Shown: one piece after another, positions 1 to 64,000 of the stretch
Layout: each line of letters begins with the position of its first letter
How positions within the stretch are numbered: position 1 is the stretch's first letter
DNA from: Chitinophagaceae bacterium
Lineage (GTDB): Bacteria > Bacteroidota > Bacteroidia > Chitinophagales > Chitinophagaceae
Length of the DNA: 64,000 nucleotides
Assembly: GCA_044341875.1 (NCBI GenBank)
Contig: JBIIQT010000008.1
Coordinates: 3,393 to 67,392 of the forward strand
Direction: 5' to 3'
Made by a program: the position numbers and the translations under genes
The notes under the pieces: model-generated
What the model was told of the DNA's origin: nothing
Database searches by the model: none
The model's input: only the letters and a program-made list of their open reading frames with translations

Positions 1-111
1 CCGATACCCCAACGCCCTAAATAACCCCAATAATATGGCAGGAGGGTTGATTCGCCGTAAAATATTATATTGCATTTTCAGGCAATCCTGCCTGGCTTTC
101 AAACGAATGAA

Positions 112-1239
112 ATGAAAAAACTGCTTGTCATTGCGCAAATGCTTCTTCTTGGCTTCTCCTCTTGTGTGATTGAGCCAGAAAAAAACAATAAAATCAATGC
201 TGATATGGAAAAGGCTTTTACTGATACTCTTGATGGCAAAAAAGTGCAAATGTTCAGGTTGTCGAATAAGGAAGGGATGTCGGTGGATTTTTCAAACTAC
301 GGAGCAGCCATTTTGGCCATCCAGGTTCCCAACAAGGAAGGAAAGATGGAAAATGTTTTATTGGGATACGATAACGCTAAGGACCTTTTTGCTGGTAAAT
401 CCTATTTTGGTTGTATCGTCGGTCGCTATGCCAACCGTATTGCCAATGGAAAATTCAGCATTGATGGCCAGTCATTTTCAGCACCTCAGAACAACGGTGT
501 AAACTCCCTCCATGGCGGTGTCAATAGTATTGACAAGCAGGTTTGGGACGTGAGGATAATGAACGACGCGATCAGTTTTTCGATCAAAATAAAGGATGGC
601 GAAAATGGGTATCCAGGCGAAATGAACCTCACCGTCATTTATTCTCTCCGGGACGACAACAGCCTTGTCATTGATTACACCGCTACAACCGATAAGCCCA
701 CTGTCATCAATGTAACCAACCATGCGTATTTCAACCTGACAGGCAATCCTTTAAATACCATTCTCGATCATGACATGATGATCAATGCATCCAGGTTTAC
801 GCCTGTAGACAGTACATTGATTCCCACAGGAGAATTGAAAGAAGTAGCAGGAACAGCCTTTGATTTTACTACAGCAAAGCCAATAGGGAAGGACATCGCA
901 GCCAATGAGCAGCAATTGATTTATGGCCTGGGGTATGACCATAATTTTGTGCTGAACACAAGTGATATCAAAACACCTGCTGTTGTTGTGACAGAGAAAA
1001 CATCTGGTAGAAAAATGGAAGTTTTTACCACAGAGCCTGGTGTTCAATTTTATACTGGTAATTTCCTGGATGGCAATGAAAAAGGCAGGGGAATGGCGTA
1101 TCAATACAGGACTGGATTTTGTTTGGAAACACAACATTTTCCGGATTCCCCCAACCAGCCTTCATTTCCAACAACTTTACTGAAACCGGGCGAAACCTGG
1201 AAAAGCCAGACCATTTATCGTTTTTCAACAACCAAATAA
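112..1239 (+). CDS. galM: Aldose 1-epimerase (mutarotase) with lipoprotein-type signal peptide
   Basis: GRYANRIA, NSLHGG, TNHAYFNL, GYDHNF and CLETQHFPDSPN motifs. ATG 112 (MKKLL...GFSSC) is preferred over the track start at 70. Confidence 0.93.
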   Translation: MKKLLVIAQMLLLGFSSCVIEPEKNNKINADMEKAFTDTLDGKKVQMFRLSNKEGMSVDFSNYGAAILAIQVPNKEGKMENVLLGYDNAKDLFAGKSYFGCIVGRYANRIANGKFSIDGQSFSAPQNNGVNSLHGGVNSIDKQVWDVRIMNDAISFSIKIKDGENGYPGEMNLTVIYSLRDDNSLVIDYTATTDKPTVINVTNHAYFNLTGNPLNTILDHDMMINASRFTPVDSTLIPTGELKEVAGTAFDFTTAKPIGKDIAANEQQLIYGLGYDHNFVLNTSDIKTPAVVVTEKTSGRKMEVFTTEPGVQFYTGNFLDGNEKGRGMAYQYRTGFCLETQHFPDSPNQPSFPTTLLKPGETWKSQTIYRFSTTK

Positions 1240-1294
1240 TTTCTTTTACCGTTTTGTTGTTTAATCAACCGGCGGCATGATAAAAAATAAAACA

Positions 1295-2773
1295 ATGAAG
1301 TATTTATTGGGCGTGGATATAGGTTCATCATCTGTGAAATGTGCCCTGGTGGCCATTGATAGCGGTGAATGCGTTGCATCAGCCTTCTCACCTTCGTCAG
1401 AGATGAAGATTGTCTCTCAGGAAAAAGGATTTGCAGAGCAAGATCCCAATCTTTGGTGGGATGAACTTTGCAATGCCATGAGCCTGTTGGCCAATGAATA
1501 TACCTTTGGCAAAGATGAAATTGCAGCCATTGGCATATCATACCAGATGCATGGTCTTGTGGCTGTGGATCGTGATGGAACACCAGTTATGCCTTCCATC
1601 ATCTGGTGCGATAGCCGCGCTGTTGAAACCGGTAACGCAGCATTTAAATCATTGGGTGAGGTATTCTGTCTTGAGCATTATTTGAATTCTCCGGGCAATC
1701 TTACTGCATCAAAATTGAAATGGGTAAAAGACAATAGGCCTGAAACCTATGCAAGGATTCACAAGATCATGTTGCCAGGAGATTATATTGCTTTTCGCAT
1801 GACGGGTGAAATGAAAACAACTGTTTCGGGTCTTTCAGAAGGCATCCTGTGGGATGCCAAAAACGAGACAATTTCACATGAATTGCTCAAACATTATGGC
1901 ATCAGTGAAAACCTGCTTTGTTCAACTGTTCCCCAGTTTGGCGAGCAGGGTTTTGTGACGCCGCAAGCAGCGGAATCATTGGGCCTTTCAGCCAATATTC
2001 CTGTGTCTTACAGGGCAGGAGATCAGCCCAACAATGCCCTTTCATTGAATGTTCTGCAGCCTGGAGAAATAGCTGCAACAGCTGGTACTTCAGGTGTTGT
2101 TTATGGGGTCATCGATCAACCATCCTATGATCCAAAATCAAGGGTCAATACTTTCGTCCATGTCAACCATACCGCAGCAGAAAAACGATATGGCGTATTG
2201 CTTTGTATCAACGGTACAGGCATCCTCAACAGCTGGTTGCAGAAAAATGTTTTCAATGGGTATTCTTATCCTGAAATGAACAGACTGGCTTCTTCTGTAC
2301 CAGTGGGTTCGGAGGGATTGCTTTGCTATCCTTTTGGCAATGGAGCAGAGCGGGTGCTGGAAAACAGGGATCCAGGCTCAATGATCAAGAACCTGCATTT
2401 CAACCGCCACAACAATGCCCACCTGGCAAGGGCTTCACAGGAAGGCATTGTTTTTTCCCTTTTTTATGGCATAGAAATCATGGTAAAAATGGGATTGAGC
2501 ATTAATACGGTCAGGGCAGGAAAGGCCAATATGTTCCAGAGCGATATTTTTACTCAAGCATTTGCCAATACAACTGGGGCTACTATTGAGCTTGTGAATA
2601 CGGATGGCGCCCAGGGTGCAGCAAGAGGAGCGGGAGTGGGAGCAGGCATCTACAAGAATACCAAGGAAGCATTCAGAGGGTTGAAGGTTTTGGAGAAGAT
2701 AGCGCCTCAATCTGACCTGGCCACACAATACAAAGACGCCTATGGCAATTGGTTGAATGGCCTTCAATTTTAA
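1295..2773 (+). CDS. xylB: Xylulokinase (FGGY family)
   Basis: LGVDIGSSSVK, ISYQMHGLV, IIWCDSRA and GTSGVVYG motifs; lies directly upstream of xylose isomerase. ATG 1295 preferred; 1277 also possible. Confidence 0.9.
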   Translation: MKYLLGVDIGSSSVKCALVAIDSGECVASAFSPSSEMKIVSQEKGFAEQDPNLWWDELCNAMSLLANEYTFGKDEIAAIGISYQMHGLVAVDRDGTPVMPSIIWCDSRAVETGNAAFKSLGEVFCLEHYLNSPGNLTASKLKWVKDNRPETYARIHKIMLPGDYIAFRMTGEMKTTVSGLSEGILWDAKNETISHELLKHYGISENLLCSTVPQFGEQGFVTPQAAESLGLSANIPVSYRAGDQPNNALSLNVLQPGEIAATAGTSGVVYGVIDQPSYDPKSRVNTFVHVNHTAAEKRYGVLLCINGTGILNSWLQKNVFNGYSYPEMNRLASSVPVGSEGLLCYPFGNGAERVLENRDPGSMIKNLHFNRHNNAHLARASQEGIVFSLFYGIEIMVKMGLSINTVRAGKANMFQSDIFTQAFANTTGATIELVNTDGAQGAARGAGVGAGIYKNTKEAFRGLKVLEKIAPQSDLATQYKDAYGNWLNGLQF

Positions 2774-2807
2774 TACTGCTTTCAATGTCAAATTGGAATA
2801 TCCCTTT

Positions 2808-2815
2808 TATCTTTG
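2808..2815 (+). promoter_or_regulatory. Bacteroidota -7 promoter element (TATCTTTG) upstream of xylA
   Basis: Exact TAnnTTTG match 42 nt before the xylA ATG. Confidence 0.6.
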
Positions 2816-2857
2816 ACGATATAAAATTATCATACTAAACATTAAAACATAGATCTT

Positions 2858-4186
2858 ATGTCTGTTACATTGGGCAACAAGGAATTTTTCCCCGGAATTG
2901 GTAAAATAAATTTTGAAGGAGTTGGATCAGACAATCCATTGGCCTACAAATGGTACAATGAAAACCAGGTCATCGCAGGAAAATCAATGAAAGAACATTT
3001 CCGTTTTGCTGTAGCATATTGGCATAGTTTCTGCAATACCGGTGCAGATCCATTCGGACCAGGCACCAAACAATTTGCTTGGGATAATGCATACAATGCA
3101 GTTGACAGAGCAAAAGAAAAAATGGATGCCGCCTTTGAGTTCATCACCAAGCTTGGGGTTCCTTATTATTGTTTTCATGATATTGATTTGGTTGATGAAG
3201 GCGCAAATCTTGCTGAATATGAAAGTAATCTCTCTGCCATTGTTGATTATGCTGACCTGAAACAAAAAGCAAGTGGCGTGAAGTTGCTTTGGGGCACGGC
3301 CAATGTATTTTCAAACCCACGCTACATGAACGGTGCCAGCACCAATCCTGATTTCAATGTATTGGCCCATGCAGCAACGCAGGTAAAGAATGCCTTGGAT
3401 GCTACGATCCGCTTGGGTGGAGAGAATTATGTATTCTGGGGTGGTAGAGAAGGGTACATGACCCTGCTTAACACGGACATGAAACGGGAGCAGGAACACC
3501 TTGCAAGGTTTCTTCACACGGCTAAAGATTATGCAAGAAAGAATGGTTTCAAGGGCACCTTCTTCATTGAACCCAAGCCCTGTGAGCCCACGAAGCACCA
3601 ATACGATTATGATTCGGCTACCGTTATTGGGTTCCTGAACAGGTATGGCTTGCAAGACGATTTCAAATTGAACATTGAAGTGAACCATGCTACCCTGGCC
3701 GGTCATACCTTCCAACATGAACTGCAGACTGCTGCAGACGCAGGCATGTTGGGCAGCATTGATGCCAACAGGGGCGATTCCCAGAACGGATGGGATACCG
3801 ACCAGTTTCCCATGAACCTGAATGAACTGGTGGAGTCAATGTTGATTATCCTCGAAGCAAAAGGATTTGCTGGAGGAGGTGTCAATTTTGACGCTAAAAC
3901 CAGGAGGAATTCTACCGACATGGAGGATATTTTCCATGCCCATATTGGCGGAATGGATGCTTTTGCAAGAGCCCTGGTAGTTGCTGACAACATCCTGCAA
4001 AAATCACCTTACAGCGAATTCCGCAAGAACCGCTATGCTTCTTTTGACTCAGGAGAAGGCAAAATGTTCGAGGAAGGTAAGCTCAGCCTATCAGACCTGA
4101 GGGATTATGCTTTCAAGGCTGGTGAGCCCAAATTAACTTCTGGCCGTCAGGAATGGTTGGAGAACATCATCAACCAATACATTTAG
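2858..4186 (+). CDS. xylA: Xylose isomerase (class II)
   Basis: [54 protein letters not shown] and GWDTDQF motifs. Confidence 0.97.
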
Positions 4187-4217
4187 GAGTACCAGTTTCG
4201 ATAGAATTTATCTTATT

Positions 4218-4260
4218 AAAGAGGGGAATTTGGAATAAAATCTAAATCCCCCTCTTTTTT
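4218..4260 (+). terminator. Intrinsic terminator after xylA
   Basis: aaagaggggaattt...aaatccccctc hairpin followed by a T-run. Confidence 0.75.
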
Positions 4261-4392
4261 TACTCAATTATTGAATGTTCTAAAACACGATAAGAAAACT
4301 TTAACAATTCGATAAAAAATAGTAATATTGGAGTTCATAAATATACCTATCGGTATGTTTAAACTTTTTTAATAACCATAAAACTCGTCTAC

Positions 4393-7300
4393 ATGAGAAA
4401 ATTGGCCTCTGTGCTGGTGATTTGTCTGCTTTTTGGCATGACAGTTTTCGCCCAGACAAGAACCGTTTCCGGCGTGATCAAGAATGACAAGGGTGAAGCA
4501 GTTCCCTTTGCAACGGTTACGGAAATGGGAACTCAAAATGCCGTGAAAGCTGACGCTAACGGAAATTTCAAAATTTCTATCAAAGACAAGGGGCAACTCA
4601 GTGTATCCGCCACAGGATTCACTGGTAAAGTTGTTACTGTTGCTGGAAACAGCACAACTGTGATCCTGGCCACAAGCGAAGGCCAGATGCAGGAAGTTGT
4701 GGTAACAGCCCTTGGTATCCAGAAGCAGCCTAGGCAGCTTGGTTACTCTACCGCAAAGGTTTCCGGCAAGGAAGTTACTGCAGCAAAAGCGGTGAACATC
4801 CAGAACGGTCTTACCGGTAAGGTTTCAGGTTTGAACATTGCCACTGTAAACAATGGTGTTTTTGCTGATACAAGGATCACCCTTCGTGGTATCCGTTCAT
4901 TGACGGGTAACAACCAGCCTTTGTTGGTTGTAGACGGAGTACCTGTTGCTCTTGGTTTTCTTAACCGAATCAATCCAAACGATGTTGATGATATCAACAT
5001 TCTGAAAGGTGCCTCTGCAGCTTCTTTGTATGGACCGGATGGTGTAAACGGTGTTATCATCGTGAAGACCAAACGTGGAACTAAAACAGGAACCCCAGTT
5101 GTAACAGTCAGCAACACTACCCAGTTCGAGAAAGTTCTGTTTCTTCCAAAGTTTCAAAAGCAATTCGGTCAGGGTTCCGGTGTTGATGTAAATGGTATAG
5201 GCGTTTACGATCCTGTTGAAAACCAGCAGTATGGTGCTGAATTTGACGGAACTGAAGTTGAGCTAGGACGTGCGAACGATAAAGGTGAAATTCAAAAGGT
5301 TCTTTATTCTCCATTGGATGGGGAAAAAGAAAAGTATTTTGCTACCGGCATAACTGTTCAAAATGACGTTTCAATTTCTGCAAAAGATTTTTATCTGTCT
5401 GCTCAGGATGTCAGAATCCAGGGTACATTGGAAGGTGATAAAAATAGAAGGACTTCATTGAGCTTTAAGGCAGCAAAGGATTATGGTAAATTCAATGCAG
5501 ACTTTACATTAACCTATACCAACCAGGATTATGATGTTGCTTCAAACGGAGCGTATTGGGAAGTGTTCAATACAGCACAAAACATCCCGTTGACCCGTTA
5601 CAAGGATTGGAGAAACAGCAGTTTCGCAAGTCCGAATCACTACTTCAATGATTATTACCAGAATCCTTATTTTATCAAGGACAATGCCCGTTCAACGGGT
5701 ACAAGCCATGATTTGATTGGATCCACTACGCTCAATTATAAGATTCTTTCCTGGTTGACTGCAACTTACAGAGTAGGTACAACAATCAACTCAAGTTTCT
5801 CAAGAGGCACAAGTGGTGCGTTCACCTATTCTCCATTTGCAAAAACATCTGGGAAATATAACTCGGTGAACGATATTTTTGCAAGTGTATCCGATGGCCA
5901 AGGAATTGGTACCCGCCTTACTTCTGAGGCATTCCTTTCCGGTCAGAAAGAGTTCGGAAAGTTTGAAATTGATGGTTTGTTGGGTCAATCTTACAGAGAA
6001 ACATATTCAAAATCAACTTCAGTTTCAGGAAGCAACCTTATCATCCCAACACTTTTCAACATCTCCAACAGAACGGGTGAGCCTGGTGCAGGATCAAGTT
6101 TTTCTGAAACAAAATTGATGGGTGCTTTTGGTAAGGTGTCTGTTGGCTATGACAACTGGGCCTTTGTTGAATTCACCGGTAGAAATGACTGGGATTCCCG
6201 TTTGCCCAAGAATGGCCGTTCATTCTTTTATCCAGGTGCCAGTGCATCTGTAGTGTTGAGTGATGCGATTGAGGCCATCAAGAAAAGTGATGTGATTTCA
6301 TATTTAAAGCTGAGGGGATCCGTATCTCAATCTGGAAACGTAAACCTTGGTGCTTACTCACTTGAACCCACTTACGGTGTTGCTGGTGGTTTCCCTTATG
6401 GAAGTCTTCCTGGTTTCACAGCGAGCTCAAGTGTAAACAATCCCGCCATTAAGCCTGAGTTTGTACTTTCCAAAGAAGTTGGTTTCGAACTTTCTCTCTT
6501 CCGCAACAGGTTGAGCATTGAGGCAACTGCCTATGTTCAAGACAATACAAACCAGATCCTTAGCATACAGTTGAGCCGTTCAACAGGTTATGCCTCATCT
6601 TTGGTTAACGCTGCGGACTTCACCAACAAAGGTCTTGAGTTTGATCTTCGTTTGACCCCTGTTGTTGATCTGGGTGAATTCAGGTTCAACTTCAAAGGAA
6701 ACTTTACCATTCAGGATAGCAAGGTCAATTCAGTATACGAAGGTTTGAACGAGGTAGGTATTGGAAATGGTAACTTCGCAATTGTTGGCTATCCTGCATT
6801 CATGTTTAAGCTTACCGACTACTTGCGTACGCCTGAAGGAAAAATCATTGTCAACAAAACCACTGGTTATCCATCTCAAGATCCTACTCCCCGCATGTTT
6901 GGTCGCACATTGCCAAAATATATTGTAGGTATCAATCCTTCTTTTGAATGGAGAGGTTTAAGTCTCACTGTGACTGCTGATTACAGGGCAGGACACCAAG
7001 TGTATCATGGTATCGGCCCTGATATGGACTTCACAGGAATTTCTGCTAGAAGTGCAACCAATGGACGTCAGCGATTTGTAGTTCCCAATTCTGTTTATGA
7101 TGATGGAACTGGCAAGTTTGTAGACAATACAAATGTATTGGTTCGTGCAGGCGGTTACGGATTTTTCGAAGCTACGGCTACCAACAGGGGGATTAATTCC
7201 AACTACATTACCAGTGCAGCAGCATGGAAAGTGAGGGAAGTTGCTTTGACCTACGATCTTCCATCAGCCTTGTTGAAAAAAACCAAGTCTATTAAGGGCG

Positions 7301-7467
7301 CCAACATTGGATTTGTAGCCAGGAATCTTTTCACATTCCTGCCTGTTTCCAACGAATGGACTGATCCTGAGTTTGCCAACACAACAGGTAATGCTGCTGG
7401 TGTGAACAACTCAAGCATCCTCCCTCCCAACAGGCTTTTTGGTTTTAACGTAACGCTACGCTTCTAA
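4393..7467 (+). CDS. susC: SusC/RagA TonB-dependent outer membrane transporter
   Basis: Signal peptide, N-terminal extension, EVVVTALGI, PLLVVDGVP, INPNDVDDINILKGASAASLYG...NGVIIVKTK plug, C-terminal Phe. Confidence 0.95.
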   Translation: MRKLASVLVICLLFGMTVFAQTRTVSGVIKNDKGEAVPFATVTEMGTQNAVKADANGNFKISIKDKGQLSVSATGFTGKVVTVAGNSTTVILATSEGQMQEVVVTALGIQKQPRQLGYSTAKVSGKEVTAAKAVNIQNGLTGKVSGLNIATVNNGVFADTRITLRGIRSLTGNNQPLLVVDGVPVALGFLNRINPNDVDDINILKGASAASLYGPDGVNGVIIVKTKRGTKTGTPVVTVSNTTQFEKVLFLPKFQKQFGQGSGVDVNGIGVYDPVENQQYGAEFDGTEVELGRANDKGEIQKVLYSPLDGEKEKYFATGITVQNDVSISAKDFYLSAQDVRIQGTLEGDKNRRTSLSFKAAKDYGKFNADFTLTYTNQDYDVASNGAYWEVFNTAQNIPLTRYKDWRNSSFASPNHYFNDYYQNPYFIKDNARSTGTSHDLIGSTTLNYKILSWLTATYRVGTTINSSFSRGTSGAFTYSPFAKTSGKYNSVNDIFASVSDGQGIGTRLTSEAFLSGQKEFGKFEIDGLLGQSYRETYSKSTSVSGSNLIIPTLFNISNRTGEPGAGSSFSETKLMGAFGKVSVGYDNWAFVEFTGRNDWDSRLPKNGRSFFYPGASASVVLSDAIEAIKKSDVISYLKLRGSVSQSGNVNLGAYSLEPTYGVAGGFPYGSLPGFTASSSVNNPAIKPEFVLSKEVGFELSLFRNRLSIEATAYVQDNTNQILSIQLSRSTGYASSLVNAADFTNKGLEFDLRLTPVVDLGEFRFNFKGNFTIQDSKVNSVYEGLNEVGIGNGNFAIVGYPAFMFKLTDYLRTPEGKIIVNKTTGYPSQDPTPRMFGRTLPKYIVGINPSFEWRGLSLTVTADYRAGHQVYHGIGPDMDFTGISARSATNGRQRFVVPNSVYDDGTGKFVDNTNVLVRAGGYGFFEATATNRGINSNYITSAAAWKVREVALTYDLPSALLKKTKSIKGANIGFVARNLFTFLPVSNEWTDPEFANTTGNAAGVNNSSILPPNRLFGFNVTLRF

Positions 7468-7502
7468 ATCATTAACACGTAAAAACCAAGATTATGTTTA
7501 AA

Positions 7503-8984
7503 ATGAAAAATATACTTACGCTAGCTTTTGTAGGAATCCTTTTGAGCGGATGCCAAAAAGATTACCTTGATATCAATACAAATCCTAACTCGGCTACGGA
7601 ATCAGTAGTGACGCCTGATTTGGCCCTGGCAGCTCAGTTGACAAGCAGTGCAGGCCGTAACGCCAGCAGCTATGATTTTCTTGCCCGCTGGTTAGGCTAT
7701 TGGAGTGCTTCTGGTGACTACTCACGTTCTACTGTTGAAATGAGTTACAACATCACTACAGATTTTGCAACCGGATTATGGGAAAGTGTTTATTACACTG
7801 CCGGGCAGTACAAAACAATCGAAAAGAAATCTAAAGAACTTGGATGGACATACTATGAAGGGATTTCCAAGATCATGGGTGCAATGGAGATGATGAACAT
7901 TGTTGATGTATACAACAATCTACCTTACACCACAGCATTTGATTTGGCTGGGAACATAAGGCCTACATACGACAAAGGTGAGGACGTATACAAGGCATTG
8001 TTTGCAAAAATCGATTCTGGTATTGCGCTTATCAAGGCAGCAGACCTCAATGTCAACAGAAACATTGCAAAGCAAGATATTATGTTTGGTGGAAACAAGA
8101 CCAACTGGTATAAGTTTGCCAATACGTTGAAGCTGAAAATGTTGCTGCATGCTGTCAATACTACTGTTTTCAATGTGAATTCAGAGATGGCTAAAATCAG
8201 TGCTGAAGGTTCTGGTTTTATCGGTGGCGGACTCAATGCACAGGTGCAACCTGGATACTCCTCAGACAGGCCCAATCCCTTCTATGCATCCAAAATGTTC
8301 AATGCCCAAAATGGTAATGAGGCAGACAACTATAACAGGGCCAATAATTTCTTCTTGAACTTGTTGTCTGGTTTGAACGATCCAAGGGCTAATTTTATCT
8401 ACCGTGCTCCCAAGAATGGTGGTGCATTAAAAGGAACAGATTATGGTTCAAATGCAAATGCTGCAAACTGTTCTAACTGTACTTCTGGTGTTGGTTATGG
8501 TATTGGAAAGTCATTTACCATGCCCATGTGGGTCATGACGTCGGTAGAAGCAGAATTCCTAGTTGCAGAAGCTACCATTCGTGGTTGGATTTCTGGCAAT
8601 GCACAGGCTGCCTACATCAAAGCAGTTACCGAATCATTTACTTGGTTGGGCGTTGCAAATCCTACGGCTGCTGCCAGTAGCTATCTTGCTTTTCCAAATC
8701 CAAGAATTACTTGGCCGGCAACAGGAACTCCTGCTGAGCGAATTGCAGTATTGGCATGGCAGAAGTACATTGCTTTGAACGGAATAGGAATTCTTGAATC
8801 ATGGAATGACTTCCGCCGTTTGAATGTAGTACAGCCACCACTTTCCATTGCACCAGAGCGTGGATCAAACCCAATTCCAATTCGTTTGCTTTATCCATCT
8901 TCTGAGTATAACTATAATACCGCGAACGTAAAGGCGCAGGGAACCATCAGCCAATTTACTTCTAAAGTTTTCTGGCACAAATAA
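7503..8984 (+). CDS. susD: SusD/RagB nutrient-binding lipoprotein
   Basis: Lipobox LLSGC followed by QKDYLDINTNPN; W.KFANTLKLKMLL, QKYIAL...ESWNDFRRL and IPIRLLYP motifs; directly downstream of susC. Confidence 0.92.
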   Translation: MKNILTLAFVGILLSGCQKDYLDINTNPNSATESVVTPDLALAAQLTSSAGRNASSYDFLARWLGYWSASGDYSRSTVEMSYNITTDFATGLWESVYYTAGQYKTIEKKSKELGWTYYEGISKIMGAMEMMNIVDVYNNLPYTTAFDLAGNIRPTYDKGEDVYKALFAKIDSGIALIKAADLNVNRNIAKQDIMFGGNKTNWYKFANTLKLKMLLHAVNTTVFNVNSEMAKISAEGSGFIGGGLNAQVQPGYSSDRPNPFYASKMFNAQNGNEADNYNRANNFFLNLLSGLNDPRANFIYRAPKNGGALKGTDYGSNANAANCSNCTSGVGYGIGKSFTMPMWVMTSVEAEFLVAEATIRGWISGNAQAAYIKAVTESFTWLGVANPTAAASSYLAFPNPRITWPATGTPAERIAVLAWQKYIALNGIGILESWNDFRRLNVVQPPLSIAPERGSNPIPIRLLYPSSEYNYNTANVKAQGTISQFTSKVFWHK

Positions 8985-8999
8985 TTCTAAAGCAACAAA

Positions 9000-9968
9000 A
9001 TGAAATTTATGAATAAGTATATCTTAAAATACAGGACAACCTCTTTAGCAGTGCTTGTGTTGCTTGGCCTTTCATCTTGTCTAAAGGACAAGGGATTTGA
9101 AGACGGAACCTATGGCCTTGCAGGTTTTGCAGGAGGTGAATTTGTTTCTATTGGTTATGCTGGTAGAAATCCCAACTCTCTATCATTAGAATCAAAATCA
9201 GGAGATCAAACAATTAATCTTTTTCAGGTAACATATGAATATGTTGACCCTGCGAAGGAAGACATCAAGGTTGCGTTTAAAAAAGATGATGCTGCAGTAA
9301 CTGCAGCAGACGCTACTTTGACTCTGCTTCCTGCTTCCGTCGTTAGTTTCCCGTCACCTGATGTGACAATTGCGAAGGGTAAAAGAGTATCCAACACTTT
9401 TGCTATAAAAATCAATACAAGTACGCTTGACCCCAAAAAAGCATACGGCCTTGCTTTCACAATTACCACAATCAGCAAAACTGGTGTTGCTACTTCATCG
9501 AATCTGAGTACTGTAGTGTACAAGATTGCTTTGAAGAATAAGTATGATGGATTCTATGAAGTAACGGGTAAAATGACTGATTATGTGGCACCTACTTTGA
9601 CTGGACTTTATCCACACACTGTAAACCTGTATACTGCAGGTCCAGACGCTGTTGATTATGGTCAAACCATGTACAATTTTGGGGCAAGTTATCCAAGGGG
9701 TGAGATTCATTTGATCTTGAATGGTGCTTCTGCATCGGGCTATGGTCTATTCGCACCTGTATTCAAATTTGATGCCTCTGATAAGGTGATCGCTGTTACA
9801 AACTTTTGGGGTCAACCCTCTGGGAACGGAAGGGCAGCACGCCTGGATGCAACTGGAATCAACAAGTATGATCCTGCAACCAAAACCATCAAAGTGAAAT
9901 ACTGGATGGTACAAGGTACTGACAGAACGCTTTTTGATGAAACATTTACGTGGAAGAAAGCACGATAA
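9000..9968 (+). CDS. DUF1735-type surface lipoprotein (SusE-position)
   Basis: Lipobox GLSSC-LKD; beta-sandwich segment ...KAYGLAFTIT...LKNKYDGFY; third gene of the susC/D operon. Confidence 0.7.
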   Translation: MKFMNKYILKYRTTSLAVLVLLGLSSCLKDKGFEDGTYGLAGFAGGEFVSIGYAGRNPNSLSLESKSGDQTINLFQVTYEYVDPAKEDIKVAFKKDDAAVTAADATLTLLPASVVSFPSPDVTIAKGKRVSNTFAIKINTSTLDPKKAYGLAFTITTISKTGVATSSNLSTVVYKIALKNKYDGFYEVTGKMTDYVAPTLTGLYPHTVNLYTAGPDAVDYGQTMYNFGASYPRGEIHLILNGASASGYGLFAPVFKFDASDKVIAVTNFWGQPSGNGRAARLDATGINKYDPATKTIKVKYWMVQGTDRTLFDETFTWKKAR

Positions 9969-9985
9969 GCTAACTTTAACATTTG

Positions 9986-10016
9986 AAGGGGACAATCACT
10001 GATTGTCCCCTTTTTT
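9986..10016 (+). terminator. Intrinsic terminator ending the susC/D/DUF1735 operon
   Basis: Perfect 12-bp stem aaggggacaatc-act-gattgtcccctt followed by Ts. Confidence 0.85.
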
Positions 10017-10080
10017 GTTTGCATTAGTTGTTCGTACCTTTCCTTTTTAAATTTTACATGTTCTTCATTCAATTGTTTCC

Positions 10081-10746
10081 ATGAAAAAATCATTTTTTAT
10101 TTTTTGCATGTTTGTTCTAGGAAAACTGTTTGCTCAGCCCGATCCCATTGGAAATTTCAATAAACATGTCATTGAAAAATGGACACACGATTATATCCGT
10201 GTGAGTCAATACCGCGTCAAGGGTAGCCCATATCTCTTAGGGGAATCATTCAATGGTGACATTACCATGAAGACGGGTGTTGTAACCGTAGACAAGAAAA
10301 TTCTTTACGATATCTACGACCAGAAAGTAGGGGTAGATCTTGACAAGAAATTTGTAGCCCCTGATGGAGAGGTTTCAGGTTTTTTTATCCAGCTCTCTGA
10401 AAATTTCGGGGGTGAAAAACTCAATTTTATCAATGCAGCCAACTTGCCCAAAGTCAATCTCAAAGGCTATTTGAATGTTATCGCCGACGGATCAAAGTTT
10501 GCTTTCCTGAGGCAGTACAGGATCAGGCTGGTAGCAGATCCTGCTGAAATGTATTCAAAGGACATCAAGTTGTTTGAACAGTATTATGACTACTATATTT
10601 ACAATCGGGCTAAGGCGGAATTGAACAAGATCAAACTAAAAGACAAGGATGTACTGGAAGCCCTTGGGAATCCAAGCTTACCGGAGAAATTTGACCTATA
10701 CACAGCTTTGGGTGTCAGGCAGGCAGTTGAGACCATGAACAAGTAA
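10081..10746 (+). CDS. Hypothetical secreted protein
   Basis: 221-aa ORF with Sec signal (MKKSFFIFCMFVLGKLFAQ) and a GSPYL.ESF.G motif; no function recognised. Confidence 0.75.
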   Translation: MKKSFFIFCMFVLGKLFAQPDPIGNFNKHVIEKWTHDYIRVSQYRVKGSPYLLGESFNGDITMKTGVVTVDKKILYDIYDQKVGVDLDKKFVAPDGEVSGFFIQLSENFGGEKLNFINAANLPKVNLKGYLNVIADGSKFAFLRQYRIRLVADPAEMYSKDIKLFEQYYDYYIYNRAKAELNKIKLKDKDVLEALGNPSLPEKFDLYTALGVRQAVETMNK

Positions 10747-11776
10747 TTGTTCTTTTCTCCTTACTGCTTTGAAATGCAAGTTCTATCAATCTGATCACAT
10801 GATATCCATCCAGTGGCGTCTCTTTCAAAGGGGCGCCATTTTTTATGGTATTGTACAAGTTTTTGTAATAGTCTCCGTAACTGGCCTGTAAAGATGGGTA
10901 GGGACCTCTGATAACCTCTCCATTCAATTCAGTATGGATCAGCCCATGAATGGATGCATCCTCCATTCCCCAGTCTGGTCCTGTTGGTTTGATACCCGCC
11001 TTGAGCATCTCCTCCTGCGGGTCTTCACCAGATTTGATGTAGGAACCTTTTGTTCCATGGATCATGTACCGTGGTCCCATTTCACGAACCAGCATGCTGG
11101 CATGCAGTGTTACAATCAGGTTTTCGTATTCAAGCCTCAGGTCAAAATAATCATCCACTTTCGAATAGGATTTCATTCTCCTGATGTCAGCATTGATGGA
11201 TGTTGGCATGCCAAACAGCATCAGGGCTTGGTCAATCAGGTGAGGGCCAAGGTCATAGAAAATGCCGCTACCCGGAAGCTCCTGCTCTCGCCAAAGCCCG
11301 TAGGTCCTGGGATCTGGCCTGTATCGATCGTAATGCGCAAAAAACTCTCTTGGTTCTCCAAGCAACCCATCTTCAATGATTTTTTTCATGGTCAAAAAAT
11401 CTGTGACGTAACGGCGGTTGTGATAAACCGAGCATACTTTTCCTGTTGAAGCGGAAAGGGCGATGAGTTCTTTTGCCTCTGCTGAGGTATTGGTGAATGG
11501 TTTTTCTACAACAACATGTTTTCCTGACAGCAGTGCAGCCTTGGCATAGGGGAAATGGGTCTCGTTGGGGCTGCAAATGACTATCAACTCTATCCCCCGG
11601 TCATCCAATACCTCTTGGAAGGTTCTTGCTATTTTGATTTTGGGATATTGTTTTTGTGCAGTGTCACCTGACCGCTCAAGGATCATATCCAGTGAAAATC
11701 CCGAATCAGCAATGATGAATGGAATATGAAAAGTCCTGGCAGAGATTCCATGGCTGATGACTGCAGTAGAGATCAT
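10715..11776 (-). CDS. Gfo/Idh/MocA family NAD(P)-dependent oxidoreductase
   Basis: ICSPNETHF, GKHVVVEKPF, YHNRRY and GIFYDLGPHLIDQA motifs. Start is ATG 11776 (MISTAVISHG); the longer track ORF overlaps dapD. Confidence 0.9.
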   Translation of the reverse strand: MISTAVISHGISARTFHIPFIIADSGFSLDMILERSGDTAQKQYPKIKIARTFQEVLDDRGIELIVICSPNETHFPYAKAALLSGKHVVVEKPFTNTSAEAKELIALSASTGKVCSVYHNRRYVTDFLTMKKIIEDGLLGEPREFFAHYDRYRPDPRTYGLWREQELPGSGIFYDLGPHLIDQALMLFGMPTSINADIRRMKSYSKVDDYFDLRLEYENLIVTLHASMLVREMGPRYMIHGTKGSYIKSGEDPQEEMLKAGIKPTGPDWGMEDASIHGLIHTELNGEVIRGPYPSLQASYGDYYKNLYNTIKNGAPLKETPLDGYHVIRLIELAFQSSKEKRTITCSWSQLPA

Positions 11777-11781
11777 TTTAT

Positions 11782-11789
11782 TACTTTTG
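11782..11789 (+). promoter_or_regulatory. -7 promoter element for dapD (TACTTTTG)
   Basis: Exact TAnnTTTG match with a 14-nt gap to ATG 11804. Confidence 0.6.
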
Positions 11790-11790
11790 C

Positions 11791-11798
11791 CAAAAATA
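11791..11798 (-). promoter_or_regulatory. -7 promoter element for the oxidoreductase (TATTTTTG on minus strand)
   Basis: caaaaata on + strand is TAnnTTTG on - strand, with a 14-nt gap to ATG 11776. Confidence 0.55.
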
Positions 11799-11803
11799 CA
11801 TAT

Positions 11804-12616
11804 ATGGAACTTAAAGAACAGATATTGGCCGCATGGAACGACCGTGAATTGTTGAAAGATGCAACATATGCTGATGCGGTTAGGGCTGTGATTGAAGAGG
11901 TTGACAAGGGCAGGCTTCGTGTTGCGGAAAAGATAGGGGATGATTGGCAAGTGAACGAGTGGGTGAAACAAGCCATCCTGATGTATTTCGGGATTCAACA
12001 AATGCAAACATGGGAACTTGCTCCGTTTGAGTTCTATGATAAAATGCTCTTGAAAAAGGATTACAAATCTTTGGGCGTAAGGGCTGTTCCCCATGCCGTT
12101 GCCCGCTACGGAGCTTATCTTGCCAAGAACGTGGTCTTGATGCCCTCTTATGTTAACATTGGTGCTTATGTTGACGAAGGAACCATGGTGGATACCTGGG
12201 CAACTGTCGGCAGTTGTGCACAGATTGGAAAAGGGGTACACCTCAGTGGTGGAGTTGGCATTGGCGGAGTACTCGAGCCTCTGCAGGCCAACCCTGTGAT
12301 CATTGAAGATGGTTGCTTTGTGGGAAGCCGTTGTATTGTAGTGGAGGGTGTGATAGTAGAAAAAGAGGCAGTGCTTGGTGCCAACGTTGTGTTGACCAAG
12401 TCAACCAAAATCATTGATGTTAGCGGACCAGAACCGATTGAATACAAGGGACGTGTTCCTGCCCGTTCAGTGGTGATTCCAGGAACCTATACAAAGGAGT
12501 TTCCTGCAGGAAATTATCAGGTGGGATGTGCACTCATCATTGGCCAGCGCAAGCCCAGCACAGACCTTAAAACAAGCTTGAATGATGCATTGAGGGATTT
12601 TAATGTAGCAGTATAA
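11804..12616 (+). CDS. dapD: 2,3,4,5-tetrahydropyridine-2,6-dicarboxylate N-succinyltransferase
   Basis: WQVNEWVKQAILMYF, FYDKM, hexapeptide repeats PSYVNIGAYVDEGTMVDTWATVGSCAQIG. Start ATG 11804. Confidence 0.96.
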   Translation: MELKEQILAAWNDRELLKDATYADAVRAVIEEVDKGRLRVAEKIGDDWQVNEWVKQAILMYFGIQQMQTWELAPFEFYDKMLLKKDYKSLGVRAVPHAVARYGAYLAKNVVLMPSYVNIGAYVDEGTMVDTWATVGSCAQIGKGVHLSGGVGIGGVLEPLQANPVIIEDGCFVGSRCIVVEGVIVEKEAVLGANVVLTKSTKIIDVSGPEPIEYKGRVPARSVVIPGTYTKEFPAGNYQVGCALIIGQRKPSTDLKTSLNDALRDFNVAV

Positions 12617-12705
12617 GGTTGAAGAGGTTGAGGATGTTGAAGGAAATTCTTAAACTACTTCAACTGGCCGAAGCCTGACTTAAACCCCTTCAACTTCCCT
12701 CAAAA
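12617..12705. repeat. 9-bp-period GTTGAAG/CTTCAAC repeat cluster in inverted arrangement
   Basis: GGTTGAAG, GGTTGAGG and TGTTGAAG at 12617/12626/12635; CTTCAAC at 12658 and 12688. Confidence 0.75.
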
Positions 12706-12813
12706 CTCAACTGCAATCAACCCTGACCCTGGTAGGGTGATGATGACCACTGCAATGTAGCAGATGAATTAGCAGAGTATAGTTGAAATCCTTTTGGATG
12801 GACTCGCGATCAT
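12700..12813 (-). pseudogene. Possible decayed small membrane or secreted protein gene
   Basis: Reads MIASPSKRISTILC*FICYIAVVIITLPGSGLIAVEF* with an in-frame TAA at 12769-12771; A-rich leader and TATATTCG element at 12910-12917 on the minus strand. Confidence 0.3.
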
Positions 12814-12962
12814 GATAGTGATTCGTTTTTGAGAAAATCAGGTGATGTAGCAATTCAGTAGAAATTGGAGTAGGATTGGTTTTGGGAGGAAATTGAATGA
12901 AGACTTCTGCGAATATATAGGCCGAAATGGGCATATGCAAGTTTGAACCCTGTCAAATTTGT

Positions 12963-12970
12963 TAACTTTG
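12963..12970 (+). promoter_or_regulatory. -7 promoter element for cca (TAACTTTG)
   Basis: Exact consensus, with TTTG at 12942-12945; only 5 nt before ATG 12976. Confidence 0.6.
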
Positions 12971-12975
12971 CGATT

Positions 12976-14451
12976 ATGCATTTTTCTTTAGAGAAGCCTG
13001 AAGCCTTAATCGTAGCAAAAATAGCGGAAGCTGCTTCATCACTTGGCGTAGAGGCCTTTGTGGTGGGTGGTATTGTGCGCGATAAATTGCTTGACCGTCC
13101 TTGTAAAGACATTGATGTTGTTTGCCTGGGTGATGCCATTGCTTTGGCCAATGCTGTCAGTGCATTGTTTGTGCCAGAACCCAAGGTTTCATGGTTCAAA
13201 AATTTTGGAACAGCTCATTTCAATATCAAAGGATATGACGTAGAATTTGTGGGGGCAAGGAAAGAGAGCTATCAGCATGATTCTAGAAATCCCATTGTGG
13301 AACAAGGGACACTTCAGGATGATCAGGAGAGAAGGGATTTTACCATTAATGCCTTGGCTTTTTCAGTTATGGATTATCTGCCAACGGCAAATGGACAATC
13401 CATAAGCCATGCTGCTCAAAGTAATGACAGGAATCTGCATGCTATTTCAGTAATCGATCCATTCAATGGAATTGAAGACCTCGAACGGGGGATCATCAAA
13501 ACACCACTTGCCCCAGAAAAAACATTTAGCGATGATCCGTTGAGAATGCTCAGGGCCATTCGTTTTGCCTCACAGTTGGGATTTACCATTGAGTCCAATA
13601 CGTTGCTTGGTATTTCTGATACAGCACACAGAATTTCCATCATTTCACAAGAGCGAATTACAGATGAATTCAACAAGATCCTTCTTTCGCGCAAGCCCTC
13701 TGTCGGATTGGATCTTTTGTACAAGACAGGCTTGTTGAAAATCATCTTCCCACAAATGGTTGATCTTGCCGGTGCGGAATACATTGACGGCAAGGGCCAC
13801 AAGGATAATTTTTACCATACCCTGCAGGTGATTGACAATGTTGCTGCCAACACCAATAACCTTTGGTTGCTCTGGGCCGCCTTGTTACATGATATTGCAA
13901 AGCCCGCCACCAAAAGGTTTGAGGACGGTATTGGCTGGACATTCCATGGTCATGAAGTGGTAGGCGGAAGAATGGTGCCAAAGGTTTTCACCAAGCTGAA
14001 ACTTCCCATGCATGAGAACATGCGGTATGTGAGAAAATTGGTTGAATTGCATTTGAGGCCCATCAGCCTTACAAAAGATAATATCACAGACTCTGCTATT
14101 CGTCGGCTCCTCTTTGATGCAGGTGATGACTTGGAAGATTTGATGACCCTTTGTGATGCAGACATTACGTCTAAGAATGAAGCAAAAGTGAAACGGTTTC
14201 GCAACAATTTCGAAATGGTCCGCATTCGTTTGAGGGAAGTGGAAGAAAAGGACAAGGTGCGAAATTGGCAGCCGCCCATTACAGGAGAGCTCATCATGGA
14301 AACCTTCAAGCTGCAACCCTGCAGGGAAGTGGGATTGATCAAAACAGCTATTAGAGAAGCGATTCTTGACGGATTGATTGAGAACAATTATGATGCAGCT
14401 TTTGCCATGATGATGGAGCAAGGCAAGCAACTCGGACTCGCTGGCCTTTGA
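12976..14451 (+). CDS. cca: CCA tRNA nucleotidyltransferase with HD domain (class II)
   Basis: VVGGIVRD...DIDVV, EFVGARKESY, RRDFTINALA, DDPLRMLRAIRFA and LLHDIAK motifs. Confidence 0.88.
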   Translation: MHFSLEKPEALIVAKIAEAASSLGVEAFVVGGIVRDKLLDRPCKDIDVVCLGDAIALANAVSALFVPEPKVSWFKNFGTAHFNIKGYDVEFVGARKESYQHDSRNPIVEQGTLQDDQERRDFTINALAFSVMDYLPTANGQSISHAAQSNDRNLHAISVIDPFNGIEDLERGIIKTPLAPEKTFSDDPLRMLRAIRFASQLGFTIESNTLLGISDTAHRISIISQERITDEFNKILLSRKPSVGLDLLYKTGLLKIIFPQMVDLAGAEYIDGKGHKDNFYHTLQVIDNVAANTNNLWLLWAALLHDIAKPATKRFEDGIGWTFHGHEVVGGRMVPKVFTKLKLPMHENMRYVRKLVELHLRPISLTKDNITDSAIRRLLFDAGDDLEDLMTLCDADITSKNEAKVKRFRNNFEMVRIRLREVEEKDKVRNWQPPITGELIMETFKLQPCREVGLIKTAIREAILDGLIENNYDAAFAMMMEQGKQLGLAGL

Positions 14452-14471
14452 TCAATCTGTCATCATACGGC

Positions 14472-15356
14472 TCAACTGATTTCCAATCGGCTGAACCAGG
14501 TGATTTGTCGTTTGGCGTAATTTCTGGTATGCTGTTTGATTTTTTCAACAGCCTCTTCCCTCGAATATTTTCCCTCAAAAAAATCAAATAGTTCTTTGTA
14601 TCCCACTGTTTGCAAGGCTGATAAATGTCTGAATTCAAACAAAGTCCGGGCCTCATCTTCCAATCCTTCTGCCATCATCATGTCTACCCGATGATTGATT
14701 CTTGTATAGAGATCTTCCCTTGGCATTTGAATAAAATGATAGCGGATCCTGAAATTTCTTTTGTCAACAGACCTGCTAGAATCTGCTTCGCCCAAATGTT
14801 TTTGCGCAATCCCTTTTTGAAAATGGGCAATTGGAAACCCTGTATGCAGGACAACTTCCATGGCCCTCATCATGCGGTTGGGATTATGGGTCTCTCCATT
14901 GATGGCAAATCCAGGATCCAGGCTGAGCAATGCATCCCTGAGTCCTTCAAGACCTTTAGTCTGGTGGATGGCGATGACCTCATTGCGAACTGCAATGGGC
15001 ACTTCAGGAATATCATCGAGTCCTTCAGCGAGGGCCTTGATATAAAGACCCGTTCCGCCACATACCACGGCTTGATCATGGTCTTGAAAAATGATGTCAA
15101 GACAGGCGAGGGCCTCTTTTTCAAAACTGGCTGCTGTAATGTTTTCGTGAATGGAATGGTTGGCAATGAAATGATGCCTCACTGCAGATAGTTCTGCATC
15201 AGAGGGCCTTGCAACACCTATTTTCATTTCCTTGTAGCATTGCCTTGAGTCTGCAGAAATGATTTCAGTTTTCAGTGCTGTTGCAATCTTGATGGCCTCA
15301 GCGGTTTTTCCCACGGCGGTAGGTCCAACAATAATGATGCATTCTTTTTCGGCCAT
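14472..15356 (-). CDS. miaA: tRNA dimethylallyltransferase
   Basis: GPTAVGKT, IISADSRQ, VCGGTGLYIKAL, VGYKELF and TRNYAKRQITWF motifs. Start ATG 15356. Confidence 0.95.
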   Translation of the reverse strand: MAEKECIIIVGPTAVGKTAEAIKIATALKTEIISADSRQCYKEMKIGVARPSDAELSAVRHHFIANHSIHENITAASFEKEALACLDIIFQDHDQAVVCGGTGLYIKALAEGLDDIPEVPIAVRNEVIAIHQTKGLEGLRDALLSLDPGFAINGETHNPNRMMRAMEVVLHTGFPIAHFQKGIAQKHLGEADSSRSVDKRNFRIRYHFIQMPREDLYTRINHRVDMMMAEGLEDEARTLFEFRHLSALQTVGYKELFDFFEGKYSREEAVEKIKQHTRNYAKRQITWFSRLEIS

Positions 15357-15357
15357 G

Positions 15358-15930
15358 CTAAAATGATGTATCCTCTTCAGTGCCTTCTGCCTCTTCTCCG
15401 GCATCGTCACTTTCTCCGGCATCTTCACCTTCATCAGAAAAACCATCACCAAGAGAAGCAAGATCATATTTCTCTTCTACATCTGCAAAGCGGTCACCAA
15501 GGATGCTTTTGATGCCATATTGGCTTGGTCCTATCCCTTCTTTCCTCGTAACGGAAGGGTAGGTTATTTTTGAATTTTCCTCTTTTGAAACACCGATCAA
15601 TTGCACCTTGAATGACCAGTTTTTTTTGAAGTCATAGAGGTAGATGAATTTTTGTTCTGTATCCCGGATCTCGGATCCGATGATCGTTTCAAACATGTCC
15701 AATGGATCTACCCTGTATTCAACATCATTGTATTTTTCCAGGCTGATTTCTCTTCCCCGCTGCCAGCTATCGTTGCTCCTGAAAAAGGTTGCCTGATGAA
15801 TACTGTCGAATTCATAGGCCGACAATATCATTTGGTGCAGTTCAAAAAAAGACTGGTTGTGCTTGATGACAATGTCGCGATAAATGGTATCGTCTTCTTC
15901 GAAATAGACACGAAATTTTAAAATGGCCAT
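15358..15930 (-). CDS. pRiA4b ORF-3-like conserved protein with acidic tail
   Basis: LHQMILSAYEFD..HQATFF and KFIYLYDF...WSF.VQL pattern; D/E-rich C-terminus; 1 nt upstream of miaA. Confidence 0.7.
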   Translation of the reverse strand: MAILKFRVYFEEDDTIYRDIVIKHNQSFFELHQMILSAYEFDSIHQATFFRSNDSWQRGREISLEKYNDVEYRVDPLDMFETIIGSEIRDTEQKFIYLYDFKKNWSFKVQLIGVSKEENSKITYPSVTRKEGIGPSQYGIKSILGDRFADVEEKYDLASLGDGFSDEGEDAGESDDAGEEAEGTEEDTSF

Positions 15931-16011
15931 GACGCAATTTAATGAAAATTAGGGACACAGCGTAGGGCTGCACCAACTTGCAGGATTGATATTGTCCTTT
16001 AAAATCTGGGT

Positions 16012-17541
16012 TTAAAATTTGAATCCAACCGTCAGGAAAATATTGCCATTGCTTCCCCGCACATTACCAGGCTCATAATAGCCATTATCAAGCCGGTAGG
16101 GGAAACTGGCATCCTTGATCAGTTGTTGTACATAGGTGAGGTCCACGAAAAATCCCATGTTACGGTATCCCAATCCTCCACTGATGTTCATCTGTCTGGC
16201 TTTCAACAAAGTATTCGCGTAGGCATTGCCCATGTAGTTGAAGCCAAGCCTGGTCATGATGGTCTTGAACTTGAGTTCACCGCCCAACCGCATGTTCAAA
16301 GCAGACCTGAATTGTTCCCTGATCGCATCGTTCACCTGGTTAAGGTAACCGTCATCACTGGTAGTGGCCCCAGTGAACTTCGCATTGGTATAGTCCAGGT
16401 ATTCGATGTCAGCACTGATGAAACCTTTTTGCATGTTGACGTCGGCAACCTCATTCAATACATAGGAAATACCTGCCATCAAGCGCATCGGGTTGGTGAA
16501 ATTGTATTGAAACTGCCCCAGTTCCCCATCGTTGAAATCCAGAGAACTCTGCTTGAGTACGCCGTTCCCCTGATAGCCTTCAAGGTCTGTAGTAATCTTA
16601 CTGCTGTACTTATCATCCATGTTGTACAAAACAGGAGAGTGAAAAGCCAATCCGATCCTGAGCCTTTCTATAGGCTTCACAATCAGCCCCAATTTTAAAC
16701 CAACCCCTACACCTTCGCTGATGAGATAGTCTTCGGTTTCAAAATAATTGAAATTGTTTTTTTTGTTGGACGTGGCATCAGACTCCCTGTAAATGGAGGT
16801 TCTTTCATACTTGAGCTTGCTGAACGTAATACCACCGCCGACAAATAGTTTATCAAGATAGTTGCCACTTGCAGAGAAATAGATGTCATTGATGCTTCCC
16901 TTGGTGGTGATGTCCTGTTGTTGGTTCACGCCAGTTTGGGGAGTGGAAAGGCTTCTGTAGCCCCTGATGCTGCCACCAGGACCTGCAAGGGTATCAATGA
17001 GGTAAGTATTGAAGGCAAGGCTTGATCCGTATGGAAATTTTGATGCAGCCTGGTTGGGATCTGTCACATTGTTGTTGATCAGCTCTTCCAGGTATTTCTC
17101 CGAGTAGGAGCTTTCTGTATTGGTTCCTTGCAACCTTGTGCTATTGCCAAAGTTTACGATTTTGTTCATACCGATACCATAGGTGAAATTTCTCCATTTG
17201 CCGTTCCATGATCCTGGCCTGGGCAATACCAGTCCTATGTTGCTGAAATCAGGGGTGATTTTGTTGGCCTTTGTTTCGGTATTGAGGTAGTTGATCCTGG
17301 TATTGTTGAATGCCAGTGAGGGTGTAAATGTGAACTCTCCACTTTTGTAAAGGCCTAGCCCTGCAGGGTTGATGAATGCCGCAGAAATATCTCCACCCAA
17401 AGAAGTCATTGCTCCCCCAATAGCCCTGGCCCTGGCTGTTCCGCCGTGTCCCATCAATGAATAACGGAGGGCATCAACAGGCTCCTGCGCTTGCAGCTGT
17501 AGGCCAAACAAAATGCTGAATAGAATGGGGAGTTGCTTCAT
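16012..17541 (-). CDS. OmpP1/FadL-like outer membrane beta-barrel protein
   Basis: Signal peptide, GTARARAIGGAMTSLGGDISAAFINPAGLG motif, C-terminal ...TVGFKF. Start 17541 preferred over 17574. Confidence 0.8.
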   Translation of the reverse strand: MKQLPILFSILFGLQLQAQEPVDALRYSLMGHGGTARARAIGGAMTSLGGDISAAFINPAGLGLYKSGEFTFTPSLAFNNTRINYLNTETKANKITPDFSNIGLVLPRPGSWNGKWRNFTYGIGMNKIVNFGNSTRLQGTNTESSYSEKYLEELINNNVTDPNQAASKFPYGSSLAFNTYLIDTLAGPGGSIRGYRSLSTPQTGVNQQQDITTKGSINDIYFSASGNYLDKLFVGGGITFSKLKYERTSIYRESDATSNKKNNFNYFETEDYLISEGVGVGLKLGLIVKPIERLRIGLAFHSPVLYNMDDKYSSKITTDLEGYQGNGVLKQSSLDFNDGELGQFQYNFTNPMRLMAGISYVLNEVADVNMQKGFISADIEYLDYTNAKFTGATTSDDGYLNQVNDAIREQFRSALNMRLGGELKFKTIMTRLGFNYMGNAYANTLLKARQMNISGGLGYRNMGFFVDLTYVQQLIKDASFPYRLDNGYYEPGNVRGSNGNIFLTVGFKF

Positions 17542-17631
17542 GCGAAATGATTTAGGTTGCAGGAGTTCAGCCATTGGGTATTGTGCATGGGCCTGAAGAC
17601 CTCATCATCAAACCAAAACTGAACATCTGAA

Positions 17632-18378
17632 TTAGTTTCCTCCTCTGGGGAATGATCTTACAGGTGCAGATCCACTGCTGGAAGAACTGCTGCTTGACCC
17701 CGAGCTGTTTGAGCTTGAACTTGAGCTTGAACTGCCTGAGTTTGAGGAATTGGAGAAAGTCCTTGAGGGGCTGCTATAAGACTCTCCACTGCTGCGGGGG
17801 TTGTATCCTCCTCGTGGGATGTTGCTACCAGAATTAGAAGATTGTCCTCCTGAGCGAAAAAATCCGCCTCCCAGTTTAGGGTCAGCAGCGCTGGTTCTCA
17901 TGGGTGTATAATTGCTCAATGAATAAGTTCTTGGCCCTGTTGAATTTGGAGCAATTGATTTGGAGGAATTTAAAACAATAACAGGTTGACCATAGTAATT
18001 GGGGGAGAATGGATTCAGGTAGGGAGACATTCCAAAAGGCATGGGCCTCCCCCAAAACAAACTGTTCATACCTGAGTAGCCAAAAGTGGGGTGCAGGTTA
18101 AAGTAGTTGCTGTTGTTCCAGTGAGGATTGTTCCAATAGGCATAATCATCATCAAATGAATTCCATCTGGAACCTCCGAAGGCCTTCATCCGCATATACC
18201 GATCAGTCATGGGAACTTCTGAAGCCCTGTATTCATCTTCTTCTTCCAGATTGACATATTCGGCGCCTGGCCTGGCTGGAGAAAAATACACGTCATCAAT
18301 GGTCTGTCCTGTCCTGAAGGCTGTGCTGCACCCCATCATGATGGAAGCAAGCGAAATGGCAAGAATGATCCTGTTCAT
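17632..18378 (-). CDS. Hypothetical lipoprotein with Ser/Gly-rich disordered tail
   Basis: Lipobox IMMGC, DDVYFSP motif, poly-Ser C-terminus. Start ATG 18378 (MNRIILA). Confidence 0.75.
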   Translation of the reverse strand: MNRIILAISLASIMMGCSTAFRTGQTIDDVYFSPARPGAEYVNLEEEDEYRASEVPMTDRYMRMKAFGGSRWNSFDDDYAYWNNPHWNNSNYFNLHPTFGYSGMNSLFWGRPMPFGMSPYLNPFSPNYYGQPVIVLNSSKSIAPNSTGPRTYSLSNYTPMRTSAADPKLGGGFFRSGGQSSNSGSNIPRGGYNPRSSGESYSSPSRTFSNSSNSGSSSSSSSSNSSGSSSSSSSSGSAPVRSFPRGGN

Positions 18379-18410
18379 ACGATGCGATTTAAAGATTAAT
18401 CCGAAGTTAC

Positions 18411-18418
18411 TACATTTG
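18411..18418 (+). promoter_or_regulatory. -7 promoter element for proS (TACATTTG)
   Basis: Exact TAnnTTTG match upstream of proS. Confidence 0.6.
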
Positions 18419-18501
18419 CGCAATCCTGTTCCATTATTTAGACGAACGGCAAGTGTTAAAGTTGCAGTCAATTGAACAAAAACTGTTAAAGCATTAATAA
18501 T

Positions 18502-19980
18502 ATGGCAAACGAACTGACATCAAGGGCTACCGATTACGCACAATGGTACAATGAACTGATTTTGAAGGGCGGACTGGCCGACTATTCTGCTGTGAGGGGT
18601 TGTATGGTGATAAAGCCCTACGGCTATACCCTATGGGAAAACATGAGGGATGTATTGGACAAGATGTTCAAGGATACAGGCCATGTCAATGCCTATTTTC
18701 CACTCTTCGTCCCCAAATCCTTTCTGGAGAAGGAAGAGGGACATGCTGAGGGCTTTGCAAAGGAATGTGCTGTAGTTACCCATTACAGGTTGAAAACCGA
18801 TCCCAACAACAAGGGAAAGCTGATGGTTGATCCTGATGCAAAGTTGGAAGAGGAACTCATCGTTCGCCCTACCAGTGAAGCCATCATCTGGAATGCTTAT
18901 AAAGATTGGATCCAATCTTACCGGGATTTGCCCCTGTTGATCAACCAGTGGGCCAATGTGGTCAGGTGGGAGATGAGGACAAGGCTTTTCTTGAGAACGG
19001 CCGAATTCCTTTGGCAGGAAGGTCATACCGCACACGCCACGGCTGAAGAGGCAATTGAAGAAGCTGAAAAAATGCTGCATGTTTATGGAGATTTTGTAGA
19101 AAACTACATGGCGCTGCCTGTCATCAAGGGCATAAAAACTCCGAATGAGCGTTTTGCAGGTGCATTGGAAACCTATTGTATCGAAGCCCTGATGCAGGAT
19201 GGAAAGGCCTTACAGGCCGGCACTTCCCATTTTCTCGGACAAAACTTTGCCAAAGCCTTTGATGTGAAATACCTGACCAAGGAGAACAAACAGGAATTTG
19301 TTTGGGCAACTTCTTGGGGTGTTTCCACCCGGTTGATTGGGGCTTTGGTAATGGCACACAGTGATGATCAGGGACTTGTCATGCCCCCAAGAATTGCACC
19401 GTTGCAGGTGGTGATAGTTCCGATTTATAAAGGGCCAGAGCAAAAAGCCTTGGTGGATGAAAAAGTGAATGCCATCATCGCCGACTTGAAAGCCAACGGC
19501 ATATCTGTGAAATACGACGACTCAGAGAACACCCGACCAGGATGGAAGTTTGCAGAATATGAACTAAAAGGGGTGCCAGTTCGCATCGCGATTGGTCAGA
19601 AGGACATTGAAAATGGAGTGGTGGAAGTGGCAAGAAGAGATACCAAAGAAAAGCAGTCTATCCCCGCTGCAGACCTGATTGAACATGTCAAGTTCCTGAT
19701 GACCGATATCCAGCAAAACCTTTACAACAGGGCATTGTCATACAGGGATTCCCACATTACGGAAGTTAACAGTTGGGAGGAATTCAAACAAGTCCTCAAT
19801 GAAAAGGGCGGATTCATCTCAGCACATTGGGATGGAACGCCTGAAACTGAAGATAAGATCAAGGAGGAGTCCAAAGCAACCATCCGTTGTATTCCACTGA
19901 ACAACCAGGCCGAAGACGGGGTCTGCGTATTTTCAGGAAAGCCAAGTAAACAGCGGGTGTTGTTTGCAATGGCTTACTAA
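18502..19980 (+). CDS. proS: Proline--tRNA ligase (archaeal/eukaryotic-like type)
   Basis: [56 protein letters not shown] motifs and FAMAY C-terminus. Confidence 0.97.
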
Positions 19981-21203
19981 AGAATGATCGTGTCCCTTGC
20001 TGTAAGACATGCCCCAATAACCCCAGCTTTTTCTCCCAATTGAGATATCTTGAGTTTGGTATCGTTGTTGACCAGGCTCAGGGAAAGTTTGTTGAGGGTG
20101 CTTCTGGCTGGGAGACGGATGTAGTCGCCGGTTTCAGAAAGAGCACCTCCAAGGATAAGTATTTCAGGGTTGAAAATATTGACCAATAAAGCCAATCCCT
20201 TGCCCAGTTTTTCTCCTATTTCTGAAATCAATTCAATACTGAGCTGGTCCTCATTCAGTGCAGCATTGATGATATCATTCATGGTGATGTCATCAATGGA
20301 CATATTTTTTTTCAATGCAGTCGAAGTCAGTCCCTTTTTTATCTGCTCTTTGAATTTTCTAACAAGGGCATGCCCAGATGCTTCTGTTTCCAAACAACCT
20401 TTTTTGCCACAATGACAAAGGATTTCATTTTCAAAAAGAGGAATATGTCCGAACTCACCGCTAAAACCTGATTTTCCATAATATACTTTTCCGTCAAGCA
20501 GGATCCCCATCCCCATGCCATAATCCATGTTGATGAACAGGATATTGTTTTCTTTTCTCAATTCGTTGGACTGAAATTCGCCATAAGCCATTGCCCTGGA
20601 ATCGTTTTCAAGAAATGTTGGTATGCCTATTTCATTTTGGATGATCTCGGCCAGGGGCTCCTCTTTGAAGTGGAAAAAGCTGAAACTATGACCTGTTTTG
20701 TGGTTGATTCTTCCTGTCAGGTTGATGCCGATGCCCAGTATTTGGGCTTTGCTGCTGGGGCCTTCACCCAGAAAGGACTTGATGAGCTGGATCAGGTTTT
20801 CAAGTGATTCTGGCGTGTTTTCAAGCCGGAATGGCACTTTTTCCTTCTGATAGATCATTTTCTTGGTAAAATCCATCAATCCAAAGTTGATATGGAATTT
20901 TTTAACATCCACCCCCAGAAAAAAACAGGCATCTGGAACAAGACCGAACATGCTGGCCCTGCGTCCACCGGTTGAATCAAGTTTTCCTTCATCCTGAATC
21001 AAACCATCCTGTATCAGCTCATTGATCAAGGAGGTAGTTTTGGGGACGCTGGTGCCCAAATCTTTGCTCAATTCAGTGATGGTGCTGTTGCCAGACTGGT
21101 TGATGTGGCTGATGATGAACTTTTTCAGGGACCTGTTTTTGAAAACAACCCCAGAGACTGCCTCATCATTGAATATATCAAGATTTGTTTTTTTCCTTTT
21201 CAT
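19977..21203 (-). CDS. ROK family transcriptional regulator (NagC/XylR-like)
   Basis: N-terminal HTH ([23 protein letters not shown]), [20 protein letters not shown] and [15 protein letters not shown]. Start 21203; convergent 4-bp overlap with proS. Confidence 0.92.
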
Positions 21204-21443
21204 CGTTTTTCGAAGGTCAAATCTATGATTTATCTGTTTTAATCTTGACATTGACTGTTGAATGTTGTATTTATTTCTAGCCTTATTTAACAAGTAAATG
21301 GTCTTGGTTGGGCTGGGTAAGCTGTATTTTTTGTTGATATACGATCCAAATTAGATAATAAAAAAATTAACAAAGTTGCGTTAGTTTACAAATATTTTAT
21401 AAATTGTTAACCTATTTGAGCTGTAGTATTATAAATTATCCCA

Positions 21444-22655
21444 ATGGTACAAGAATTAAAAGAGGATGTAGTGAACCGTATATTGAACTATTCAGAACGC
21501 TATCATCAGGAATTGGTGAGCAATGTGCTTCCATTTTGGCTTGAGCATAGCAGGGATGAGAAGCATGGCGGCTATTTCACCTGTTTAGATCAGCATGGTA
21601 AGGTATACGACACTGACAAGTTCATGTGGTTGCAGGGAAGAGAGGTATGGTGTTTTTCGACCATGTACAGGCTCGTAGAACAAAATCCGGCCTGGAAGGA
21701 AATGGCACTTCATGGAGCATCCTTCATGAAAAAGTTTGGCCGGGATGCACAAGGAAACTGGTATTTCTCTCTTACTGCAGATGGTAAGCCACTGGTTCAA
21801 CCCTACAATATTTTTAGTGATTGCTTTGCTACCATGGCATTTGCCGCATTGAATAAAATTGACCCTTCACCAGAATACAGGGCAATCGCACTCGATACTT
21901 TTGAAAACATTATTGTACGGCAACACAATTGGAAAGGTGTTTACAATAAATCATTTCCTGGTTCCAGGCCAATGAAGAATTTTACACTTCCCATGATTCT
22001 GTGTAACCTGAGTTTGGAGCTCGAAGATATTCTAGGGAAGGAAAGGGTTGACTCATTTATTCCGACGGTTGTCCATGAGGTGATGGATGTTTTTTACAGG
22101 CCAGAGCTTGGTCTGATTGTTGAAAATGTGAATCAAGACGGAAGCCTTTCAGATACATTTGAAGGAAGATTGATGAATCCCGGTCATGCTATTGAAGCCA
22201 TGTGGTTCATCATGGATCTGGGAAAGCGCATGAACGATGTTGCACTGATTGAAAAGGCAAAGAACATCATGTTAAAAACGATAGAACATGCCTGGGACAA
22301 ACAGTATGGTGGATTGTTCTATTTCATGGATACAGAAAACAAACCAATGCAGCAGCTGGAGTGGGACCAAAAACTCTGGTGGGTACATGTAGAATCCCTG
22401 GTGGCATTGGCCAAGGGATATGCGCTTACCAATGACCCCGCCTGCTTAAAATGGTTTGATACCATGCATGCATATACCTGGGAGAAATTCCGTGATCCTG
22501 AAAACGGAGAGTGGTTCGGTTATTTGAACCGACGTGGAGAGGTGCTCAGCAGTGCCAAAGGTGGTAAATGGAAAGGCTGTTTTCATATTCCCAGGGCCTT
22601 GTATCAGGTTTCAAAAACATTCAGCGATTTACTCGCTACCTCAAATGAAAAATAG
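21444..22655 (+). CDS. N-acylglucosamine 2-epimerase (AGE family; ManNAc/GlcNAc)
   Basis: GGYFTCLD, DKFMWLQGREVW, MNPGHAIEAMWF, KLWWVHVE and GGKWKGCFHIPRAL (catalytic His motifs). Confidence 0.92.
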   Translation: MVQELKEDVVNRILNYSERYHQELVSNVLPFWLEHSRDEKHGGYFTCLDQHGKVYDTDKFMWLQGREVWCFSTMYRLVEQNPAWKEMALHGASFMKKFGRDAQGNWYFSLTADGKPLVQPYNIFSDCFATMAFAALNKIDPSPEYRAIALDTFENIIVRQHNWKGVYNKSFPGSRPMKNFTLPMILCNLSLELEDILGKERVDSFIPTVVHEVMDVFYRPELGLIVENVNQDGSLSDTFEGRLMNPGHAIEAMWFIMDLGKRMNDVALIEKAKNIMLKTIEHAWDKQYGGLFYFMDTENKPMQQLEWDQKLWWVHVESLVALAKGYALTNDPACLKWFDTMHAYTWEKFRDPENGEWFGYLNRRGEVLSSAKGGKWKGCFHIPRALYQVSKTFSDLLATSNEK

Positions 22656-22712
22656 TTTTATCCATCCATATAAAATAAGCATCAACAGAACCATTTTAAA
22701 CAAAAAACAATC

Positions 22713-25700
22713 ATGAAAAAGCTAACGCTTATCCTAACCATGCTCTGTACTTCCTGGTTGTTGGGTTTTTCCCAGCAGTCTAGAATCAGCGGAAAGGTGA
22801 CCAGCAGCGAGGGAGGAGCACCTGCAGAGGGTGTTTCCGTTCTTGTCAAGGGTGCCAAAAACGGTACAAGAACCAATTCCGCTGGTGAATTTACCATCAA
22901 CGCATCCACCGGACAAACCATCGTTCTTTCCGGTATTGGCTTTGCCTCAAAGGAGGTAGTGGTCAATGGCAATCAGTTGGATATAACCCTTACCTCTACT
23001 TCTTCAAGTCTTAATGAAGTAGTTGTGGTAGGATATGGTACACAGAAAAAAGCAAATCTTACCGGATCAGTTGTCTCGCTTAAGCAAGAGGATCTATTGA
23101 AGCGTCAGGTAGCCACTGCAAGCAACCTTTTGCAAGGTCTTGCACCAGGTGTAACAGTGACCCAACAATCAGGACGCCCTGGTGCTGATGGTGCCTCCAT
23201 CCGGATTCGCGGCTTGAGTTCCATTTATGCTGGTCAGAGTCCATTGATCATGGTTGATGGAGTTGTTTCGAGCCTGGATGCCATTGATCCCAATGCCATT
23301 GAGAGCATTACGATTCTCAAGGATGCAGCATCAACCGCCATTTATGGAACACGTGCAGCCAATGGTGTTGTGTTGGTAAAAACCATTCGTGCAAAGGGTA
23401 AAGGCGTCAAGGTGAGCTACAACAGTTTTGTTTCCAAGCAGATTGCAACTGCAATGCCTGAAAGGACAACCGCTATTGAGCACATGGAACTGAGCAATGT
23501 AGCAGAACAAAACAGAACAGGAAACCCCGCCGCATTCCTTTTCCAACAGCCATTGATTGACAAATACAAAACTACACCGGCGAATAATCTTGATGTTATT
23601 GACAACGACTGGGTGGACCTCTTGTTTACCAATTCTGCATTGATGCAGAACCATAACGTAACGCTTAATTCGGGTGGCGAGAATACCAATGTATTCACCT
23701 CCGTTACCTACCTGGATCAGCAGGGCCTGATTCCCAATAACAGTTTCAAGCGCTATGATATTCGTTTCAATCCTGATTTCAAGCTGAGAAAAAACCTGAC
23801 CTTGAGTGGGGTTTTCAACTATAACTTCAGCAAGAATACGGCTCCATCAACATCCAGTCCTGAATTTATCATCCGTCAGGCCATTGGATTGCCTGCAATC
23901 GGTGCCGCTAAATTTGGTCCTGGAATGTATGGAACTGCAGGACAGACCAACAATAGAAATCCACTGGCCCAGGCCGAAGCTGCAGGTACATCCGTTTCTG
24001 AAAACAATTCATTCCTGAGTAAAATTGCGCTCAATTACAAGCCCATTGAAAGCCTTGAATTGGAAGCCTATTGGTCTCGCGAGCATTGGACCCCCCATGG
24101 AAAGACTTTTACCAAGAATGCAGACATTTATGTGCCGAACCTGGTTACTTCAGGATATGACAAGATCAGCCAGTGGCCTGGTTCCACTAGCCTTGGAGAG
24201 TCTTATTCGTCGAACACAAGGAATACCATGCTCGCACAGGCAACTTTTTCCCAAAACTTTGGCAACCACCAATTCAAATTGTTGGCTGGTGGTCAAACAG
24301 AGGAATTCTTGTATGAAGGCATCTCCGCTTCCAGAACTGGTTTCAATAACCCTGATCAACCCTATCTGAATCTTGGTGCTGCAGACAGAAACAATGCTGG
24401 TTCCGCCTACCAAACTGCGCTGGCTGGTTTTTATGCAAGGATGAACTACAGTTATGACGATAAATATCTTCTCGAAGTCAATGGCCGATATGATGGTTCA
24501 TCAAGGTTTTCACAGGCCTTGAACAAGCAATGGGGCTTTTTCCCATCTGCTTCAGCTGGATGGATCTTCTCCAAAGAGAAATTCTTTGATGGCCTGTCAG
24601 GTTTGATCAATTTCGGAAAAATCAGGGCCTCCTATGGCTTGCTGGGAAATCAGGCGTTGCCAGAGATCTATCCTTTTGCTGTGAATTACCAAACCTCAAC
24701 GTATTCCAATCCCAACAATGGAACAAGCACTTATTTGAACAATGTTACCACGCTGGGATATGCATTGCTGGATGCGCCCAACCCGGGCATCACATGGGAG
24801 AACTCAGCACAGATGAACGTAGGTATTGACCTTACAGTGAAGCGAAACCTTACCCTGACATTTGATTATTACAAGCGCGCCATCAGTGAAATTCTTTTGT
24901 CGAGGCCCATTCCTTCCTATATTGGCTTGAGTCCTCCTTTTGTAAATGCCGGAGACATGACCAATACAGGTTGGGAGGTGAGTGCGAATTACAAAGCCAA
25001 TATCAGCAAGAAATTTAGGCTTGATGCAACCCTTATGCTGAGTGATGTTGTGAACGAAGTAACAGCATTGCCTGGTGTACCTTTCCTGGATGGAGGTTCT
25101 TCGCGTACAGCAGTTGGACAGGCCTTGTGGTCCTATTTTGGTTATCAAGCGATTGGATATTTCAAGGACGCCAATGATATCACCAGTTCACCGGTTCAGT
25201 TTGGTGTTCCCTTTAGTGCAACCACTGCCAATGGCCCCAAGCCTGGAGATGTAAAATATGCCGATATCGGCGGTGCTAATGGAAAGCCAGACGGAATAAT
25301 TGATGCTTTTGACAGGACCTTTATTGGTAACAGCTTTCCTCGCTATGAATACAGTGTTAACCTTAACCTTAGCTATGTGAACTTCGACCTTAACTTGTTT
25401 GGACAGGGTGTAGGATTGAGGAACAATTATCTCAGCGGTACAGGTGCCATTCCTTTCAACAGCAGTGATTTTGTTGCTTCACTTCTCTCTATACACAAGG
25501 ATTACTGGACACCTTCCAACACCAATGCAACCTTCCCCCGTTTGTTGCCTTCCGGTTCAGGTGGAACAAATTTTGTTGCATCCGACAAATGGATCAGGAG
25601 TGCTGCCTACTTCAGGATCAAGAACATCAATCTTGGATACAGGTTGCCTTCATCTGTCATCAAAAGGTTGAAGATTACTGGAGCAAAGGTTTACGCCAGC

Positions 25701-25823
25701 GGACAAAACCTGTTGACGTTCTCAGATACCTGGAATGGGTTTGATCCTGAAATCAACAGCCAGTCAGGCCAGTTTTATCCTTTGATGAAAACCTTCACAG
25801 TAGGGGTGAACCTCAACTTCTAA
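22713..25823 (+). CDS. susC: SusC/RagA TonB-dependent transporter
   Basis: Signal peptide, LNEVVVVGYGTQKK, IESITILKDAASTAIYGTRAANGVVLV, RYDGSSRF, C-terminal Phe. Confidence 0.96.
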   Translation: MKKLTLILTMLCTSWLLGFSQQSRISGKVTSSEGGAPAEGVSVLVKGAKNGTRTNSAGEFTINASTGQTIVLSGIGFASKEVVVNGNQLDITLTSTSSSLNEVVVVGYGTQKKANLTGSVVSLKQEDLLKRQVATASNLLQGLAPGVTVTQQSGRPGADGASIRIRGLSSIYAGQSPLIMVDGVVSSLDAIDPNAIESITILKDAASTAIYGTRAANGVVLVKTIRAKGKGVKVSYNSFVSKQIATAMPERTTAIEHMELSNVAEQNRTGNPAAFLFQQPLIDKYKTTPANNLDVIDNDWVDLLFTNSALMQNHNVTLNSGGENTNVFTSVTYLDQQGLIPNNSFKRYDIRFNPDFKLRKNLTLSGVFNYNFSKNTAPSTSSPEFIIRQAIGLPAIGAAKFGPGMYGTAGQTNNRNPLAQAEAAGTSVSENNSFLSKIALNYKPIESLELEAYWSREHWTPHGKTFTKNADIYVPNLVTSGYDKISQWPGSTSLGESYSSNTRNTMLAQATFSQNFGNHQFKLLAGGQTEEFLYEGISASRTGFNNPDQPYLNLGAADRNNAGSAYQTALAGFYARMNYSYDDKYLLEVNGRYDGSSRFSQALNKQWGFFPSASAGWIFSKEKFFDGLSGLINFGKIRASYGLLGNQALPEIYPFAVNYQTSTYSNPNNGTSTYLNNVTTLGYALLDAPNPGITWENSAQMNVGIDLTVKRNLTLTFDYYKRAISEILLSRPIPSYIGLSPPFVNAGDMTNTGWEVSANYKANISKKFRLDATLMLSDVVNEVTALPGVPFLDGGSSRTAVGQALWSYFGYQAIGYFKDANDITSSPVQFGVPFSATTANGPKPGDVKYADIGGANGKPDGIIDAFDRTFIGNSFPRYEYSVNLNLSYVNFDLNLFGQGVGLRNNYLSGTGAIPFNSSDFVASLLSIHKDYWTPSNTNATFPRLLPSGSGGTNFVASDKWIRSAAYFRIKNINLGYRLPSSVIKRLKITGAKVYASGQNLLTFSDTWNGFDPEINSQSGQFYPLMKTFTVGVNLNF

Positions 25824-25842
25824 TCCAAGTAAAACATTTAAC

Positions 25843-27618
25843 ATGAAAAAGATATTTCTATACAGTTTCCTGATCTTGCTGGTAGCCCTTGGCGGTTGCG
25901 ACAAGTTTCTGGACAGACAGCCACTGGACAGTATTTCATCAGAAACGTTTCTTGCCACTGAGCAAGAAATGGAGCTTGGTTTGAATGGTGTTTATGCGGC
26001 TTCTTTTTGGGCATTGGCCAACAATACCCCACTTCATTTTGCGATTGAATCCGCTACAGACCTGGCCATCAAGCGTACAGGAAATTCCGAAGACCAAGTA
26101 GCAATGGGAGATGGTGGTCCATTCCTTGTGGGCAATGCACTGACCTCAACAGCTTGGAGCCAAGCGTATAAGCTGGTTTCAAGGGCCAACTACCTTCTGG
26201 ATGGCATGAAGAAAGGCCAGGCTGCAGCTGCTCCAAGAACCTATAGCCGCATAAGGGCTGAGGGTCTTGTGCTCCGTGCCTGGGCTTATTATCACCTCAT
26301 GGGATGGTTTGGTGATCCCATCTTCTACACCAAGCCACTGTTGCCTTCAGAGTATGAGACATTGTCAAGAACTCCTGTTGCAACTGCCGCACAAGAACTG
26401 TACAAGGATCTAGATGAAGCCGTTTCATTGTTTGATGCAGCTGGGGCCAGTCCTATTATTTTGTATGGAAGGGTGAACAAAGGTGTTGCACTGGGCCTTA
26501 AAGCCAAATTGGCCATGTTGATCAAAGACAACAAAACAGCTGCAGCTGCATCCAAAGCAGCCATGGACATGAATGCTTATGGCCTGAATCCTCGCTACAC
26601 TGATTTGTTCATGTTGGCAGGACAGCGTTCGAATGCAAACCGTGAAATCCTTTTTGCCCAAACCTATCCAACCGATGTGTTGGATCCTCAAAACTGGCTC
26701 GCTGTTCTAACGATTCCTCGCCAGGTGGGAACTTCTCAGAGCAGTCATTTCCCATCACAGGCATTGTTTGATCGCTACGAAATGAGAGATGGCAGAAGAA
26801 TCGATCAGTCTGCATTGTATGATCCCAGAAATCCTTCAGCCAATCGTGACAGAAGGTTGAAATGGACCATCTATTCTCAAGGGGACACGATGGTACACAA
26901 TACTGCAAAATCACCATCATTGCCTTATGTGCAGCCCAAAGAACGCACCATCTACAATATCTATACCAATGTGCGCATCAAATGGAATTGGAGCACCAAC
27001 CGTTATGACAATGTTGCCAGCAATATTGATTGGATTGGATTCCTCAATTCTCCATGGTTCGCAGGCTCTACAGGATCTTCAGGTGGTGTCGGATATGTGT
27101 GGAGCAAGTACATTGATTCAACCCAATATTCCTGGGAGACCAAAACCGGTTATATCCTTATGCGTTATGCAGATGTTTTGCTGACCTACGCTGAGGCCAA
27201 AATTGAACTCAATGAAATTGATCCAACTGTTTTTGCTGCGATCAATGCAGTAAGGGCTCGTGCTGGTCAACCTGCTGTTACAACAGGTACCCAAGCTGCC
27301 TTGAGGGAATTGATCAGAAGGGAGCGGGCAGTTGAATTTGGTGGCGAAGGGTTAAGGTTGATGGATTTGCGCAGATGGGATATTTACAACAAGGCCATGA
27401 CAGGTCCTGTGGTTGGTGTTTCATTGAGTCTCACTGATCCTGCAGCAGCGCCAAGCTTTGATGCAGATGGCGTTCCCAATTACAATGCAACAATAGCCAA
27501 AAGATTGAAAACCAGAAACCAGACAAGGGAAAATACCAACGTCAAATACAAACTCTGGCCCATACCACAGGGTGAGTTGGATAAGAATCCTAACCTTAAA
27601 CAGAATCCAGGTTGGTAA
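25843..27618 (+). CDS. susD: SusD/RagB lipoprotein
   Basis: Lipobox ALGGC-DKFLD; MRYADVLLTYAEA, ERAVEFGGEG.RLMDLRRW and WPIPQGELDKNPNLKQNPGW motifs. Confidence 0.95.
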   Translation: MKKIFLYSFLILLVALGGCDKFLDRQPLDSISSETFLATEQEMELGLNGVYAASFWALANNTPLHFAIESATDLAIKRTGNSEDQVAMGDGGPFLVGNALTSTAWSQAYKLVSRANYLLDGMKKGQAAAAPRTYSRIRAEGLVLRAWAYYHLMGWFGDPIFYTKPLLPSEYETLSRTPVATAAQELYKDLDEAVSLFDAAGASPIILYGRVNKGVALGLKAKLAMLIKDNKTAAAASKAAMDMNAYGLNPRYTDLFMLAGQRSNANREILFAQTYPTDVLDPQNWLAVLTIPRQVGTSQSSHFPSQALFDRYEMRDGRRIDQSALYDPRNPSANRDRRLKWTIYSQGDTMVHNTAKSPSLPYVQPKERTIYNIYTNVRIKWNWSTNRYDNVASNIDWIGFLNSPWFAGSTGSSGGVGYVWSKYIDSTQYSWETKTGYILMRYADVLLTYAEAKIELNEIDPTVFAAINAVRARAGQPAVTTGTQAALRELIRRERAVEFGGEGLRLMDLRRWDIYNKAMTGPVVGVSLSLTDPAAAPSFDADGVPNYNATIAKRLKTRNQTRENTNVKYKLWPIPQGELDKNPNLKQNPGW

Positions 27619-27639
27619 ACATGGATTGAAACAATTGCA

Positions 27640-27664
27640 CAAGGCCGGACAAGTTCCGGCCTTG
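27640..27664. terminator. Hairpin between convergent susD and GHL10 genes
   Basis: Perfect 10-bp stem caaggccgga/tccggccttg abutting the minus-strand stop codon. Confidence 0.7.
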
Positions 27665-28870
27665 TTATTTTATGAAAGGGTATTGGCCCTGAAACCAGGG
27701 AAGGGATTCTTTCACACCTTCATAGAAAAAAAATACTTCCCCCTTAAATCCGTTGTTGCGGTTGCCCTGGATCATTTGAGACAGAAATCCGGGTGAAGCC
27801 AAATAGGTTCCAGATTTGATGAGTACTCCAGGGTAAAAGGGAATATTGTTGTTCCTGTAATATGATTTTTGTTGTAAGACGGTTGCCGTGTAAGCCGCAA
27901 TATCATAGCGATAACATTGTGGAATAACTGCATCCACCCAGCTGCTGTCTACCCATGTTGGCCAGTCTTGCAAATACTCTTCCAAGGCCCACGGATAGGC
28001 GCTTGGCGACATGGTTACCTGAATGCCGGGTTTCAATGTTTTCATTTCTTTGTGAAGCCGTTTCATGAATGCGTTCAGCTTTTTCGCCCGCCAGTTCAGC
28101 CATCCAGCATCCTTGATGTTGGTGGGAGGCAAGGCGCCATTGTTTTCAAGCTTATACTGGGCAATGGTATAATCATCATATCCAGCAGAAGAGGGAAGCG
28201 CAGGCAGCCTGTCGTCTCCCTGAACGCCATCCACTTCATATTTTGATACCACTTCCTTGAAGAGATCAATCATGTATTGTTGTACTTCAGGATCAAATGC
28301 ATTGAGCCAATCAAATCCGTTTTTGACAACCAGTGCGCCATTCTGGTCCCTTGCCGCCCATTTGGGTTTTGCAGCAATGATGGATCCTCCCTGGGCGCTG
28401 AAGGAAGATGAAAAACCATACTCAAACCAGGCATGTACCTTGATGCCAGCGTTTTTGGCAGCGGTAATCATCTCTCTCAATGGGTCCCTTCCCTGAAATT
28501 TTTCCAGCTGTCTGTTGCCAGTAAGTTTGAACATCACATCACTCGGATAAATGGTCCTGGCATTGTTGTAGACAACAATGAATATGTTGTTGATTCCTGC
28601 TTTTTTGCAGTTGTCTACCGTCTGCAAGATATTGTCGTTGTTGTCCAGTGCATTGCTTGCTGTGGTGGTAATCCAAACACCCCTCATGGCATTGACATCC
28701 CATACTGGCGAAGGCGGTGGTTTGGGTGTGGGCGTTGTTCCCCCGCTCCCTGATCCGGTATTGTTTTTTTTGCAGGATTGTAGTAACATAAAACCGAGGC
28801 AAAACACCAAGGCCACTTTTACAATGCGTATATTGTTGATTGCTTTAAATTGCTTGGGTACCTCTTTCAA
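27665..28870 (-). CDS. Glycosyl hydrolase-like family 10 (GHL10/DUF187) lipoprotein
   Basis: Lipobox LLQSC, Gly/Pro linker, MRGVWI, GRDPL, GIKVHAWFEYG and VDGVQGDD motifs. Exact start uncertain. Confidence 0.85.
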   Translation of the reverse strand: MKEVPKQFKAINNIRIVKVALVFCLGFMLLQSCKKNNTGSGSGGTTPTPKPPPSPVWDVNAMRGVWITTTASNALDNNDNILQTVDNCKKAGINNIFIVVYNNARTIYPSDVMFKLTGNRQLEKFQGRDPLREMITAAKNAGIKVHAWFEYGFSSSFSAQGGSIIAAKPKWAARDQNGALVVKNGFDWLNAFDPEVQQYMIDLFKEVVSKYEVDGVQGDDRLPALPSSAGYDDYTIAQYKLENNGALPPTNIKDAGWLNWRAKKLNAFMKRLHKEMKTLKPGIQVTMSPSAYPWALEEYLQDWPTWVDSSWVDAVIPQCYRYDIAAYTATVLQQKSYYRNNNIPFYPGVLIKSGTYLASPGFLSQMIQGNRNNGFKGEVFFFYEGVKESLPWFQGQYPFIK

Positions 28871-28951
28871 AATTGTTGTTTTTGTTTTTAAAAATAATTA
28901 ATAAATTGATTTGAGTTTATAAAAATTATAAGAAAAGATTTAACTTGACGC

Positions 28952-30805
28952 ATGCAACTGCACTGGCTTGATTTATTGATCATCATGGCCTATTTGGTCA
29001 TGACACTTCTTTTGGGATTTTATTTGTCTAAACGGGCATCAAAAGACCTGGCATCTTATTTTCTTGGTGGCAATACCATGAAATGGTACATGCTTGGACT
29101 GTCCAACGCCTCTGGCATGTGGGACATCAGCGGCACCATGTGGACCGTCATGATTTTGTTTGTTTATGGGCTCAAAAGCGCCTGGATTCCATGGCTCTGG
29201 CCTGTATGGAACCAGGTCTTTGTCTTTGTATTTCTTGCCGCCTGGATGCGGAGAAGCAATGCTATGACAGGTGCGCAATGGATCAGTTTCCGTTTTGGAG
29301 AAGGTCGGGGGGCAAAGCTGTCATACATTATCATTGTGGTATTTGCATTGGTGAGCGTGATCGGCTTCATGGCTTATTTCTTTGAAGGGATAGGTAAGTT
29401 TTGTACTTCAATCCTGCCGTATGATCTTTCTTTTCACATAGGCTCCTTCCTGATTTCCAATGAGCAATCCTATGCATTGTTGATCTGTGGTATCACCACA
29501 ATTTACACCGTTAAGGGTGGCATGTACAGTGTTGTGGCAACAGAAATCTTGCAGTTTTTCATCATGACCATCAGCTGTTTTGTCATTGGCTATATCGCAT
29601 ACACAGCTGTTACACCAGCACAAATTGCTGAGGCTGTTCCCAATGGCTGGGGGAACCTCTGGTTTGGCATGGATCTCGGACTGGATTGGTCTTCCACTCC
29701 TTATCCCTTGGTGAATGATAAAATTGATGGCGATGGATTTGGATTGTTTGGGGCCTTGTTCATGATGATGTTGTTCAAGGGTGTTTTTGCCTCACTTGCG
29801 GGCCCTGTTCCCAGTTATGATATGCAAAGGGTATTGAGTACCCGCACCGCTGCTGATGCTGCCAAAATGAGCATGAGCACCATTCTGGTGATGTACATGC
29901 CCCGTTACCTGATGGTGGCTGCTTTTGCGGTATTGGGTTTGGTTTATCTCAAGCCTGAAATCGTAGGAATGGGCGCCAATATTGATTTTGAAAAAGTGCT
30001 GCCACTGGCCATCAATAAGTTTGTCCCCATAGGTTTCAAAGGCATATTGATTGCAGGGTTATTGGCGGCCTTCATGGGCACTTTTTCTGCTGTGGTCAAT
30101 GCGGCTCCTGCCTATATTGTCAATGATATTTACAAGAAATACGTCAATCCTAATGCCTCTTCAAAAAAACTGATACGCTATAGTTTATTGTCATCGATTT
30201 TGTTGGTCGCGGTGGGTATAGTTTTTGGATTCAATGCCGCTTCTTTGAATACACTGACCCTTTGGATTACATCTGCATTGTATGGTGGATATGCCGCTTC
30301 CAATATGTTGAAATGGATTTGGTGGAGATTCACTGGATATGGTTATTTCGGCGGCATGTTGGCAGGCCTGATCATCAGCACCTGCATCCTCTTTTTCAAA
30401 CAACCTCTGTTGGATTTTGCAGGCATTGAAGGAGTCGTACCCGATATTTATCTTTTCCCATTGGTGCTGTTGTTTTCCATGATCGGTTGTATTGTGGGTA
30501 CCTATCTCATGCCACTTGAAAATATTGAGGATGTAAAAAACTTCTATAAAAAAACCAATCCCTGGGGTTTTTGGGGGCCCATCAAGCAGATGGTCATGCA
30601 GGAAGATCCTGGTTTTGTTCCCAACAATTCATTGGGAAGAGATGCTTTCAACGTATTGGTTGGGATGGTCTGGCAGATGGCACAGGTCGTTATCCCTATT
30701 TATTTTATGATCAGGGATCAGCAACAGTTGGCCATATGGACCATGCTTTTCTTTGTCAGCAGCTGGTTGTTGAAAAAATATTGGTGGAATAAACTGGAAA
30801 ACTAA
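28952..30805 (+). CDS. Sodium:solute symporter family transporter
   Basis: Many TM segments; YFLGG..MKWYMLGLS, GGMYSVVATE, QRVLSTR and GLLAAFMGT motifs. Confidence 0.92.
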   Translation: MQLHWLDLLIIMAYLVMTLLLGFYLSKRASKDLASYFLGGNTMKWYMLGLSNASGMWDISGTMWTVMILFVYGLKSAWIPWLWPVWNQVFVFVFLAAWMRRSNAMTGAQWISFRFGEGRGAKLSYIIIVVFALVSVIGFMAYFFEGIGKFCTSILPYDLSFHIGSFLISNEQSYALLICGITTIYTVKGGMYSVVATEILQFFIMTISCFVIGYIAYTAVTPAQIAEAVPNGWGNLWFGMDLGLDWSSTPYPLVNDKIDGDGFGLFGALFMMMLFKGVFASLAGPVPSYDMQRVLSTRTAADAAKMSMSTILVMYMPRYLMVAAFAVLGLVYLKPEIVGMGANIDFEKVLPLAINKFVPIGFKGILIAGLLAAFMGTFSAVVNAAPAYIVNDIYKKYVNPNASSKKLIRYSLLSSILLVAVGIVFGFNAASLNTLTLWITSALYGGYAASNMLKWIWWRFTGYGYFGGMLAGLIISTCILFFKQPLLDFAGIEGVVPDIYLFPLVLLFSMIGCIVGTYLMPLENIEDVKNFYKKTNPWGFWGPIKQMVMQEDPGFVPNNSLGRDAFNVLVGMVWQMAQVVIPIYFMIRDQQQLAIWTMLFFVSSWLLKKYWWNKLEN

Positions 30806-31735
30806 ATGCAGATTACAGGTACATTTTTGGATGAAATAAGCCACGACATTCCACACCAGAATTGGGGTGAAAAAGAATGGGACAAGGACTTTGAACACAT
30901 GAAGCGGGCGGGTATCAACACCGTTATCCTGATCCGGTCTGGGTACAGAAAATTTCTTACTTATCCATCCGCCTACCTGATCAACAAATACAATTGTTTT
31001 GCACCTCCTGTTGATCTGGTAGAATTGTTTCTCTCTCTTGCAGACAAACATGGGATGCAGTTTTATTTTGGGCTCTATGACAGTGGCATCTATTGGGACA
31101 CCAATGACATGTCTCACGAAATTGAAGCCAACCAATTCGTAGTGGAAGAGGTTTGGAGAAAATATGGCCATCATCCTTCATTCAAGGGCTGGTACCTCAG
31201 CATGGAAATCAGCCGAAAAACCAAAGGCGCTATTGACGCTTTCAGCACGCTTGGACAATTGTGCAAGGACATGAGCGGTGGTTTGCAAACATTGATCTCG
31301 CCATGGATCGATGGCCCCAAGGCCGTTGCTGCAGCTTCTGCCATTTTGAAAAAAGATCAGGCTGTTTCACTGTTGCAGCATGAACAAGAGTGGGATGAAA
31401 TTTTTGCAGGCATCCATCAACATGTTGATGTTGTTGCCTTTCAAGATGGGCATGTTGAGCTATCGGATTTGCAGGACTACCTCGAAGTGAACAAGCGGTT
31501 GGCAGAAAAGTACGGCATGAAAGCATGGACCAATACAGAAAGTTTTGACAGGGACATGCCCATTAAATTTTTCCCCATAAAATTTGAAAAGCTCAAACTC
31601 AAGCTGGAGGCTGCTGAAAGGGCAGGGTATGAAGAGGCCATTACTTTTGAATTCTCACATTTCATGAGTCCTCAATCTGCCTATGTTCAGGCACATCATT
31701 TGTACAACAGGTATATGGAATTTATCAATTATTGA
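30806..31735 (+). CDS. DUF4434 family putative glycoside hydrolase (cytoplasmic)
   Basis: ITGTFLDEISHDIPHQNWG, GINTVILIRSG, GWYLSMEIS and WTNTESFD motifs; no signal peptide; starts immediately after the symporter stop. Confidence 0.8.
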   Translation: MQITGTFLDEISHDIPHQNWGEKEWDKDFEHMKRAGINTVILIRSGYRKFLTYPSAYLINKYNCFAPPVDLVELFLSLADKHGMQFYFGLYDSGIYWDTNDMSHEIEANQFVVEEVWRKYGHHPSFKGWYLSMEISRKTKGAIDAFSTLGQLCKDMSGGLQTLISPWIDGPKAVAAASAILKKDQAVSLLQHEQEWDEIFAGIHQHVDVVAFQDGHVELSDLQDYLEVNKRLAEKYGMKAWTNTESFDRDMPIKFFPIKFEKLKLKLEAAERAGYEEAITFEFSHFMSPQSAYVQAHHLYNRYMEFINY

Positions 31736-31737
31736 AC

Positions 31738-32817
31738 ATGGGTAGAATTTTCAAACTGATCGCAGGTCTTTTCATTTGTTTGTTTACAAATGCTCAGGAA
31801 AGTCCTGTGCGCGGCACCTGGGTAACCAATGTTGCCAGTGAGGCTTTGAATTCCCGGGAAAACATCAAAAATGTGGTAGACCAAAGCAAGGCTGCAGGTT
31901 TAAATCATTTGTTTGTGGTGGTGTGGAACAGAGGCGTTACCATCTATCCCAGCAAGGTGTTGCAAAAATACATTGGTGTGAAACAGGATGATCATTACCC
32001 AGGCCGCGATCCTCTGCAAGAGATGATTGAGGAGGCGCACAAGCAGGGCATCAAGGTTCATGCCTGGTTTGAGTTTGGTTTTTCCTATGGCTACAAGGAT
32101 ACAAGTTCTGCATGGTTCAAGCGATATCCTGAATGGTTGGGCAGAAACAATAAAGGTGAACTCCTGCAAAAAAATGGTTTTTATTGGTGGAATGCCCTGC
32201 ATCCGGGCCCGCAGCGTTTGATGCGTGAGTTGGTATTGGAAGTGGTAAAGCAATATGACATAGATGGCGTTCAGGGTGATGACCGCTTGCCCGCAATGCC
32301 TGCTGAAGGTGGATTTGATGCATATACTGCAGCACTGTACAAAAAAGATAAAGAACTTGGCTTGCCCTTTGATAATCCCAAGGATCAAGCGTTTATTCAA
32401 TGGAAAGCAGACAAGCTCAGCCTGTTTTGCAAATCCCTGTATGAAGCTGTTAAGCAACAAAGGGGAGCTTGTATCGTTTCATGGGCCCCCAGCATTTATC
32501 CATGGTCAAAAGAGCAGTATTTGCAGGATTGGCCAACCTGGCTTAAGGGCGGTTATGCTGATTTTGTCATTCCTCAACTCTACCGGTACAAGTTGGCTGA
32601 TTATGAAAAGATTCTCAAAGAGCTTGCCGCTCAGGTACCGCCAAGCTTGTTGAAAAAGGTTTACCCTGGTATCCTCACTTCTCTCGGCGATGGTTACCAG
32701 GCCAGCCCTGAAATGATGGCACAGATGATTTCCCTGAACAGGAAATATGGTTTTGATGGTGAGGTTTTCTTTTATTATGAAACATTGAACAAGGTGCCAT
32801 CATTCAAGATTGAGTGA
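31738..32817 (+). CDS. GHL10/DUF187 family hydrolase (Sec-exported)
   Basis: Signal peptide, VRGTWV, GRDPLQEMI, GIKVHAWFEFG and IDGVQGDD motifs; paralog of 27665-28870. Confidence 0.85.
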   Translation: MGRIFKLIAGLFICLFTNAQESPVRGTWVTNVASEALNSRENIKNVVDQSKAAGLNHLFVVVWNRGVTIYPSKVLQKYIGVKQDDHYPGRDPLQEMIEEAHKQGIKVHAWFEFGFSYGYKDTSSAWFKRYPEWLGRNNKGELLQKNGFYWWNALHPGPQRLMRELVLEVVKQYDIDGVQGDDRLPAMPAEGGFDAYTAALYKKDKELGLPFDNPKDQAFIQWKADKLSLFCKSLYEAVKQQRGACIVSWAPSIYPWSKEQYLQDWPTWLKGGYADFVIPQLYRYKLADYEKILKELAAQVPPSLLKKVYPGILTSLGDGYQASPEMMAQMISLNRKYGFDGEVFFYYETLNKVPSFKIE

Positions 32818-32856
32818 TAGCTGAATCATATTTTTATTTTATAAAATCCAGACATT

Positions 32857-33867
32857 ATGTACAAGTTCCTGATTTGTTTGTTGCTGATTTCCTGCTCAAA
32901 AAAGAACGATACCGGTCCGGTTGCACCTCCTACACCTGTTACCCCTCCCGTGGTCAAAACAACGGCCAAGTTGATGACCCTGCCTTCAGGGTGGAAATTT
33001 TCCGTCAACCTTTCCAATGGCTTTCCAGATGCCATTGAGGCATATGAGTTTGATTCTTTGGTTCAAGGTTCCAAAGTAAAAGCTTTTGCTGTTGCATTCA
33101 ATCCCAAAAACAGTCCCATTGAATTCAAGCCTGTATTGTCTGCTACAGCAAAAAAGCCTTCAGAATTTTATACACAGGAGCAGGGCGTCGTTTATGCCTG
33201 CATCAATGGTGGATTTTTTGGCGGTAGTCAGTCTTACAGCCTGGTCAAGTACAACAACAGCGTATTGTCTGCCAATATCAAATCAGTGAGCCGTACGTAT
33301 AATGGACTAAGTACCCCTTATTTTCCTACCCGGGCTGCATTTGGTATCAATACGACAGGAGATCCCTCCGTTGCATGGATTTACCATGTTGGAACGGGGA
33401 ATGATAAGGTATTCCAATACCCCCTGCCAAGTGCCAATCAATTAGGGACCCAACCCAAGCAGCAACCGGATGAAAATTTTCCTGCCGGCGGAACAGAATG
33501 GCAGGTGCTTTCAGCCATCGGAGGCTCACCGATGTTGATAAAAGCAGGTGCAATCAGTATATCTGACAAAGAGGAATTGATTGATATCAACAATACCACT
33601 TCAAGGCCAAGGTCTGCTATCGGCGCCACAACCGGGGGGCTGGTACTGGTATTGGCCATTGAAGGAGATAACCCCAGTGCTGGTTATCCCGGGATCAATT
33701 TGGCCGATTTGGCAAAAATGTTGAAAGACCTGGGTTGCAGGGATGCCATCAATCTTGATGGTGGAGGGTCTACCGGCTTAATTGTGAACAACCGTCAAAC
33801 GGTAAGGCCCGGCGATAATGGCGTAGAAAGGATTGTTCCAAGTGTTGTGGTCATCAAAAAGAAATAA
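32857..33867 (+). CDS. Phosphodiester glycosidase (NAGPA/DUF2233) family lipoprotein
   Basis: Lipobox LLISC, Pro-rich linker, INGGFF, RPRSAIG and AINLDGGGST motifs. Confidence 0.88.
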   Translation: MYKFLICLLLISCSKKNDTGPVAPPTPVTPPVVKTTAKLMTLPSGWKFSVNLSNGFPDAIEAYEFDSLVQGSKVKAFAVAFNPKNSPIEFKPVLSATAKKPSEFYTQEQGVVYACINGGFFGGSQSYSLVKYNNSVLSANIKSVSRTYNGLSTPYFPTRAAFGINTTGDPSVAWIYHVGTGNDKVFQYPLPSANQLGTQPKQQPDENFPAGGTEWQVLSAIGGSPMLIKAGAISISDKEELIDINNTTSRPRSAIGATTGGLVLVLAIEGDNPSAGYPGINLADLAKMLKDLGCRDAINLDGGGSTGLIVNNRQTVRPGDNGVERIVPSVVVIKKK

Positions 33868-33872
33868 ATCGC

Positions 33873-33880
33873 TAATTTTG
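33873..33880 (+). promoter_or_regulatory. -7 promoter element for lpdA (TAATTTTG)
   Basis: Exact consensus 26 nt before the ATG. Confidence 0.6.
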
Positions 33881-33906
33881 CCCCTGAAATTTAAAATAAA
33901 TATCTC

Positions 33907-35313
33907 ATGGCATACGATGTTCTAGTATTAGGTAGTGGTCCTGGTGGTTATCCTGCTGCGATCAGGGCTTCTCAGCTTGGCTTCAAAGTGGCAATTATCG
34001 AAAAGGAAAGTCTTGGAGGCGTTTGTCTCAACTGGGGTTGTATCCCTACCAAGGCGCTCTTGAAAAGTGCCCAGGTATATGAGTACATGAAGCATAGTGC
34101 TGACTATGGCATCAAGAGTTCAGGCGTTGAACATGATTTCGAGGCCGTGGTGAAAAGAAGCCGTGGCGTAGCCGATAAGATGAGCAAGGGCGTTCAGTTT
34201 CTTATGAAAAAGAACAAGATCGATGTGGTCATGGGCTATGGCAAGATTGCAGGAAAAGGCAAGGTTGAAGTAACTGCCGCGGACGGTAAAAAACAAATTG
34301 TTGAAGGAAAATACATCATCATCGCTACGGGTGCCAGAACCCGTCAGTTGCCTAATCTTCCACAGGATGGCAAAAAAATCATTGGCTACCGCGAAGCAAT
34401 GGTGCTTCCACAGCAACCCAAATCCATGATTGTGGTGGGCAGTGGTGCCATTGGTGTAGAGTTTGCAGATTTCTACAATACCATGGGCACCAAAGTGACC
34501 GTGGTGGAGTTCATGGACCGCATTGTTCCTGTTGAAGATGCAGACATCAGCAAAGAGCTTGAAAAGCAATTGAAGAAAAAGGGGGTCACCGTGCTTACTT
34601 CCAGTGAAGTGACCAAGGTAGATACTTCAGGTGCAGGCGTAAAAGCCACTGTGAAGAGTGCTGCAGGTGAATCTGTTCTTGAGGCAGAAATCCTGTTGAG
34701 CGCCGTGGGTATTGCTCCCAATATTGAAAACATCGGTCTTGAAGAAAACGGGATCAAGGTTGAAAAGGGTAGGATTGTGGTAGACAAAGGCCAGCAAACA
34801 TCTGTTGCAGGTATTTATGCCATTGGAGACTGTTCTCCTGGTCAGGCCCTTGCCCACGTTGCAGGAAAGGAAGGCATCAATGCAGCTGAAAGCATTGGTT
34901 ACCTGGAGAAGAAATGTAACCACAAACCTGATGCCATTGACTACAACAATATTCCTGGCTGTACCTACTGCTCGCCAGAAATCGCCTCAGTTGGATTCAC
35001 TGAAAAAGCGGCAAAGGATGCAGGATACGAGGTAAAGGTGGGTAAATTCCCCTTCATGGCCAGCGGAAAGGCAAGTGCTTCAGGCAATACCGATGGATTT
35101 GTGAAAGTAATTTTCGATGCCAAATACGGCGAGTTCCTCGGTGCCCACATGATTGGCGCCGGCGTAACTGAGATGATTGCTGAAGTGGTGGTCGCCCGCA
35201 AGCTCGAAACCACTCACCATGAGATCCTCAATGCCATTCACCCCCATCCTACCATGAGTGAAGCCGTAAAAGAAGCTGTGGCTGCTGCTTATGGCGAGGC
35301 GATTGACATTTAA
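33907..35313 (+). CDS. lpdA: Dihydrolipoyl dehydrogenase
   Basis: GSGPGGY, GGVCLNWGCIPTK redox disulfide and HPHPTMSE motifs. Confidence 0.96.
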   Translation: MAYDVLVLGSGPGGYPAAIRASQLGFKVAIIEKESLGGVCLNWGCIPTKALLKSAQVYEYMKHSADYGIKSSGVEHDFEAVVKRSRGVADKMSKGVQFLMKKNKIDVVMGYGKIAGKGKVEVTAADGKKQIVEGKYIIIATGARTRQLPNLPQDGKKIIGYREAMVLPQQPKSMIVVGSGAIGVEFADFYNTMGTKVTVVEFMDRIVPVEDADISKELEKQLKKKGVTVLTSSEVTKVDTSGAGVKATVKSAAGESVLEAEILLSAVGIAPNIENIGLEENGIKVEKGRIVVDKGQQTSVAGIYAIGDCSPGQALAHVAGKEGINAAESIGYLEKKCNHKPDAIDYNNIPGCTYCSPEIASVGFTEKAAKDAGYEVKVGKFPFMASGKASASGNTDGFVKVIFDAKYGEFLGAHMIGAGVTEMIAEVVVARKLETTHHEILNAIHPHPTMSEAVKEAVAAAYGEAIDI

Positions 35314-35360
35314 TCGTTGAAGGAGTTGAATTTTTATTTTGTTGATTTGCATTTTATCGC

Positions 35361-35368
35361 TACATTTG
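35361..35368 (+). promoter_or_regulatory. -7 promoter element for the rpmB operon (TACATTTG)
   Basis: Exact consensus 21 nt before the rpmB ATG. Confidence 0.7.
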
Positions 35369-35389
35369 CACTCCCTAAAAAATTAGTTT

Positions 35390-35626
35390 ATGGCACGAGT
35401 ATGTCAGGTTACAGGAAAGCGCCCTATCACAGGAAACAAGGTTTCCCATTCCAATATTAAGACGAAGCGTCGTTTTCTTCCTAACCTTCAGACCAAGCGT
35501 TTCTTCCTCGCAGAAGAAGACAAATGGGTTACATTGAAGCTTTCTTCAGATGCGATCCGCACCATCAACAAGAATGGTCTGTACAGTGTTGTAAAGGAAT
35601 TGAGGGCTTCAGGCGTAAGCATTTAA
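35390..35626 (+). CDS. rpmB: 50S ribosomal protein L28
   Basis: [10 protein letters not shown]...[20 protein letters not shown]. Confidence 0.97.
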
Positions 35627-35647
35627 TCATCGTAATAAACCAAAGCA

Positions 35648-35830
35648 ATGGCTAAGAAAGGTAACAGGGTTCAGGTGATATTGGAGTGCACAGAGCACAA
35701 AACCAGCGGATTGGCAGGTACAAGCCGTTATGTCACCACCAAAAACAAGAAAAATACGCCTGAGCGTATGGAGTTGAAGAAATACAACCCCATCATGAAA
35801 AAATGTACTGTTCACAAAGAAATTAAATAA
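35648..35830 (+). CDS. rpmG: 50S ribosomal protein L33
   Basis: [17 protein letters not shown]...[22 protein letters not shown]. Confidence 0.97.
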
Positions 35831-35832
35831 TC

Positions 35833-36003
35833 ATGGCAAAAACAGCTTCAAAAAACGCGAAAGTAAAAGATCTTAAAGCATCTGCCGAAGCCAAGAACTG
35901 GACCAAGGTTATCAGGGCTGTAAGAAGTCCTAAAACTGGCGCCTACACATTTAAAGAGGCAATCGTTCACAAGGATAAGGTGAAGGATTATCTTGGTCAA
36001 TAA
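35833..36003 (+). CDS. DUF4295 family small protein (56 aa; not in ORF track)
   Basis: Hand translation MAKTASKNAK...WTKVIRAVRSPKTGAYTFKEAIVHKDKVKDYLGQ; position after rpmG. Confidence 0.88.
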   Translation: MAKTASKNAKVKDLKASAEAKNWTKVIRAVRSPKTGAYTFKEAIVHKDKVKDYLGQ

Positions 36004-36026
36004 GCCAATGCTGGTAAATTATTTTA

Positions 36027-36066
36027 AGAGCTGTTCCGTTTAACTATTCGGGACAGCTTTTGTTTT
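36027..36066 (+). terminator. Hairpin plus T-run after DUF4295
   Basis: agagctgttccg...cgggacagcttt followed by tgtttt. Confidence 0.6.
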
Positions 36067-36108
36067 AAGGGGATCTGAGCATCAATGGCAAAATTTAATA
36101 TCTAGGTT

Positions 36109-37065
36109 ATGGGATTTTTTGACAGGCTTTTTGGTAAAAAAGAGAAGGAGCAGCTCGACAAGGGTCTTGAGAAGACCAGGGAAACTTTTTTTTCCAGGGT
36201 CACCAAAGCCATTGCCGGGAAGTCTGCCGTTGATGACGAGGTCCTTGACCAGTTGGAAGAAGCCTTGATCACCGCAGACGTAGGAGTCGATACCACATTG
36301 GCCATCATTGAGAAAATTCAGGAAAGGGTATCAAAAGATAAATACCTCGGTACAGAGGAATTGAATGGCATTCTTCAGGAAGAGATCAGGGCCATTTTGG
36401 TGGAGGATGAAGATGATACCCTTAAACGATTTGATATCCCAGAGGGAAAGAAACCATTTGTCATGCTTGTGGTTGGCGTCAACGGAGTGGGAAAGACAAC
36501 CACTATTGGTAAGCTTGCAACCAATTTCAAGGCTGCAGGAAAAACAGTAATGCTGGGTGCTGCAGATACATTTCGTGCTGCAGCGGTCGATCAGCTGACC
36601 ATTTGGAGTGAGCGGGCTGGTGTTGCCATTGTAAAAAAGGAAATGGGCAGTGATCCTGCCTCTGTAGCTTTTGATACGGTCAACAGCGCCGTTGCCAAAG
36701 ACGTTGATATTGTTATTATTGATACTGCAGGAAGGTTGCACAACAAGGCCCATTTGATGGAAGAGTTGAGCAAGATCAAGCGTGTCATTCAGAAGGTCAT
36801 CCCTGATGCACCCCATGAAACCTTGCTGGTGCTTGACGGAACCACAGGTCAAAATGCCATTGAGCAGGCCCGTCATTTCTCGGCAGCTACAGATGTGTCT
36901 GCCCTTGCCATCACCAAACTTGATGGTACGGCAAAAGGAGGAATCGTATTGGCCATTGCCAATCAATTCAAGATTCCGGTGAAATTCATTGGGGTTGGCG
37001 AACAGGCTTCAGACCTGATTGTATTTGATAAAAAAGCTTTTGTGGAAGGACTTTTCAAGTTGTAG
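36109..37065 (+). CDS. ftsY: Signal recognition particle receptor FtsY
   Basis: GVNGVGKTTTIGK, DTFRAAA, DTAGR and TKLDGTAKGG motifs. Confidence 0.97.
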   Translation: MGFFDRLFGKKEKEQLDKGLEKTRETFFSRVTKAIAGKSAVDDEVLDQLEEALITADVGVDTTLAIIEKIQERVSKDKYLGTEELNGILQEEIRAILVEDEDDTLKRFDIPEGKKPFVMLVVGVNGVGKTTTIGKLATNFKAAGKTVMLGAADTFRAAAVDQLTIWSERAGVAIVKKEMGSDPASVAFDTVNSAVAKDVDIVIIDTAGRLHNKAHLMEELSKIKRVIQKVIPDAPHETLLVLDGTTGQNAIEQARHFSAATDVSALAITKLDGTAKGGIVLAIANQFKIPVKFIGVGEQASDLIVFDKKAFVEGLFKL

Positions 37066-37069
37066 AAAA

Positions 37070-38377
37070 ATGAAATCAAAAACCATAAAGAAAGACAAGG
37101 TCAACATCATCACACTGGGATGCAGCAAAAACATGGTGGACAGTGAGGTATTGAGCGGGCAGTTGCAGGCCAATGCTTTTGATGTTGTGCATGAAAATAA
37201 AAAACTGGACCACAATATTGTCATTGTCAATACCTGTGGATTCATCGATAAGGCAAAAGAGGAAAGCGTTAATACCATCCTGGATCAGGTCGACTTGAAG
37301 AAAAAAGGAAAGCTGGACAAGGTCTATGTTACGGGTTGCCTCAGCGAACGCTACAAGCAAAACCTTGAAACAGAAATTCCTGAAGTGGATGCCTATTTCG
37401 GCACCATGGAATTGCCGGGATTGCTGGCTGTTTTGAATGCTGATTACAAGACCGAGTTGGTTGGTGAGCGCTTGCTCAGCACCCCTTCCCACTATGCGTA
37501 TATGAAGATCAGTGAAGGCTGCAACAGGACCTGCTCTTTCTGTGCCATCCCGCTGATGCGTGGTGATCACCGCAGCAAACCAATGGAAGAACTCATACTG
37601 GAGGCTGAGAAGCTTGTTAAAATGGGAGTAAAGGAGTTGATGCTGATTGCCCAGGAACTGACCTATTATGGTCTTGATCTCTACAAGAAAAGGATGTTGC
37701 CTGAACTATTGAAAAAGTTGGCAGCTGTAGAGGGTATTGAATGGATCAGGCTTCATTATGCTTATCCATCAAAGTTCCCATTGGATATCATTGATGTGAT
37801 GAAGGAGGAGCCTAAAATCTGCAATTACCTGGATATGCCATTGCAGCATGCCAGTGATAACATGCTCAAGGCCATGAAACGGCAAATTACGCGTCAGGAA
37901 ATGAAAGACCTGATTGGCGAGATCCGTTCCAGGATTCCTGGTATCTGTCTTCGCACTACATTGATTGCAGGATTTCCCGGAGAAACAAGGGAAGATGTAG
38001 AGGAAGTGAAAGAATTTCTGGCTGAAATGCAGTTCGATCGTGTTGGGATTTTTACTTACTCTCATGAGGAAGATACATCAGCCCATGCCCTGGAAGACAC
38101 TCTGAGCGCAGAAGAGAAAGAGGAGAGGGCACAGGAGATCATTGAGTTTCAGCAAGAAATCAGCTTTGAAAAAAACCAGTCCATGATTGGCCAAACGCTT
38201 AAAGTGATTGTTGACAAAAAAGAGGCGGGAAGGTATATCGGAAGAACGGAATTTGACAGTGTAGAGGTAGACAATGAAGTGATCATTCATTCTTCCCGTA
38301 AATTGAACCCCGGAGACTTTGTGAATGTTATCATCACCAAGGCCTATGATTATGATCTTGAAGGGGAAGTTGTATAA
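37070..38377 (+). CDS. rimO: Ribosomal protein S12 methylthiotransferase
   Basis: TLGCSKNMVDSE, NTCGFI, radical SAM CNRTCSFC motif and TRAM domain. Start ATG 37070. Confidence 0.93.
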   Translation: MKSKTIKKDKVNIITLGCSKNMVDSEVLSGQLQANAFDVVHENKKLDHNIVIVNTCGFIDKAKEESVNTILDQVDLKKKGKLDKVYVTGCLSERYKQNLETEIPEVDAYFGTMELPGLLAVLNADYKTELVGERLLSTPSHYAYMKISEGCNRTCSFCAIPLMRGDHRSKPMEELILEAEKLVKMGVKELMLIAQELTYYGLDLYKKRMLPELLKKLAAVEGIEWIRLHYAYPSKFPLDIIDVMKEEPKICNYLDMPLQHASDNMLKAMKRQITRQEMKDLIGEIRSRIPGICLRTTLIAGFPGETREDVEEVKEFLAEMQFDRVGIFTYSHEEDTSAHALEDTLSAEEKEERAQEIIEFQQEISFEKNQSMIGQTLKVIVDKKEAGRYIGRTEFDSVEVDNEVIIHSSRKLNPGDFVNVIITKAYDYDLEGEVV

Positions 38378-38413
38378 ACGGTTATTGAATTTTTAAAACC
38401 ATCATTCATCAAT

Positions 38414-40012
38414 TTGGAAACCTCCTGTCGATACATCGATTACGAAAATACCGGAATGTTTTCCCGTTTGATTGCGGATTATCTTGGCGACGGGATGTTC
38501 ATCAAAGATTTTTATGCGCATCCGACGAATTTGGAAGGCATAGCAGCGTCCATCGAAGCGAGAAGAAAATTTCCTACGGATAGAAGCCGCATCGTTTCAG
38601 TATTTAAAGAGGCGTATGCGCATTCCAATCCATCACCCAAGCAACTGGAGAACATTGAATGGATGGCTGCAGACAATACATTTACCATTTGCACAGCACA
38701 CCAGCCCAATATTTTCTCAGGATATCTCTATTTTATTTACAAGACGGCCCACGTGATCGCCCTGTCTCAAAATCTTTCAAAAGATTTCCCCGACTGCAGG
38801 TTCGTGCCGGTTTTCTATATTGGAAGCGAAGACAATGATCTTGATGAGCTCTCTGCATTCAACCTCAACCACAAGAAACACAGGTGGGAAACCAATCAAA
38901 CTGGTGCAGTGGGAAGGATGATGGCCGATGATGGCGTTGAAGCGCTCATCAAAATGGTGGAGTCATCACTCATTCATCTTCCCTTTGCGAAGGAAATCAT
39001 TGCGATCATTAGGAAAGCCTATGCCAAGGGAAATGACATGGCGCAAGGCACCTTTATTCTGCTGAATGAACTGTTTCGTGATCAAGGTTTACTGGTACTT
39101 CAGCCTGACAATGCTTCACTAAAGGAGCAGATGAAATCTGTATTTAGAGATGATTTGCTCCAAAATGCTGCACAACAGATTGTTGGAGAAACCAATGCAA
39201 GACTTGAAAAGCAATATAAGTTACAGGTCAATCCCAGGCCCGTCAATTTATTTTATTTGCGTGATGGAATAAGGAACAGGATTGATAAAAGAGGAAATCT
39301 TTATACGGTCGATGAAACAGTCATCCGGTTCACAGAAGCAGAGATTCTTGCGGAGTTGGATGAACATCCTGAGCGGTTCAGTCCCAATGTAATCCTTAGG
39401 GGTATTTACCAAGAAACGATCCTGCCCAATATTTTGTTTGTGGGTGGCGGCTCTGAGGTGGCTTATTGGATGCAGCTGAAAGGGCTCTTCAGCCATTACA
39501 AAGTACCTTTTCCTGTGTTGCTTTTGCGCAACAGCTTTATGCTCATGGATGCAAATCATGAGCACAAGATGAAGGAGTTGGATATTGATGATGCTGATCT
39601 GTTCAAGGAAGAAACTTCCCTGGCCAATGAACTGGTCCAACGCTGGGCTGGTGCTGAGTTGTCGTTGAAAACTGAAGAAAGGGAAAGCCGTGAACTCTTC
39701 AATCATTTGAGAAAAAGGGCAGCAGCAATTGATAAAACGCTTGTTCAGCATGTCCATTCATTGGAAGTAGATCACTTGAAGAAGCTGGAGACATTGGAAA
39801 AGAAAATGCTCAAGGCAGAACGCAAGAAACAATCCATTCAATTGCAGCGCATCTGGAAACTGAAGGCAGAGCTGTTCCCCAGCAATACATTACAAGAAAG
39901 GGTAGATAATTTTATGCCTTACTATGCACAATACGGTCCTTCGTTTATGGACGTAATTCTGAAGCACTCACTGGCTTTGGAGCAGAGGTTTGGGGTTATT
40001 GTTATTGGTTGA
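38414..40012 (+). CDS. bshC: Bacillithiol biosynthesis cysteine-adding enzyme
   Basis: TAHQPNIF, GSEDND, RFSPNVILR..YQETILP, GGGSEVAYW and LQERVDN motifs; TTG start. Confidence 0.9.
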   Translation: METSCRYIDYENTGMFSRLIADYLGDGMFIKDFYAHPTNLEGIAASIEARRKFPTDRSRIVSVFKEAYAHSNPSPKQLENIEWMAADNTFTICTAHQPNIFSGYLYFIYKTAHVIALSQNLSKDFPDCRFVPVFYIGSEDNDLDELSAFNLNHKKHRWETNQTGAVGRMMADDGVEALIKMVESSLIHLPFAKEIIAIIRKAYAKGNDMAQGTFILLNELFRDQGLLVLQPDNASLKEQMKSVFRDDLLQNAAQQIVGETNARLEKQYKLQVNPRPVNLFYLRDGIRNRIDKRGNLYTVDETVIRFTEAEILAELDEHPERFSPNVILRGIYQETILPNILFVGGGSEVAYWMQLKGLFSHYKVPFPVLLLRNSFMLMDANHEHKMKELDIDDADLFKEETSLANELVQRWAGAELSLKTEERESRELFNHLRKRAAAIDKTLVQHVHSLEVDHLKKLETLEKKMLKAERKKQSIQLQRIWKLKAELFPSNTLQERVDNFMPYYAQYGPSFMDVILKHSLALEQRFGVIVIG

Positions 40013-40014
40013 AC

Positions 40015-40689
40015 TTATTTCAAAATTTCTTCCGTCGCAGACAATCCCACCCTTGTCGCGCCAGCTTCAATGGCCGCCATTACTTCTTCTCTACTCCGTA
40101 TTCCACCCGAGGCCTTGATTTGTATATCAGAAGAACAATGTTCCCGCATCAATTTCAGGTCATGAATGGTTGCTCCTTTGGCCATGAATTTCCCATCTTC
40201 TTGTTTTACAAATCCGAACCCGGTTGATGTTTTGACGAAGGCTACATGAAGGCTTGAGCAAATCTTGCAGAGTTGAATTTTTTGTTCATCGTTGAGGTAA
40301 TCGTTTTCAAAGATCACTTTCAGGATAGCGTTATGTTCCAGCGCTGCATCCATCATTTGTGCAATCTCATTTTCCACATAATCCCAATCTCCACCAGTTA
40401 CTTTACCAATATTGACCACCATGTCAATTTCCGTGGCGCCATTCCTGCAGGCCTCAATCGTTTCAATTACTTTGATATCTGTAGTGTTTCCTCCATGGGG
40501 AAATCCAATCACCGTGCAAACCCCAACATCAGAACCTTTCAACAATTTCGCGGCCTGTGCTACAGCAGAAGGCTTGACGCAGACTGTTGCTGTGCCGTAT
40601 TTCAAGCCTATCCTGCAAGCATCTTCAAGGTCCTTGTCTGTTGCTGTAGGATGCAAAAGAGCGTGGTCAATGTATTTTGCGAGGTCCAT
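40015..40689 (-). CDS. deoC: Deoxyribose-phosphate aldolase
   Basis: IDHALL, TVIGFPHG, EIDMV, LKVIFE, FVKTSTGF and IKASGGIR motifs. Confidence 0.94.
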   Translation of the reverse strand: MDLAKYIDHALLHPTATDKDLEDACRIGLKYGTATVCVKPSAVAQAAKLLKGSDVGVCTVIGFPHGGNTTDIKVIETIEACRNGATEIDMVVNIGKVTGGDWDYVENEIAQMMDAALEHNAILKVIFENDYLNDEQKIQLCKICSSLHVAFVKTSTGFGFVKQEDGKFMAKGATIHDLKLMREHCSSDIQIKASGGIRSREEVMAAIEAGATRVGLSATEEILK

Positions 40690-41231
40690 TATTGATCAAA
40701 TGTATTGTCAAATCCTTTGCTTTTCAAAGCCTTGATTTTTTTGCCAACTTCATTCTTCATTTTTGTTTTGAAGGCAACAAGTTTTTTCTCCAAAGGCTTT
40801 CTGCTGGTGGAGAGGATGGATGCAGCAAGGATGCCAGCATTCTTTGCTCCATTGAGCGCAACAGTGGCCACCGGAATGCCATTGGGCATTTGTAAGATGG
40901 ACAGGATGGAATCCCAACCGTCTATGGAATTGGATGATTTGATGGGGACGCCAATCACAGGAAGCGTAGTTATTGAGGCGACCATGCCTGGTAAATGGGC
41001 AGCGCCACCTGCACCTGCGATGATCACCTTGATCCCCCTTTTCGAGGCGGTAGAGGCAAACCTGACCAATCGCTCAGGGGTTCTGTGTGCAGAAACAACC
41101 GTGAGCTCAAAAGAAATGCCAAATTCAGTCAACTGGTCTGCAGCTGCAACCATCACCGGAAGGTCGCTGTCGCTTCCCATGATGATGCTTACGATTGGTT
41201 TCTTTTTGTTGGACGCCTTGCTTACAGCCAT
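40689..41231 (-). CDS. purE: N5-CAIR mutase
   Basis: [27 protein letters not shown] and [15 protein letters not shown] motifs. Confidence 0.97.
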
Positions 41232-41241
41232 GTTATGGGTT

Positions 41242-42375
41242 TTATAGTGTTTTATTGCCTTTGATCCTGAGTGTGCTTTTTATCTTGTTGGCCTGATGAA
41301 TCAATTCCTGTTTTTCATTGCTGATGATGGTGGCATGTCCCATTTTTCGTCCGGGCTTGGTATCGGTTTTGCCATACAGATGAACGAAAACATCTGGGAT
41401 AGACAAGACTTCTTCCAGTCCATCGTATTCCGTTTTTCCTGCATGCCCTTCGGCACCAAGCAGGTTGACCATCATGGAAGACATGATCATTGCCGTGTTG
41501 CCCAGCGGATATTTCATGATGATTCTCCAAAGCATGTCAAACTGTGAGCTGTAGTGGGCTTCGATGGTATGGTGCCCTGAATTGTGCACCCTTGGGGCAG
41601 TTTCATTGACCCAAACATTGCCTTCCCTGTCAACAAACATCTCAATGGCAAAAATGCCCGGAGAATCCAGTTTTCTGGCAACTGTCAGGGCAATGGCTTC
41701 TGCCTTCCAAAGGGTCTTTTCTGGAATGGAAGCGGGGCAAAGCTGCAGATCAAGTAAATTGAGGATGGGGTCGAAAAACATCTCCACTGGAGGATAGATG
41801 GCGGTTTTTCCGTTTTCGTCCACCGCCACAATGATGGCAATTTCTTTCTCAATCGAAATCATCTTTTCCAAAATGGCCGGAGCATCGAAACCCAGTGGAA
41901 TGTCTTCCTGTTTTTTGATGATTTGCACACCTTTGCCATCATATCCACCCGTTGCCAGTTTGTGTACGGCAGGGAGAAAATCAATGTTGTTTTTCAGCTC
42001 TTCCCGGTTCTGCAAGACCTTGTAAGATGCAGTGGGGATCTGGTGCTCAGTATAAAATTCCTTTTGGAATATTTTGTTTTTGATGGTGCGCAGGGCCTGG
42101 GGTTTTGGAATGATGCGGCATCCTCTTTTCTCCAATTCGAAGAGCGCGTCCACATTGACATTTTCTATTTCGATGGTTATCACATCCAAGCCCTCTCCAA
42201 ACCTGATGACATCATCATAATTGGTGATGTCACCGGTAATGAAATGATGACATAGTTTGGCGGAAGGACATGAAGGGTCCTTTTCCATCACGCTAACCTC
42301 AACGGGATAGTTGGCTGCTTCTTGTAGTAGCATCCTGCCAAGCTGACCTCCTCCCAAAATGCCTGCTTTGATCAT
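41242..42375 (-). CDS. purK: N5-CAIR synthase
   Basis: [31 protein letters not shown] and RKMGHAT motifs. Start 42375. Confidence 0.95.
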
Positions 42376-42416
42376 AGAATGCAAATATCTTTAACTTATC
42401 GCTAATTCAAAACCAT

Positions 42417-42424
42417 TAATTTTG
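42417..42424 (+). promoter_or_regulatory. -7 promoter element (TAATTTTG) upstream of the L,D-transpeptidase-family gene
   Basis: Exact consensus a few nt before the GTG/ATG starts. Confidence 0.5.
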
Positions 42425-42428
42425 CAAG

Positions 42429-43211
42429 GTGATGCATATCAACGCCCCAATATTCAGAAAGATCGTTTTTTTGCTCCTTTTTCAAGGATTGATGGCCTGT
42501 TTGGCAGGCAGGGCTCAAAGCTCTTTTGTTGAATACCAAAAGTCGTTTTCGCGTGTTTCAAAGGCTTTTGCCAACCGGGAGGATACCCTAAAAAAGCAAT
42601 TTGCCGCCAAAAAGCTCCCCTGGCCTGCAAACTATGTCTATATCCGTTCTTTCAAATACAACAGCGACTTGCAGGTTTGGGTGAAAAACAGGCTCACTGA
42701 TACATTTTCCCTTTTTAAGTCTTACCGCATCTGTGCATTGGCAGGGACGATGGGACCCAAGCGAATGGAAGGGGATTATCAGGTGCCCGAGGGGTTTTAT
42801 TATATCAATGAATTCAACGCCAACAGTACTTACCACCTTTCTCTGGGGTTGAATTATCCCAATCCTTCAGATAAATTACTGGCTGATTCAATGAAGCCAG
42901 GTGGCGATATTTATATTCATGGAAGCTGTGTAACCGTAGGCTGCATACCACTTACAGATCCAATGATTGAAGAATTGTATATCCTTTCCACCTATGCAAG
43001 GGCTGCAGGACAGGAATTCATCCCCGTTCATATTTTTCCGGTCAAATACAGGGATGCCAGAAGTGCCGAGTATTTGGAGAAATTATTCACTGCAGATCCT
43101 TCCCTGAAAACATTTGAAGCGAATCTCAGAAGTGTGTATGATTTTTTTGAGGACAACAAGATATTACCTGTGGTAGCGGTTTCGCCCAAAGGGGAGTATA
43201 TATTTTATTGA
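42429..43211 (+). CDS. L,D-transpeptidase family protein, YafK/DpaA-like
   Basis: GPKRMEGDYQVPEGFY, LSLGLNYPN and GGDIYIHGSCVTVGC motifs; signal peptide. Confidence 0.85.
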   Translation: MMHINAPIFRKIVFLLLFQGLMACLAGRAQSSFVEYQKSFSRVSKAFANREDTLKKQFAAKKLPWPANYVYIRSFKYNSDLQVWVKNRLTDTFSLFKSYRICALAGTMGPKRMEGDYQVPEGFYYINEFNANSTYHLSLGLNYPNPSDKLLADSMKPGGDIYIHGSCVTVGCIPLTDPMIEELYILSTYARAAGQEFIPVHIFPVKYRDARSAEYLEKLFTADPSLKTFEANLRSVYDFFEDNKILPVVAVSPKGEYIFY

Positions 43212-43232
43212 GATTTATATCAACATAATCAA

Positions 43233-43982
43233 ATGATCAAGGTTAGTCAACTTAAAAAATCATACGGCAGCTTCGAAGCAGTGAAGGGAATCAGTTTTGA
43301 TGTCCAAGAAGGAGAAATCTTCGGATTGCTTGGTCCCAATGGTGCAGGTAAATCCACCACCCTTGAGATCATGGAAACCCTTCGGCTCAAATCCTCAGGA
43401 GAAGTCAACATCGCAGGATTTGACCTGGACAAACAACCCGATGAGATCAAAAAAATCATTGGTGTTCAACTCCAGACCTCAGGCTTTTACCCCGGATTGA
43501 AACTCTTGGAACTGATTGACCTTTTTGGCGGATTGTACAACCGGAAGGTGGATCCAATGGAGCTGCTGGCCAAGGTTAATCTGGAAGAAAAGGCAAAGTC
43601 CTTGTACAAATCGCTCAGTGGTGGTCAAAAGCAACGTTTTTCCATCGCCACAACCCTAATCAATGATCCCAAGATCATCTTCCTGGATGAGCCTACCACA
43701 GGCCTGGATCCCCAGGCAAGAAGGAACCTTTGGGACCTGATCAAAAATATTCGGGCGCTTGGCACAACGGTGATCATCACTACTCATTATATGGATGAGG
43801 CGGAGTACCTCTGCGATAGGGTAGCCATCATGGATGCCGGGCAGATTATTTCGCTGGATCATCCCGATCGTTTGATTGATCAGCTGATTGCCAGCGGGTT
43901 TGAAAAAAAGAAGGAATCCAAGGGAGCCAATCTCGAAGATGTTTTTATTCAGATGACGGGCAGGGTCTTGAGAGAGGATTAA
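43233..43982 (+). CDS. ABC transporter ATP-binding protein
   Basis: GPNGAGKST, LSGGQKQR, FLDEPTTGLDP and TTHYMDE motifs. Confidence 0.95.
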   Translation: MIKVSQLKKSYGSFEAVKGISFDVQEGEIFGLLGPNGAGKSTTLEIMETLRLKSSGEVNIAGFDLDKQPDEIKKIIGVQLQTSGFYPGLKLLELIDLFGGLYNRKVDPMELLAKVNLEEKAKSLYKSLSGGQKQRFSIATTLINDPKIIFLDEPTTGLDPQARRNLWDLIKNIRALGTTVIITTHYMDEAEYLCDRVAIMDAGQIISLDHPDRLIDQLIASGFEKKKESKGANLEDVFIQMTGRVLRED

Positions 43983-44037
43983 TTCACTCAATCCAGATAA
44001 GCTTAATTCACTATTTTTACCATACATTTTACAACGC

Positions 44038-44823
44038 ATGAAAAAACTTTTTTTCCTTTCATTATCGCTTAGTTTGTTCGCTGTTTCTTTTGCTCAAACC
44101 AAAAAAGCACCCAAGGCTGCAACACCTCCCGTGAAGGCTGCAGCACCCAAATCAGCCGCTCCTGCCAAACCAGTTGCGAAAACAGCGACCAAGACCAATC
44201 CAACCATTGTTTTGAAAACTGCAGAAGATTCCATGAGTTATTCCATTGGTGTGCTCGATGGTAATTTTTTCAAATCACAGGGCATCGAAAAAATAAATGC
44301 AGCTGTATTGGCATCAGGTTTTGCTGACGCTTTGAAAGGCAAGCCCCTCTTCACTCCTGAGCAATGCGATATGATCGTTCGTACTGCGATGCAAAAAAAT
44401 GTAAGAAAGAAAATACAGCCCGCCATTGATGCGGGTCTTAAGTTCCTTGCTGAAAATGCAAAGAAGCCCGGTGTGAAACAAACCGCTACTGGTTTGCAGT
44501 ATGAAGTGATTACTGAAGGCACTGGTCCAAAGCCTGCCGACACCAGTGTGGTGAAAGTTCATTATGAGGGTTTTCTGTTGAATGGCAATGGCCGTCCATT
44601 TGATAGTTCAAGAGAGAGGGGTGAGCCTACACAGTTTCCCTTGAATCAGGTGATCAGGGGCTGGACGGAAGGTGTTCAGCTGATGGGTGTTGGATCGAAG
44701 TACAAGTTCTATATTCCATATCAGTTGGCCTATGGTGAGCAAGGCTCCGGTGAAACGATTCCTGGTGGTTCACTGCTGATTTTTGAGGTGGAGTTGATTG
44801 ATATTGTAAAAGGGCAGAACTAA
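44038..44823 (+). CDS. FKBP-type peptidyl-prolyl isomerase (exported)
   Basis: Signal peptide, Ala/Pro/Lys linker, DSMSYSIG, VKVHYEG, FDSS and VIRGWTEG motifs. Confidence 0.93.
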   Translation: MKKLFFLSLSLSLFAVSFAQTKKAPKAATPPVKAAAPKSAAPAKPVAKTATKTNPTIVLKTAEDSMSYSIGVLDGNFFKSQGIEKINAAVLASGFADALKGKPLFTPEQCDMIVRTAMQKNVRKKIQPAIDAGLKFLAENAKKPGVKQTATGLQYEVITEGTGPKPADTSVVKVHYEGFLLNGNGRPFDSSRERGEPTQFPLNQVIRGWTEGVQLMGVGSKYKFYIPYQLAYGEQGSGETIPGGSLLIFEVELIDIVKGQN

Positions 44824-44857
44824 ACGATTATTATCACCATATAAATTTCCCATCAGC

Positions 44858-45385
44858 ATGACAACAGATCCGCGTTACCCCATCGGCAAAGTGCAGTTTG
44901 TTGATTATTCTGAGAAGGAAAAGGAAGCAAGGCTGGCAGATATTTTGTTTCTTCCAAGGATGCTTGAGTATGCTGTATTGAACCTGGATGAAGCACAGAT
45001 CCAGACACCATACCGTGAAGGCGGTTGGACGGTGAATCAGCTCATTCACCATGTGGCCGATTCTCACATGAATGCCTTCATTCGATTCAAGCTTGGATTG
45101 ACAGAAGATGCACCGGTCATCAAGCCTTATAACCAAGATCAATGGGTAGAAACGGCTGATGTCTTGAACAGCCCCGTCAATATATCCATCACCCTGCTTC
45201 ATTCTTTGCACCATCGCTGGTATGAATTGCTGAAAACGATCAAGGATGAGGAGTGGCAAAGAACCGTATTTCATCCTGAGCAGCAGCGGCATATCACCCT
45301 CTGGCAGTTGCTGTTGATCTATGCCTGGCATGGCAAACACCACGCTGCGCATGTTACCAACCTTCGGGAGCAAATGGGCTGGTAG
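44858..45385 (+). CDS. bstA: YfiT/BstA family bacillithiol transferase (DinB superfamily)
   Basis: DPRYPIG, TPYREGGWT..Q..HHVADSHMNA..RFKL.LTED and YAWHGKHH motifs. Confidence 0.87.
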   Translation: MTTDPRYPIGKVQFVDYSEKEKEARLADILFLPRMLEYAVLNLDEAQIQTPYREGGWTVNQLIHHVADSHMNAFIRFKLGLTEDAPVIKPYNQDQWVETADVLNSPVNISITLLHSLHHRWYELLKTIKDEEWQRTVFHPEQQRHITLWQLLLIYAWHGKHHAAHVTNLREQMGW

Positions 45386-45428
45386 ATTCTGTTGTTCATA
45401 TTGTGTAATTTTATTCTAATCTCCGTCT

Positions 45429-46526
45429 ATGAAAGGCTTTCATTTTTCAAAATTTACAAAGCGTGATGACGGGAAAAGTGATTTTGAAAAATTGCTTGAC
45501 ATTTTCATGCAATTGCTGGACTATACCAATGGTGATGCATCAGAAGCGTTGCGCTGGATGACCGAGCTGGACAAGGAATACAAGTTCAGCACACCACAAT
45601 ATGGCATTGGAGATTTTATTGAAGACCTTAAGCAGAAAGGATACATAGACGATCAGAATGAAAAGGGTGAAATAAAAATCACCCCCAAGACTGAGCAGGG
45701 CATTCGGAAACGTTCACTGGATGAGATTTTCGGAAAGCTGAAAAAAGCGCGTAAAGGCAATCACAGCACTTTCAAATCTGGTCAGGGTGATGAAACCAAT
45801 CCTGAAACCAGGCCATTTCAATTTGGCGATATGCTTGACCAGATTGATTTTGTGAGTTCTATTCGCAATTCACAGATCAACAGTGGGATAGAAAATTTTT
45901 CAATGCGTGAAGAAGACCTTGAAATCCGAGAAGCCGATTTCAAGACACAGACTTCTACCGTGCTCATGATTGACATATCGCATTCAATGATTCTCTACGG
46001 CGAAGACCGGATCACACCAGCCAAGAAAGTGGCCATGGCATTGAGCGAACTGATCAAGACAAAATACCCCAAAGATACCCTCGACATTGTAGTGTTCGGC
46101 AATGACGCATGGACAATTGAAGTAAAGGATCTTCCTTATCTCCAGGTAGGACCTTATCATACCAACACGGTTGAGGGTATTGAACTTGCCATGGATATTC
46201 TTCGCAGGAGGAAAAATTCCAACAAGCAGATTTTCATGATCACCGATGGAAAACCCACCTGCCTCAAGGAAGGAAAAAACTATTACAAGAATGCATTTGG
46301 GTTGGACAGGAAGATCACCAATCGTTGCCTCAACCTGGCCGCCCAGTGTAAAAAAGTAAAAATTAAAATCACCACTTTCATGATCACCAGCGACCCCTAT
46401 CTGCAAAGTTTCGTGAGGGCATTCACGGAAAGCAACAACGGGCGTGCATTTTATGCATCCCTTGACAAACTCGGCAGTTTTGTATTTGATGATTTTGAAA
46501 AAGGAAAGAAACGGAATGTGATGTAG
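45429..46526 (+). CDS. VWA domain-containing protein
   Basis: MIDAS motif DISHSM plus ITDG; helical N-terminal region. Confidence 0.88.
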   Translation: MKGFHFSKFTKRDDGKSDFEKLLDIFMQLLDYTNGDASEALRWMTELDKEYKFSTPQYGIGDFIEDLKQKGYIDDQNEKGEIKITPKTEQGIRKRSLDEIFGKLKKARKGNHSTFKSGQGDETNPETRPFQFGDMLDQIDFVSSIRNSQINSGIENFSMREEDLEIREADFKTQTSTVLMIDISHSMILYGEDRITPAKKVAMALSELIKTKYPKDTLDIVVFGNDAWTIEVKDLPYLQVGPYHTNTVEGIELAMDILRRRKNSNKQIFMITDGKPTCLKEGKNYYKNAFGLDRKITNRCLNLAAQCKKVKIKITTFMITSDPYLQSFVRAFTESNNGRAFYASLDKLGSFVFDDFEKGKKRNVM

Positions 46527-46542
46527 ATGCCCCTGTATTAAA

Positions 46543-46587
46543 CTTCAACCCCTTCAACTTCTTCAACCCCTTCAACCTCCCTCAACT
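46543..46587 (+). repeat. (CTTCAACnn) x5 tandem repeat
   Basis: Units at 46543, 46552, 46561, 46570 and a degenerate unit at 46580; ends just before ATG 46594. Confidence 0.85.
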
Positions 46588-46593
46588 TTTACA

Positions 46594-48072
46594 ATGGACA
46601 ACATACATACACTCGGCGCACTAAAAGCTACAGGCTATAAAAGCAAAAGCATCAAAGAAGAAATGCGGGATAACCTGATCAGCAAGATGCAGGCAGGGGA
46701 GGAGAGATTTCCTGGTATTGTTGGATACGAGGATACTGTTATTCCTGACACTGAGCGTGCGATCCTGTCAAGGCACAACATGCTTTTTCTCGGATTGCGT
46801 GGCCAGGCCAAAACCCGGATGGCGCGCTTAATGATCGATCTTCTGGATGAATATGTTCCATACATCGCCGGTAGCGATATCCATGACGATCCATTCCATC
46901 CTATTTCAACCTACGGGAAACGGATGATTGAAGAGCAGGGTGATCAGGCGCCCATCAGCTGGCTTCACAGGACTGAACGCTATGGTGAAAAACTGGCCAC
47001 ACCAGACGTATCTGTGGCTGATCTTATCGGTGACATCGATCCGGTAAAAGCCGCCAACCTGAAGTTGGATTTTTCAGATGAACGTGTGATTCATTATGGC
47101 ATCATCCCTCGGAGCAACCGCTGCATTTTTGTGATCAATGAGTTGCCCGATTTGCAGGCCCGCATACAGGTTTCCCTGTTCAATATTCTGCAGGAAGGCG
47201 ATATTCAGATTCGTGGATTCAAGTTGCGCTTGCCATTGGATATTGTCTTTGTGTTCACTGCCAACCCTGAGGATTATACCAACCGCGGTTCAATTGTGAC
47301 ACCATTGAAGGACCGTATCGAGAGCCAAATACTTACACACTACCCCAAATCAATGGAAGCGGCCTTGAGCATTACCGCCCAAGAGGCCGCTGTACACGAA
47401 TCACAATCTAAGCTCATTGACCAAAGTGATCTGGGGGCAAGAATCATTGAGCAGATTGCCTTTGAGGCCAGGTCCAGTGAGTTTGTTGACCAGAAGAGCG
47501 GTGTTTCCGCCAGGTTGACCATTGCTGCTTTGGAAAATGCATTCAGTGCCGCAGAAAGAAGGGCATTGATCAACAAAGAGAAATCAACACAGATATGGAT
47601 GAGTGATCTGCAGGGCATAATTCCTGCTATCACTGGAAAGATAGAGTTGGTGTATGAAGGCGAACAGGAAGGTCCTTATCAGGTGAGTGTAAATTTGCTT
47701 GAGCGATCCATCAGAACTGTCTTTACGCAGTATTTTCCTGATCCTGAGGGCTTCAAGAAAAAGCGCAACAAGGAAGCCACTGTTGAAAGTCCATACAAAA
47801 CCGTTTCACAATGGTTTGATCTTGGTAATCATATCAACATGTTGTTTCATTTGAAGGACAATGATCGTGTGAAATTACTGAACACAGTCGTCGGATTGTC
47901 TGAACTTGTTTTACAATATTATCCCAAGGCAACTGGCAAACACAAGGCACTGCTCATGGAATTTGTTCTTTATGGATTAAGTGCTTATTCACTCATCAGC
48001 AAGAAAATCCTTTCTGAAAAAATCGAGTTCAGGGATTTGATGGGAAGTATGTTTTCGGGGGAAGAGATTTAG
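46594..48072 (+). CDS. AAA+ ATPase, Mg-chelatase/MoxR-related
   Basis: Walker A variant GLRGQAKT, Walker B variant FVINE, FTANPEDYTNRG and PLKDRI motifs; follows the VWA gene. Confidence 0.87.
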   Translation: MDNIHTLGALKATGYKSKSIKEEMRDNLISKMQAGEERFPGIVGYEDTVIPDTERAILSRHNMLFLGLRGQAKTRMARLMIDLLDEYVPYIAGSDIHDDPFHPISTYGKRMIEEQGDQAPISWLHRTERYGEKLATPDVSVADLIGDIDPVKAANLKLDFSDERVIHYGIIPRSNRCIFVINELPDLQARIQVSLFNILQEGDIQIRGFKLRLPLDIVFVFTANPEDYTNRGSIVTPLKDRIESQILTHYPKSMEAALSITAQEAAVHESQSKLIDQSDLGARIIEQIAFEARSSEFVDQKSGVSARLTIAALENAFSAAERRALINKEKSTQIWMSDLQGIIPAITGKIELVYEGEQEGPYQVSVNLLERSIRTVFTQYFPDPEGFKKKRNKEATVESPYKTVSQWFDLGNHINMLFHLKDNDRVKLLNTVVGLSELVLQYYPKATGKHKALLMEFVLYGLSAYSLISKKILSEKIEFRDLMGSMFSGEEI

Positions 48073-48122
48073 GGAGGTTGAAGCGTTGGGGGTTGTGAGT
48101 TATGGGTTGTGGGTTGGGTTGG
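48071..48122 (+). repeat. GT-rich repeat tract (GTTGAAG and GTTGTG-type units)
   Basis: agggaggttgaag followed by ggttgtgagttatgggttgtgggttgggttgg. Confidence 0.7.
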
Positions 48123-48215
48123 ACACGTTAGTCATATTTTATGGTTTATAGATGCTGAATAGTGCTGACATGAGTCAAGTTTTGTGTCAACTTAAATTAG
48201 GACGAGGCATTAAAC

Positions 48216-48256
48216 GAATAAGAAAAGGCCAAGCATTGCTTGGCCTTTTCTTATTC
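48216..48256. terminator. Bidirectional terminator with 19-bp perfect inverted repeat
   Basis: gaataagaaaaggccaagc-att-gcttggccttttcttattc between convergent genes. Confidence 0.85.
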
Positions 48257-48282
48257 ACAACCCTAAACCCACAACTCATTAA

Positions 48283-51200
48283 CTATTTATTCACCGCTTC
48301 CAGCCCCCTCAAATAATCCAACAAAATCAGCGCCTGGCGAATTTCCATGAACATCGTTCTTTGGTCGTTGTTCAGGTTGTCGGCCTTGTTGGACATGAGG
48401 TCTTGAACGGCCTGGTTCATTTCAGGAATGGACATTCCTCCGATATAGGCATAATAAGCCAATTGTTCGTTCAGGTCTTTGCTCAATGAAGCAGAAACTT
48501 TTGCAGCAAGTTTCTTGTCGCCGGCTTTGTAGGCTGCTTCAAGGAACTGGATGCTGATGGTATTGTGTTGGTTCTGTCTGCTGACAAGTCCGTATGGGAA
48601 ATTCTCTGCAAGCAAATTCTTGTCGGCAATATTCAGCAGTTCTTTGGCCTTCTCTGTCTGGCCTTCCAAAGCCAGCTGGTTGGCTACTTCAGCATATGAT
48701 TGCCTGATGCCCACCAGGTGTCTCCTGTTTTCCTCATCAAAATAGACGCCAGGAATATTGGCACTTCCGAATGCAAATTTATTCTTCAACACTTCATAAG
48801 ATACCCTTGAATTGATCATGTTCTGGCCGGCCACAGGAACAAGGCGATAGGCCTGACCCTCGCTGCGGAGGTATTGGCTAAAACCCAATTCGCCAAATGG
48901 AGAGGTAAAATAGATTGGGCGGCTCCATTTGTTGGCAGCAATGATGTTCAATACTGCCATGTCATTTTTCAGGAGCATGTCTTTGGGAAGATCGAACCTT
49001 ATTTCAGTGCCTACACTATCCCCCGGTTCTACTGTACCATTTTTTCTTACAGTGGCAATGTCAACGGGCAGACTTACTTTCTTCACAGGAAGATAGTTCA
49101 TCATGGTTCCGTCCTGCATTTGCAATTGCGCTGAAGGATCATCGCTGCCAATGAAATCATGCATCAGGCTGTAGAGGTCCACATACCTGTTCTGGTCGGT
49201 GATGCCTTCCCTTTCAAAGAACCTTACATAGTCGCGCTTTCCACCTTCAATCTGGTCCGCTGACCAGATGACGTCAATTGGAGCACTTTCGTTCACTTTG
49301 TAGCGCATCTGGTTTATGTACCAGTCAATGCCCAGCAAAGAATAGTTGATAACCCTGATGTCTTTCCTGATGCCTTCCACTTCCTGTGCATACCAAAGAG
49401 GGTAGGTATCGTTGTCTCCAAATGTAAAGAGTATCGCATTGGGGGCACAGCTCTCAAGGTAGTTTTTGGCGAGGTCGCGTGCAGTTTGTTTTTTGCTTCT
49501 GTCATGATCATCCCACTCTTCTGCCGCCATTAGTACTGGTACGGCCAAAAGGCAAACCAATGCTGCAGCTGCATTTGAAACCGATTGACTGGTAAACTTT
49601 GATAACCAATCTTTGATTTGCAATACACCCAAACCAATCCAAATGGCAAATGCATAGAAGGAACCTACATAGGCATAGTCTCGTTCACGTGGTTGGTTGC
49701 CCGCTTGGTTCAAATAGAAAACAATGGCCAGGCCTGTAAAGAAAAACAGGAGGAAGGATACAAATGAACCTTTCTTGTCTTGCTTGTATTGATAAAGAAT
49801 ACCGAGGATCCCAAGAATAAAAGGAAGCGCAAAAAGCTTGTTGTTTGCCTTGTTTTGCTTTATGCTCTGCGGGAGTTTATCCTGGTTCCCCAACATGGCA
49901 TTATCTACCGCACTGATGCCAGTGAGTGTGTTTGCATCGCGTTTGTTGCCGAAACCCTGGATATCATTTTGTTTTCCAACAAAGTTCCAGCCAAAGTAGC
50001 GGAGGTACATCCAGCCAATCTGATAGCTCATTGCCCAGCTGATGTTATGGGCCATGGTTGGTTTTTCGCCATCCGCCAGGTTGAGCCAGCGTTGGTAGAA
50101 GGTAGCATGACCCTGGTCATTGCTGGCATCCCATACGCGTGGTAGCAACATTTTGTCTTCTGCTTCATACACAGGAGACTGGTCTTTGCCCACTGCAAGG
50201 TATTTTTCTTTTCCTTTCACATAGCGGGTTGATCCCTCTTCGTAGTCGATGGGTTTTGCAGTAAATACCTGACCGTAAAGCAACGGGAAGTCTCCGTATT
50301 GCTCACGACCAAGGTATCCTTCAAGGCTCATTGGATTGTCAACATTGTACATGTCGATGGCAGGGTTTGCTGCTGAACGAATCATCGTTGTGATGTAGGT
50401 TGAATATCCCAACAACATGAAAGCAAAGCACCAGAGGCCCAGTTTAAGAAAATATCCATTGGCCTTCATTTTTCCGGAATTGGCATATTTGATGCCCAAG
50501 AAAATCGCAAGTACCAACAATGCGAAAAACACGGTGAAGCCAGTAAAAAATGGCATTCCCAGTGAATTGACGAAGAAGATGTCGAACTTTCCTGCGGTTT
50601 TGATCGTGTACTGAATAACCGCTTTCTGTGCAACTCCGGTTATGATACACCCGATGATAAACGCAATGAAGGTTCCTTTTCCGGTAACCTTGTAACGCTT
50701 ATAGTAATATACCATTACAATGGCAGGGATGGTAAGCAGGTTGAGCAAGTGAACGCCAATGGAAAGACCCATCATGAAAAAGATCAGTACAATCCATTTG
50801 TCCGCTCCGGGTTGATCGGCATTGTGTTCCCATTTCAACATCATCCAAAAAACCAGTGCCGTGAAAAAGGATGAGAGTGCATATACCTCGCCTTCAACAG
50901 CACTGAACCAAAATGAATCACTGAAGGTATAGGCCAAAGCACCAACAGTACCAGCAGCCATGATAGAGAAGATCTGGTTTCCGTTCAGTACTTCAGATCC
51001 TTTTTGTACGATTTTTCGTGCAAAATGGGTGATGGTCCAGAACAGGAACATGATGGTGAAGCCACTTGCCAGCGCACTCATCACATTTACGGCTTTTGCA
51101 GCCGTAAGAGGGTTGTCTCCAAAGAAAATGATGAAAACCCTGCCGATGATCACAAAAAGTGGCGCTCCTGGAGGATGGGGAATCTGCAGTTTAAAACATG

Positions 51201-51321
51201 AGCTGATAAATTCACCACAATCCCATAAGCTTCCGCCTGCCTCTGCGGTCATGATATAGACAGAACAAGCGATAGCTGTTACGATCCATCCAACGATGTT
51301 GTTAATCCTGTTAAACGACAT
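48283..51321 (-). CDS. DUF2723 multi-TM protein (TMEM260-like GT-C glycosyltransferase)
   Basis: WDCGEF...HPPGAPLF, SAVEGEVYA, RERDY.YVGS and GDNDTYPLWYAQEV motifs. ATG 51321 is supported by a -7 element at 51340-51347. Confidence 0.88.
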   Translation of the reverse strand: MSFNRINNIVGWIVTAIACSVYIMTAEAGGSLWDCGEFISSCFKLQIPHPPGAPLFVIIGRVFIIFFGDNPLTAAKAVNVMSALASGFTIMFLFWTITHFARKIVQKGSEVLNGNQIFSIMAAGTVGALAYTFSDSFWFSAVEGEVYALSSFFTALVFWMMLKWEHNADQPGADKWIVLIFFMMGLSIGVHLLNLLTIPAIVMVYYYKRYKVTGKGTFIAFIIGCIITGVAQKAVIQYTIKTAGKFDIFFVNSLGMPFFTGFTVFFALLVLAIFLGIKYANSGKMKANGYFLKLGLWCFAFMLLGYSTYITTMIRSAANPAIDMYNVDNPMSLEGYLGREQYGDFPLLYGQVFTAKPIDYEEGSTRYVKGKEKYLAVGKDQSPVYEAEDKMLLPRVWDASNDQGHATFYQRWLNLADGEKPTMAHNISWAMSYQIGWMYLRYFGWNFVGKQNDIQGFGNKRDANTLTGISAVDNAMLGNQDKLPQSIKQNKANNKLFALPFILGILGILYQYKQDKKGSFVSFLLFFFTGLAIVFYLNQAGNQPRERDYAYVGSFYAFAIWIGLGVLQIKDWLSKFTSQSVSNAAAALVCLLAVPVLMAAEEWDDHDRSKKQTARDLAKNYLESCAPNAILFTFGDNDTYPLWYAQEVEGIRKDIRVINYSLLGIDWYINQMRYKVNESAPIDVIWSADQIEGGKRDYVRFFEREGITDQNRYVDLYSLMHDFIGSDDPSAQLQMQDGTMMNYLPVKKVSLPVDIATVRKNGTVEPGDSVGTEIRFDLPKDMLLKNDMAVLNIIAANKWSRPIYFTSPFGELGFSQYLRSEGQAYRLVPVAGQNMINSRVSYEVLKNKFAFGSANIPGVYFDEENRRHLVGIRQSYAEVANQLALEGQTEKAKELLNIADKNLLAENFPYGLVSRQNQHNTISIQFLEAAYKAGDKKLAAKVSASLSKDLNEQLAYYAYIGGMSIPEMNQAVQDLMSNKADNLNNDQRTMFMEIRQALILLDYLRGLEAVNK

Positions 51322-51339
51322 ATTTTTGTGTTTAGGAGA

Positions 51340-51347
51340 CAAATATA
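51340..51347 (-). promoter_or_regulatory. -7 promoter element for the DUF2723 gene (TATATTTG)
   Basis: caaatata on the + strand; overlaps the track's TTG start, which argues for the downstream ATG. Confidence 0.6.
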
Positions 51348-51559
51348 ATGAAATGCGTTTTGAGTTGTGGGGTTTGAATCTAGTCTTCCTGTTGGCGCTT
51401 TTATATTTATAGACATAATACTGGTGTTCAGGGGTTTTACAGCTGATTTTAGATGTGTAAATATTGCTTACAACATATCATTTTAGCGCAACAGAAAAAC
51501 TAATCCCTCCTTTTGAATACGATTTTTAAATTTCATTTTGCTCGAATGTAAAAACCCAT

Positions 51560-51567
51560 TATTTTTG
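51560..51567 (+). promoter_or_regulatory. -7 promoter element for tRNA-Lys (TATTTTTG)
   Basis: Exact consensus 23 nt before the tRNA. Confidence 0.65.
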
Positions 51568-51590
51568 CACTCCCAATTACGGAGTGGAAT

Positions 51591-51663
51591 GAACTCGTAG
51601 CTCAGTTGGTAGAGCAATACACTTTTAATGTATGGGCCCTGGGTTCGAGTCCCAGCGGGTTCA
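51591..51663 (+). tRNA. trnK: tRNA-Lys (UUU); CCA not encoded
   Basis: Acceptor stem GAACTCG/CGGGTTC, D arm GCTC/GAGC, anticodon arm ATACA-CTTTTAA-TGTAT, T loop TTCGAGT. Confidence 0.95.
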
Positions 51664-51668
51664 CTCTC

Positions 51669-51696
51669 AAAAGCCACCTTTTTAAGGTGGCTTTTT
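51669..51696 (+). terminator. Intrinsic terminator after the tRNA
   Basis: aaaagccacctt-ttt-aaggtggctttt. Confidence 0.85.
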
Positions 51697-51785
51697 CCAT
51701 TTGCGCATCTGTCTTTTCAAAATGAGTGATAAGCCCAATCGTCCAGAGTATAATGGTTATTTGAATTTATGAGTAGATTTGCAGT

Positions 51786-52601
51786 ATGAGCCAATTCACG
51801 AATAAAACAGTTGTTGTTACAGGTGGAACGGATGGCATAGGACGGGCCTTGGTCCTGAATTTTTTAGATTTGGGGGCCAACGTCGTTACCTGTGGGCGAA
51901 ACCAGCAAAAAATTCTTGCTTTAGAGGCCGAGGCTCCAATGGGGAGAATTTGTGTGCTCAATGCTGATGTTTCTGTCGAAAAGGACTGTGAACGTTTGGT
52001 GGATCATGCTGTGAAAATGTTTGGAAGCATAGATATTTTGATCAACAATGCAGGAATCTCAATGAGGGGCTTGATGGAAGATGGTGGGAAAGGCATTATT
52101 CCGGTGATCAAAAAGGTAATGGACGTCAATTTTTATGGAGCTATGTATTGTACAACCTTTGCACTGCCCCACCTGATCAAGTCAAGTGGAGTAGTGGTAG
52201 GGGTGTCCTCCATTGCAGGATACAGAGGCTTGCCTGGTAGAAGCGGATATTCTGCGTCCAAATTCGCCTTGCAGGGTTGGCTAGAAGCCCTAAAAACAGA
52301 GGTGGTTGAAAAAGGTGTTCATGTCATGTGGGTTAGTCCCGGGTTTACAGCTTCAAACATCAGGAACGTTGCTTTGAACCAACATGGAGAAGCCCAGGGA
52401 GAATCCCCATTGAATGAAAATGAATTGATGGATGCATCAACCTGTGCCAACATCATCATAGCGGCCATTGCCAAGCGAAAACGAACTGTTGTGATGACTT
52501 TCCAGGGTAAACAGACGGTTTTCCTCAATAAATTTTTCCCATCTCTGGCTGACAAGTTGGTCAGGAAATTTTTCTTTAGAAATGGGGAATTGATTAAATA
52601 G
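51786..52601 (+). CDS. SDR family oxidoreductase
   Basis: TGGTDGIG, NNAG and catalytic YSASK motifs. Confidence 0.93.
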   Translation: MSQFTNKTVVVTGGTDGIGRALVLNFLDLGANVVTCGRNQQKILALEAEAPMGRICVLNADVSVEKDCERLVDHAVKMFGSIDILINNAGISMRGLMEDGGKGIIPVIKKVMDVNFYGAMYCTTFALPHLIKSSGVVVGVSSIAGYRGLPGRSGYSASKFALQGWLEALKTEVVEKGVHVMWVSPGFTASNIRNVALNQHGEAQGESPLNENELMDASTCANIIIAAIAKRKRTVVMTFQGKQTVFLNKFFPSLADKLVRKFFFRNGELIK

Positions 52602-52614
52602 TTTCATTCAATAC

Positions 52615-52631
52615 CTTCAACCACTTCAACC
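52615..52631 (+). repeat. (CTTCAACnn) x2
   Basis: CTTCAAC at 52615 and 52624, just upstream of ATG 52644. Confidence 0.6.
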
Positions 52632-52643
52632 TTTTCCTCCTAT

Positions 52644-53462
52644 ATGCCCATCCTCACTTTCACCAGCGATTTCGGATCATCTGACCATTTGGTTGGAGGG
52701 GTGAAGGGTGAGATCTTGAAATTGAATGAAGGCTTTCAGATCATTGATATCACTCATGAAATCATCCCCTATAATTTTATGCAGGCAGCCTATGTATGCC
52801 GCAATATTTTTTCAGCCTTTCCTCCAGAGTCTTTTCACTTGGTTTTGGTGAATGCTTTCGACAGCAATGTAAATCATTTGTTGCTGGTCCGGCACAATGG
52901 GCAAATTCTGGGAATTCCTGACAATGGATTGATTACCATGATACTGGGAAGAGTTCCCGATGAAGTAGTAGCCATCCCATTCCCTCCGGGGTTCAAAAAA
53001 AATATCCGAAATTTCACTTCTTTGCTGGTAGAGGCATTTTCAGGGCTGCTTAGCGGAGTCAGGCTTGAAAAGCTGGGTACTTCTCCTGTTACCATCCAGG
53101 AAAAGCACCTCATGAAGCCGTTTTCCTCTGATCAATACATTGAAGGTCAAATACTTATGATCGACAGGTTCTTGAATGTAATCGTGAACATTACGCAACA
53201 AGAGTTTGAGTCCAGCAGACGAAACCGGCCCTTCAAAATCGTGCTGTTGAGGGATGCCTTTATTGAAAAAATAAGCGACCATTATGCTGATGTGCCCGAA
53301 GGAGAGAAACTGGCATTTTTCAATGAAGCTGGTTATTTGGAGATAGCCGTTAACAAAGGGTATGCGGCCCCATTATTTGGACTGGGTGAATTTTCTGGCA
53401 GTGGTCAGCATCACCATGAAAAAAGGCAGTATTATCAAACTGTCAAGGTATTTTTTGAGTAA
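52644..53462 (+). CDS. DUF62 / SAM hydroxide adenosyltransferase family protein (divergent)
   Basis: TSDFG, IDITH, PDNG and GYLEIAVN motifs. Confidence 0.85.
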   Translation: MPILTFTSDFGSSDHLVGGVKGEILKLNEGFQIIDITHEIIPYNFMQAAYVCRNIFSAFPPESFHLVLVNAFDSNVNHLLLVRHNGQILGIPDNGLITMILGRVPDEVVAIPFPPGFKKNIRNFTSLLVEAFSGLLSGVRLEKLGTSPVTIQEKHLMKPFSSDQYIEGQILMIDRFLNVIVNITQQEFESSRRNRPFKIVLLRDAFIEKISDHYADVPEGEKLAFFNEAGYLEIAVNKGYAAPLFGLGEFSGSGQHHHEKRQYYQTVKVFFE

Positions 53463-53523
53463 GGTCATTTTGGTTGATTTTTTCCTTAATTTGCCCGATT
53501 AGAAAACCAATATCCTACTATTT

Positions 53524-54561
53524 ATGCCTAAGTTCCTCAAACACCGAGTTCGTGGGGTAATTTATTTTTGTTTATTTACATCCATTTTCCAGTTTACCGA
53601 AGTGAGGGGGCAATTGCCTGTTTTTACTCAGTTTTCTCAGAACCAACTGAATGTCAATCCGTCTTTTGCTGGCTATTTTGATGAAGATATCAAGGTGAAT
53701 GCACTCTATAGGACTCAATCCTATTCCAAGTTGGTGACCTCTACTTTTACGAATGCATCTTTTCAGATGAGACCCTACTTGGATTTTATACCTGAAAATG
53801 ATATCATGGGCTTTGGTATCAATGCGTATTCTCATAAAACCCTAAGTTCCTATTCTCATAATGCCTTATCTGCTACCATGTCATATTCCAAGGGTTTGGA
53901 TTATGCGGGTACCCAGACCCTTGGAATTGGATTTCAGGGAAGGTATAACTCTAAAAGGGTTGATTACACTCAATTGCTTTTTCCCAACCAATTTGACATC
54001 ATTGGATATACGCCCAACTTACCCAATAACGAGCCCATTCAAGTGATCAACACCAATTTTTTTGATTTGAATGCTGGCGTTTTGTATAGTGCAATTGGCG
54101 AGAATGAGGCTTTCACTGCCGGCTTTTCAATGTATAATGTTAACCAAATCAGCAGTGATAGAGCAAAATTGGCTAGCAGGGATGGATTGACTTATAATTA
54201 CCATCTTGGTTACTCTCGTTACCTCTCTGAATACAGTCAGGTTTTCTTGGGCGGACTGCATTCATCTTCCTTAAAGCAAGGCGCAACGTCTATCATTGGA
54301 GCCGTTCAGTTCATGCCAGATTATGCCAGATTTATTGGGTTTGACGTTGGGGGTATCTATGTACTGAACAACAGTTTTTCACCATTTGTGAACCTCAACA
54401 TGAATCTCGTCAGGGCATCGTTCACTTACAATGTTCCTATTGCTCCCAACATTTCCTATGTACAACAGTCTAATGCATTTGAAATAGGAATTCAACTTCT
54501 CTTCTCAAGACCAACAGAGAACAATACCATCGCCAAAAGACATATGAGTTGTTTTAAATAA
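53524..54561 (+). CDS. PorP/SprF family type IX secretion membrane protein
   Basis: FTQF..NQL.VNPSFAG, YRTQ, FDLNAG and SNAFEIGI motifs; beta-barrel pattern. Confidence 0.85.
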   Translation: MPKFLKHRVRGVIYFCLFTSIFQFTEVRGQLPVFTQFSQNQLNVNPSFAGYFDEDIKVNALYRTQSYSKLVTSTFTNASFQMRPYLDFIPENDIMGFGINAYSHKTLSSYSHNALSATMSYSKGLDYAGTQTLGIGFQGRYNSKRVDYTQLLFPNQFDIIGYTPNLPNNEPIQVINTNFFDLNAGVLYSAIGENEAFTAGFSMYNVNQISSDRAKLASRDGLTYNYHLGYSRYLSEYSQVFLGGLHSSSLKQGATSIIGAVQFMPDYARFIGFDVGGIYVLNNSFSPFVNLNMNLVRASFTYNVPIAPNISYVQQSNAFEIGIQLLFSRPTENNTIAKRHMSCFK

Positions 54562-54594
54562 ACAATTTTTTACAGACATTATAATCGACCATTC

Positions 54595-57500
54595 ATGAAG
54601 TTTTTAAGAAAAATTCGATTTGCTTTCACCGGACTGCTGTTGCTATTGTCCAATCTATTGATTGCACAGACATGTCCAGTCATCAATTCGGTTACCAATA
54701 GCAGTGCAGTTTGTGTGGGTACAAGTTTTGTGATGCAAGTCAATGCCAGTTCTCCTGACCTATCAACGCTTACCTATTCTTGGTTTAAGAACGGTGTCGC
54801 AATCACTGGTGCATCCACCAATCAGTATACAATTAGTAGTTTCTCTGCAGGAGATGCTGCTTCTTACACGGTAAAGGTTGGCAATGCATGTGGAACCCTG
54901 ACTACATCAAATCCTATTCAATTGACCCTCTCAGGGTTACCTGTAATCACAAGTAGTTTTAGCAGTCCAACAACCATTTGTGTAGGAGCTGATTTCTCTA
55001 CATCAGTAACAGCTACATCGAATGTTGGCGATGCTTTGACATACCAATGGTCCAAAGGGGCGGTAAATATCACAGGCGCAACGGCATCCTCATTTTTAAT
55101 CAGCCGTGTTGCCGAGGGTGATGCTGGATCATTCAGGGTTGCAGTGACAAATTCTTGTGGAACTGTTAATAGTTCAGTACACCAGCTTATCATAAAAAAA
55201 ATCCCTGTAATCCTTAACCAACCCGCTTCGGCTCAGTTATGTACAGGTAGTCCTGTTGCTGTGACCGCTGATGTAACTGGTGCAGATACCTATTCCTGGA
55301 CCAAGAATAATATTAGTATTGGTAACAGCACAACCAATGTTACCATTTCGAGTGCCCAGCTCATTGATGGTGGAACGTATAAGTATACTGCAACAAATGC
55401 ATGTGGAGCCACTATAAGCAATGAAGCAGTTATAACGGTTAAAGCAAAACCTACGATACAATCCGTCACGCAAGGCGCTACCATTTGTCAAGGGGCAAGC
55501 AGGAGTCTTACCGTAGTGGCTAATGGGAACAACGATAATAGTCTTACCTATCAATGGAGTCTTAACGGATCTCCGATCGTGGGAGCTACTGCTGCAACTT
55601 ATTCCATTGTGAGTTTTTCATCATCAAATGCCGGTACTTATTCAGTTGCTGTCACCAATTCATGTGGAACAACCACGAGCACCAGTGTTGCTGCAGATTG
55701 CATACTCAGCCTATCCTCTGCACCTACCATCACAAGTGTATTTACCAGTCCTGTGAATATCTGTGTTGGTGAGAATTACAGCACTCAAGTAATTGCAAAC
55801 ACAAATGCTGGCGGAGCACTCAGTTATCAGTGGAAAAGAGCAGGATCACTGATTCCCGGTGCTACAAATGCCACGCTTAATCTTACTGCATTACAAACAA
55901 CTGATGCTGGTATTTATACTGTCGAAGTGATCAATGGTTGCGGACCAACTACCAGTGCTAATTTGCAGATAAATGTATCTCCAAAGCCAATCATTACATT
56001 ACAGCCGGTTGGATCAACAGTTTGTGTTGGTGCCGCCATCACTCTTTCAGCAGATGTTGCCGGCGCTACTTCGTTTAAATGGCAGAAGGATGGTGTTGAT
56101 GTTGGAAATATTACCAAGACATTTACATTGTCCAATTCCGCGAAAACAGATGCAGGATCGTTTACTTTTATTGCTTCTAATGGATGTGGTAATACCAGCA
56201 GTGCTGCTGCTGTGATGGTTATTAATGGCAAGCCTGCTATCAACAGCATTGCATCTCCTGCAAATGTATGTGTCGGCAGCACTGCAACATTGGTGGCTAG
56301 CGTTAATGGGAATGGCGATAACAATCTTACCTATTCATGGTCCTTGAAAGGCATAGCCATTCCGAATGGTAATGCATCAACACTGTCGGTCCCGAATTTT
56401 CAGTCTTCAAATGTTGGGGTATATGCTTTGGCAGTGACCAATGGTTGTGGAACGACAACTTCAACATCACTCAGTCTGGATAAGGATGTACAGTTGATTC
56501 AAGCTCCTTCAATTGCAGCTGTTGTGGATCAAAATGTTTGTTTGAATGCCACGTTGAATGTATCGCCCACGCTGACCAATTTGGGCGGCGTTCCGGCAAC
56601 TTATCAGTGGTATTTTGAAGGTGGTATATTGCCTGATCAGCAATCATCTCAGTTGCGTATTTCCAATATTCAATCAAACAAATCAGGACGTTATTTTTTA
56701 TCTGTCAACAATGGTTGCAGTCCTGTAAGTGGAGCGCCATTTAATGTGAATGTTTTGGAGTTGCCTGTAATTAAAACACAACCTGCTGCAGTTTCTGATC
56801 TTTGTGTTGGCAGTGTTTTCAGTATTGAGGTTCTTTCGACTGGTGCCCAATTGCTTCAATGGTTTAAGAATGATGTTGCGATAGCTGGTGCTAATGGTTC
56901 AAGTTATTCAATTTCATCTTTGTCTGTTTCAGATGCCGCACGTTACAATGTAAAAGTATCCAACAATTGTGGGTATTCAATTACGAGCAGCAATGCAGTG
57001 TTGACTGTTGGTTCATCTCCTACAGTTGTTACTCCGCCTGCCAATATCAGCTCCTGTTTGGGTCAGTCTGCTTCTGCCAACATTGTTGCTAACACGAACG
57101 GTGGTGGCCCTCTTAAATATGAATGGAGTACAAGTACTGGGGTTATTGCAGGCGCTACCTCATCTACCTTCAGTTTAGCAAACGTGTCTAAAGCTGATGC
57201 AAAGACCTACACAGTCTCAGTTGGAAACAATTGTAGTGGAAAGATCAACGGAGGAAGTTTTGCGTTAACATTGGCGGATAAGCCAACAGTACTTATCTCG
57301 ACATCCATACCCAATAATGCAACTACTGGGAATCCAACTGTTTGCCTGGGTTCACCTATCAGTTTTACTGTTACTGAAAATTCAAATGGGGCTGCATTGA
57401 GTTATACATGGTATAAAGATGATATAAGCAAGGGTGTTCAGAGCACTAATGCACTGACCATTGCTTCAAGTACTTCCACTGATGCAGGAGTATATAAGTT

Positions 57501-60500
57501 GGCAGTGTCAAATGCCTGCGGTGTTGCAATCAGTAATTTAATTACTTTCAGTGTTCATGACAAGCCATTAATTGTCACACAGCCTGAATCAGTTACCTTG
57601 TGTGAAGGTACTACCCTCAATTTGTCACCACTCGCGCAAAATAAGACCGGTACCAGTTCTCCTATCCAGTACAGTTGGACGTTTAATGGAAATGGACTCT
57701 CTTTTACAAGCTCCAACTTGACACTTGCCAATGTTTCAACTGCAAATACAGGGAGTTATCGTCTTCAAGCCAGAAATGAGTGCGGGTCTGTATCAAGCAA
57801 TATTGCTGCAGTTACTGTTGTTTCTAAACCTAAATATGCAATCTTAACACCTTCAAGTGAATTATCGATTTGTTCTCCAATCTCACAAACCAGAACACTT
57901 GCATTAAACGTCTATGCAGATAATGCTGTGCAACCCAATATCACCTGGACAACAGATGTTGGTAGTATTACTGGCTCAAATAATCTACCGAGTATTGGGA
58001 TTGCTTCTGTAGGAAAAAATGCCACGTATTTCGCAACCATGACGAATGCTTGTGGTAGCACGCAATTGAATAATGGTCAAGGAATTATTGTTTATAATGA
58101 ATCAGCCCTGCCTAGTGTTGCCAAATACTCTATGCCGCCCTTGACAACATTTTGTGAGCGTTCACCGATGAAATTGAATGTCTCCACCAATTCCAATGGT
58201 TATGAAACTTACGTGTGGAAGCTGAATACTAAAGTTGTTCAGACAAATCAATCAGGAAATCCAAGTTCTTCCGACTTTCAAAAAATTGTAACATCTGCCG
58301 ATGGTGGAACCTATACGGTTGACATTACAAATAGTTGTGGGACAGTAGCCAATGCAGTTAGTATTCCTGTTACCATCAATCCAACCCCTAATATTGACTT
58401 CAATGTCAGCAGTCAGACCACTCAATGTCTTGCTGGGAATATTTTCACTTTTAACAATACTTCAACCAACACCACTGGCGGAATTCGGTACACCTGGGAC
58501 TTTGGTGATGGCGTAAAGAATATTACAGCGATTCTTACAGCCTCTCACACCTATACTGTATCAGGCAATCAAGTTGTGAAGCTGACTGGTATCAATGATT
58601 TTGGTTGTACAAGTTCCAATACAAGGAATGTAGTTATTGCTGCAGATCCTCGCATTTCTGCTCAGCCTGTAGGAAAAGTAGTGTGTGAAGGAGATGGATA
58701 TTTGCTTTCTGCAACCATCAACAACGGTGGTGCGACTTCCTTGAGTTATCAGTGGTATTTTAATGGCCAACCCATTTCGAACAATAACTCCAATACATAT
58801 TCAATAGTTTCTATGAGTGCTTCCAATGTTGGAAGCTACTATCTTAAAGTAATGAATTCCGGATGTGGCCTGTCTGCACAATCTGAGCCAGTAAATATTT
58901 CTTATCAGGAGCGTCCCGATGTCAGCTTCAATGTGGGCGGTAAATCACTCACTTCTTGTATCACCGCAGCAGAATATACTTTTACCAATACTACCCCTGC
59001 AGTTGCCGGGGTGACCTATCTTTGGAATTTCTCTGATGGTAAATTTTATACCAGTCCAAATGTTGTTCATACTTTCGTAAATACAGGAATTTATAATGTT
59101 ACCCTAACTGCTTCGGCAGGAGGATGCAGTGCAACTGGGTATTTGCTTGGAAACCAAGCAAGCAGGATCAGGATTGATGGAGTTCCTGTGATCAATAAAG
59201 ATTTGCCATCCGTTGTTACCTACAAAAAGGGTGATCCCATTGTACTGAATATTAATGCCGGTGCTATAGACGCAAATGGTACAGAAATGCCTGTAAACTA
59301 TTATTGGTACAAGTTGCCATCAACGACTGTTATCGGCACCAATAGCCCTACATTTAATTCTATTACCAGTGCGTTGGTTTCTGATTCTGGTAGGTATTAT
59401 GTTACGGTAAACAATGTTTGTGGCTCAACCAGGAGCAATACCACTTTGGTTAAAGTAAATGATGTTCCTTCTATTACTTTACAGCCAATAGCCACCAGTG
59501 TTTGTTTGGGTAAGTCATTGCAATTGAAGGTTGGAGGCATTTCTAATGATAACAGTACACCCCTTTACCAATGGTATTATCGAAAAGATCTAAGTGCTAC
59601 CCCTTTGCCAATCCCGAGTGGTACTGGGCCAATTCTTAATATTGCAGCATTCTCTAACAACGATGTTGGAAATTATTTTGTCAAACTTTCCAATGAGATT
59701 GGTGCTGTTGAAAGCAATTCAATTTTGGTTATAGCAGAATCTATGCCTACTGTTAATGCCATTAATTCGATCCCATCTCTGGAATCAGGTATTTGCGTCA
59801 ACACAGGACTGCAATTGAATGCTTCAGTATCAACCTTGACCAATAGTAGTTATACTATAAGTTGGGAACAAAATGGGGTTGCGCTGACAGGTCAGGAGGC
59901 CTTGCAGATTAATTTTGCGTCAATCAAAAAATCAAATGCAGGTGAGATTGCCATAAAAGTTACCAATACTTGTGGCACATCAACACGGAAGGTAAACCTT
60001 AATGTAATTGATATTCCTCAATTCATTCAATCGCCCTCTGCTGTTAATGCCTGTATAAATGGCTCTGCCACATTTATCGCTAAGTTGCAGTCTATTAATT
60101 CAGGATCTCCTTTTGGTTATCAGTGGCTTAAAAATGGTGTTGGTTACACCGGTACTGGTATTGTAACCAATGAGCAGTTGAGTTTATCAAACATACAAAT
60201 TACAGATGCTGCTGTTTATGCCCTTCAGTCTACGAACACATGTGGTCTAAATACTTCTTCTGCAGGTAAGTTGACCGTTGTGGCCACAGCGCCAGCTATA
60301 TCTCAACAGCCTTCTGCCGTTAATACCTGTGCTGGGGGACAAAATACAGTAACATTGGTGGCGAGTTCTGATGATAATCAATTGCTTTATAGTTGGTATA
60401 AAAACGGCAATCTTTTGTCAAAAGAAGTCGCTTCACAGCTTTCATTCAATACGATTGCAGCTTCTGATGCGGGTACTTACAGGGCAATAGTCACTAATGG

Positions 60501-63500
60501 TTGTAATCTCAGCACTACAAGCAATACATTTCAAATTGTAGTTAAAGAAAAGGTAAGCCTGAATGCTAAGATTGTTGACAAGAAAATTTGTGTTGGAAAC
60601 AACCTTGGAGCCGATATCAGTTCCTATCTTATTGGCGCAGATATCAATACTACCTACCAGTGGATGTTGAACGGGATAAATCTTTCAGATGCTACGGCAA
60701 AAACGAATAACCTGACTTTGTTGAATGTCAATAAAACGAACGAAGGTTCCTATAGTGTGCTTGCGAGCAACAGTTGTGGAGCTTCTTCCTTGGATTTGTT
60801 CAAGTTGTCTACTACTGCGGTTCCTGAGATTACGACCCAGCCGATTGCTGGATTTGCGTGTGCTGGGGGAAGTTTCACGAACACGGTAGTAGTTGCAAAT
60901 GCTGCACAGCTGCCATTGAGTTACCAGTGGTACAAGGATGGCAATATTGTTGCGAGCAATGGTTTGAGTCAACAATTGTTGCTGCAGAACATTGCGATAG
61001 CAGACCAAGGATTGTATGCGGTGCGAGTGAGCAATACATGTGGTACGACACAATCGTCTTCCGCCCGTCTATCCTTGACAGGCAATCCTTTGATATCGCA
61101 GCAACCGGCAGCCATAAGCTCCTGTTCAGGTTTGGAGAACAAAGCCATTGTTGTGGCAAGTTCTGACGATAACCGTTTGGCCTATAGTTGGTACAAGGAC
61201 GGTGCATTGATTGCTGGTCAGATCAATCCTCAATTGGTATTTTCTAAGATAGGATCTGGTGATGGAGGTACCTATAGGGTTATTGTCACGAATGGATGTA
61301 ATTTGAGTACAACGAGTAGTAATTTCCAGGTTGTTGTAAAAGAGAAGATTGCATTGACGGGAAGTATTGCTGACAAGGTTCTATGTGTGGGTACTAATTT
61401 GAATGCAGACATCAGTGCATCTTTGTCGGGAGTTGATCTTGCTTCTGTTTATCAGTGGAAGTTGAATGGCATCGATATTGCTGACGCAAGTGCCAAGACC
61501 AATTTCCTTAAGTTGTTGAACCTTTCTAAAACGAACGAAGGTTCCTATAGTGTGCTTGCGAGCAACAGTTGTGGAGCTTCTTCCTTGGATTTGTTCAAGT
61601 TGTCTACTACTGCGGTTCCTGAGATTACGACCCAGCCGATTGCTGGATTTGCGTGTGCTGGGGGAAGTTTCACGAACACGGTAGTAGTTGCAAATGCTGC
61701 ACAGCTGCCATTGAGTTACCAGTGGTACAAGGATGGCAATATTGTTGCGAGCAATGGTTTGAGTCAACAATTGTTGCTGCAGAACATTGCGATAGCAGAC
61801 CAAGGATTGTATGCGGTGCGAGTGAGCAACACTTGTGGTATGACACAATCGTCTTCCGCCCGTCTATCCTTGACTGGCAATCCGGTGATATCGCAGCAAC
61901 CGGCTGCCATCAACTCCTGTTCAGGTTTGGAGAACAAAGCCATAGTTGTGGCTAGTTCTGACGATAACCGTTTGGCGTATAGTTGGTACAAGGACGGCGC
62001 ATTGATTACTGGTCAGATCAATCCTCAATTGGTATTTTCTAAGATAGGATCTGGTGATGGAGGTACGTATAGGGTTATTGTCACGAATGGATGTAATTTG
62101 AGTACAACGAGCAGCAATTTCCAGGTTGTTGTAAAAGAGAAGATTGCATTGACGGGAAGTATTGCTGACAAGGTTCTGTGTGTGGGTACTAATTTGAATG
62201 CGGACATCAGTGGATCTTTGTCTGGTGTTGATCTTGCTTCTGTTTATCAGTGGAAGTTAAATGGCATTGATATTGCTGACGCGAGTGCGAAGACCAATTT
62301 CCTTAAGTTGTTGAACCTTTCCAAGACGAACGAAGGTTCCTACAGTGTTCTTGCGAGCAACAGTTGTGGAGCTAGTTCCTTGGATTTGTTCAAGTTGTCT
62401 ACTACTGCGGTTCCTGAGATTACGACCCAGCCGATTGCTGGATTTGCGTGTGCTGGTGGAAGTTTCACGAACACGGTAGTTGTTGCGAATGCTGCACAGT
62501 TGCCATTGAGCTATCAATGGCTTAAGGATGGCAATATTGTTGCGAGCAATGGTTTGAGTCAACAATTGTTGTTGCAGAACATTGCGGTAGCAGACCAAGG
62601 ATTGTATGCGGTGAGAGTGAGCAACAGTTGTGGTACGACACAATCTTCTTCTGCCCGTCTATCCTTGACAGGCAATCCTGTGATTGCTCAGCAGCCTCAA
62701 CCCATAACTGCTTGCGTAGGGGAGGAGGGAGTCGCTACAATCGTGGCAACTTCAGATGATGATCAAATCCAATACAGCTGGTTCAAAGACGGTATTCTTG
62801 TGCCTGGGCAAATTGGACCAAGGTTGGTATTTGCCAAAATTGCATCAAATGATGTTGGTGTTTATCGAGCTGCTGTAACCAATGGATGTAAACTGACAAC
62901 AACCACCAGCAACTTTCAGATCATCATCAAGGAGAAGATAAGCCAGCTTGCAACAATTGCCGATAAGCAACTTTGTGCAGGAACCGACCTGCTGGTTGAT
63001 ATCAGTAAAAACCTGAAAGGTGCTGACCTGACTTCTTCCTACCAGTGGAAGCTAAACGGTATAAATATTGTGGATGCTTCTGCCGTCACCAATACAATTA
63101 AATTGTTGGCTGTTTCCAAATCCAATGTAGGAAACTACGCTGTTTTGGCCAGCAATTCATGCGGTTCGTCATTGCTAGACCTGTTTAAATTGGGTGTGAC
63201 CAACCTGCCATCTATCGAGACACAGCCATTGGCAGGTGAGGTGTGTGAAAATCTTGATTGGTCCAACAAAGTTGTTGTTTCCAATACTGACCAGATTGGG
63301 TTTACATACCAATGGTTTAAAGATGGTCTTCCATTGCTGGGCGCAAACAATCCGGAGATTTATCTTTCCAATGTCAATGCATCCAATCAAGGATTGTACA
63401 GTGTCAGGTTGAGCTCCGCCTGTGGAAATGTGATGAGCAACAAGGAGCTCTTCCAAGTAAGGGCCAAGCCTGACGTGTCAATATCGCTGCTTGGCACCGC

Positions 63501-64000
63501 GCCTAACCAGTGTTTGGAAACCAACGCCTTTGTGTTCAGGCCAAATGTTTTGATCAACGACAATTCAACTGTAGACCTGACTTGGGATTTTGGTGATGGG
63601 GTTTTCAGCAAGCAAAATCAGGTCAGCCACAGTTATCAGTTTTCAAATGATTTCAACGTTTACCTTTTTGCCAAAAGTGCTTATGGATGTTTGGACACTG
63701 CTAAGCAGGTGGTTTCAGTCAATGCCAAGCCTGTTGTGGTGGAGAACATTTTAAGCCAGATAATCTGTGCAGGTGGACAATTGAACTACAATGTGGATGT
63801 AAAGCTGAAGCCAAATGAAACTGTAGGATACCAATGGTTCTTTAATCAAGATCCAATTGCCAATGCGGTTAAAAATTCTTTCTCGCTCAACAACGTGCAG
63901 AAAGTCAACAACGGCTTGTACAAATTGAAGATCACCAATGCCTGTGGAATCACCTATTCATCAGAAGCTGAACTCAAGGTGGCTGAGAAGCCACTGGTTA
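54595..64000 (+). CDS. Giant Ig-like/PKD repeat surface protein (at least 3135 aa; 3'-truncated by window edge), probable T9SS cargo
   Basis: I read the frame from ATG 54595 to the window end with no stop. Sec signal MKFLRKIRFAFTGLLLLLSNLLIA, then 35 domains of ~88 aa: 32 Ig-like (YQW.K.G, D.G.Y...V.N.CG) and 3 PKD (WDFGDG 58495, WNFSDG 59023, WDFGDG 63583). Absent from the ORF track because it lacks a stop. Confidence 0.93.
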   Translation, partial: MKFLRKIRFAFTGLLLLLSNLLIAQTCPVINSVTNSSAVCVGTSFVMQVNASSPDLSTLTYSWFKNGVAITGASTNQYTISSFSAGDAASYTVKVGNACGTLTTSNPIQLTLSGLPVITSSFSSPTTICVGADFSTSVTATSNVGDALTYQWSKGAVNITGATASSFLISRVAEGDAGSFRVAVTNSCGTVNSSVHQLIIKKIPVILNQPASAQLCTGSPVAVTADVTGADTYSWTKNNISIGNSTTNVTISSAQLIDGGTYKYTATNACGATISNEAVITVKAKPTIQSVTQGATICQGASRSLTVVANGNNDNSLTYQWSLNGSPIVGATAATYSIVSFSSSNAGTYSVAVTNSCGTTTSTSVAADCILSLSSAPTITSVFTSPVNICVGENYSTQVIANTNAGGALSYQWKRAGSLIPGATNATLNLTALQTTDAGIYTVEVINGCGPTTSANLQINVSPKPIITLQPVGSTVCVGAAITLSADVAGATSFKWQKDGVDVGNITKTFTLSNSAKTDAGSFTFIASNGCGNTSSAAAVMVINGKPAINSIASPANVCVGSTATLVASVNGNGDNNLTYSWSLKGIAIPNGNASTLSVPNFQSSNVGVYALAVTNGCGTTTSTSLSLDKDVQLIQAPSIAAVVDQNVCLNATLNVSPTLTNLGGVPATYQWYFEGGILPDQQSSQLRISNIQSNKSGRYFLSVNNGCSPVSGAPFNVNVLELPVIKTQPAAVSDLCVGSVFSIEVLSTGAQLLQWFKNDVAIAGANGSSYSISSLSVSDAARYNVKVSNNCGYSITSSNAVLTVGSSPTVVTPPANISSCLGQSASANIVANTNGGGPLKYEWSTSTGVIAGATSSTFSLANVSKADAKTYTVSVGNNCSGKINGGSFALTLADKPTVLISTSIPNNATTGNPTVCLGSPISFTVTENSNGAALSYTWYKDDISKGVQSTNALTIASSTSTDAGVYKLAVSNACGVAISNLITFSVHDKPLIVTQPESVTLCEGTTLNLSPLAQNKTGTSSPIQYSWTFNGNGLSFTSSNLTLANVSTANTGSYRLQARNECGSVSSNIAAVTVVSKPKYAILTPSSELSICSPISQTRTLALNVYADNAVQPNITWTTDVGSITGSNNLPSIGIASVGKNATYFATMTNACGSTQLNNGQGIIVYNESALPSVAKYSMPPLTTFCERSPMKLNVSTNSNGYETYVWKLNTKVVQTNQSGNPSSSDFQKIVTSADGGTYTVDITNSCGTVANAVSIPVTINPTPNIDFNVSSQTTQCLAGNIFTFNNTSTNTTGGIRYTWDFGDGVKNITAILTASHTYTVSGNQVVKLTGINDFGCTSSNTRNVVIAADPRISAQPVGKVVCEGDGYLLSATINNGGATSLSYQWYFNGQPISNNNSNTYSIVSMSASNVGSYYLKVMNSGCGLSAQSEPVNISYQERPDVSFNVGGKSLTSCITAAEYTFTNTTPAVAGVTYLWNFSDGKFYTSPNVVHTFVNTGIYNVTLTASAGGCSATGYLLGNQASRIRIDGVPVINKDLPSVVTYKKGDPIVLNINAGAIDANGTEMPVNYYWYKLPSTTVIGTNSPTFNSITSALVSDSGRYYVTVNNVCGSTRSNTTLVKVNDVPSITLQPIATSVCLGKSLQLKVGGISNDNSTPLYQWYYRKDLSATPLPIPSGTGPILNIAAFSNNDVGNYFVKLSNEIGAVESNSILVIAESMPTVNAINSIPSLESGICVNTGLQLNASVSTLTNSSYTISWEQNGVALTGQEALQINFASIKKSNAGEIAIKVTNTCGTSTRKVNLNVIDIPQFIQSPSAVNACINGSATFIAKLQSINSGSPFGYQWLKNGVGYTGTGIVTNEQLSLSNIQITDAAVYALQSTNTCGLNTSSAGKLTVVATAPAISQQPSAVNTCAGGQNTVTLVASSDDNQLLYSWYKNGNLLSKEVASQLSFNTIAASDAGTYRAIVTNGCNLSTTSNTFQIVVKEKVSLNAKIVDKKICVGNNLGADISSYLIGADINTTYQWMLNGINLSDATAKTNNLTLLNVNKTNEGSYSVLASNSCGASSLDLFKLSTTAVPEITTQPIAGFACAGGSFTNTVVVANAAQLPLSYQWYKDGNIVASNGLSQQLLLQNIAIADQGLYAVRVSNTCGTTQSSSARLSLTGNPLISQQPAAISSCSGLENKAIVVASSDDNRLAYSWYKDGALIAGQINPQLVFSKIGSGDGGTYRVIVTNGCNLSTTSSNFQVVVKEKIALTGSIADKVLCVGTNLNADISASLSGVDLASVYQWKLNGIDIADASAKTNFLKLLNLSKTNEGSYSVLASNSCGASSLDLFKLSTTAVPEITTQPIAGFACAGGSFTNTVVVANAAQLPLSYQWYKDGNIVASNGLSQQLLLQNIAIADQGLYAVRVSNTCGMTQSSSARLSLTGNPVISQQPAAINSCSGLENKAIVVASSDDNRLAYSWYKDGALITGQINPQLVFSKIGSGDGGTYRVIVTNGCNLSTTSSNFQVVVKEKIALTGSIADKVLCVGTNLNADISGSLSGVDLASVYQWKLNGIDIADASAKTNFLKLLNLSKTNEGSYSVLASNSCGASSLDLFKLSTTAVPEITTQPIAGFACAGGSFTNTVVVANAAQLPLSYQWLKDGNIVASNGLSQQLLLQNIAVADQGLYAVRVSNSCGTTQSSSARLSLTGNPVIAQQPQPITACVGEEGVATIVATSDDDQIQYSWFKDGILVPGQIGPRLVFAKIASNDVGVYRAAVTNGCKLTTTTSNFQIIIKEKISQLATIADKQLCAGTDLLVDISKNLKGADLTSSYQWKLNGINIVDASAVTNTIKLLAVSKSNVGNYAVLASNSCGSSLLDLFKLGVTNLPSIETQPLAGEVCENLDWSNKVVVSNTDQIGFTYQWFKDGLPLLGANNPEIYLSNVNASNQGLYSVRLSSACGNVMSNKELFQVRAKPDVSISLLGTAPNQCLETNAFVFRPNVLINDNSTVDLTWDFGDGVFSKQNQVSHSYQFSNDFNVYLFAKSAYGCLDTAKQVVSVNAKPVVVENILSQIICAGGQLNYNVDVKLKPNETVGYQWFFNQDPIANAVKNSFSLNNVQKVNNGLYKLKITNACGITYSSEAELKVAEKPLV
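60733..62679 (+). repeat. 795-bp in-frame tandem repeat (about 2.5 near-identical copies, 3 Ig domains per unit)
   Basis: The aaaacgaacgaaggttcc anchor recurs at 60733, 61528 and (aagacg variant) 62323, exactly 795 bp apart. Confidence 0.93.

Follow-up and report, generated by a model that had tools for sequence, protein, structure and literature searches.

The short tandem repeats scattered between the genes of this Chitinophagaceae bacterium probably (at about 0.6) belong to palindromic hairpin elements built of tandem repeats and designed like the ORF-bearing 23S rRNA IVS, of which they form the two arms or, in places, the one arm that is left. In a complete element, the G-rich array would be followed by a leader (~70-120 nt), then by the gene for a PF05635 four-helix bundle and lastly by the complementary C-rich array; the whole would occupy a spacer, its arms abutting the stop and start codons on either side. 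Upon read-through transcription, the arms are predicted to base-pair with each other, and the resulting long stem would be cut by RNase III, which is encoded in the genome (C108:8142-8504), as in rRNA IVSs, leaving an upstream mRNA that ends in the G-arm and a downstream mRNA that starts with the C-arm. Homologous recombination between same-family arms may allow copies to spread or to be replaced, perhaps with the aid of the encoded protein. Reading the arrays as IVS-like arms opens to testing the intergenic short tandem repeats of bacteria, which have long lacked an explanation.

The analysed genome (G000) is a 2.75 Mb Chitinophagaceae MAG, and the window is the whole 64,000-nucleotide stretch of it considered here. 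Genes were called with a crude ORF model made for this analysis. Array counts from a PWM search were controlled against the reversed genome and CTTCAAC counts in the window against shuffles; the 9-mer family was compared across 31 same-genus genomes and 16 other genera. Cassette statistics were drawn from 30 genus cassettes, with the 5' arm scored in 27 and the 3' arm in 26.

Arrays, hairpins and their polarity

The arrays form a genuine family confined to this lineage. CTTCAAC occurs 26 times in the window against 12.2 +/- 3.8 in shuffles, and the distance between successive copies genome-wide is 9 bp in 42 cases and 18 bp in 12, other distances being almost absent. The PWM search returned 46 arrays in G000 and 2 in the reversed genome; both counts are above chance. 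Their characters are of STRR type: short tandem units, dispersed and overwhelmingly intergenic (32 of the 46 arrays, with the crude gene calls leaving only ~6% of the genome intergenic), in lineage-specific families (the 9-mer family is present in 9/31 same-genus genomes and 0/16 other genera) with a fast turnover that gives orthologous spacers different units. Unit lengths range from 7 to 10 nt; the dominant unit is the 9-mer, and the 7-, 8- and 10-mers share a GGTT core.

The window contains only gene-less copies, namely two hairpins (12617-12712 and 48071-48282) and four solo arms (Table 1). The coordinates and gene names of the first-pass annotation were exact and in agreement with Pfam, respectively; its minus-strand remnant ORF at ~12700 has no open frame and matches neither G000 nor the cassette genes. 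Searches by tblastn, blastn and tblastx recovered no PF05635 gene or remnant enclosed by the window arrays, and an Rfam scan of the window returned one tRNA only; all copies lie between or inside protein-coding genes, outside 23S rRNA helices 25 and 45.

Table 1. Arms, solo arrays and hairpin interior located in the window
Feature	Position	Strand	Context
G-arm, three 9-bp units (GGTTGAAGN)	12617..12643	+	first base after dapD stop codon
C-arm, two blocks (CTTAAAC/CTTCAAC units)	12649..12712	+	imperfect pairing with G-arm 12617-12643
Solo G-type array, two units (GTTGAAGGAGTTGAA)	35316..35330	+	3 nt past lpdA stop
Solo C-type array, four exact CTTCAACNN units and a degenerate CCTCAAC	46543..46588	+	period 9, 4.8 copies
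G-arm, one 9-mer unit (GGTTGAAG), then GGGTTGTG-type 7-mers	48071..48122	+	overlaps AAA stop codon
Interior of gene-less hairpin element	48123..48255	.	resembles no cassette gene or leader
C-arm (CACAACC CTAAACC CACAACTCATTAA)	48256..48282	+	abuts stop of minus-strand DUF2723/TMEM260-like gene
Short solo G-type tract (TGAGTTGTGGGGTTTGAA)	51361..51378	+	left edge of divergent spacer
Solo C-type array (ATTCAATAC CTTCAACCA CTTCAACC)	52606..52631	+	fills 42-nt spacer before SAM_HAT (DUF62) gene

In both hairpins, and in the 13 strict pairs described below, the terminal arms are complementary and can fold into a long stem. The dapD hairpin (region 12610-12720) folds at -26.6 kcal/mol (z = -2.1), its C-arm being split at 12665-12678 by a mini GC hairpin (tGGCCgaaGCCtga). 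The spacer between the AAA and DUF2723 genes (48065-48290) reaches -81.9 kcal/mol (z = -6.6), with the arms pairing around the interior. This interior holds a perfect 19-bp stem-loop (48216-48256), set between an A-run and a T-run, that resembles a bidirectional terminator by eye; a consensus scan of 48000-48350 called no terminator. The arrays themselves lack a T-run, the T-run stem-loop sitting separately inside the arms. The remaining arms are solo: the array upstream of the AAA-ATPase start (46594) fills its spacer, and the tract at 51361-51378 lies next to where the DUF2723/TMEM260-like gene starts on the minus strand, so that the sequence upstream of that start reads C-type.

Throughout G000, arrays adjoining stop codons are G-type in the sense direction (30:12, p = 0.008) and those adjoining start codons are C-type (17:4, p = 0.007). 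The polarisation by gene orientation reported in the first pass is therefore significant, but it restates a single rule that is independent of gene direction: spacers read a G-rich and then a C-rich array on either strand (47:16, p = 1.2e-4). The same order prevailed in the TRF set (33:8), whether the flanking genes were convergent, divergent or tandem in either direction, and in the replicate genome G004 (26:5); all 13 strict hairpin pairs of G000 and G004 were G-then-C, against 0 C-then-G. Spacer polarity is thus fixed whatever the direction of the flanking genes, and GT-rich units follow stops and CA-rich units precede starts, in any gene direction, because the element reads from G-arm to C-arm on both strands. 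The inverted repeats noted around the AAA gene (46570-46582/48071-48083, 13 bp) and DUF2723 (48268-48278/51361-51371, 11 bp) exist exactly as given, with no extension beyond these lengths; they arise because two neighbouring spacers carry the same repeat family, an automatic outcome that is no evidence for the AAA and DUF2723 genes being cassettes.

PF05635 cassettes and their turnover

A small cassette family is supported: PF05635 genes are bracketed by both unit families seen in the window, the 9-mer and the 7-mer. G000 has a single PF05635 gene (C73:23647-23961, 82 bits), with an arm of (GGGTTGTG)n on one side and one of (CCCACAA)n on the other, and its protein matches PDB 2GSC, a pentamer of S23p type; arms of the 9-mer GGTTGAAG flank PF05635 genes in G042:C31 and G004:C206. 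Among the genus cassettes, G outnumbers C in the 5' arm of 26/27, while C outnumbers G in the 3' arm of 24/26. The tie to four-helix-bundle genes proposed in the first pass is borne out by these cassettes and by the G000 gene; the accompanying tie to GxxExxY genes is not supported, PF13366 genes being absent from G000. The window is connected to the C73 cassette through the AAA/DUF2723 hairpin, whose 7-mers belong to the family of the cassette 5' arm (G000:C73:23476-23535) and whose C-arm end, CCCACAACTCATTAA (48268-48282), is identical to the end of the cassette 3' arm. For the window copies, the link to PF05635 is a common unit family, not direct descent.

PF05635 clades correspond to unit families (GTTGTN, GTTGA/GTTTA and GGGAnnA). 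The correlation between protein clade and unit family reaches a Mantel r of 0.57, or 0.43 after exclusion of pairs above 70% identity, and neither value was attained in 5000 permutations; gene clade and unit family go together. Strict 9-mer counts among the 31 genomes are highest (89 and 44) in the two that carry a 9-mer-type gene, a coincidence with a chance of ~1/465. Arrays of 9-mers also occur without a 9-mer-type gene in the incomplete MAGs G000, G014 and G019, and arrays or hairpins without any PF05635 gene in the likewise incomplete G019 and G044; contig ends in these assemblies often carry arrays. Complementarity between arms is no greater in cis (-1.348 kcal/mol/nt) than in trans (-1.349; p = 0.51), and therefore gives no sign of stem-perfecting selection or fold-back copying. 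More speculatively, and in our view rather improbably, PF05635 proteins could be the specificity factor of a class of transposase-less selfish elements, in which each lineage would recognise its own unit (GTTGA-type 9-mers, GTTGT-type 7-mers or GGGAnnA 7-mers) and promote array amplification, maintenance or recombinational capture; STRR and their kin would then largely be arms or debris of such elements, and the 23S rRNA IVS just one landing site.

Array sites are polymorphic between relatives: orthologous spacers gain or lose arrays or swap families, as the first-pass annotation had predicted for mobile cassettes. The dapD spacer runs to 326 nt in G000, whereas G007 has 48 nt and G022 has 17 nt in place of the whole of it; the lpdA site holds ~13 GGGACRA units in G007 and none in G022; spacers orthologous to that upstream of the AAA gene carry other unit families or none, with a different unit per species in the same layout; and the G007 spacer homologous to that before the SAM_HAT gene holds a single CCTCAACCC unit. 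The cassette also decays in place to a gene-less remnant: at the C73 site, four relatives share two deletions and retain a 55-nt fragment of the gene along with the leader and a short G-arm. Furthermore, hairpins can sit in-frame inside genes, where the element behaves as an insertion: a G-arm and C-arm hairpin lies within a loop of a GNAT gene and a C-array within a glycosyltransferase linker, both absent or different in orthologues. No target-site duplication was visible at polymorphic sites, and no candidate mobility enzyme was seen. The arms often flank what appears to be the spacer's own terminator, instead of lying side by side, which is hard to explain by a single point insertion.

Alternative origins of the arrays

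The arrays could instead be RNA signals selected by the host, acting as terminator or processing hairpins, protective G-rich 3' tails or G-free unstructured 5' UTRs, with PF05635 genes as passengers. Several features would suit such a role, including an array density that falls from convergent (15/24 kb) to tandem (19/84 kb) and divergent (2/47.5 kb) spacers, the strong fold of the AAA/DUF2723 spacer, the start of arrays 0-10 nt past stops and their end just ahead of starts, and C-type leaders free of G for 44-60 nt. However, close relatives have no arrays, or unrelated units, at the same spacers, so that no sequence or site is conserved, unlike what a signal would impose; solo arms can form no local hairpin, several spacers hold a separate T-run stem-loop inside the arms, arrays are also found in-frame inside ORFs, and complementarity in cis is not in excess. 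Moreover, one symmetric rule would need two selective forces, at 3' and at 5' ends, and we regard this explanation as unlikely. We hold equally doubtful the proposal that arrays arise by themselves through replication slippage at gene boundaries, as STRR-type microsatellites, and serve only as landing pads where PF05635 genes lodge by homology. Copy number is indeed variable everywhere (the array before the SAM_HAT gene has two units in G000 against one in G007), the GNAT loop of array-free relatives resembles a proto-unit (GTGGAAAAC), and arrays persist in genomes without PF05635. In the same direction, G000 has an intact cassette at the C73 site where its nearest relatives have one common gutted allele, and the G014 gene fragment is far nearer to the G000 gene than the flanks are, which together suggest recombinational replacement. 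Slippage alone, however, explains neither one unit family at 40+ dispersed sites nor inverted arm pairs of a single polarity (13:0), and leaves unexplained the covariation of protein clade and unit family across loci and the peaks of array counts in genomes with the cognate gene.

Being intergenic, hairpin-forming, enriched past stop codons and dispersed in multiple copies, the arrays also evoke REP/BIME-type elements moved by a RAYT transposase, or IS-derived MITEs; this origin is very improbable. The Y1 transposase PF01797 has no match in G000, although 6/14 control genomes match, and the arms are tandem arrays of variable length, not a fixed 20-40-nt palindrome headed by GTAG/CGTC. As for MITEs, neither target-site duplication at the polymorphic sites, nor fixed length, nor an IS-like terminal repeat was seen, and the interiors, from 3 to >400 nt, are mutually unrelated.

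Relation to known repeat systems

A close counterpart of the hairpin elements proposed here is the ORF-bearing 23S rRNA IVS of Coxiella burnetii, Leptospira and Brucella, in which a gene for S23p (PF05635) occupies the loop of a stem made of terminal inverted repeats; the Coxiella IVS combines these with variable-number tandem GACAGAT heptamers in its 5' arm and is excised by RNase III (PMC4990558). The likeness extends to the decay of the ORF while the stem persists, to the lack of a transposase, and to the protein, as those of the IVS and of G000 correspond to the same solved structure (2GSC). Unlike the IVS, which sits in helix 25 or 45 of 23S rRNA, the present elements occupy the spacers of protein-coding genes and, occasionally, the genes themselves, their arms are long arrays of 7-14-nt units, and the majority of copies lack the gene or have a single arm. 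Excision by RNase III, established for rRNA IVSs, would apply here by analogy. Another relative in the same family is Avd of diversity-generating retroelements (DGR), a nucleic-acid-binding oligomer of small, basic four-helix bundles (PMC10053308). DGR identity (Avd with a reverse transcriptase) was rejected, as G000 has no match to PF00078 and no template/variable repeat pair. REP/BIME with RAYT are likewise extragenic hairpin repeats clustered past stop codons (PMC3733652); the elements described here differ in having no RAYT gene, no conserved tetranucleotide head, and stems made of tandem arrays.

The in-frame hairpin of the GNAT gene and the in-frame array of the glycosyltransferase gene call to mind another system. 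Rickettsia palindromic elements (RPE), as reportedly described by Ogata et al. in 2000, are selfish palindromic repeats found in-frame inside genes and translated as extra loops. RPE are fixed elements of ~100-150 bp, non-tandem and without an associated four-helix-bundle gene, and differ in these respects from the tandem arrays of G000.

At the level of single arms, the arrays resemble the STRR of cyanobacteria and the intergenic tandem heptamers GGGAATC of Xanthomonas and GGGGAYT of Nostoc (PMC4692102) and TAACTGA of Beggiatoaceae, cyanobacteria and Bacteroidetes (PMC4679880), as well as the intergenic short tandem repeats surveyed in PMC6344855. Such repeats are short, tandem, almost exclusively intergenic, lineage-specific and rapidly changing in copy number, as are the arrays here, and the searched text of these papers mentions neither a function nor a PF05635 link for them. 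The G-rich repeats of Xanthomonas and Nostoc lie nearer the 5'-side ORF whatever its orientation (PMC4692102), which is the polarity rule found here, and arrays of C-type or 'forward' type end directly ahead of start codons (PMC4679880), as they do in G000. Unlike these heptamers, the dominant unit here is a 9-mer, accompanied by the shorter and longer units with the common GGTT core.

Repeat arrays in the window and across the genus

The Chitinophagaceae MAG under study (hereafter G000; 2.75 Mb, 110 contigs, 44% GC), whose nearest named relatives are freshwater Chitinophagaceae MAGs, carries in the window (C19:3393-67392) GT-rich (G-type) and complementary CA-rich (C-type) arrays, all recovered where the first-pass annotation had placed its repeats. 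Pfam supports the names it had given to the adjoining genes, namely dapD, lpdA, an AAA-type ATPase, a TMEM260-like gene (former DUF2723) and a SAM_HAT gene (former DUF62), while its remnant ORF at ~12700 was absent on inspection of the window. The 13-bp and 11-bp inverted repeats described around the AAA and DUF2723 genes are exact, without extension beyond their described ends, and exist because two adjacent spacers carry the same unit family, which makes end-to-end mRNA pairing through them superfluous as an explanation.

Positions of the repeat arrays in the window (type as read on the + strand) and of GC-rich mini-hairpins
Feature	Position	Strand
G-type array	12617-12643	+
C-type array	12649-12712	+
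G-type array	35316-35330	+
C-type array	46543-46588	+
G-type array	48071-48122	+
C-type array	48256-48282	+
G-type array	51361-51378	+
C-type array	52606-52631	+
GC-rich mini-hairpin	window 12665-12678	
GC-rich mini-hairpin	G000:C18:32560-32590	
GC-rich mini-hairpin	G000:C53:3407-3417	
GC-rich mini-hairpins	arms in loci L105, L107, L110, L111	

An excess over shuffled DNA was found, with 26 copies of CTTCAAC in the window against 12.2 ± 3.8 in shuffles. Throughout G000, successive same-strand copies of this motif lie 9 bp (42 times) or 18 bp (12 times) apart, any other spacing up to 40 bp occurring at most three times each. A position-weight scan of G000 retrieved 46 arrays, versus 2 in the reversed, uncomplemented genome; 32 of the 46 lie between genes and 5 run across a gene end, the intergenic share of G000 being only about 6% by a crude ORF and codon model made for this analysis. 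TRF further revealed sister families with a common GGTT core: the 9-mer GGTTGAAGN, the 8-mers GGTTTAAR and GGGTTTAG, the 10-mer GGTTGAGAGA and the 7-mer GGTTGTG.

A strict three-unit pattern was detected in 9/31 genomes from the GTDB genus of G000, against 0/16 from other genera of the order, with counts of 89 in G004, 44 in G042, 40 in G014, 11 each in G000 and G019, 5 in G043 and 1-2 in three genomes, all of these being fragmented MAGs with gene calls made for the analysis and the relatives not being independent samples. Arrays are frequent at contig ends (G004:C172:3-144, G004:C198:52, G004:C206:36, G014:C202:43, G014:C71:114), a position in which they are likely to interrupt short-read assembly, so that the counts of arrays and cassettes in these MAGs should be read as minima. 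At one G004 locus (L178, C151:2100-6100), 28 G-type 9-mer units in three blocks (locus 1844-2165) lie inside an ORF call (1559-2578) that is either spurious or a protein with a long array-derived VEE-type repeat.

Polarity of the arrays

Genome-wide, stop-adjacent arrays are G-type in gene sense (30:12) and start-adjacent arrays C-type (17:4), so that the bias described in the window stood, but not its proposed dependence on gene orientation. 'G after stop' and 'C before start' look alike for both gene directions and therefore reduce to one strand-symmetric rule: on the + strand, spacers begin with a G-type edge and end with a C-type one (47:16 in G000, p=1.2e-4). The rule was recovered in the TRF set (33:8 over convergent, divergent and both tandem classes) and in a second genome, G004 (26:5 in twenty regions selected by pattern hits alone), and the arms of two-armed sites follow the G-then-C order in 13/13 strict pairs, with no reverse case. 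Since it holds in all gene-orientation classes and in strict pairs, polarity is a property of the element or spacer, not of transcription direction. The same orientation-independent bias was reported by Rehm et al. for the GGGAATC repeats of Xanthomonas (PMC4692102).

Several origins of this architecture were considered. A 'punctuation' effect, by which stop codons without C and start codons needing G would impose the polarity, fits only in part on inspection, (GGGACGA)n without stops and (CCCTTGT)n, which includes TTG, being counter-cases, and is therefore not put forward as the cause. Telomere-like 3'-end addition at breaks, an idea also prompted by Avd relatives that act with reverse transcriptases, would account for a G-then-C order resembling fused telomeres, but a search of G000 for a reverse transcriptase (RVT_1) found none, which leaves the idea unsupported. 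REP/RAYT origin is rejected by the lack of a Y1 transposase/RAYT in G000, and neither target-site duplication nor a fixed length was seen at the sites compared. Rather than exact palindromes, the stems are series of 7-bp helices that include mismatched dinucleotides, and mirror-image complementarity of these variable dinucleotides was no greater between arms of one element (cis) than between arms of other elements (trans; p=0.51); this equality of cis and trans pairs rejects both fold-back copying and strict stem selection. Short GC-rich mini-hairpins such as CTTGCCTGCC-GAAG-GGCAGG or GGCC-TGC-GGCC were also observed inside arms of several unit families and genomes, and may be a module common to different arms; in its conserved GC-clamp form, such a module is too rare in G000 to count.

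Association with PF05635 genes and decay of the cassettes

The single PF05635 four-helix-bundle gene of G000 (C73:23647-23961, 82 bits; best PDB match 2GSC) is enclosed by (GGGTTGTG)n (23476-23535) and (CCCACAA)n (24001-24033). Both arms belong to the 7-mer family found at 48085-48122 and 48256-48282 of the window, and the arm end, CCCACAACTCATTAA, is identical. The 9-mer of the window forms the arms of two other PF05635 genes (G042:C31:367-681 and G004:C206:179-493). The link between arrays and four-helix-bundle genes, which the first-pass annotation had put forward, is supported for both unit types; its companion link to GxxExxY genes finds no support in G000, where PF13366 is absent.

The 31 genus genomes yielded 34 PF05635 matches in 16 genomes, and inspection of the flanks of 30 of them revealed a recurrent cassette, with a 5' array richer in G than C in 26/27 cases, a leader of 66-120 nt before the ATG, and a 3' array richer in C than G in 24/26; the arms frequently start at the neighbour's stop codon and finish at the next start codon. 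The protein tree groups these genes by unit family (GTTGTN, GTTGA/GTTTA and GGGAnnA clades). Genes whose proteins are more alike in identity share more arm 6-mers (Mantel r=0.57), also after removal of pairs above 70% identity (r=0.43), 0/5000 permutations reaching either value, and this signal weakens below 50% identity (r=0.08). The two genomes with a 9-mer-type PF05635 gene rank 1 and 2 among the 31 for 9-mer load. Beside this, about twelve tandem 12-mers (GGCGGAGGGAAA) run from the stop codon of the AAA gene in G014 (locus L083, contig C86), and the other end of the 418-nt spacer is occupied by a complementary C-rich array; the 12-mers belong to the arm family of G014's own PF05635 gene (L106).

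Comparison of the C73 cassette site (G000:C73:23440-24050 versus loci L188-L191) directly shows gene-bearing cassettes turning into gene-less repeat relics. What is left in the four nearest relatives (G019, G042, G014 and G007) is a shortened G-arm, the leader, a C-arm vestige and 55 nt from the most conserved part of the gene, with two deletion boundaries identical in 4/4. G000 is nested among these gutted relatives, yet its cassette is intact, and the 55-nt fragment of G014 is about 95% identical to the G000 gene, versus 80% for the flanking gene, a pattern that may point to gene conversion or recombinational replacement between cassette copies. Within the window, the hairpin interiors (12643-12942, 48118-48260 and 51343-51590) gave no gene match by tblastn with 30 PF05635 proteins, and their matches to 30 cassettes (blastn and tblastx) were confined to the arrays themselves.

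Arrays also enter coding sequences. A GNAT gene (C97:17444-18022) carries in its WWAFVVE...IAFALYY loop, and in frame, a complete hairpin of G-arm and C-arm some 120 nt long; the hairpin is absent from G013 and G044, vestigial in G019, has another interior in G043 and is reduced to a solo C-arm in G004. In a glycosyltransferase gene (C62:18208-19191), an in-frame C-type array codes for a linker rich in S/T/P, which more distant orthologues lack.

Cassette-type polymorphism in relatives, implied by the initial proposal of mobile-cassette scars, was seen at the dapD, lpdA and AAA spacers. The entire window is syntenic with contig C31 of G007 (about 93% protein identity), and in both genomes the majority of spacers are conserved and free of arrays. 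Lengths of the dapD spacer are 326 nt (G000), 48 nt (G007) and 17 nt (G022), and the region directly 3' of lpdA holds two GTTGAAG units in G000, about 13 GGGACRA units in G007 and none in G022. Both sides of the AAA gene keep a constant layout with a different unit in each of ten species (GGGACGA, GGCACGA, GTTATGA/AACCCAC, GTAGTGGTT, the 12-mer of G014 and others); three species have a plain terminator hairpin only.

Proposed mechanism and implications

We consider the arrays to be selfish hairpin elements resembling the intervening sequences (IVS) of 23S rRNA, together with the debris of such elements, with a probability of roughly 0.6. The Coxiella IVS combines terminal inverted repeats, an S23p (PF05635) ORF and tandem GACAGAT heptamers that are variable; its stem is cut by RNase III, and the ORF decays while the RNA structure persists (PMC4990558). 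RNase III is encoded in G000. By analogy with Coxiella, the arms of read-through transcripts would fold together and be cut, leaving an upstream mRNA ending in G-type repeats and a downstream mRNA starting with C-type ones. Spread may proceed by recombination via same-family arms, which fits the C73 site and the lack of a mobility enzyme, and a possible role of the encoded PF05635 protein in spread fits the agreement between clade and unit and the dose effect. The cassettes are IVS-like and the arrays resemble intergenic short tandem repeats (STRR); within the literature searched, no connection between STRR and IVS studies was found.

Among the periodic repeats that separate prokaryotic genes, those of the tandem heptamer type are the most frequent, and a survey of them sees "no clear clue" to what they do (PMC6344855). 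Within the one genus studied here, three lines of evidence tie arrays to a specific, assayable family, PF05635, with rRNA-resident relatives for which excision by RNase III is established: arms built of the same unit families, a unit that tracks the clade, and a load that peaks with the cognate gene. A long-standing descriptive problem thereby becomes open to concrete questions on binding, processing and mobility. Our analysis contributes a test inside one genus that covers non-heptamer (9-mer) arms, a correlation between protein clade and unit family, a dose relation with the cognate gene, a decay series at orthologous sites and a negative cis-complementarity result. Practical effects include MAG assemblies that are probably broken by the arrays and translated loops added to proteins, and through the arrays even very close species differ in the 5' and 3' untranslated ends of their housekeeping genes.

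Among minor features of the window, Rfam identified one tRNA gene and no other family (51591-51663, RF00005, 72.9 bits), in the divergent spacer adjoining the DUF2723-like gene. Two 'spacers' of the crude gene model (10747-11725 and 14452-15357) are conserved in G007 and G022, without repeats, and are evidently overlooked minus-strand genes. Directly after the gene at 53524-54561, an open frame runs from 54595 past the window end at 64000 (>3135 aa in the window), reaching C19:69188 for about 3733 aa.

Follow-up and report, generated by a model that had tools for sequence, protein, structure and literature searches.

The nine-gene locus described here, which encodes a ROK regulator, an N-acylglucosamine 2-epimerase (AGE), a SusC/D pair, two GHL10 proteins, an SSS symporter, a DUF4434 protein devoid of a signal peptide and a NAGPA-like lipoprotein, belongs, in compact form, to an orphan PUL family conserved among the Bacteroidota, the conserved core of which consists of an importer, DUF4434 and AGE. 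Judging from sequence comparisons, we put at about one half the probability that the amino-sugar glycan taken up by this family is of bacterial, non-sialic nature and is characterised by ManNAc; among the sources considered for the ManNAc, such a bacterial glycan has the strongest support.

The locus and its gene products

The window, meaning the whole stretch of DNA analysed, comprises 64,000 nucleotides. Profile matches place all nine genes where the preliminary description had put them, and the features are these:

18502-19980, proS, one flank of the locus
19977..21293, minus strand, ROK-family transcription regulator with N-terminal winged HTH (PF00480, 2e-55; HTH_24)
21444..22655, plus strand, cytoplasmic N-acylglucosamine 2-epimerase, AGE (PF07221, 8e-76; NCBIfam NF052547)
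22713..25823, plus strand, SusC-type TonB-dependent outer-membrane transporter (TIGR04056, 831 bits; Plug and CarboxypepD_reg domains)
25843..27618, plus strand, SusD-type surface glycan-binding lipoprotein, Cys19 (PF07980, 3e-50; PF14322)
27639..27665, no strand, bidirectional terminator hairpin (11-bp stem, 7 G-C pairs)
27665..28870, minus strand, GHL10a lipoprotein, LQSC followed by a Gly/Thr/Pro-rich linker (PF02638, 8e-62)
28952..30805, plus strand, SSS-family sodium:sugar symporter, inner-membrane importer (PF00474, 3e-23)
30806..31735, plus strand, DUF4434, GH-like TIM-barrel protein (PF14488, 2e-83)
31732..32817, plus strand, GHL10b with Sec signal peptide (PF02638, 9e-59)
32857..33867, plus strand, NAGPA-like (DUF2233) phosphodiester glycosidase lipoprotein, Cys22 (PF09992, 93 bits, cut-off 25)
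33907-35313, lpdA, the other flank (TIGR01350, 565 bits)

The locus had been portrayed as an insertion between proS and lpdA. The flanks are indeed those, but the insertion is not borne out: the GC content is the same as in the remaining window, and proS adjoins lpdA in none of the 24 family relatives that possess both genes, so that no empty site is available for comparison. The locus itself encodes neither a sialidase nor NanA nor any classical CAZy glycoside hydrolase and, as had been suggested, is made up mostly of uncharacterised hydrolase-like families. The hairpin, placed where the SusD and GHL10a genes converge, splits the AGE-SusC-SusD unit from that of GHL10a, and the SSS, DUF4434, GHL10b and NAGPA-like genes are tightly packed (gaps of 0, -4 and 39 bp), the SSS stop codon abutting the DUF4434 start codon.

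The ROK gene, which is divergent from AGE and has counterparts in first position in related loci, probably encodes the repressor or sensor of the locus; its product scores far below the cut-offs of the NagC (190 bits against 650) and Mlc (176 bits against 530) models and so is orthologous to neither. The epimerase exceeds the cut-off of the NF052547 equivalog (646 bits against 600) and reaches only 76 bits with the cellobiose 2-epimerase model, and it is assigned by homology the conversion of ManNAc into GlcNAc. It is the sole AGE homologue in the whole genome. The locus SusD gives only 33 bits with the NanU model, compared with 293 bits for the SusD of a sialic-acid PUL elsewhere in the genome (contig C39), and by this measure is not NanU-like. 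The nearest solved structures to the SSS symporter are vSGLT and SGLT1/2, with no match to solved sialic-acid transporters at E<=0.01; its orthologues (65-78% identity) occupy the equivalent position in other loci.

GHL10a is probably a surface endo-acting glycanase. Its paralogue GHL10b (46% identical), placed in the periplasm by its Sec signal, is proposed to trim imported oligosaccharides. E. coli DigH, a peptidoglycan-cleaving enzyme, shares 30% identity with each of the two, and its DGVQxDD motif is kept in GHL10a. The sole PDB relative of GHL10a is Cwp19 (4e-13), a characterised GHL10 enzyme that cleaves the MurNAc-GlcNAc bond of peptidoglycan (PMC6016235). In the NAGPA-like lipoprotein, whose PDB relatives are 3OHG and vertebrate NAGPA, the DGGGS motif ('...AINLDGGGSTG...'), described as invariant and catalytic (PMC13474241), is intact.

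DUF4434, cytoplasmic as judged from its want of a signal peptide, closely resembles PDB 4H41 (BT_0435; E=9e-147; 67% identity by Foldseek), after which its nearest Foldseek neighbours are GH10, Cwp19 (GHL10), GH2, GH53 and GH99. The fold is that of a GH-type TIM barrel, and we propose that the protein is a glycosidase which frees ManNAc from an imported oligosaccharide. The family to which it belongs includes, at full length, E. coli YbcH (b0567; 1.5e-69), which retains Glu134 of the DUF4434 sequence GWYLSMEI within the shared motif GWY(L/I)SxEI. The ybcH gene lies in nfrB-nfrA-ybcH, a system whose glycosyltransferase requires WecB-made UDP-ManNAc and for which a ManNAc polymer is the proposed product; the evidence tying the system to this polymer is genetic, and YbcH is described as an auxiliary or scaffold protein rather than a hydrolase (PMC8669469, PMC8669472). 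The membership of YbcH supports an independent link from the DUF4434 family to ManNAc, and strengthens the earlier suggestion that the ManNAc has a bacterial, non-sialic origin.

Conservation across the Bacteroidota

A collection with one genome per species yielded 581 confirmed sites with relatives, so that the family occurs in at least 581 Bacteroidota species; locus-level counts refer to the best 80 of these (at least 581) relatives. DUF4434 is 68-76% identical across 79 of the 80, from Chitinophagaceae, Sphingobacteriaceae, Flavobacteriaceae, Hymenobacteraceae, Muribaculaceae, Tannerellaceae and Bacteroides, one locus (L006) standing apart at 98%, and the order SusC, SusD, GHL10, importer, DUF4434, AGE recurs. 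At least 46 of the 80 loci have AGE in cis with DUF4434, and in 29 (30 if the window is included) the two are within 10 kb of each other. For 23 loci in which no AGE was seen, every one of the 23 genomes nevertheless contains one, in 21 cases above the NCBIfam cut-off, and by their coordinates 17 of these 23 genes sit 10-19 kb upstream on the same strand. In a sample of 251 genomes from the phylum, AGE was found in 10/10 DUF4434-positive genomes and in 19/241 of the others (Fisher p ~1e-10, with genomes counted as independent and phylogeny ignored). The epimerase is therefore integral to the PUL family, which supports its inclusion in the PUL by the preliminary description.

The location of DUF4434 varies with the class of transporter beside it (p=2e-9). 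Where the flanking gene encodes an SSS or AmpG-like importer, DUF4434 lacks a signal peptide in 46 of 50 loci, the other four carrying ORF-caller extensions with no canonical Tat signal; where it encodes a sugar-porter MFS protein, a canonical twin-arginine signal is present in 11 of 12. This covariation would be expected if DUF4434 makes, from an oligosaccharide, a monosaccharide that is then transported or epimerised. In 32 related loci the SSS symporter is replaced by the AmpG-like MFS importer, which matches AmpG only weakly (113 bits, cut-off 350).

The NAGPA-like gene is accessory, being present in only 22 of the 80 loci, and among the relatives there are a calcineurin-like phosphoesterase, SGNH esterases, an HGSNAT-like DUF5009 protein and GH20. 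Chitinophagaceae relatives add a GH92 alpha-mannosidase (22/80 loci), which this genome's locus lacks; it is not accounted for by a ManNAc polymer and counts against the ManNAc reading. The homologous region of B. thetaiotaomicron includes the GH89 enzyme BT0438, and induction of its genes has been recorded in vivo and under carbon limitation, with no substrate identified (PMC6989115). Such induction gives no indication of a foreign bacterial polymer and is compatible with a host or self-derived one.

Sialic acid and other candidate substrates

The absence of nanA and nanH had earlier been taken as an argument against sialic acid, and for this genome that argument fails. A search of the genome revealed on contig C39 a separate NanU-type sialic-acid PUL, comprising a GntR regulator, the NanU-like SusD, a NanA-like lyase, a GH33 sialidase, a GH20 hexosaminidase and two SGNH esterases. 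It contains no epimerase, nor does the genome supply one beyond the AGE of the window, and the portion of its neighbourhood covered by the analysis showed no recognisable inner-membrane transporter. Sialic acid is therefore a second likely source of ManNAc here: the locus AGE very probably serves the C39 PUL as well, and part of the ManNAc flux in this genome may come from sialic acid. It would be a further step to regard the whole locus as an accessory of that pathway, in which the SSS protein imports Neu5Ac or ManNAc, the steps missing from the NanA pathway are supplied by AGE and the ROK protein, and the remaining genes are unrelated passengers. The homologous B. thetaiotaomicron genes do adjoin a sialidase, BT0455, but that organism, which is not known to have a sialate lyase, keeps two AGEs. 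An orthologue of the lyase is missing from 28 of the 32 genomes that have both DUF4434 and AGE (one of the four exceptions, G260, has a second, lower-scoring AGE ~4 kb from the lyase), and the 10 kb around each of the 80 loci are free of sialidase genes and NanA orthologues. These counts uphold, for the PUL family generally, the earlier claim that the ManNAc is not derived from sialic acid; taken with the properties of SusD and the SSS symporter noted above and with the tight packing of the supposed passengers, they make the accessory role quite improbable.

Salvage of peptidoglycan glycan strands would make the GHL10 proteins muramidases or lytic transglycosylases acting on foreign sacculi, with GlcNAc-(anhydro)MurNAc imported by the SSS symporter, split by DUF4434 and finished by MurK/MurQ encoded elsewhere. 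The bond cleaved by all characterised GHL10 proteins and the AmpG-like importers, weak as their match is, are in keeping with this. The relatives' SGNH esterases and DUF5009 could take O-acetyl groups off modified peptidoglycan and re-N-acetylate its glucosamine, and the genome has a murK-murQ pair, though without an adjoining transporter. However, the catabolism of MurNAc has no use for AGE, which accompanies DUF4434 more faithfully than any other gene; related loci show no recurrent amidase or peptidase; murK/murQ lie within 10 kb in only one of the 80, which speaks against MurNAc as the source for the PUL family; and the YbcH connection indicates ManNAc. We consider this reading unlikely. 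An uncovering of GlcNAc-1-P-mannose-type phosphodiesters on fungal, protist or host N-glycans or phosphomannans by the NAGPA-like enzyme, followed by mannosidases and hexosaminidases, would suit the intact DGGGS motif, the GH92, GH20 and phosphoesterase genes of relatives and the lysosome-like gene set formed by DUF5009 and BT0438. It is very improbable: NAGPA and GH92 are accessory, AGE and DUF4434 are left without a role, and GlcNAc-P-Man is a transient Golgi intermediate, not an abundant environmental glycan. Equally slight is the chance that a HexNAc disaccharide, for example chitobiose, is imported, epimerised at its reducing end by the AGE-family enzyme and only then cleaved by DUF4434. 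The Bacteroides mannobiose pathway, with its symporter, cellobiose 2-epimerase and GH130, offers a parallel to the order of endo-enzyme, symporter, cleaving enzyme and AGE-superfamily epimerase, and the fold is common to AGE and cellobiose 2-epimerase. Against this stand the profile scores of the epimerase and the Bacteroidales-type loci, where DUF4434 is Tat-exported and AGE probably cytoplasmic behind a monosaccharide-type porter, so that cleavage would precede epimerisation.

A proposed route for ManNAc

For a bacterial ManNAc glycan, candidate substrates are ManNAc exopolysaccharides of the Nfr/NGR type, secondary cell-wall polymers and teichoic-acid linkage units; the last, or any phosphodiester-linked glycan, is put forward as a candidate solely because of the NAGPA-like gene. 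The following steps are all inferred from sequence and gene context. At the cell surface, GHL10a as endo-glycanase and the NAGPA-like enzyme, acting on HexNAc-1-phosphodiester caps or anchors, would free oligosaccharides, to be bound by SusD, imported by SusC and shortened by GHL10b in the periplasm. Through the SSS symporter a short oligosaccharide, probably of two sugar units, would reach the cytoplasm, where hydrolysis by DUF4434, as a clan-GH-A-like TIM-barrel glycosidase, would yield free ManNAc and possibly GlcNAc. AGE would convert the ManNAc into GlcNAc, to be fed into central metabolism by a ROK kinase (contig C35) together with NagA/NagB, whose genes lie elsewhere, the locus itself being regulated by the divergently transcribed ROK-HTH protein.

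Organisation of the locus

ORF listing and HMM scans recovered every gene named in the preliminary description, each at the position it had been assigned.

Genes of the locus (window coordinates)
19977-21293, minus strand: ROK plus winged-HTH regulator (PF00480)
21444-22655: predicted AGE epimerase (NCBIfam equivalog NF052547, 646 bits against a cut-off of 600)
22713-25823: SusC (TIGR04056, 831 bits)
25843-27618: SusD (PF07980, PF14322)
27665-28870, minus strand: GHL10a lipoprotein (PF02638, 8e-62)
28952-30805: SSS symporter (PF00474)
30806-31735: DUF4434 protein, the conserved domain beginning at the very start of the protein
31732-32817: GHL10b (PF02638, 9e-59; Sec signal)
32857-33867: NAGPA-like lipoprotein (PF09992, 93 bits against a cut-off of 25)

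The locus has the features of a Sus-paradigm PUL: adjacent genes for SusC, a TonB-dependent transporter, and SusD, separated by 19 bp; exported enzymes, namely the GHL10a and NAGPA-like lipoproteins and the Sec-exported GHL10b; and a divergent ROK-HTH regulator. While this architecture is standard, the class of substrate has yet to be characterised, as have three of the four enzyme families, and the enzymes of the locus belong to GH-like families outside the CAZy classification. The DUF4434 protein opens directly with its conserved domain and therefore carries no signal peptide. The genes for SSS, DUF4434, GHL10b and the NAGPA-like protein are tightly packed, with successive gaps of 0, -4 and 39 bp, and a strong bidirectional hairpin at 27639-27665 marks the end both of the AGE-SusC-SusD unit and of the convergent GHL10a gene. 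The ROK protein scores below cut-off against the models for both NagC (190 bits, cut-off 650) and Mlc (176 bits, cut-off 530), and is thus a generic ROK-HTH regulator rather than either of these. A common operator was sought by eye in the ROK-AGE and GHL10a-SSS intergenic regions, where only short AT-rich likenesses were seen.

The locus is indeed flanked by proS and lpdA, but the earlier view that it had been inserted between them was not borne out. Its GC content is unremarkable, and the two genes are non-adjacent in all 24 of the family relatives that have both; since these relatives do not keep proS and lpdA together, they offer no empty site for comparison. A second, unrelated sugar region occupies positions 70-9968 of the window. 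Here the gene for an aldose 1-epimerase is accompanied by those for an FGGY kinase and a xylose-isomerase-like TIM-barrel protein; next come a SusC/SusD pair and a protein with a BT_3987-like N-terminal domain.

A PUL family in Bacteroidota

Relatives were confirmed at no fewer than 581 sites in a one-genome-per-species collection; for the best 80 of these the neighbouring genes were clustered, and the resulting families were named by HMM. DUF4434 proteins are 68-76% identical in Chitinophagaceae, Sphingobacteriaceae, Flavobacteriaceae, Hymenobacteraceae, Muribaculaceae, Tannerellaceae and Bacteroides, which at the level of protein identity is extraordinary conservation. Examination of co-occurrence across Bacteroidota, which had been put forward as a check, revealed a single PUL family among the best 80 of the at least 581 loci. 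Its gene order (brackets denoting genes that are not always there) is SusC, SusD, (DUF5018), GHL10, (calcineurin-like phosphoesterase), (DUF5009, HGSNAT-like), importer, (one or two SGNH esterases), DUF4434, AGE, (alpha/beta-hydrolase) and (NagB-LmbE), the NAGPA and phosphoesterase genes being accessory. The Chitinophagaceae version has an extra GH92, a second GHL10 and NAGPA, and the window locus is a minimal version of the family: DUF5009, the AmpG-like importer, the phosphoesterase and several unnamed families are found nowhere in its genome. The match of the importer in relatives to AmpG is at family level and under the cut-off, so that an identification as AmpG was not adopted.

Four more secreted families recur in the relatives, represented by c18 (L013:1852-4335), c17 (L047:12043-13206), c19 (L044:13922-15112) and c21 (L082:8783-9667). 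Families c17, c19 and c21 have no Pfam or NCBIfam match and c18 has only a GH20b-like domain; all four are missing from the window's genome. In the complete genome of Paraflavitalea speifideaquila the homologous locus (L020) is split into many short ORFs and its AGE gene contains an in-frame TGA, signs either that the locus is decaying or that the sequencing was at fault.

The best-known relative is the PUL8/PUL9 region of B. thetaiotaomicron (BT0433-BT0454), for which likewise no substrate has been identified (PMC6989115). Its DUF4434 protein, BT_0435 (PDB 4H41), is matched by the window protein at E=9e-147 and 67% identity (Foldseek), and the two regions have in common AGE (BT0437, BT0453), two GHL10 proteins (BT0447, BT0449), and SusC/D pairs, PUL8/9 also having an MFS importer. 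By these homologies BT0435-0454 is the same system as the window locus. PUL8/9 is the larger of the two, with an extra GH89 (BT0438), DUF5009, a calcineurin-like phosphoesterase and DUF4855, while a NAGPA gene is not reported in the region; and whereas Bacteroidales-type loci combine a sugar-porter MFS with a Tat-exported DUF4434, the window locus combines SSS with a cytoplasmic one. Full-text searches of the accessible literature on DUF4434, GHL10 in Bacteroid*, DUF5009 and the BT loci returned no paper naming a substrate or function.

The epimerase and the source of ManNAc

The score of the window epimerase against the AGE equivalog far exceeds those against EpiA, a cellobiose 2-epimerase (76 bits), and mannose isomerase (48 bits); the protein is accordingly a predicted AGE, distinct from both, and a disaccharide-epimerase route through the locus is very improbable. 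AGE is found no more than 10 kb from DUF4434 in 29 of the best 80 of the at least 581 related loci (30 with the window). A further 23 loci had no visible AGE, yet the gene was found in all 23 genomes, in 17 of them 10-19 kb upstream on the same strand, which by coordinates is the head-of-locus position that it occupies in the window. In an even phylum sample of 251 genomes, AGE was present in 10 of 10 DUF4434-positive genomes and in 19 of the 241 others (uncorrected for phylogeny). AGE belongs to the PUL system. In one compared genome, G260, there are two AGE paralogues, one (693 bits) about 14 kb upstream of DUF4434 and the other (349 bits) about 4 kb from a NanA orthologue (G260:C13:82718-88852 and G260:C9:137362-138510), which suggests distinct AGE lineages for the two pathways.

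The preliminary description had dismissed sialic acid as the source of ManNAc on the ground that nanA and nanH were lacking. For this organism that argument fails. The assembly (2.75 Mb, 94% complete, 110 contigs, the window being contig C19) contains, outside the window, a canonical sialic-acid PUL (contig C39:9320-20795) with a GntR regulator, SusC, a NanU-like SusD with an end-to-end match to the NanU model (293 bits), a NanA-like lyase of the DHDPS family whose best model is N-acetylneuraminate lyase, a GH33 sialidase with visible RIP motif and Asp-boxes, GH20 and two SGNH esterases. No epimerase was found at this PUL or elsewhere in the genome outside the window, where the sole AGE homologue lies, and the part of the neighbourhood that was examined showed no recognisable inner-membrane transporter. 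The window AGE probably serves the sialic-acid pathway as well, and the C39 PUL apparently depends on it.

It might then be asked whether the window locus is itself an accessory to sialic-acid use. The nan clusters of Bacteroides and Tannerella, which comprise NanL/NanA, an AGE-type NanE, NanT, NanO/NanU, a sialidase and a ROK-type regulator or kinase, have in common with it the ManNAc-to-GlcNAc epimerase, a ROK-family protein and a SusC/D pair. From the window locus, however, a lyase, a sialidase, a NanU-type SusD and a sialate esterase are all missing: its SusD scores 33 bits against the NanU model (cut-off 425), and its SSS symporter, with no similarity to the solved SiaT structure at E<=0.01 and matches only to vSGLT and SGLT1/2, resembles SGLT-type sugar carriers. 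Most genomes with this locus lack the lyase orthologue, which is present (>=45% identity) in 4 of 32 genomes with DUF4434 and AGE, G260 among the four, in a protein search with this genome's lyase which other NanA lineages could escape. TIGR00683 (nanA) was discarded as a phylum-wide marker, as it does not part NanA from DapA in Bacteroidota and no genome scored above its cut-off. Among the best 80 of the at least 581 loci, none has a sialidase or NanA orthologue within 10 kb, and one has murK/murQ within that distance. Given this scarcity of lyase, sialidase and murKQ, the non-NanU SusD and the SGLT-like SSS, the conserved system is neither a nan nor a MurNAc cluster. A sialic-acid accessory role is thus quite unlikely, and would be true only for AGE in this genome; the idea of a non-sialic, bacterial source of ManNAc has gained real comparative support, and the original interpretation as a whole is partly upheld.

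Elsewhere in the genome, a murK-like gene (BadF/BcrA-type kinase) is paired with murQ at contig C35:3040-4712, with no adjoining MurNAc transporter. A further SusC/D locus (contig C29:117240-127722) lies between two more DHDPS-family genes, one of which also has N-acetylneuraminate lyase as its best model; this locus may handle some other 2-keto-3-deoxy or nonulosonic sugar.

Predicted roles of DUF4434 and the companion enzymes

The window DUF4434 protein matches PF14488 over its full length (profile positions 1-283 of 283, 2e-83), and its predicted structure superimposes on 4H41 with a TM-score of 0.9 (Foldseek). The next neighbours are clan-GH-A-type barrels (GH10, the GHL10 protein Cwp19, GH2, GH53 and GH99); because, 4H41 aside, these are only generic GH-type TIM barrels, they give no clue to specificity. 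In 46 of the 50 loci where its neighbour is an SSS or AmpG-like importer, DUF4434 lacks a signal peptide; of the 12 where it adjoins a monosaccharide-type sugar-porter MFS, 11 give it a canonical twin-arginine signal (p=2e-9). This switch of compartment sets L025, L028, L048, L056, L058, L061, L069, L077-L079, L082 and L084 apart from the other loci. Since compartment covaries with transporter class, cleavage is possible on either side of the inner membrane, the type of transporter altering to suit, and this is the behaviour expected of an enzyme that converts an oligosaccharide into monosaccharides. Predicted fold, compartment covariation and the link to ManNAc converge on DUF4434 as a putative glycosidase freeing the monosaccharide on which AGE acts.

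The link to ManNAc extends to E. coli K-12, where YbcH (b0567), encoded in nfrB-nfrA-ybcH, is a full-length DUF4434 protein (1.5e-69) and has in common with the window protein the glutamate of a GWY(L/I)SxEI motif. Synthase-type exopolysaccharide operons usually contain a hydrolase for their own polymer (BcsZ, PgaB, PslG), and by analogy we infer that YbcH may be such a hydrolase. On genetic grounds, two studies conclude that Nfr makes the glycan receptor of phage N4 by polymerising UDP-ManNAc supplied by WecB, and YbcH is there called only an auxiliary component (PMC8669469, PMC8669472). Nfr, consisting of the NfrB glycosyltransferase, the NfrA outer-membrane pore and YbcH, serves biosynthesis and secretion, whereas the window locus is catabolic; ManNAc is nevertheless tied genetically to both, through WecB-derived UDP-ManNAc in the one and the AGE epimerase in the other. 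YbcH, a membrane-anchored protein of the periplasm, has only about 21% identity to the window protein, at which level the alignment is unreliable and does not allow the second catalytic carboxylate to be fixed as Glu245 or Glu282.

The best-supported reading, to which we assign a probability of about 0.5, is that the PUL targets a ManNAc-containing glycan of bacterial origin, from which DUF4434 is predicted to release ManNAc; the teichoic-acid linkage unit proposed earlier is one candidate substrate among several. More tentatively, and with the odds somewhat against it, DUF4434 could be the first member of a new glycoside-hydrolase family, made up of N-acetylmannosaminidases, the whole PUL family feeding on ManNAc-containing bacterial polymers, with matching roles for GHL10 and NAGPA. 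We know of no characterised N-acetylmannosaminidase, and the candidate activity is proposed here from genomics: the linkage to AGE, the place of YbcH in the Nfr system, and the way in which compartment and transporter class vary together. Substrates would then include Nfr/NGR-type exopolysaccharides, pyruvylated secondary cell-wall polymers and teichoic-acid linkage units, and the long-orphan PUL8/9 would fall within a dedicated ManNAc-polymer system. If true, this would supply a substrate class for a PUL of hundreds of soil, freshwater and gut Bacteroidota species, covering two B. thetaiotaomicron loci orphan since PUL transcription was first mapped; a first function for DUF4434, whose crystal structure dates from 2012, and for YbcH in the phage-N4 receptor pathway; and an account of why AGE epimerases are kept in Bacteroides species without a sialate lyase. 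It would further indicate that the breakdown of bacterial polymers of ManNAc is a carbon and nitrogen route between microbes.

The companion enzymes invite two other explanations. Salvage of peptidoglycan is suggested by GHL10a and GHL10b, which match PF02638 over their full length, are about 30% identical to DigH and have in common with it the KVHAWF and DGVQxDD motifs; the biochemistry of the GHL10 family in the cited literature (Cwp19) concerns peptidoglycan alone. DigH (YddW, E. coli) and Cwp19 (C. difficile), however, act on the cell's own wall in division or autolysis, whereas the two window paralogues, of which one is surface-exposed and the other periplasmic, belong to a locus for nutrient uptake that has neither an amidase nor a MurNAc pathway close by. 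The gene context, with no amidase and with murQ near in 1 of 80 loci, argues against peptidoglycan as the main GHL10 substrate, and its salvage is on balance unlikely. Should DUF4434 indeed found a family of N-acetylmannosaminidases, the GHL10 proteins would instead be endo-enzymes on ManNAc/GlcNAc backbones.

A eukaryotic phospho-glycan target is brought to mind by the NAGPA-like protein, which belongs to the same Pfam family as the vertebrate uncovering enzyme and contains 'LDGGGS'; the DGGGS motif, invariant and catalytic, binds GlcNAc-1-phosphate in human NAGPA (PMC13474241). The match to solved NAGPA structures (E ~1e-5) is weak outside the C-terminal core, however, and the window protein, a bacterial lipoprotein, lacks the EGF stalk of its vertebrate counterpart. 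A eukaryotic target has very little probability. The DGGGS motif and the phosphoesterase of the relatives do lend some support to a putative phosphodiester-linked or -anchored substrate, although the two genes concerned are accessory ones, and in a pathway for ManNAc polymers the NAGPA-like enzyme would sever a HexNAc-1-phosphate anchor. A second NAGPA-like paralogue (contig C40:9181-10191; 336 aa, 30% identical) is encoded outside any obvious PUL, adjoining asparaginase-like and CutC-like genes.

Follow-up and report, generated by a model that had tools for sequence, protein, structure and literature searches.

A putative type-B T9SS adhesin of a Chitinophagaceae bacterium whose Ig-like shaft is probably stapled by disulfides between neighbouring domains

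The window analysed in this study is a stretch of 64,000 nucleotides from a Chitinophagaceae bacterium, of which the closest named relatives in the homologue search were Sediminibacterium MAGs. An ORF for a long surface protein, hereafter the adhesin, opens at position 54595 on the forward strand and passes the end of the window; on the full contig it codes for 3733 aa. Another ORF, of the PorP/SprF family, lies 33 bp upstream. The features of the locus are given below in window coordinates.

53524 to 54561, forward strand: gene for a T9SS outer-membrane carrier of the PorP/SprF family, 345 aa (NCBIfam TIGR03519 and translation)
54595 to 54666, forward strand: signal peptide of the adhesin, residues 1-24, MKFLRKIRFAFTGLLLLLSNLLIA (from the sequence; the AQ(x)C-P motif is kept in orthologues)
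54670 to 63999, forward strand: domains 1-35 of the adhesin, 32 of them I-set Ig-like and 3 PKD-like (Pfam Ig_3, I-set, Ig_2, PKD_4 and Ig_7; HMM segmentation)
58378 to 59178, forward strand: PKD-Ig-PKD module, domains 15-17 (domain strings)
63466 to 63732, forward strand: domain 34, of PKD type, its two cysteines in the Ig-type profile columns

The PorP/SprF ORF matched TIGR03519 with 88.4 bits (E 5.6e-25), just below the curated cut-off of 90.55, and the C-terminus of the adhesin matched TIGR04131 with 33.4 bits (E 3.7e-8), just below the cut-off of 35. Many orthologues of the adhesin have a precomputed PF13585 (CHU_C) match, and the SprA translocon is encoded in the genome (SprA_N, 540.7 bits, contig C97). 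As judged from sequence, the adhesin would be a fibrillar candidate cargo of the type-B T9SS pathway, carried by the PorP/SprF-like protein encoded upstream. Signal peptidase I likely cleaves between A and Q, leaving a mature N-terminus of Q25-T-C27-P; this site was placed by the Gln+1 rule, which we take to hold for Bacteroidetes. No second Ig-type array was found in the same genome by paralogue search.

Segmentation of the contig ORF with HMMs resolved the whole adhesin into 41 I-set Ig or PKD-like domains in tandem, and behind them a predicted T9SS type-B CTD. The array starts at residue 26 and continues past the window to domain 41 and the CTD, as far as 69188 on contig C19. The I-set domains are 88-100 aa long and are separated by linkers only a few residues long, and seven PKD-like domains are interspersed among them. 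Within the window, Pfam matches above the gathering score were obtained for Ig_3 (PF13927, 414 bits), I-set (PF07679, 294 bits) and PKD_4 (PKD family, PF18911/PF00801; 140.5 bits across three stretches), and SprB repeats (PF13573) had no match in the adhesin. The first-pass annotation had described 35 Ig domains here; the number was correct, and three of them (domains 15, 17 and 34) proved to be of PKD type with the same cysteine columns.

Nearly every domain has two cysteines, termed Cys-a and Cys-b. An AF2 model of domains 1-3 (pLDDT 94.6, pTM 0.73) had titin I67-I69 as its best fold match in the PDB (TM 0.78), and DSSP put Cys-a where strand A' ends and Cys-b within the F-G turn. Cys-a is the last residue of A', at the C-terminal pole of the domain, and Cys-b sits in an NxCG turn at the N-terminal pole; in the I-set topology the two cysteines of one domain are separated by about the length of a strand, roughly 25-30 A. 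In the model, the I-set domains form a rod like that of titin, and each domain carries its two cysteines at opposite poles. The AF2 evidence covers topology, pLDDT, pTM and DSSP. The classical intradomain disulfide between strands B and F, which is widespread in the superfamily without being required, is absent from the domain alignment, where both positions are occupied by Val or other aliphatic residues.

The cysteine inventory of the whole adhesin is highly regular. Its 81 cysteines comprise 39 Cys-a, 40 Cys-b, C27 near the mature N-terminus and C369, so that 80 of the 81 occupy three defined positions (Cys-a, Cys-b and the N-terminal cap, C27). The two profile columns hold cysteine in 39-40 of the 41 domains, and the 35 domains of the window contain 34 Cys-a and 34 Cys-b. 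The three positions are invariant across 36 orthologues of 34-77% identity, and this placement is far above chance. The two cysteines of one domain are 54-63 residues apart, as against 140-156 aa from Cys-a of domain n to Cys-b of domain n+1 and 25-37 residues from Cys-b of domain n to Cys-a of domain n+1. The earlier coordinates were all reproduced (C27 in QTCP at 54673, Cys-a and Cys-b of domain 1 at 54712 and 54889, and C369 at 55699). The cap, C369 and the two domains with a missing cysteine are listed below.

54673 to 54675, forward strand: cap cysteine C27, immediately ahead of the Pro with which strand A of domain 1 starts
55699 to 55701, forward strand: C369, which alone among the cysteines has no predicted partner, located where strand G of domain 4 ends and ahead of an unusually long linker
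59176 to 59475, forward strand: domain 18, with Lys1544 (59224-59226) in the Cys-a column
59455 to 59751, forward strand: domain 19, with Ile1702 (59698-59700) in the Cys-b column

No Cys-a is present between C1511 and C1609 in domain 18, and no Cys-b between C1637 and C1734 in domain 19. The missing Cys-b had already been recognised as Ile at 59698; for domain 18 the absence of Cys-a stood, and the replacing residue, formerly given as Tyr1543 (59221), is the neighbouring Lys1544 in the HMM column. Equivalents of C369 were found only in the orthologues P0002 and P0004, with a similar cysteine in domain 12 of P0005. It stays unpaired in the sequence-based assignment and is restricted to the closest relatives. 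The mature cysteine count is even in nearly all N-terminally complete orthologues, the exceptions being those that hold an extra cysteine of the C369 type; the other orthologues, which lack it, have even counts.

The first-pass annotation had proposed that Cys-a of each domain bonds Cys-b of the next one, a reading that independent loss of the two cysteines in orthologues would contradict. Two HMMs were used to segment 70 homologous proteins, which gave about 1,780 domain junctions. At 1725 of these both Cys-a(n) and Cys-b(n+1) were present, at 51 both were absent, and at only 2 was one of them absent. Loss of both together is confined to this offset, apart from one case in each of the other two registers. 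Apparent exceptions to the pairing were mostly misalignments of one or two residues, and in 8 further junctions with an unclear column Cys-b was also gone after the loss of Cys-a. Most of the co-losses (37 of 51) go back to one ancestral event. For the other 14, in a distant family, parsimony on a FastTree of 319 junction units gave a minimum of 8 changes as against 14 for shuffled labels, a count that is only rough. Clustering of the junction sequences with a threshold of 35% identity put every Ig repeat into a single cluster and was uninformative, and HMM gaps split the internal arrays of distant proteins artificially, so that their first domains gave no information on a missing Cys-b. Co-loss events that are truly independent are few, and their number is uncertain, between 2 and about 9.

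The two ends of the array follow the same offset. All 27 orthologues with a complete N-terminus carry a cap cysteine. It stands 13-14 residues ahead of the Cys-a of domain 1 in every case, and its distance to the signal peptide varies. Cys-a is missing from the last domain in 34 of 34 orthologues. We propose from the sequence that C27 would pair with Cys-b of domain 1, C99 (54889-54891), and the conservation at both ends upholds the earlier suggestion that the N-terminal cysteine acts as a cap. C27 was also considered as a lipoprotein cysteine and rejected, since there is no lipobox and its spacing is fixed to domain 1 and variable to the signal peptide.

The best solved relative of the adhesin is grappling-hook protein A (GhpA) of Aureispira sp. 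CCB-QB1 (PDB 9flp; phmmer E 3e-67). GhpA forms a heptameric, seven-stranded hollow bundle, in which cryo-EM revealed an intramolecular disulfide between C2988 and C3140, and its disulfides were proposed to stiffen and stabilise the shaft (10.1101/2024.01.29.577165; PDB 9flp, 9fls, 9flu-9fly, 9g8b). These residues were mapped on the sequence of GhpA itself (P0123, 5898 aa), in which 97 aa of the fragment derived from the alignments recur exactly at residue 1156. On it, C2988 ('ngpiCfgd') is a Cys-a and C3140 ('vtvngCssv') is Cys-b of the next domain; C3058 (Cys-b of domain n) and C3085 (Cys-a of domain n+1) lie between them, and their spacing of 152 aa compares with 140-156 in the adhesin. HMMER aligned Cys-a and Cys-b of the adhesin with 'lCeGd' and 'dgCitd' of GhpA, where both profile columns hold cysteine in 54 of 54 domains; no cysteine losses were found among GhpA relatives. 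An orthologue from an Aureispira MAG (L003) is 87% identical to GhpA and about 1000 residues shorter, which makes its numbering unusable.

The two proteins have in common a long tandem Ig-like shaft (Pfam Ig_7, Ig_2 and CHU_C in GhpA), a C-x-G cysteine ending A' and a cysteine in the F-G turn; GhpA is a type-B T9SS cargo, as the adhesin is predicted to be. GhpA alone has a 1400-aa N-terminal hook, 83-aa repeats, some extra cysteine pairs and no unstapled junction (one lacking Cys-a of domain n and Cys-b of domain n+1) in 54 domains, whereas the adhesin has no such hook, no sign of bundling and one conserved unstapled junction. GhpA orthologues (P0122-P0133) form a separate set, and the adhesin is not one of them; the repeat type is shared and the whole architecture is not. 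Because inter-domain disulfides were known from GhpA, the idea of the first-pass annotation is less new than was assumed, and the adhesin would be a well-supported new example of GhpA-type stapling rather than a new principle. As a general account of inter-domain disulfide chains in T9SS adhesins, the literature search gave the GhpA paper only.

Other pairings of the cysteines have to be weighed against these data. A bond between Cys-a and Cys-b of the same domain, as in most disulfide-bearing Ig-like domains, would be the default for two cysteines per domain, and the same-domain spacing resembles that of the classical B-F disulfide. However, the cysteines are off the B and F positions, with one closing strand A' and the other placed in the F-G turn, on opposite I-set poles; both were absent from one domain in a single case as against 157 single absences; and C27, C1609, C1637 and C3629, conserved in all orthologues, would be left unpaired, giving five orphans with this model compared with one for the pairing of Cys-a(n) with Cys-b(n+1). 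The GhpA bond seen by cryo-EM is inter-domain, and intradomain pairing is very improbable. Bonds in the other register, from Cys-b(n) to Cys-a(n+1), would likewise make use of the N-terminal cysteine, with C27 joined to Cys-a of domain 1, and would explain why both C1609 and C1637 are retained. This register fares even worse and can scarcely be credited: the co-loss that it predicts was seen once in about 1,800 junctions as against 146 single losses, its orphans again number five (C1511, C1734, C3548 and C3629 among them), Cys-b(n) is at the N-terminal pole and thus far from domain n+1, and C2988-C3140 of GhpA is in conflict with it.

It could also be that the cysteines are mostly unoxidised in vivo, as free thiols, metal ligands or partial bonds, or that they join protomers in a multi-stranded bundle. 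In favour of such a state are the lack of a recognised DsbA/DsbB/VKOR system in the genome and the seven-stranded bundle of GhpA. On the other hand, strict pairwise co-variation and even cysteine counts are the signature of obligatory pairs, the adhesin is extracellular, the disulfides of GhpA were described as intra-molecular, and the adhesin is without the GhpA hook region and shows nothing that points to a bundle. This explanation is improbable, if somewhat less so than the two alternative pairings.

The pairing of Cys-a(n) with Cys-b(n+1), as put forward at first, is thus favoured by co-loss at offset +1, by the cap and last-domain effects, by the opposite poles and by the GhpA disulfide. 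In a rod of this kind the C-terminal pole of domain n would meet the N-terminal pole of domain n+1, and the abutting poles would bring the two cysteines into a disulfide. C27 would stand in for a missing 'domain 0' by bonding Cys-b of domain 1, and the last domain would need no Cys-a because no domain follows. The result would be 40 staggered disulfides with overlapping loops of about 148 residues, leaving junction 18/19 bare and C369 unpaired. The whole explanation, a fibrillar type-B T9SS adhesin with a shaft stapled by Cys-a(n)-Cys-b(n+1) bonds, is considered highly probable, and by analogy with GhpA the bonds would form in the adhesin and would stiffen and stabilise the rod. In the genome, which is 94% complete, no DsbB, VKOR, Thioredoxin_4 or exported DsbA was found; the only DSBA-family ORF is without a signal peptide, and there are nine matches of Thioredoxin_2 type. 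As no Dsb/VKOR system was recognised, the oxidase for 40 disulfides is not evident in the genome, and the bonds may be made outside the cell or by an unfamiliar oxidase.

Junction 18/19 is the only unstapled one among the 40 of the adhesin. Its flanking cysteines would be engaged on their outer sides, with C1609 (59419; Cys-b of domain 18) proposed to bond C1455 (58957; Cys-a of domain 17), and C1637 (59503; Cys-a of domain 19) proposed to bond C1793 (59971; Cys-b of domain 20). The same co-loss is present in 36 of 36 orthologues, with K, N, E or A in the Cys-a column and I, V or T in the Cys-b column, and this agrees with the initial view of the two losses as one compensated pair. In all 37 orthologues the domain strings (...P I P [I I]...) show a PKD-Ig-PKD module directly ahead of the unstapled junction, and the junction was kept across 34-77% identity and through large changes in domain number. 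A reading of domains 18 and 19 as an unusually conserved functional core was discarded, as conservation merely climbs toward the C-terminus. The junction had also been called a single unlocked hinge. It is indeed single, unstapled and conserved, but the hinge itself found no support: the linker is of normal length, and AlphaFold confidence was on a par with that for stapled junctions (pTM 0.71 vs 0.73). In the distant family unstapled junctions recur every 4-14 domains, which, if the reading is true, would suggest tuning of stiffness by Bacteroidota. That 18/19 is a hinge or mechanical fuse in a locked filament, and that Bacteroidota tune filament stiffness by deleting single inter-domain disulfides, is a speculative and rather doubtful extension.

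Among other known systems, the AF2 models, including those of domains 18-20 (TM 0.60-0.67), matched the titin I-band Ig segments (I65-I70 and I67-I69; 3b43, 2rik, 2rjm) best in structure. Titin and the adhesin are alike in the I-set fold, the extended rod and the short linkers, and their domain interfaces have in common an N-terminal Pro motif and an F-G turn of NxxG type. The titin segments differ in having no inter-domain covalent bonds, in being eukaryotic and intracellular, and in an identity of only 16-18%. The closest single-domain relatives after GhpA in the PDB search were Ig-like tail or decoration domains of phages (9ncf_S and 9c2d_S, E 1.5e-33 and 5.7e-28; Hoc, 3shs), which have YQW and DAGxY motifs as in the adhesin and lack both cysteines, with Asn/Glu-Gly at Cys-a and Gly/Ala at Cys-b in the printed alignments. 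Since both are missing there, the fold as such does not include the cysteine pair, which was added to it.

SprB/SprF of Flavobacterium johnsoniae combines a giant type-B T9SS cargo with a neighbouring dedicated PorP/SprF gene, an arrangement that the adhesin locus would share. The adhesin differs from SprB by the lack of SprB repeats, and its carrier gene is upstream whereas that of SprB is downstream. To our knowledge, there is no structure or disulfide map of SprB. Disulfide chemistry does occur in that system, as the Cys-x-Cys in the C-terminal tail of SprF bonds GldK (PMC12635249); the carrier tail here, translated as ...RHMSCFK, has one cysteine instead.

If the staggered chain is real, the adhesin would be a covalently laddered rod, with a filament length of about 160 nm and a thickness of about 3 nm, and its forty overlapping disulfide loops would curb bending, twisting and proteolysis. 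Fibrillar adhesins and pili of Gram-positive bacteria have been surveyed (PMC12617251). Intramolecular isopeptide or thioester cross-links in their stalks let a long, thin filament on the cell surface withstand force and proteases. These stalks differ from the adhesin in their Lys-Asn/Asp isopeptides, in bonds that lie within a domain and in unrelated domains; the adhesin would be a Gram-negative, disulfide-based counterpart of the isopeptide-stabilised ones. A T9SS question also arises, as such a cargo, once oxidised, cannot thread as an unfolded chain. A one-line structural remark on GhpA becomes a set of sequence rules usable on any genome, namely a cap cysteine at the array start, a last domain without Cys-a, an even cysteine count and co-loss at offset +1. 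In practice the gain is modest: giant surface proteins of Bacteroidota can be annotated better, and the stapled and unstapled junctions provide a natural pair for single-molecule mechanics.

The open reading frame starting at window position 54595 extends past the end of the window (C19:3393-67392), and its stop was reached on the contig, giving a product of 3733 aa. Its Pfam matches were Ig_3, I-set, Ig_2, PKD_4 and Ig_7 ('CHU_C-associated'). Segmentation with two HMMs made from its own repeats resolved 41 contiguous domains (d1-d41), 34 of Ig type and seven of PKD type; 35 lie inside the window, as the first-pass annotation had counted, and all of its coordinates agreed with the translation and the cysteine list. 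The C-terminal 90 residues scored 33.4 bits against the T9SS type-B sorting domain (cut-off 35). An ORF at 53524-54561, 33 bp upstream, scored 88.4 bits as a PorP/SprF-family carrier (cut-off 90.55), the SprA translocon is encoded in the same genome, metK and ahcY lie downstream, and the closest named homologues came from Sediminibacterium MAGs. Based on the domains, the sorting-domain match, the PorP/SprF neighbour, SprA and the homologues, the protein is most likely a giant T9SS type-B surface protein, here called the adhesin, of a probable Chitinophagaceae bacterium.

The adhesin contains 81 cysteines: 39 Cys-a (end of strand A', profile column 17, motif x-C-x-G), 40 Cys-b (F-G turn, column 76, motif N-x-C-G), the N-terminal cap cysteine C27, and C369. 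In the alignment with the I-set consensus, Cys-a stands two residues ahead of the A'-B Gly and Cys-b is residue 3 of the NxxG F-G turn. Val occupies both sites, on strands B and F, of the classical Ig cysteines. The loss of Cys-a from d18 was upheld, although the residue in its column is Lys1544 and not the adjacent Tyr1543 named before; d19 has Ile1702 in the Cys-b column. The last domain, d41, which lies outside the window, has Cys-b (C3629) and Asn in the Cys-a column. Both cysteines are retained in every copy of the three near-identical super-repeats (three domains, 265 aa each) seen in the translation of d21-d32, at about 60013-63440.

It had been proposed earlier that Cys-a of domain n bonds Cys-b of domain n+1. 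This offset-by-one pairing leaves one cysteine of the adhesin unpaired (C369), compared with five each for intradomain pairing and for pairing of b(n) with a(n+1). An AF2 model of d1-d3 (residues 25-284), for which 18 orthologous sequences were supplied, reached pLDDT 94.6 and pTM 0.73, and the top PDB match was the extended titin I67-I69 rod (TM 0.78, rmsd 4.3 A). According to DSSP, Cys-a ends strand A' and Cys-b lies inside a two-residue F/G turn in every domain. By the topology of the model, strand A' is parallel to G and terminates at the C-terminal pole, with the F-G turn at the N-terminal pole of the same domain; Cys-a(n) would then be turned toward that pole of domain n+1 where Cys-b sits. 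Because this topology puts them at opposite poles, about one strand length apart, Cys-a and Cys-b of the same domain should be unable to bond.

The three pairings were also compared by co-variation. The full-length adhesin as database query retrieved 120 homologues, and 70 proteins with at least eight domains each and a dominant two-Cys pattern (about 1,780 junctions) were counted, with alignment slips of 2-3 residues tolerated. As the proposal implied, a(n) and b(n+1) were lost together, and the two rival pairings were broken by many single losses.

Joint and single cysteine losses in the co-variation set
a(n) and b(n+1): both Cys 1725; both lost 51; one lost 2
a(n) and b(n), same domain: both Cys 1780; both lost 1; one lost 157
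b(n) and a(n+1): both Cys 1658; both lost 1; one lost 146

No co-loss signal was found for the a/a, b/b and a/b(n+2) offsets in the segmented homologue junctions. At eight extra junctions, where the HMM fell short of the Cys-b column, Cys-b was likewise absent after loss of Cys-a. Thirty-seven of the 51 co-losses represent one shared ancestral event, always at the first Ig-Ig junction past a PKD-Ig-PKD module; the orthologues concerned are 34-77% identical and contain 26-50 domains. The remaining 14 belong to a distant family (24-28% identity). When the trait residues were masked and 319 junction units were placed on a FastTree phylogeny, these 14 required at least 8 changes, versus 14 with shuffled labels. 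Since repeats this short give weak trees, the independent events are estimated to number from 2 to about 9. A distant family (P0039, P0040, P0043, P0044, P0052, P0053, P0055, P0056, P0058, P0061 and P0066) has three cysteines per domain, Cys-a, Cys-b and a third; the third, at the classical F-strand position (Y-x-C), has no B-strand partner, is retained even at domains without Cys-b, and is probably a buried lone relic of the classical Ig disulfide.

The ends of the array follow the same register. The cap cysteine, suggested before to serve d1, is kept directly ahead of the Pro/Ala opening strand A of d1 in all 27 N-terminally complete orthologues, 13-14 residues from the Cys-a of d1 and a variable 0-2 residues from the AQ signal-peptidase motif. 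The final domain lacks Cys-a in 34/34 orthologues with a complete C-terminus. Apart from signal-peptide and C369-type cysteines there are no others, and the mature counts are therefore even (68, 72, 78, 82, 84; C369-type carriers aside). From sequence, the cap, the missing terminal Cys-a and the parity are exactly what the offset-by-one model predicts. The adhesin signal peptide ends ...LLIA|QTCP (54661-54675), and all orthologues have A-Q, then 0-2 residues, then the cap cysteine. These motifs fit the rule for Bacteroidetes that signal peptidase I cuts so as to leave Gln at +1, which gives a pyroglutamate N-terminus.

C369, the sole predicted free thiol, is found where strand G of d4 ends, ahead of a long linker. 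It was found only in the adhesin and the homologues P0002 and P0004, with a similar cysteine in d12 of homologue P0005. Domains d4 and d7 are of a similar subtype, NGN(N/G)DN..LTY.WSL.G, and the linkers after them (…CILSLSSAP…, d4 end at 55690-55740; …DKDVQLIQAP…, d7 end at 56470-56510) are longer than at other junctions; C369 belongs to the first of the two.

The best solved relative of the adhesin is GhpA, the T9SS shaft protein of Aureispira sp. CCB-QB1 (E 3e-67; 9flp plus seven more entries), for which a disulfide seen by cryo-EM between Cys-2988 and Cys-3140 was illustrated (10.1101/2024.01.29.577165). GhpA was identified as P0123 (5898 aa), in which 97 aa of the fragment assembled from the alignments recur exactly at residue 1156. 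C2988 ('ngpiCfgd') is a Cys-a and C3058 the Cys-b of that domain; C3085 and C3140 ('vtvngCssv') are the Cys-a and Cys-b of the next; therefore the published bond is a(n)-b(n+1). It spans 152 aa, within the 140-156 (median 148) of the adhesin. Relatives of GhpA have both cysteines in every stem domain detected (21-54 per protein) and, without losses, provide no co-variation evidence. Inter-domain disulfides are already published for a homologous T9SS shaft, and the principle in the adhesin is not new but a further case of a known design; no description of the general register, cap cysteine, terminal omission, parity rule or co-loss test turned up in the literature that could be searched. Next to GhpA, the solved structures nearest in sequence to the single domains are 9ncf_S and 9c2d_S (E 1e-33 to 1e-28), Ig-like domains without Cys from phage tail proteins, which suggests from sequence similarity that this Ig subtype may be exchanged between phages and Bacteroidota surface proteins.

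The proposal of an unlocked hinge at d18/d19 held in part. This is the only one of 40 junctions without a pair, and the absence is conserved. Besides the missing pair, no mark of flexibility appeared in linker, conservation or AF2 confidence. The linker (…VKVNDVPSITLQP…) is of ordinary length, d18 and d19 are neither more nor less conserved than their neighbours, and the AF2 model of d18-d20 (pLDDT 93.5, pTM 0.71) is on par with d1-d3, with a somewhat poorer fit to a straight titin segment (TM 0.60-0.67). Since a lost pair could be regained only by two simultaneous changes, conserved absence alone is no proof of selection, and a functional hinge here seems rather unlikely.

An oxidase for the 40 predicted disulfides is not evident from the gene content of the 94%-complete source genome, in which no DsbB, VKOR or Thioredoxin_4 was found. 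The genome-wide survey (example locus C64:4257-4817) gave nine Thioredoxin_2-type matches and a sole DSBA-family ORF of 217 aa, with a CGWC motif and no signal peptide.

The O-glycosylation sequon of Bacteroidota, D-(S/T)-(A/I/L/V/M/T), occurs 12 times in the adhesin, each time in the last 700 residues (3034-3625, from 63694 and mostly past the window on C19), the PKD-rich, cell-proximal part; residues 1-3033 have none, and composition predicts about 13 for the whole protein. The carrier ends in ...AKRHMSCFK, with a lone tail cysteine, Cys343 (54550-54552), three residues from the end. In F. johnsoniae, the Cys-x-Cys motif of the SprF C-tail disulfide-bonds the carrier to the gliding-track protein GldK (PMC12635249), and in P. 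gingivalis PorG one cysteine is enough. By analogy, this hints that the adhesin carrier may likewise be linked to a track or hub.
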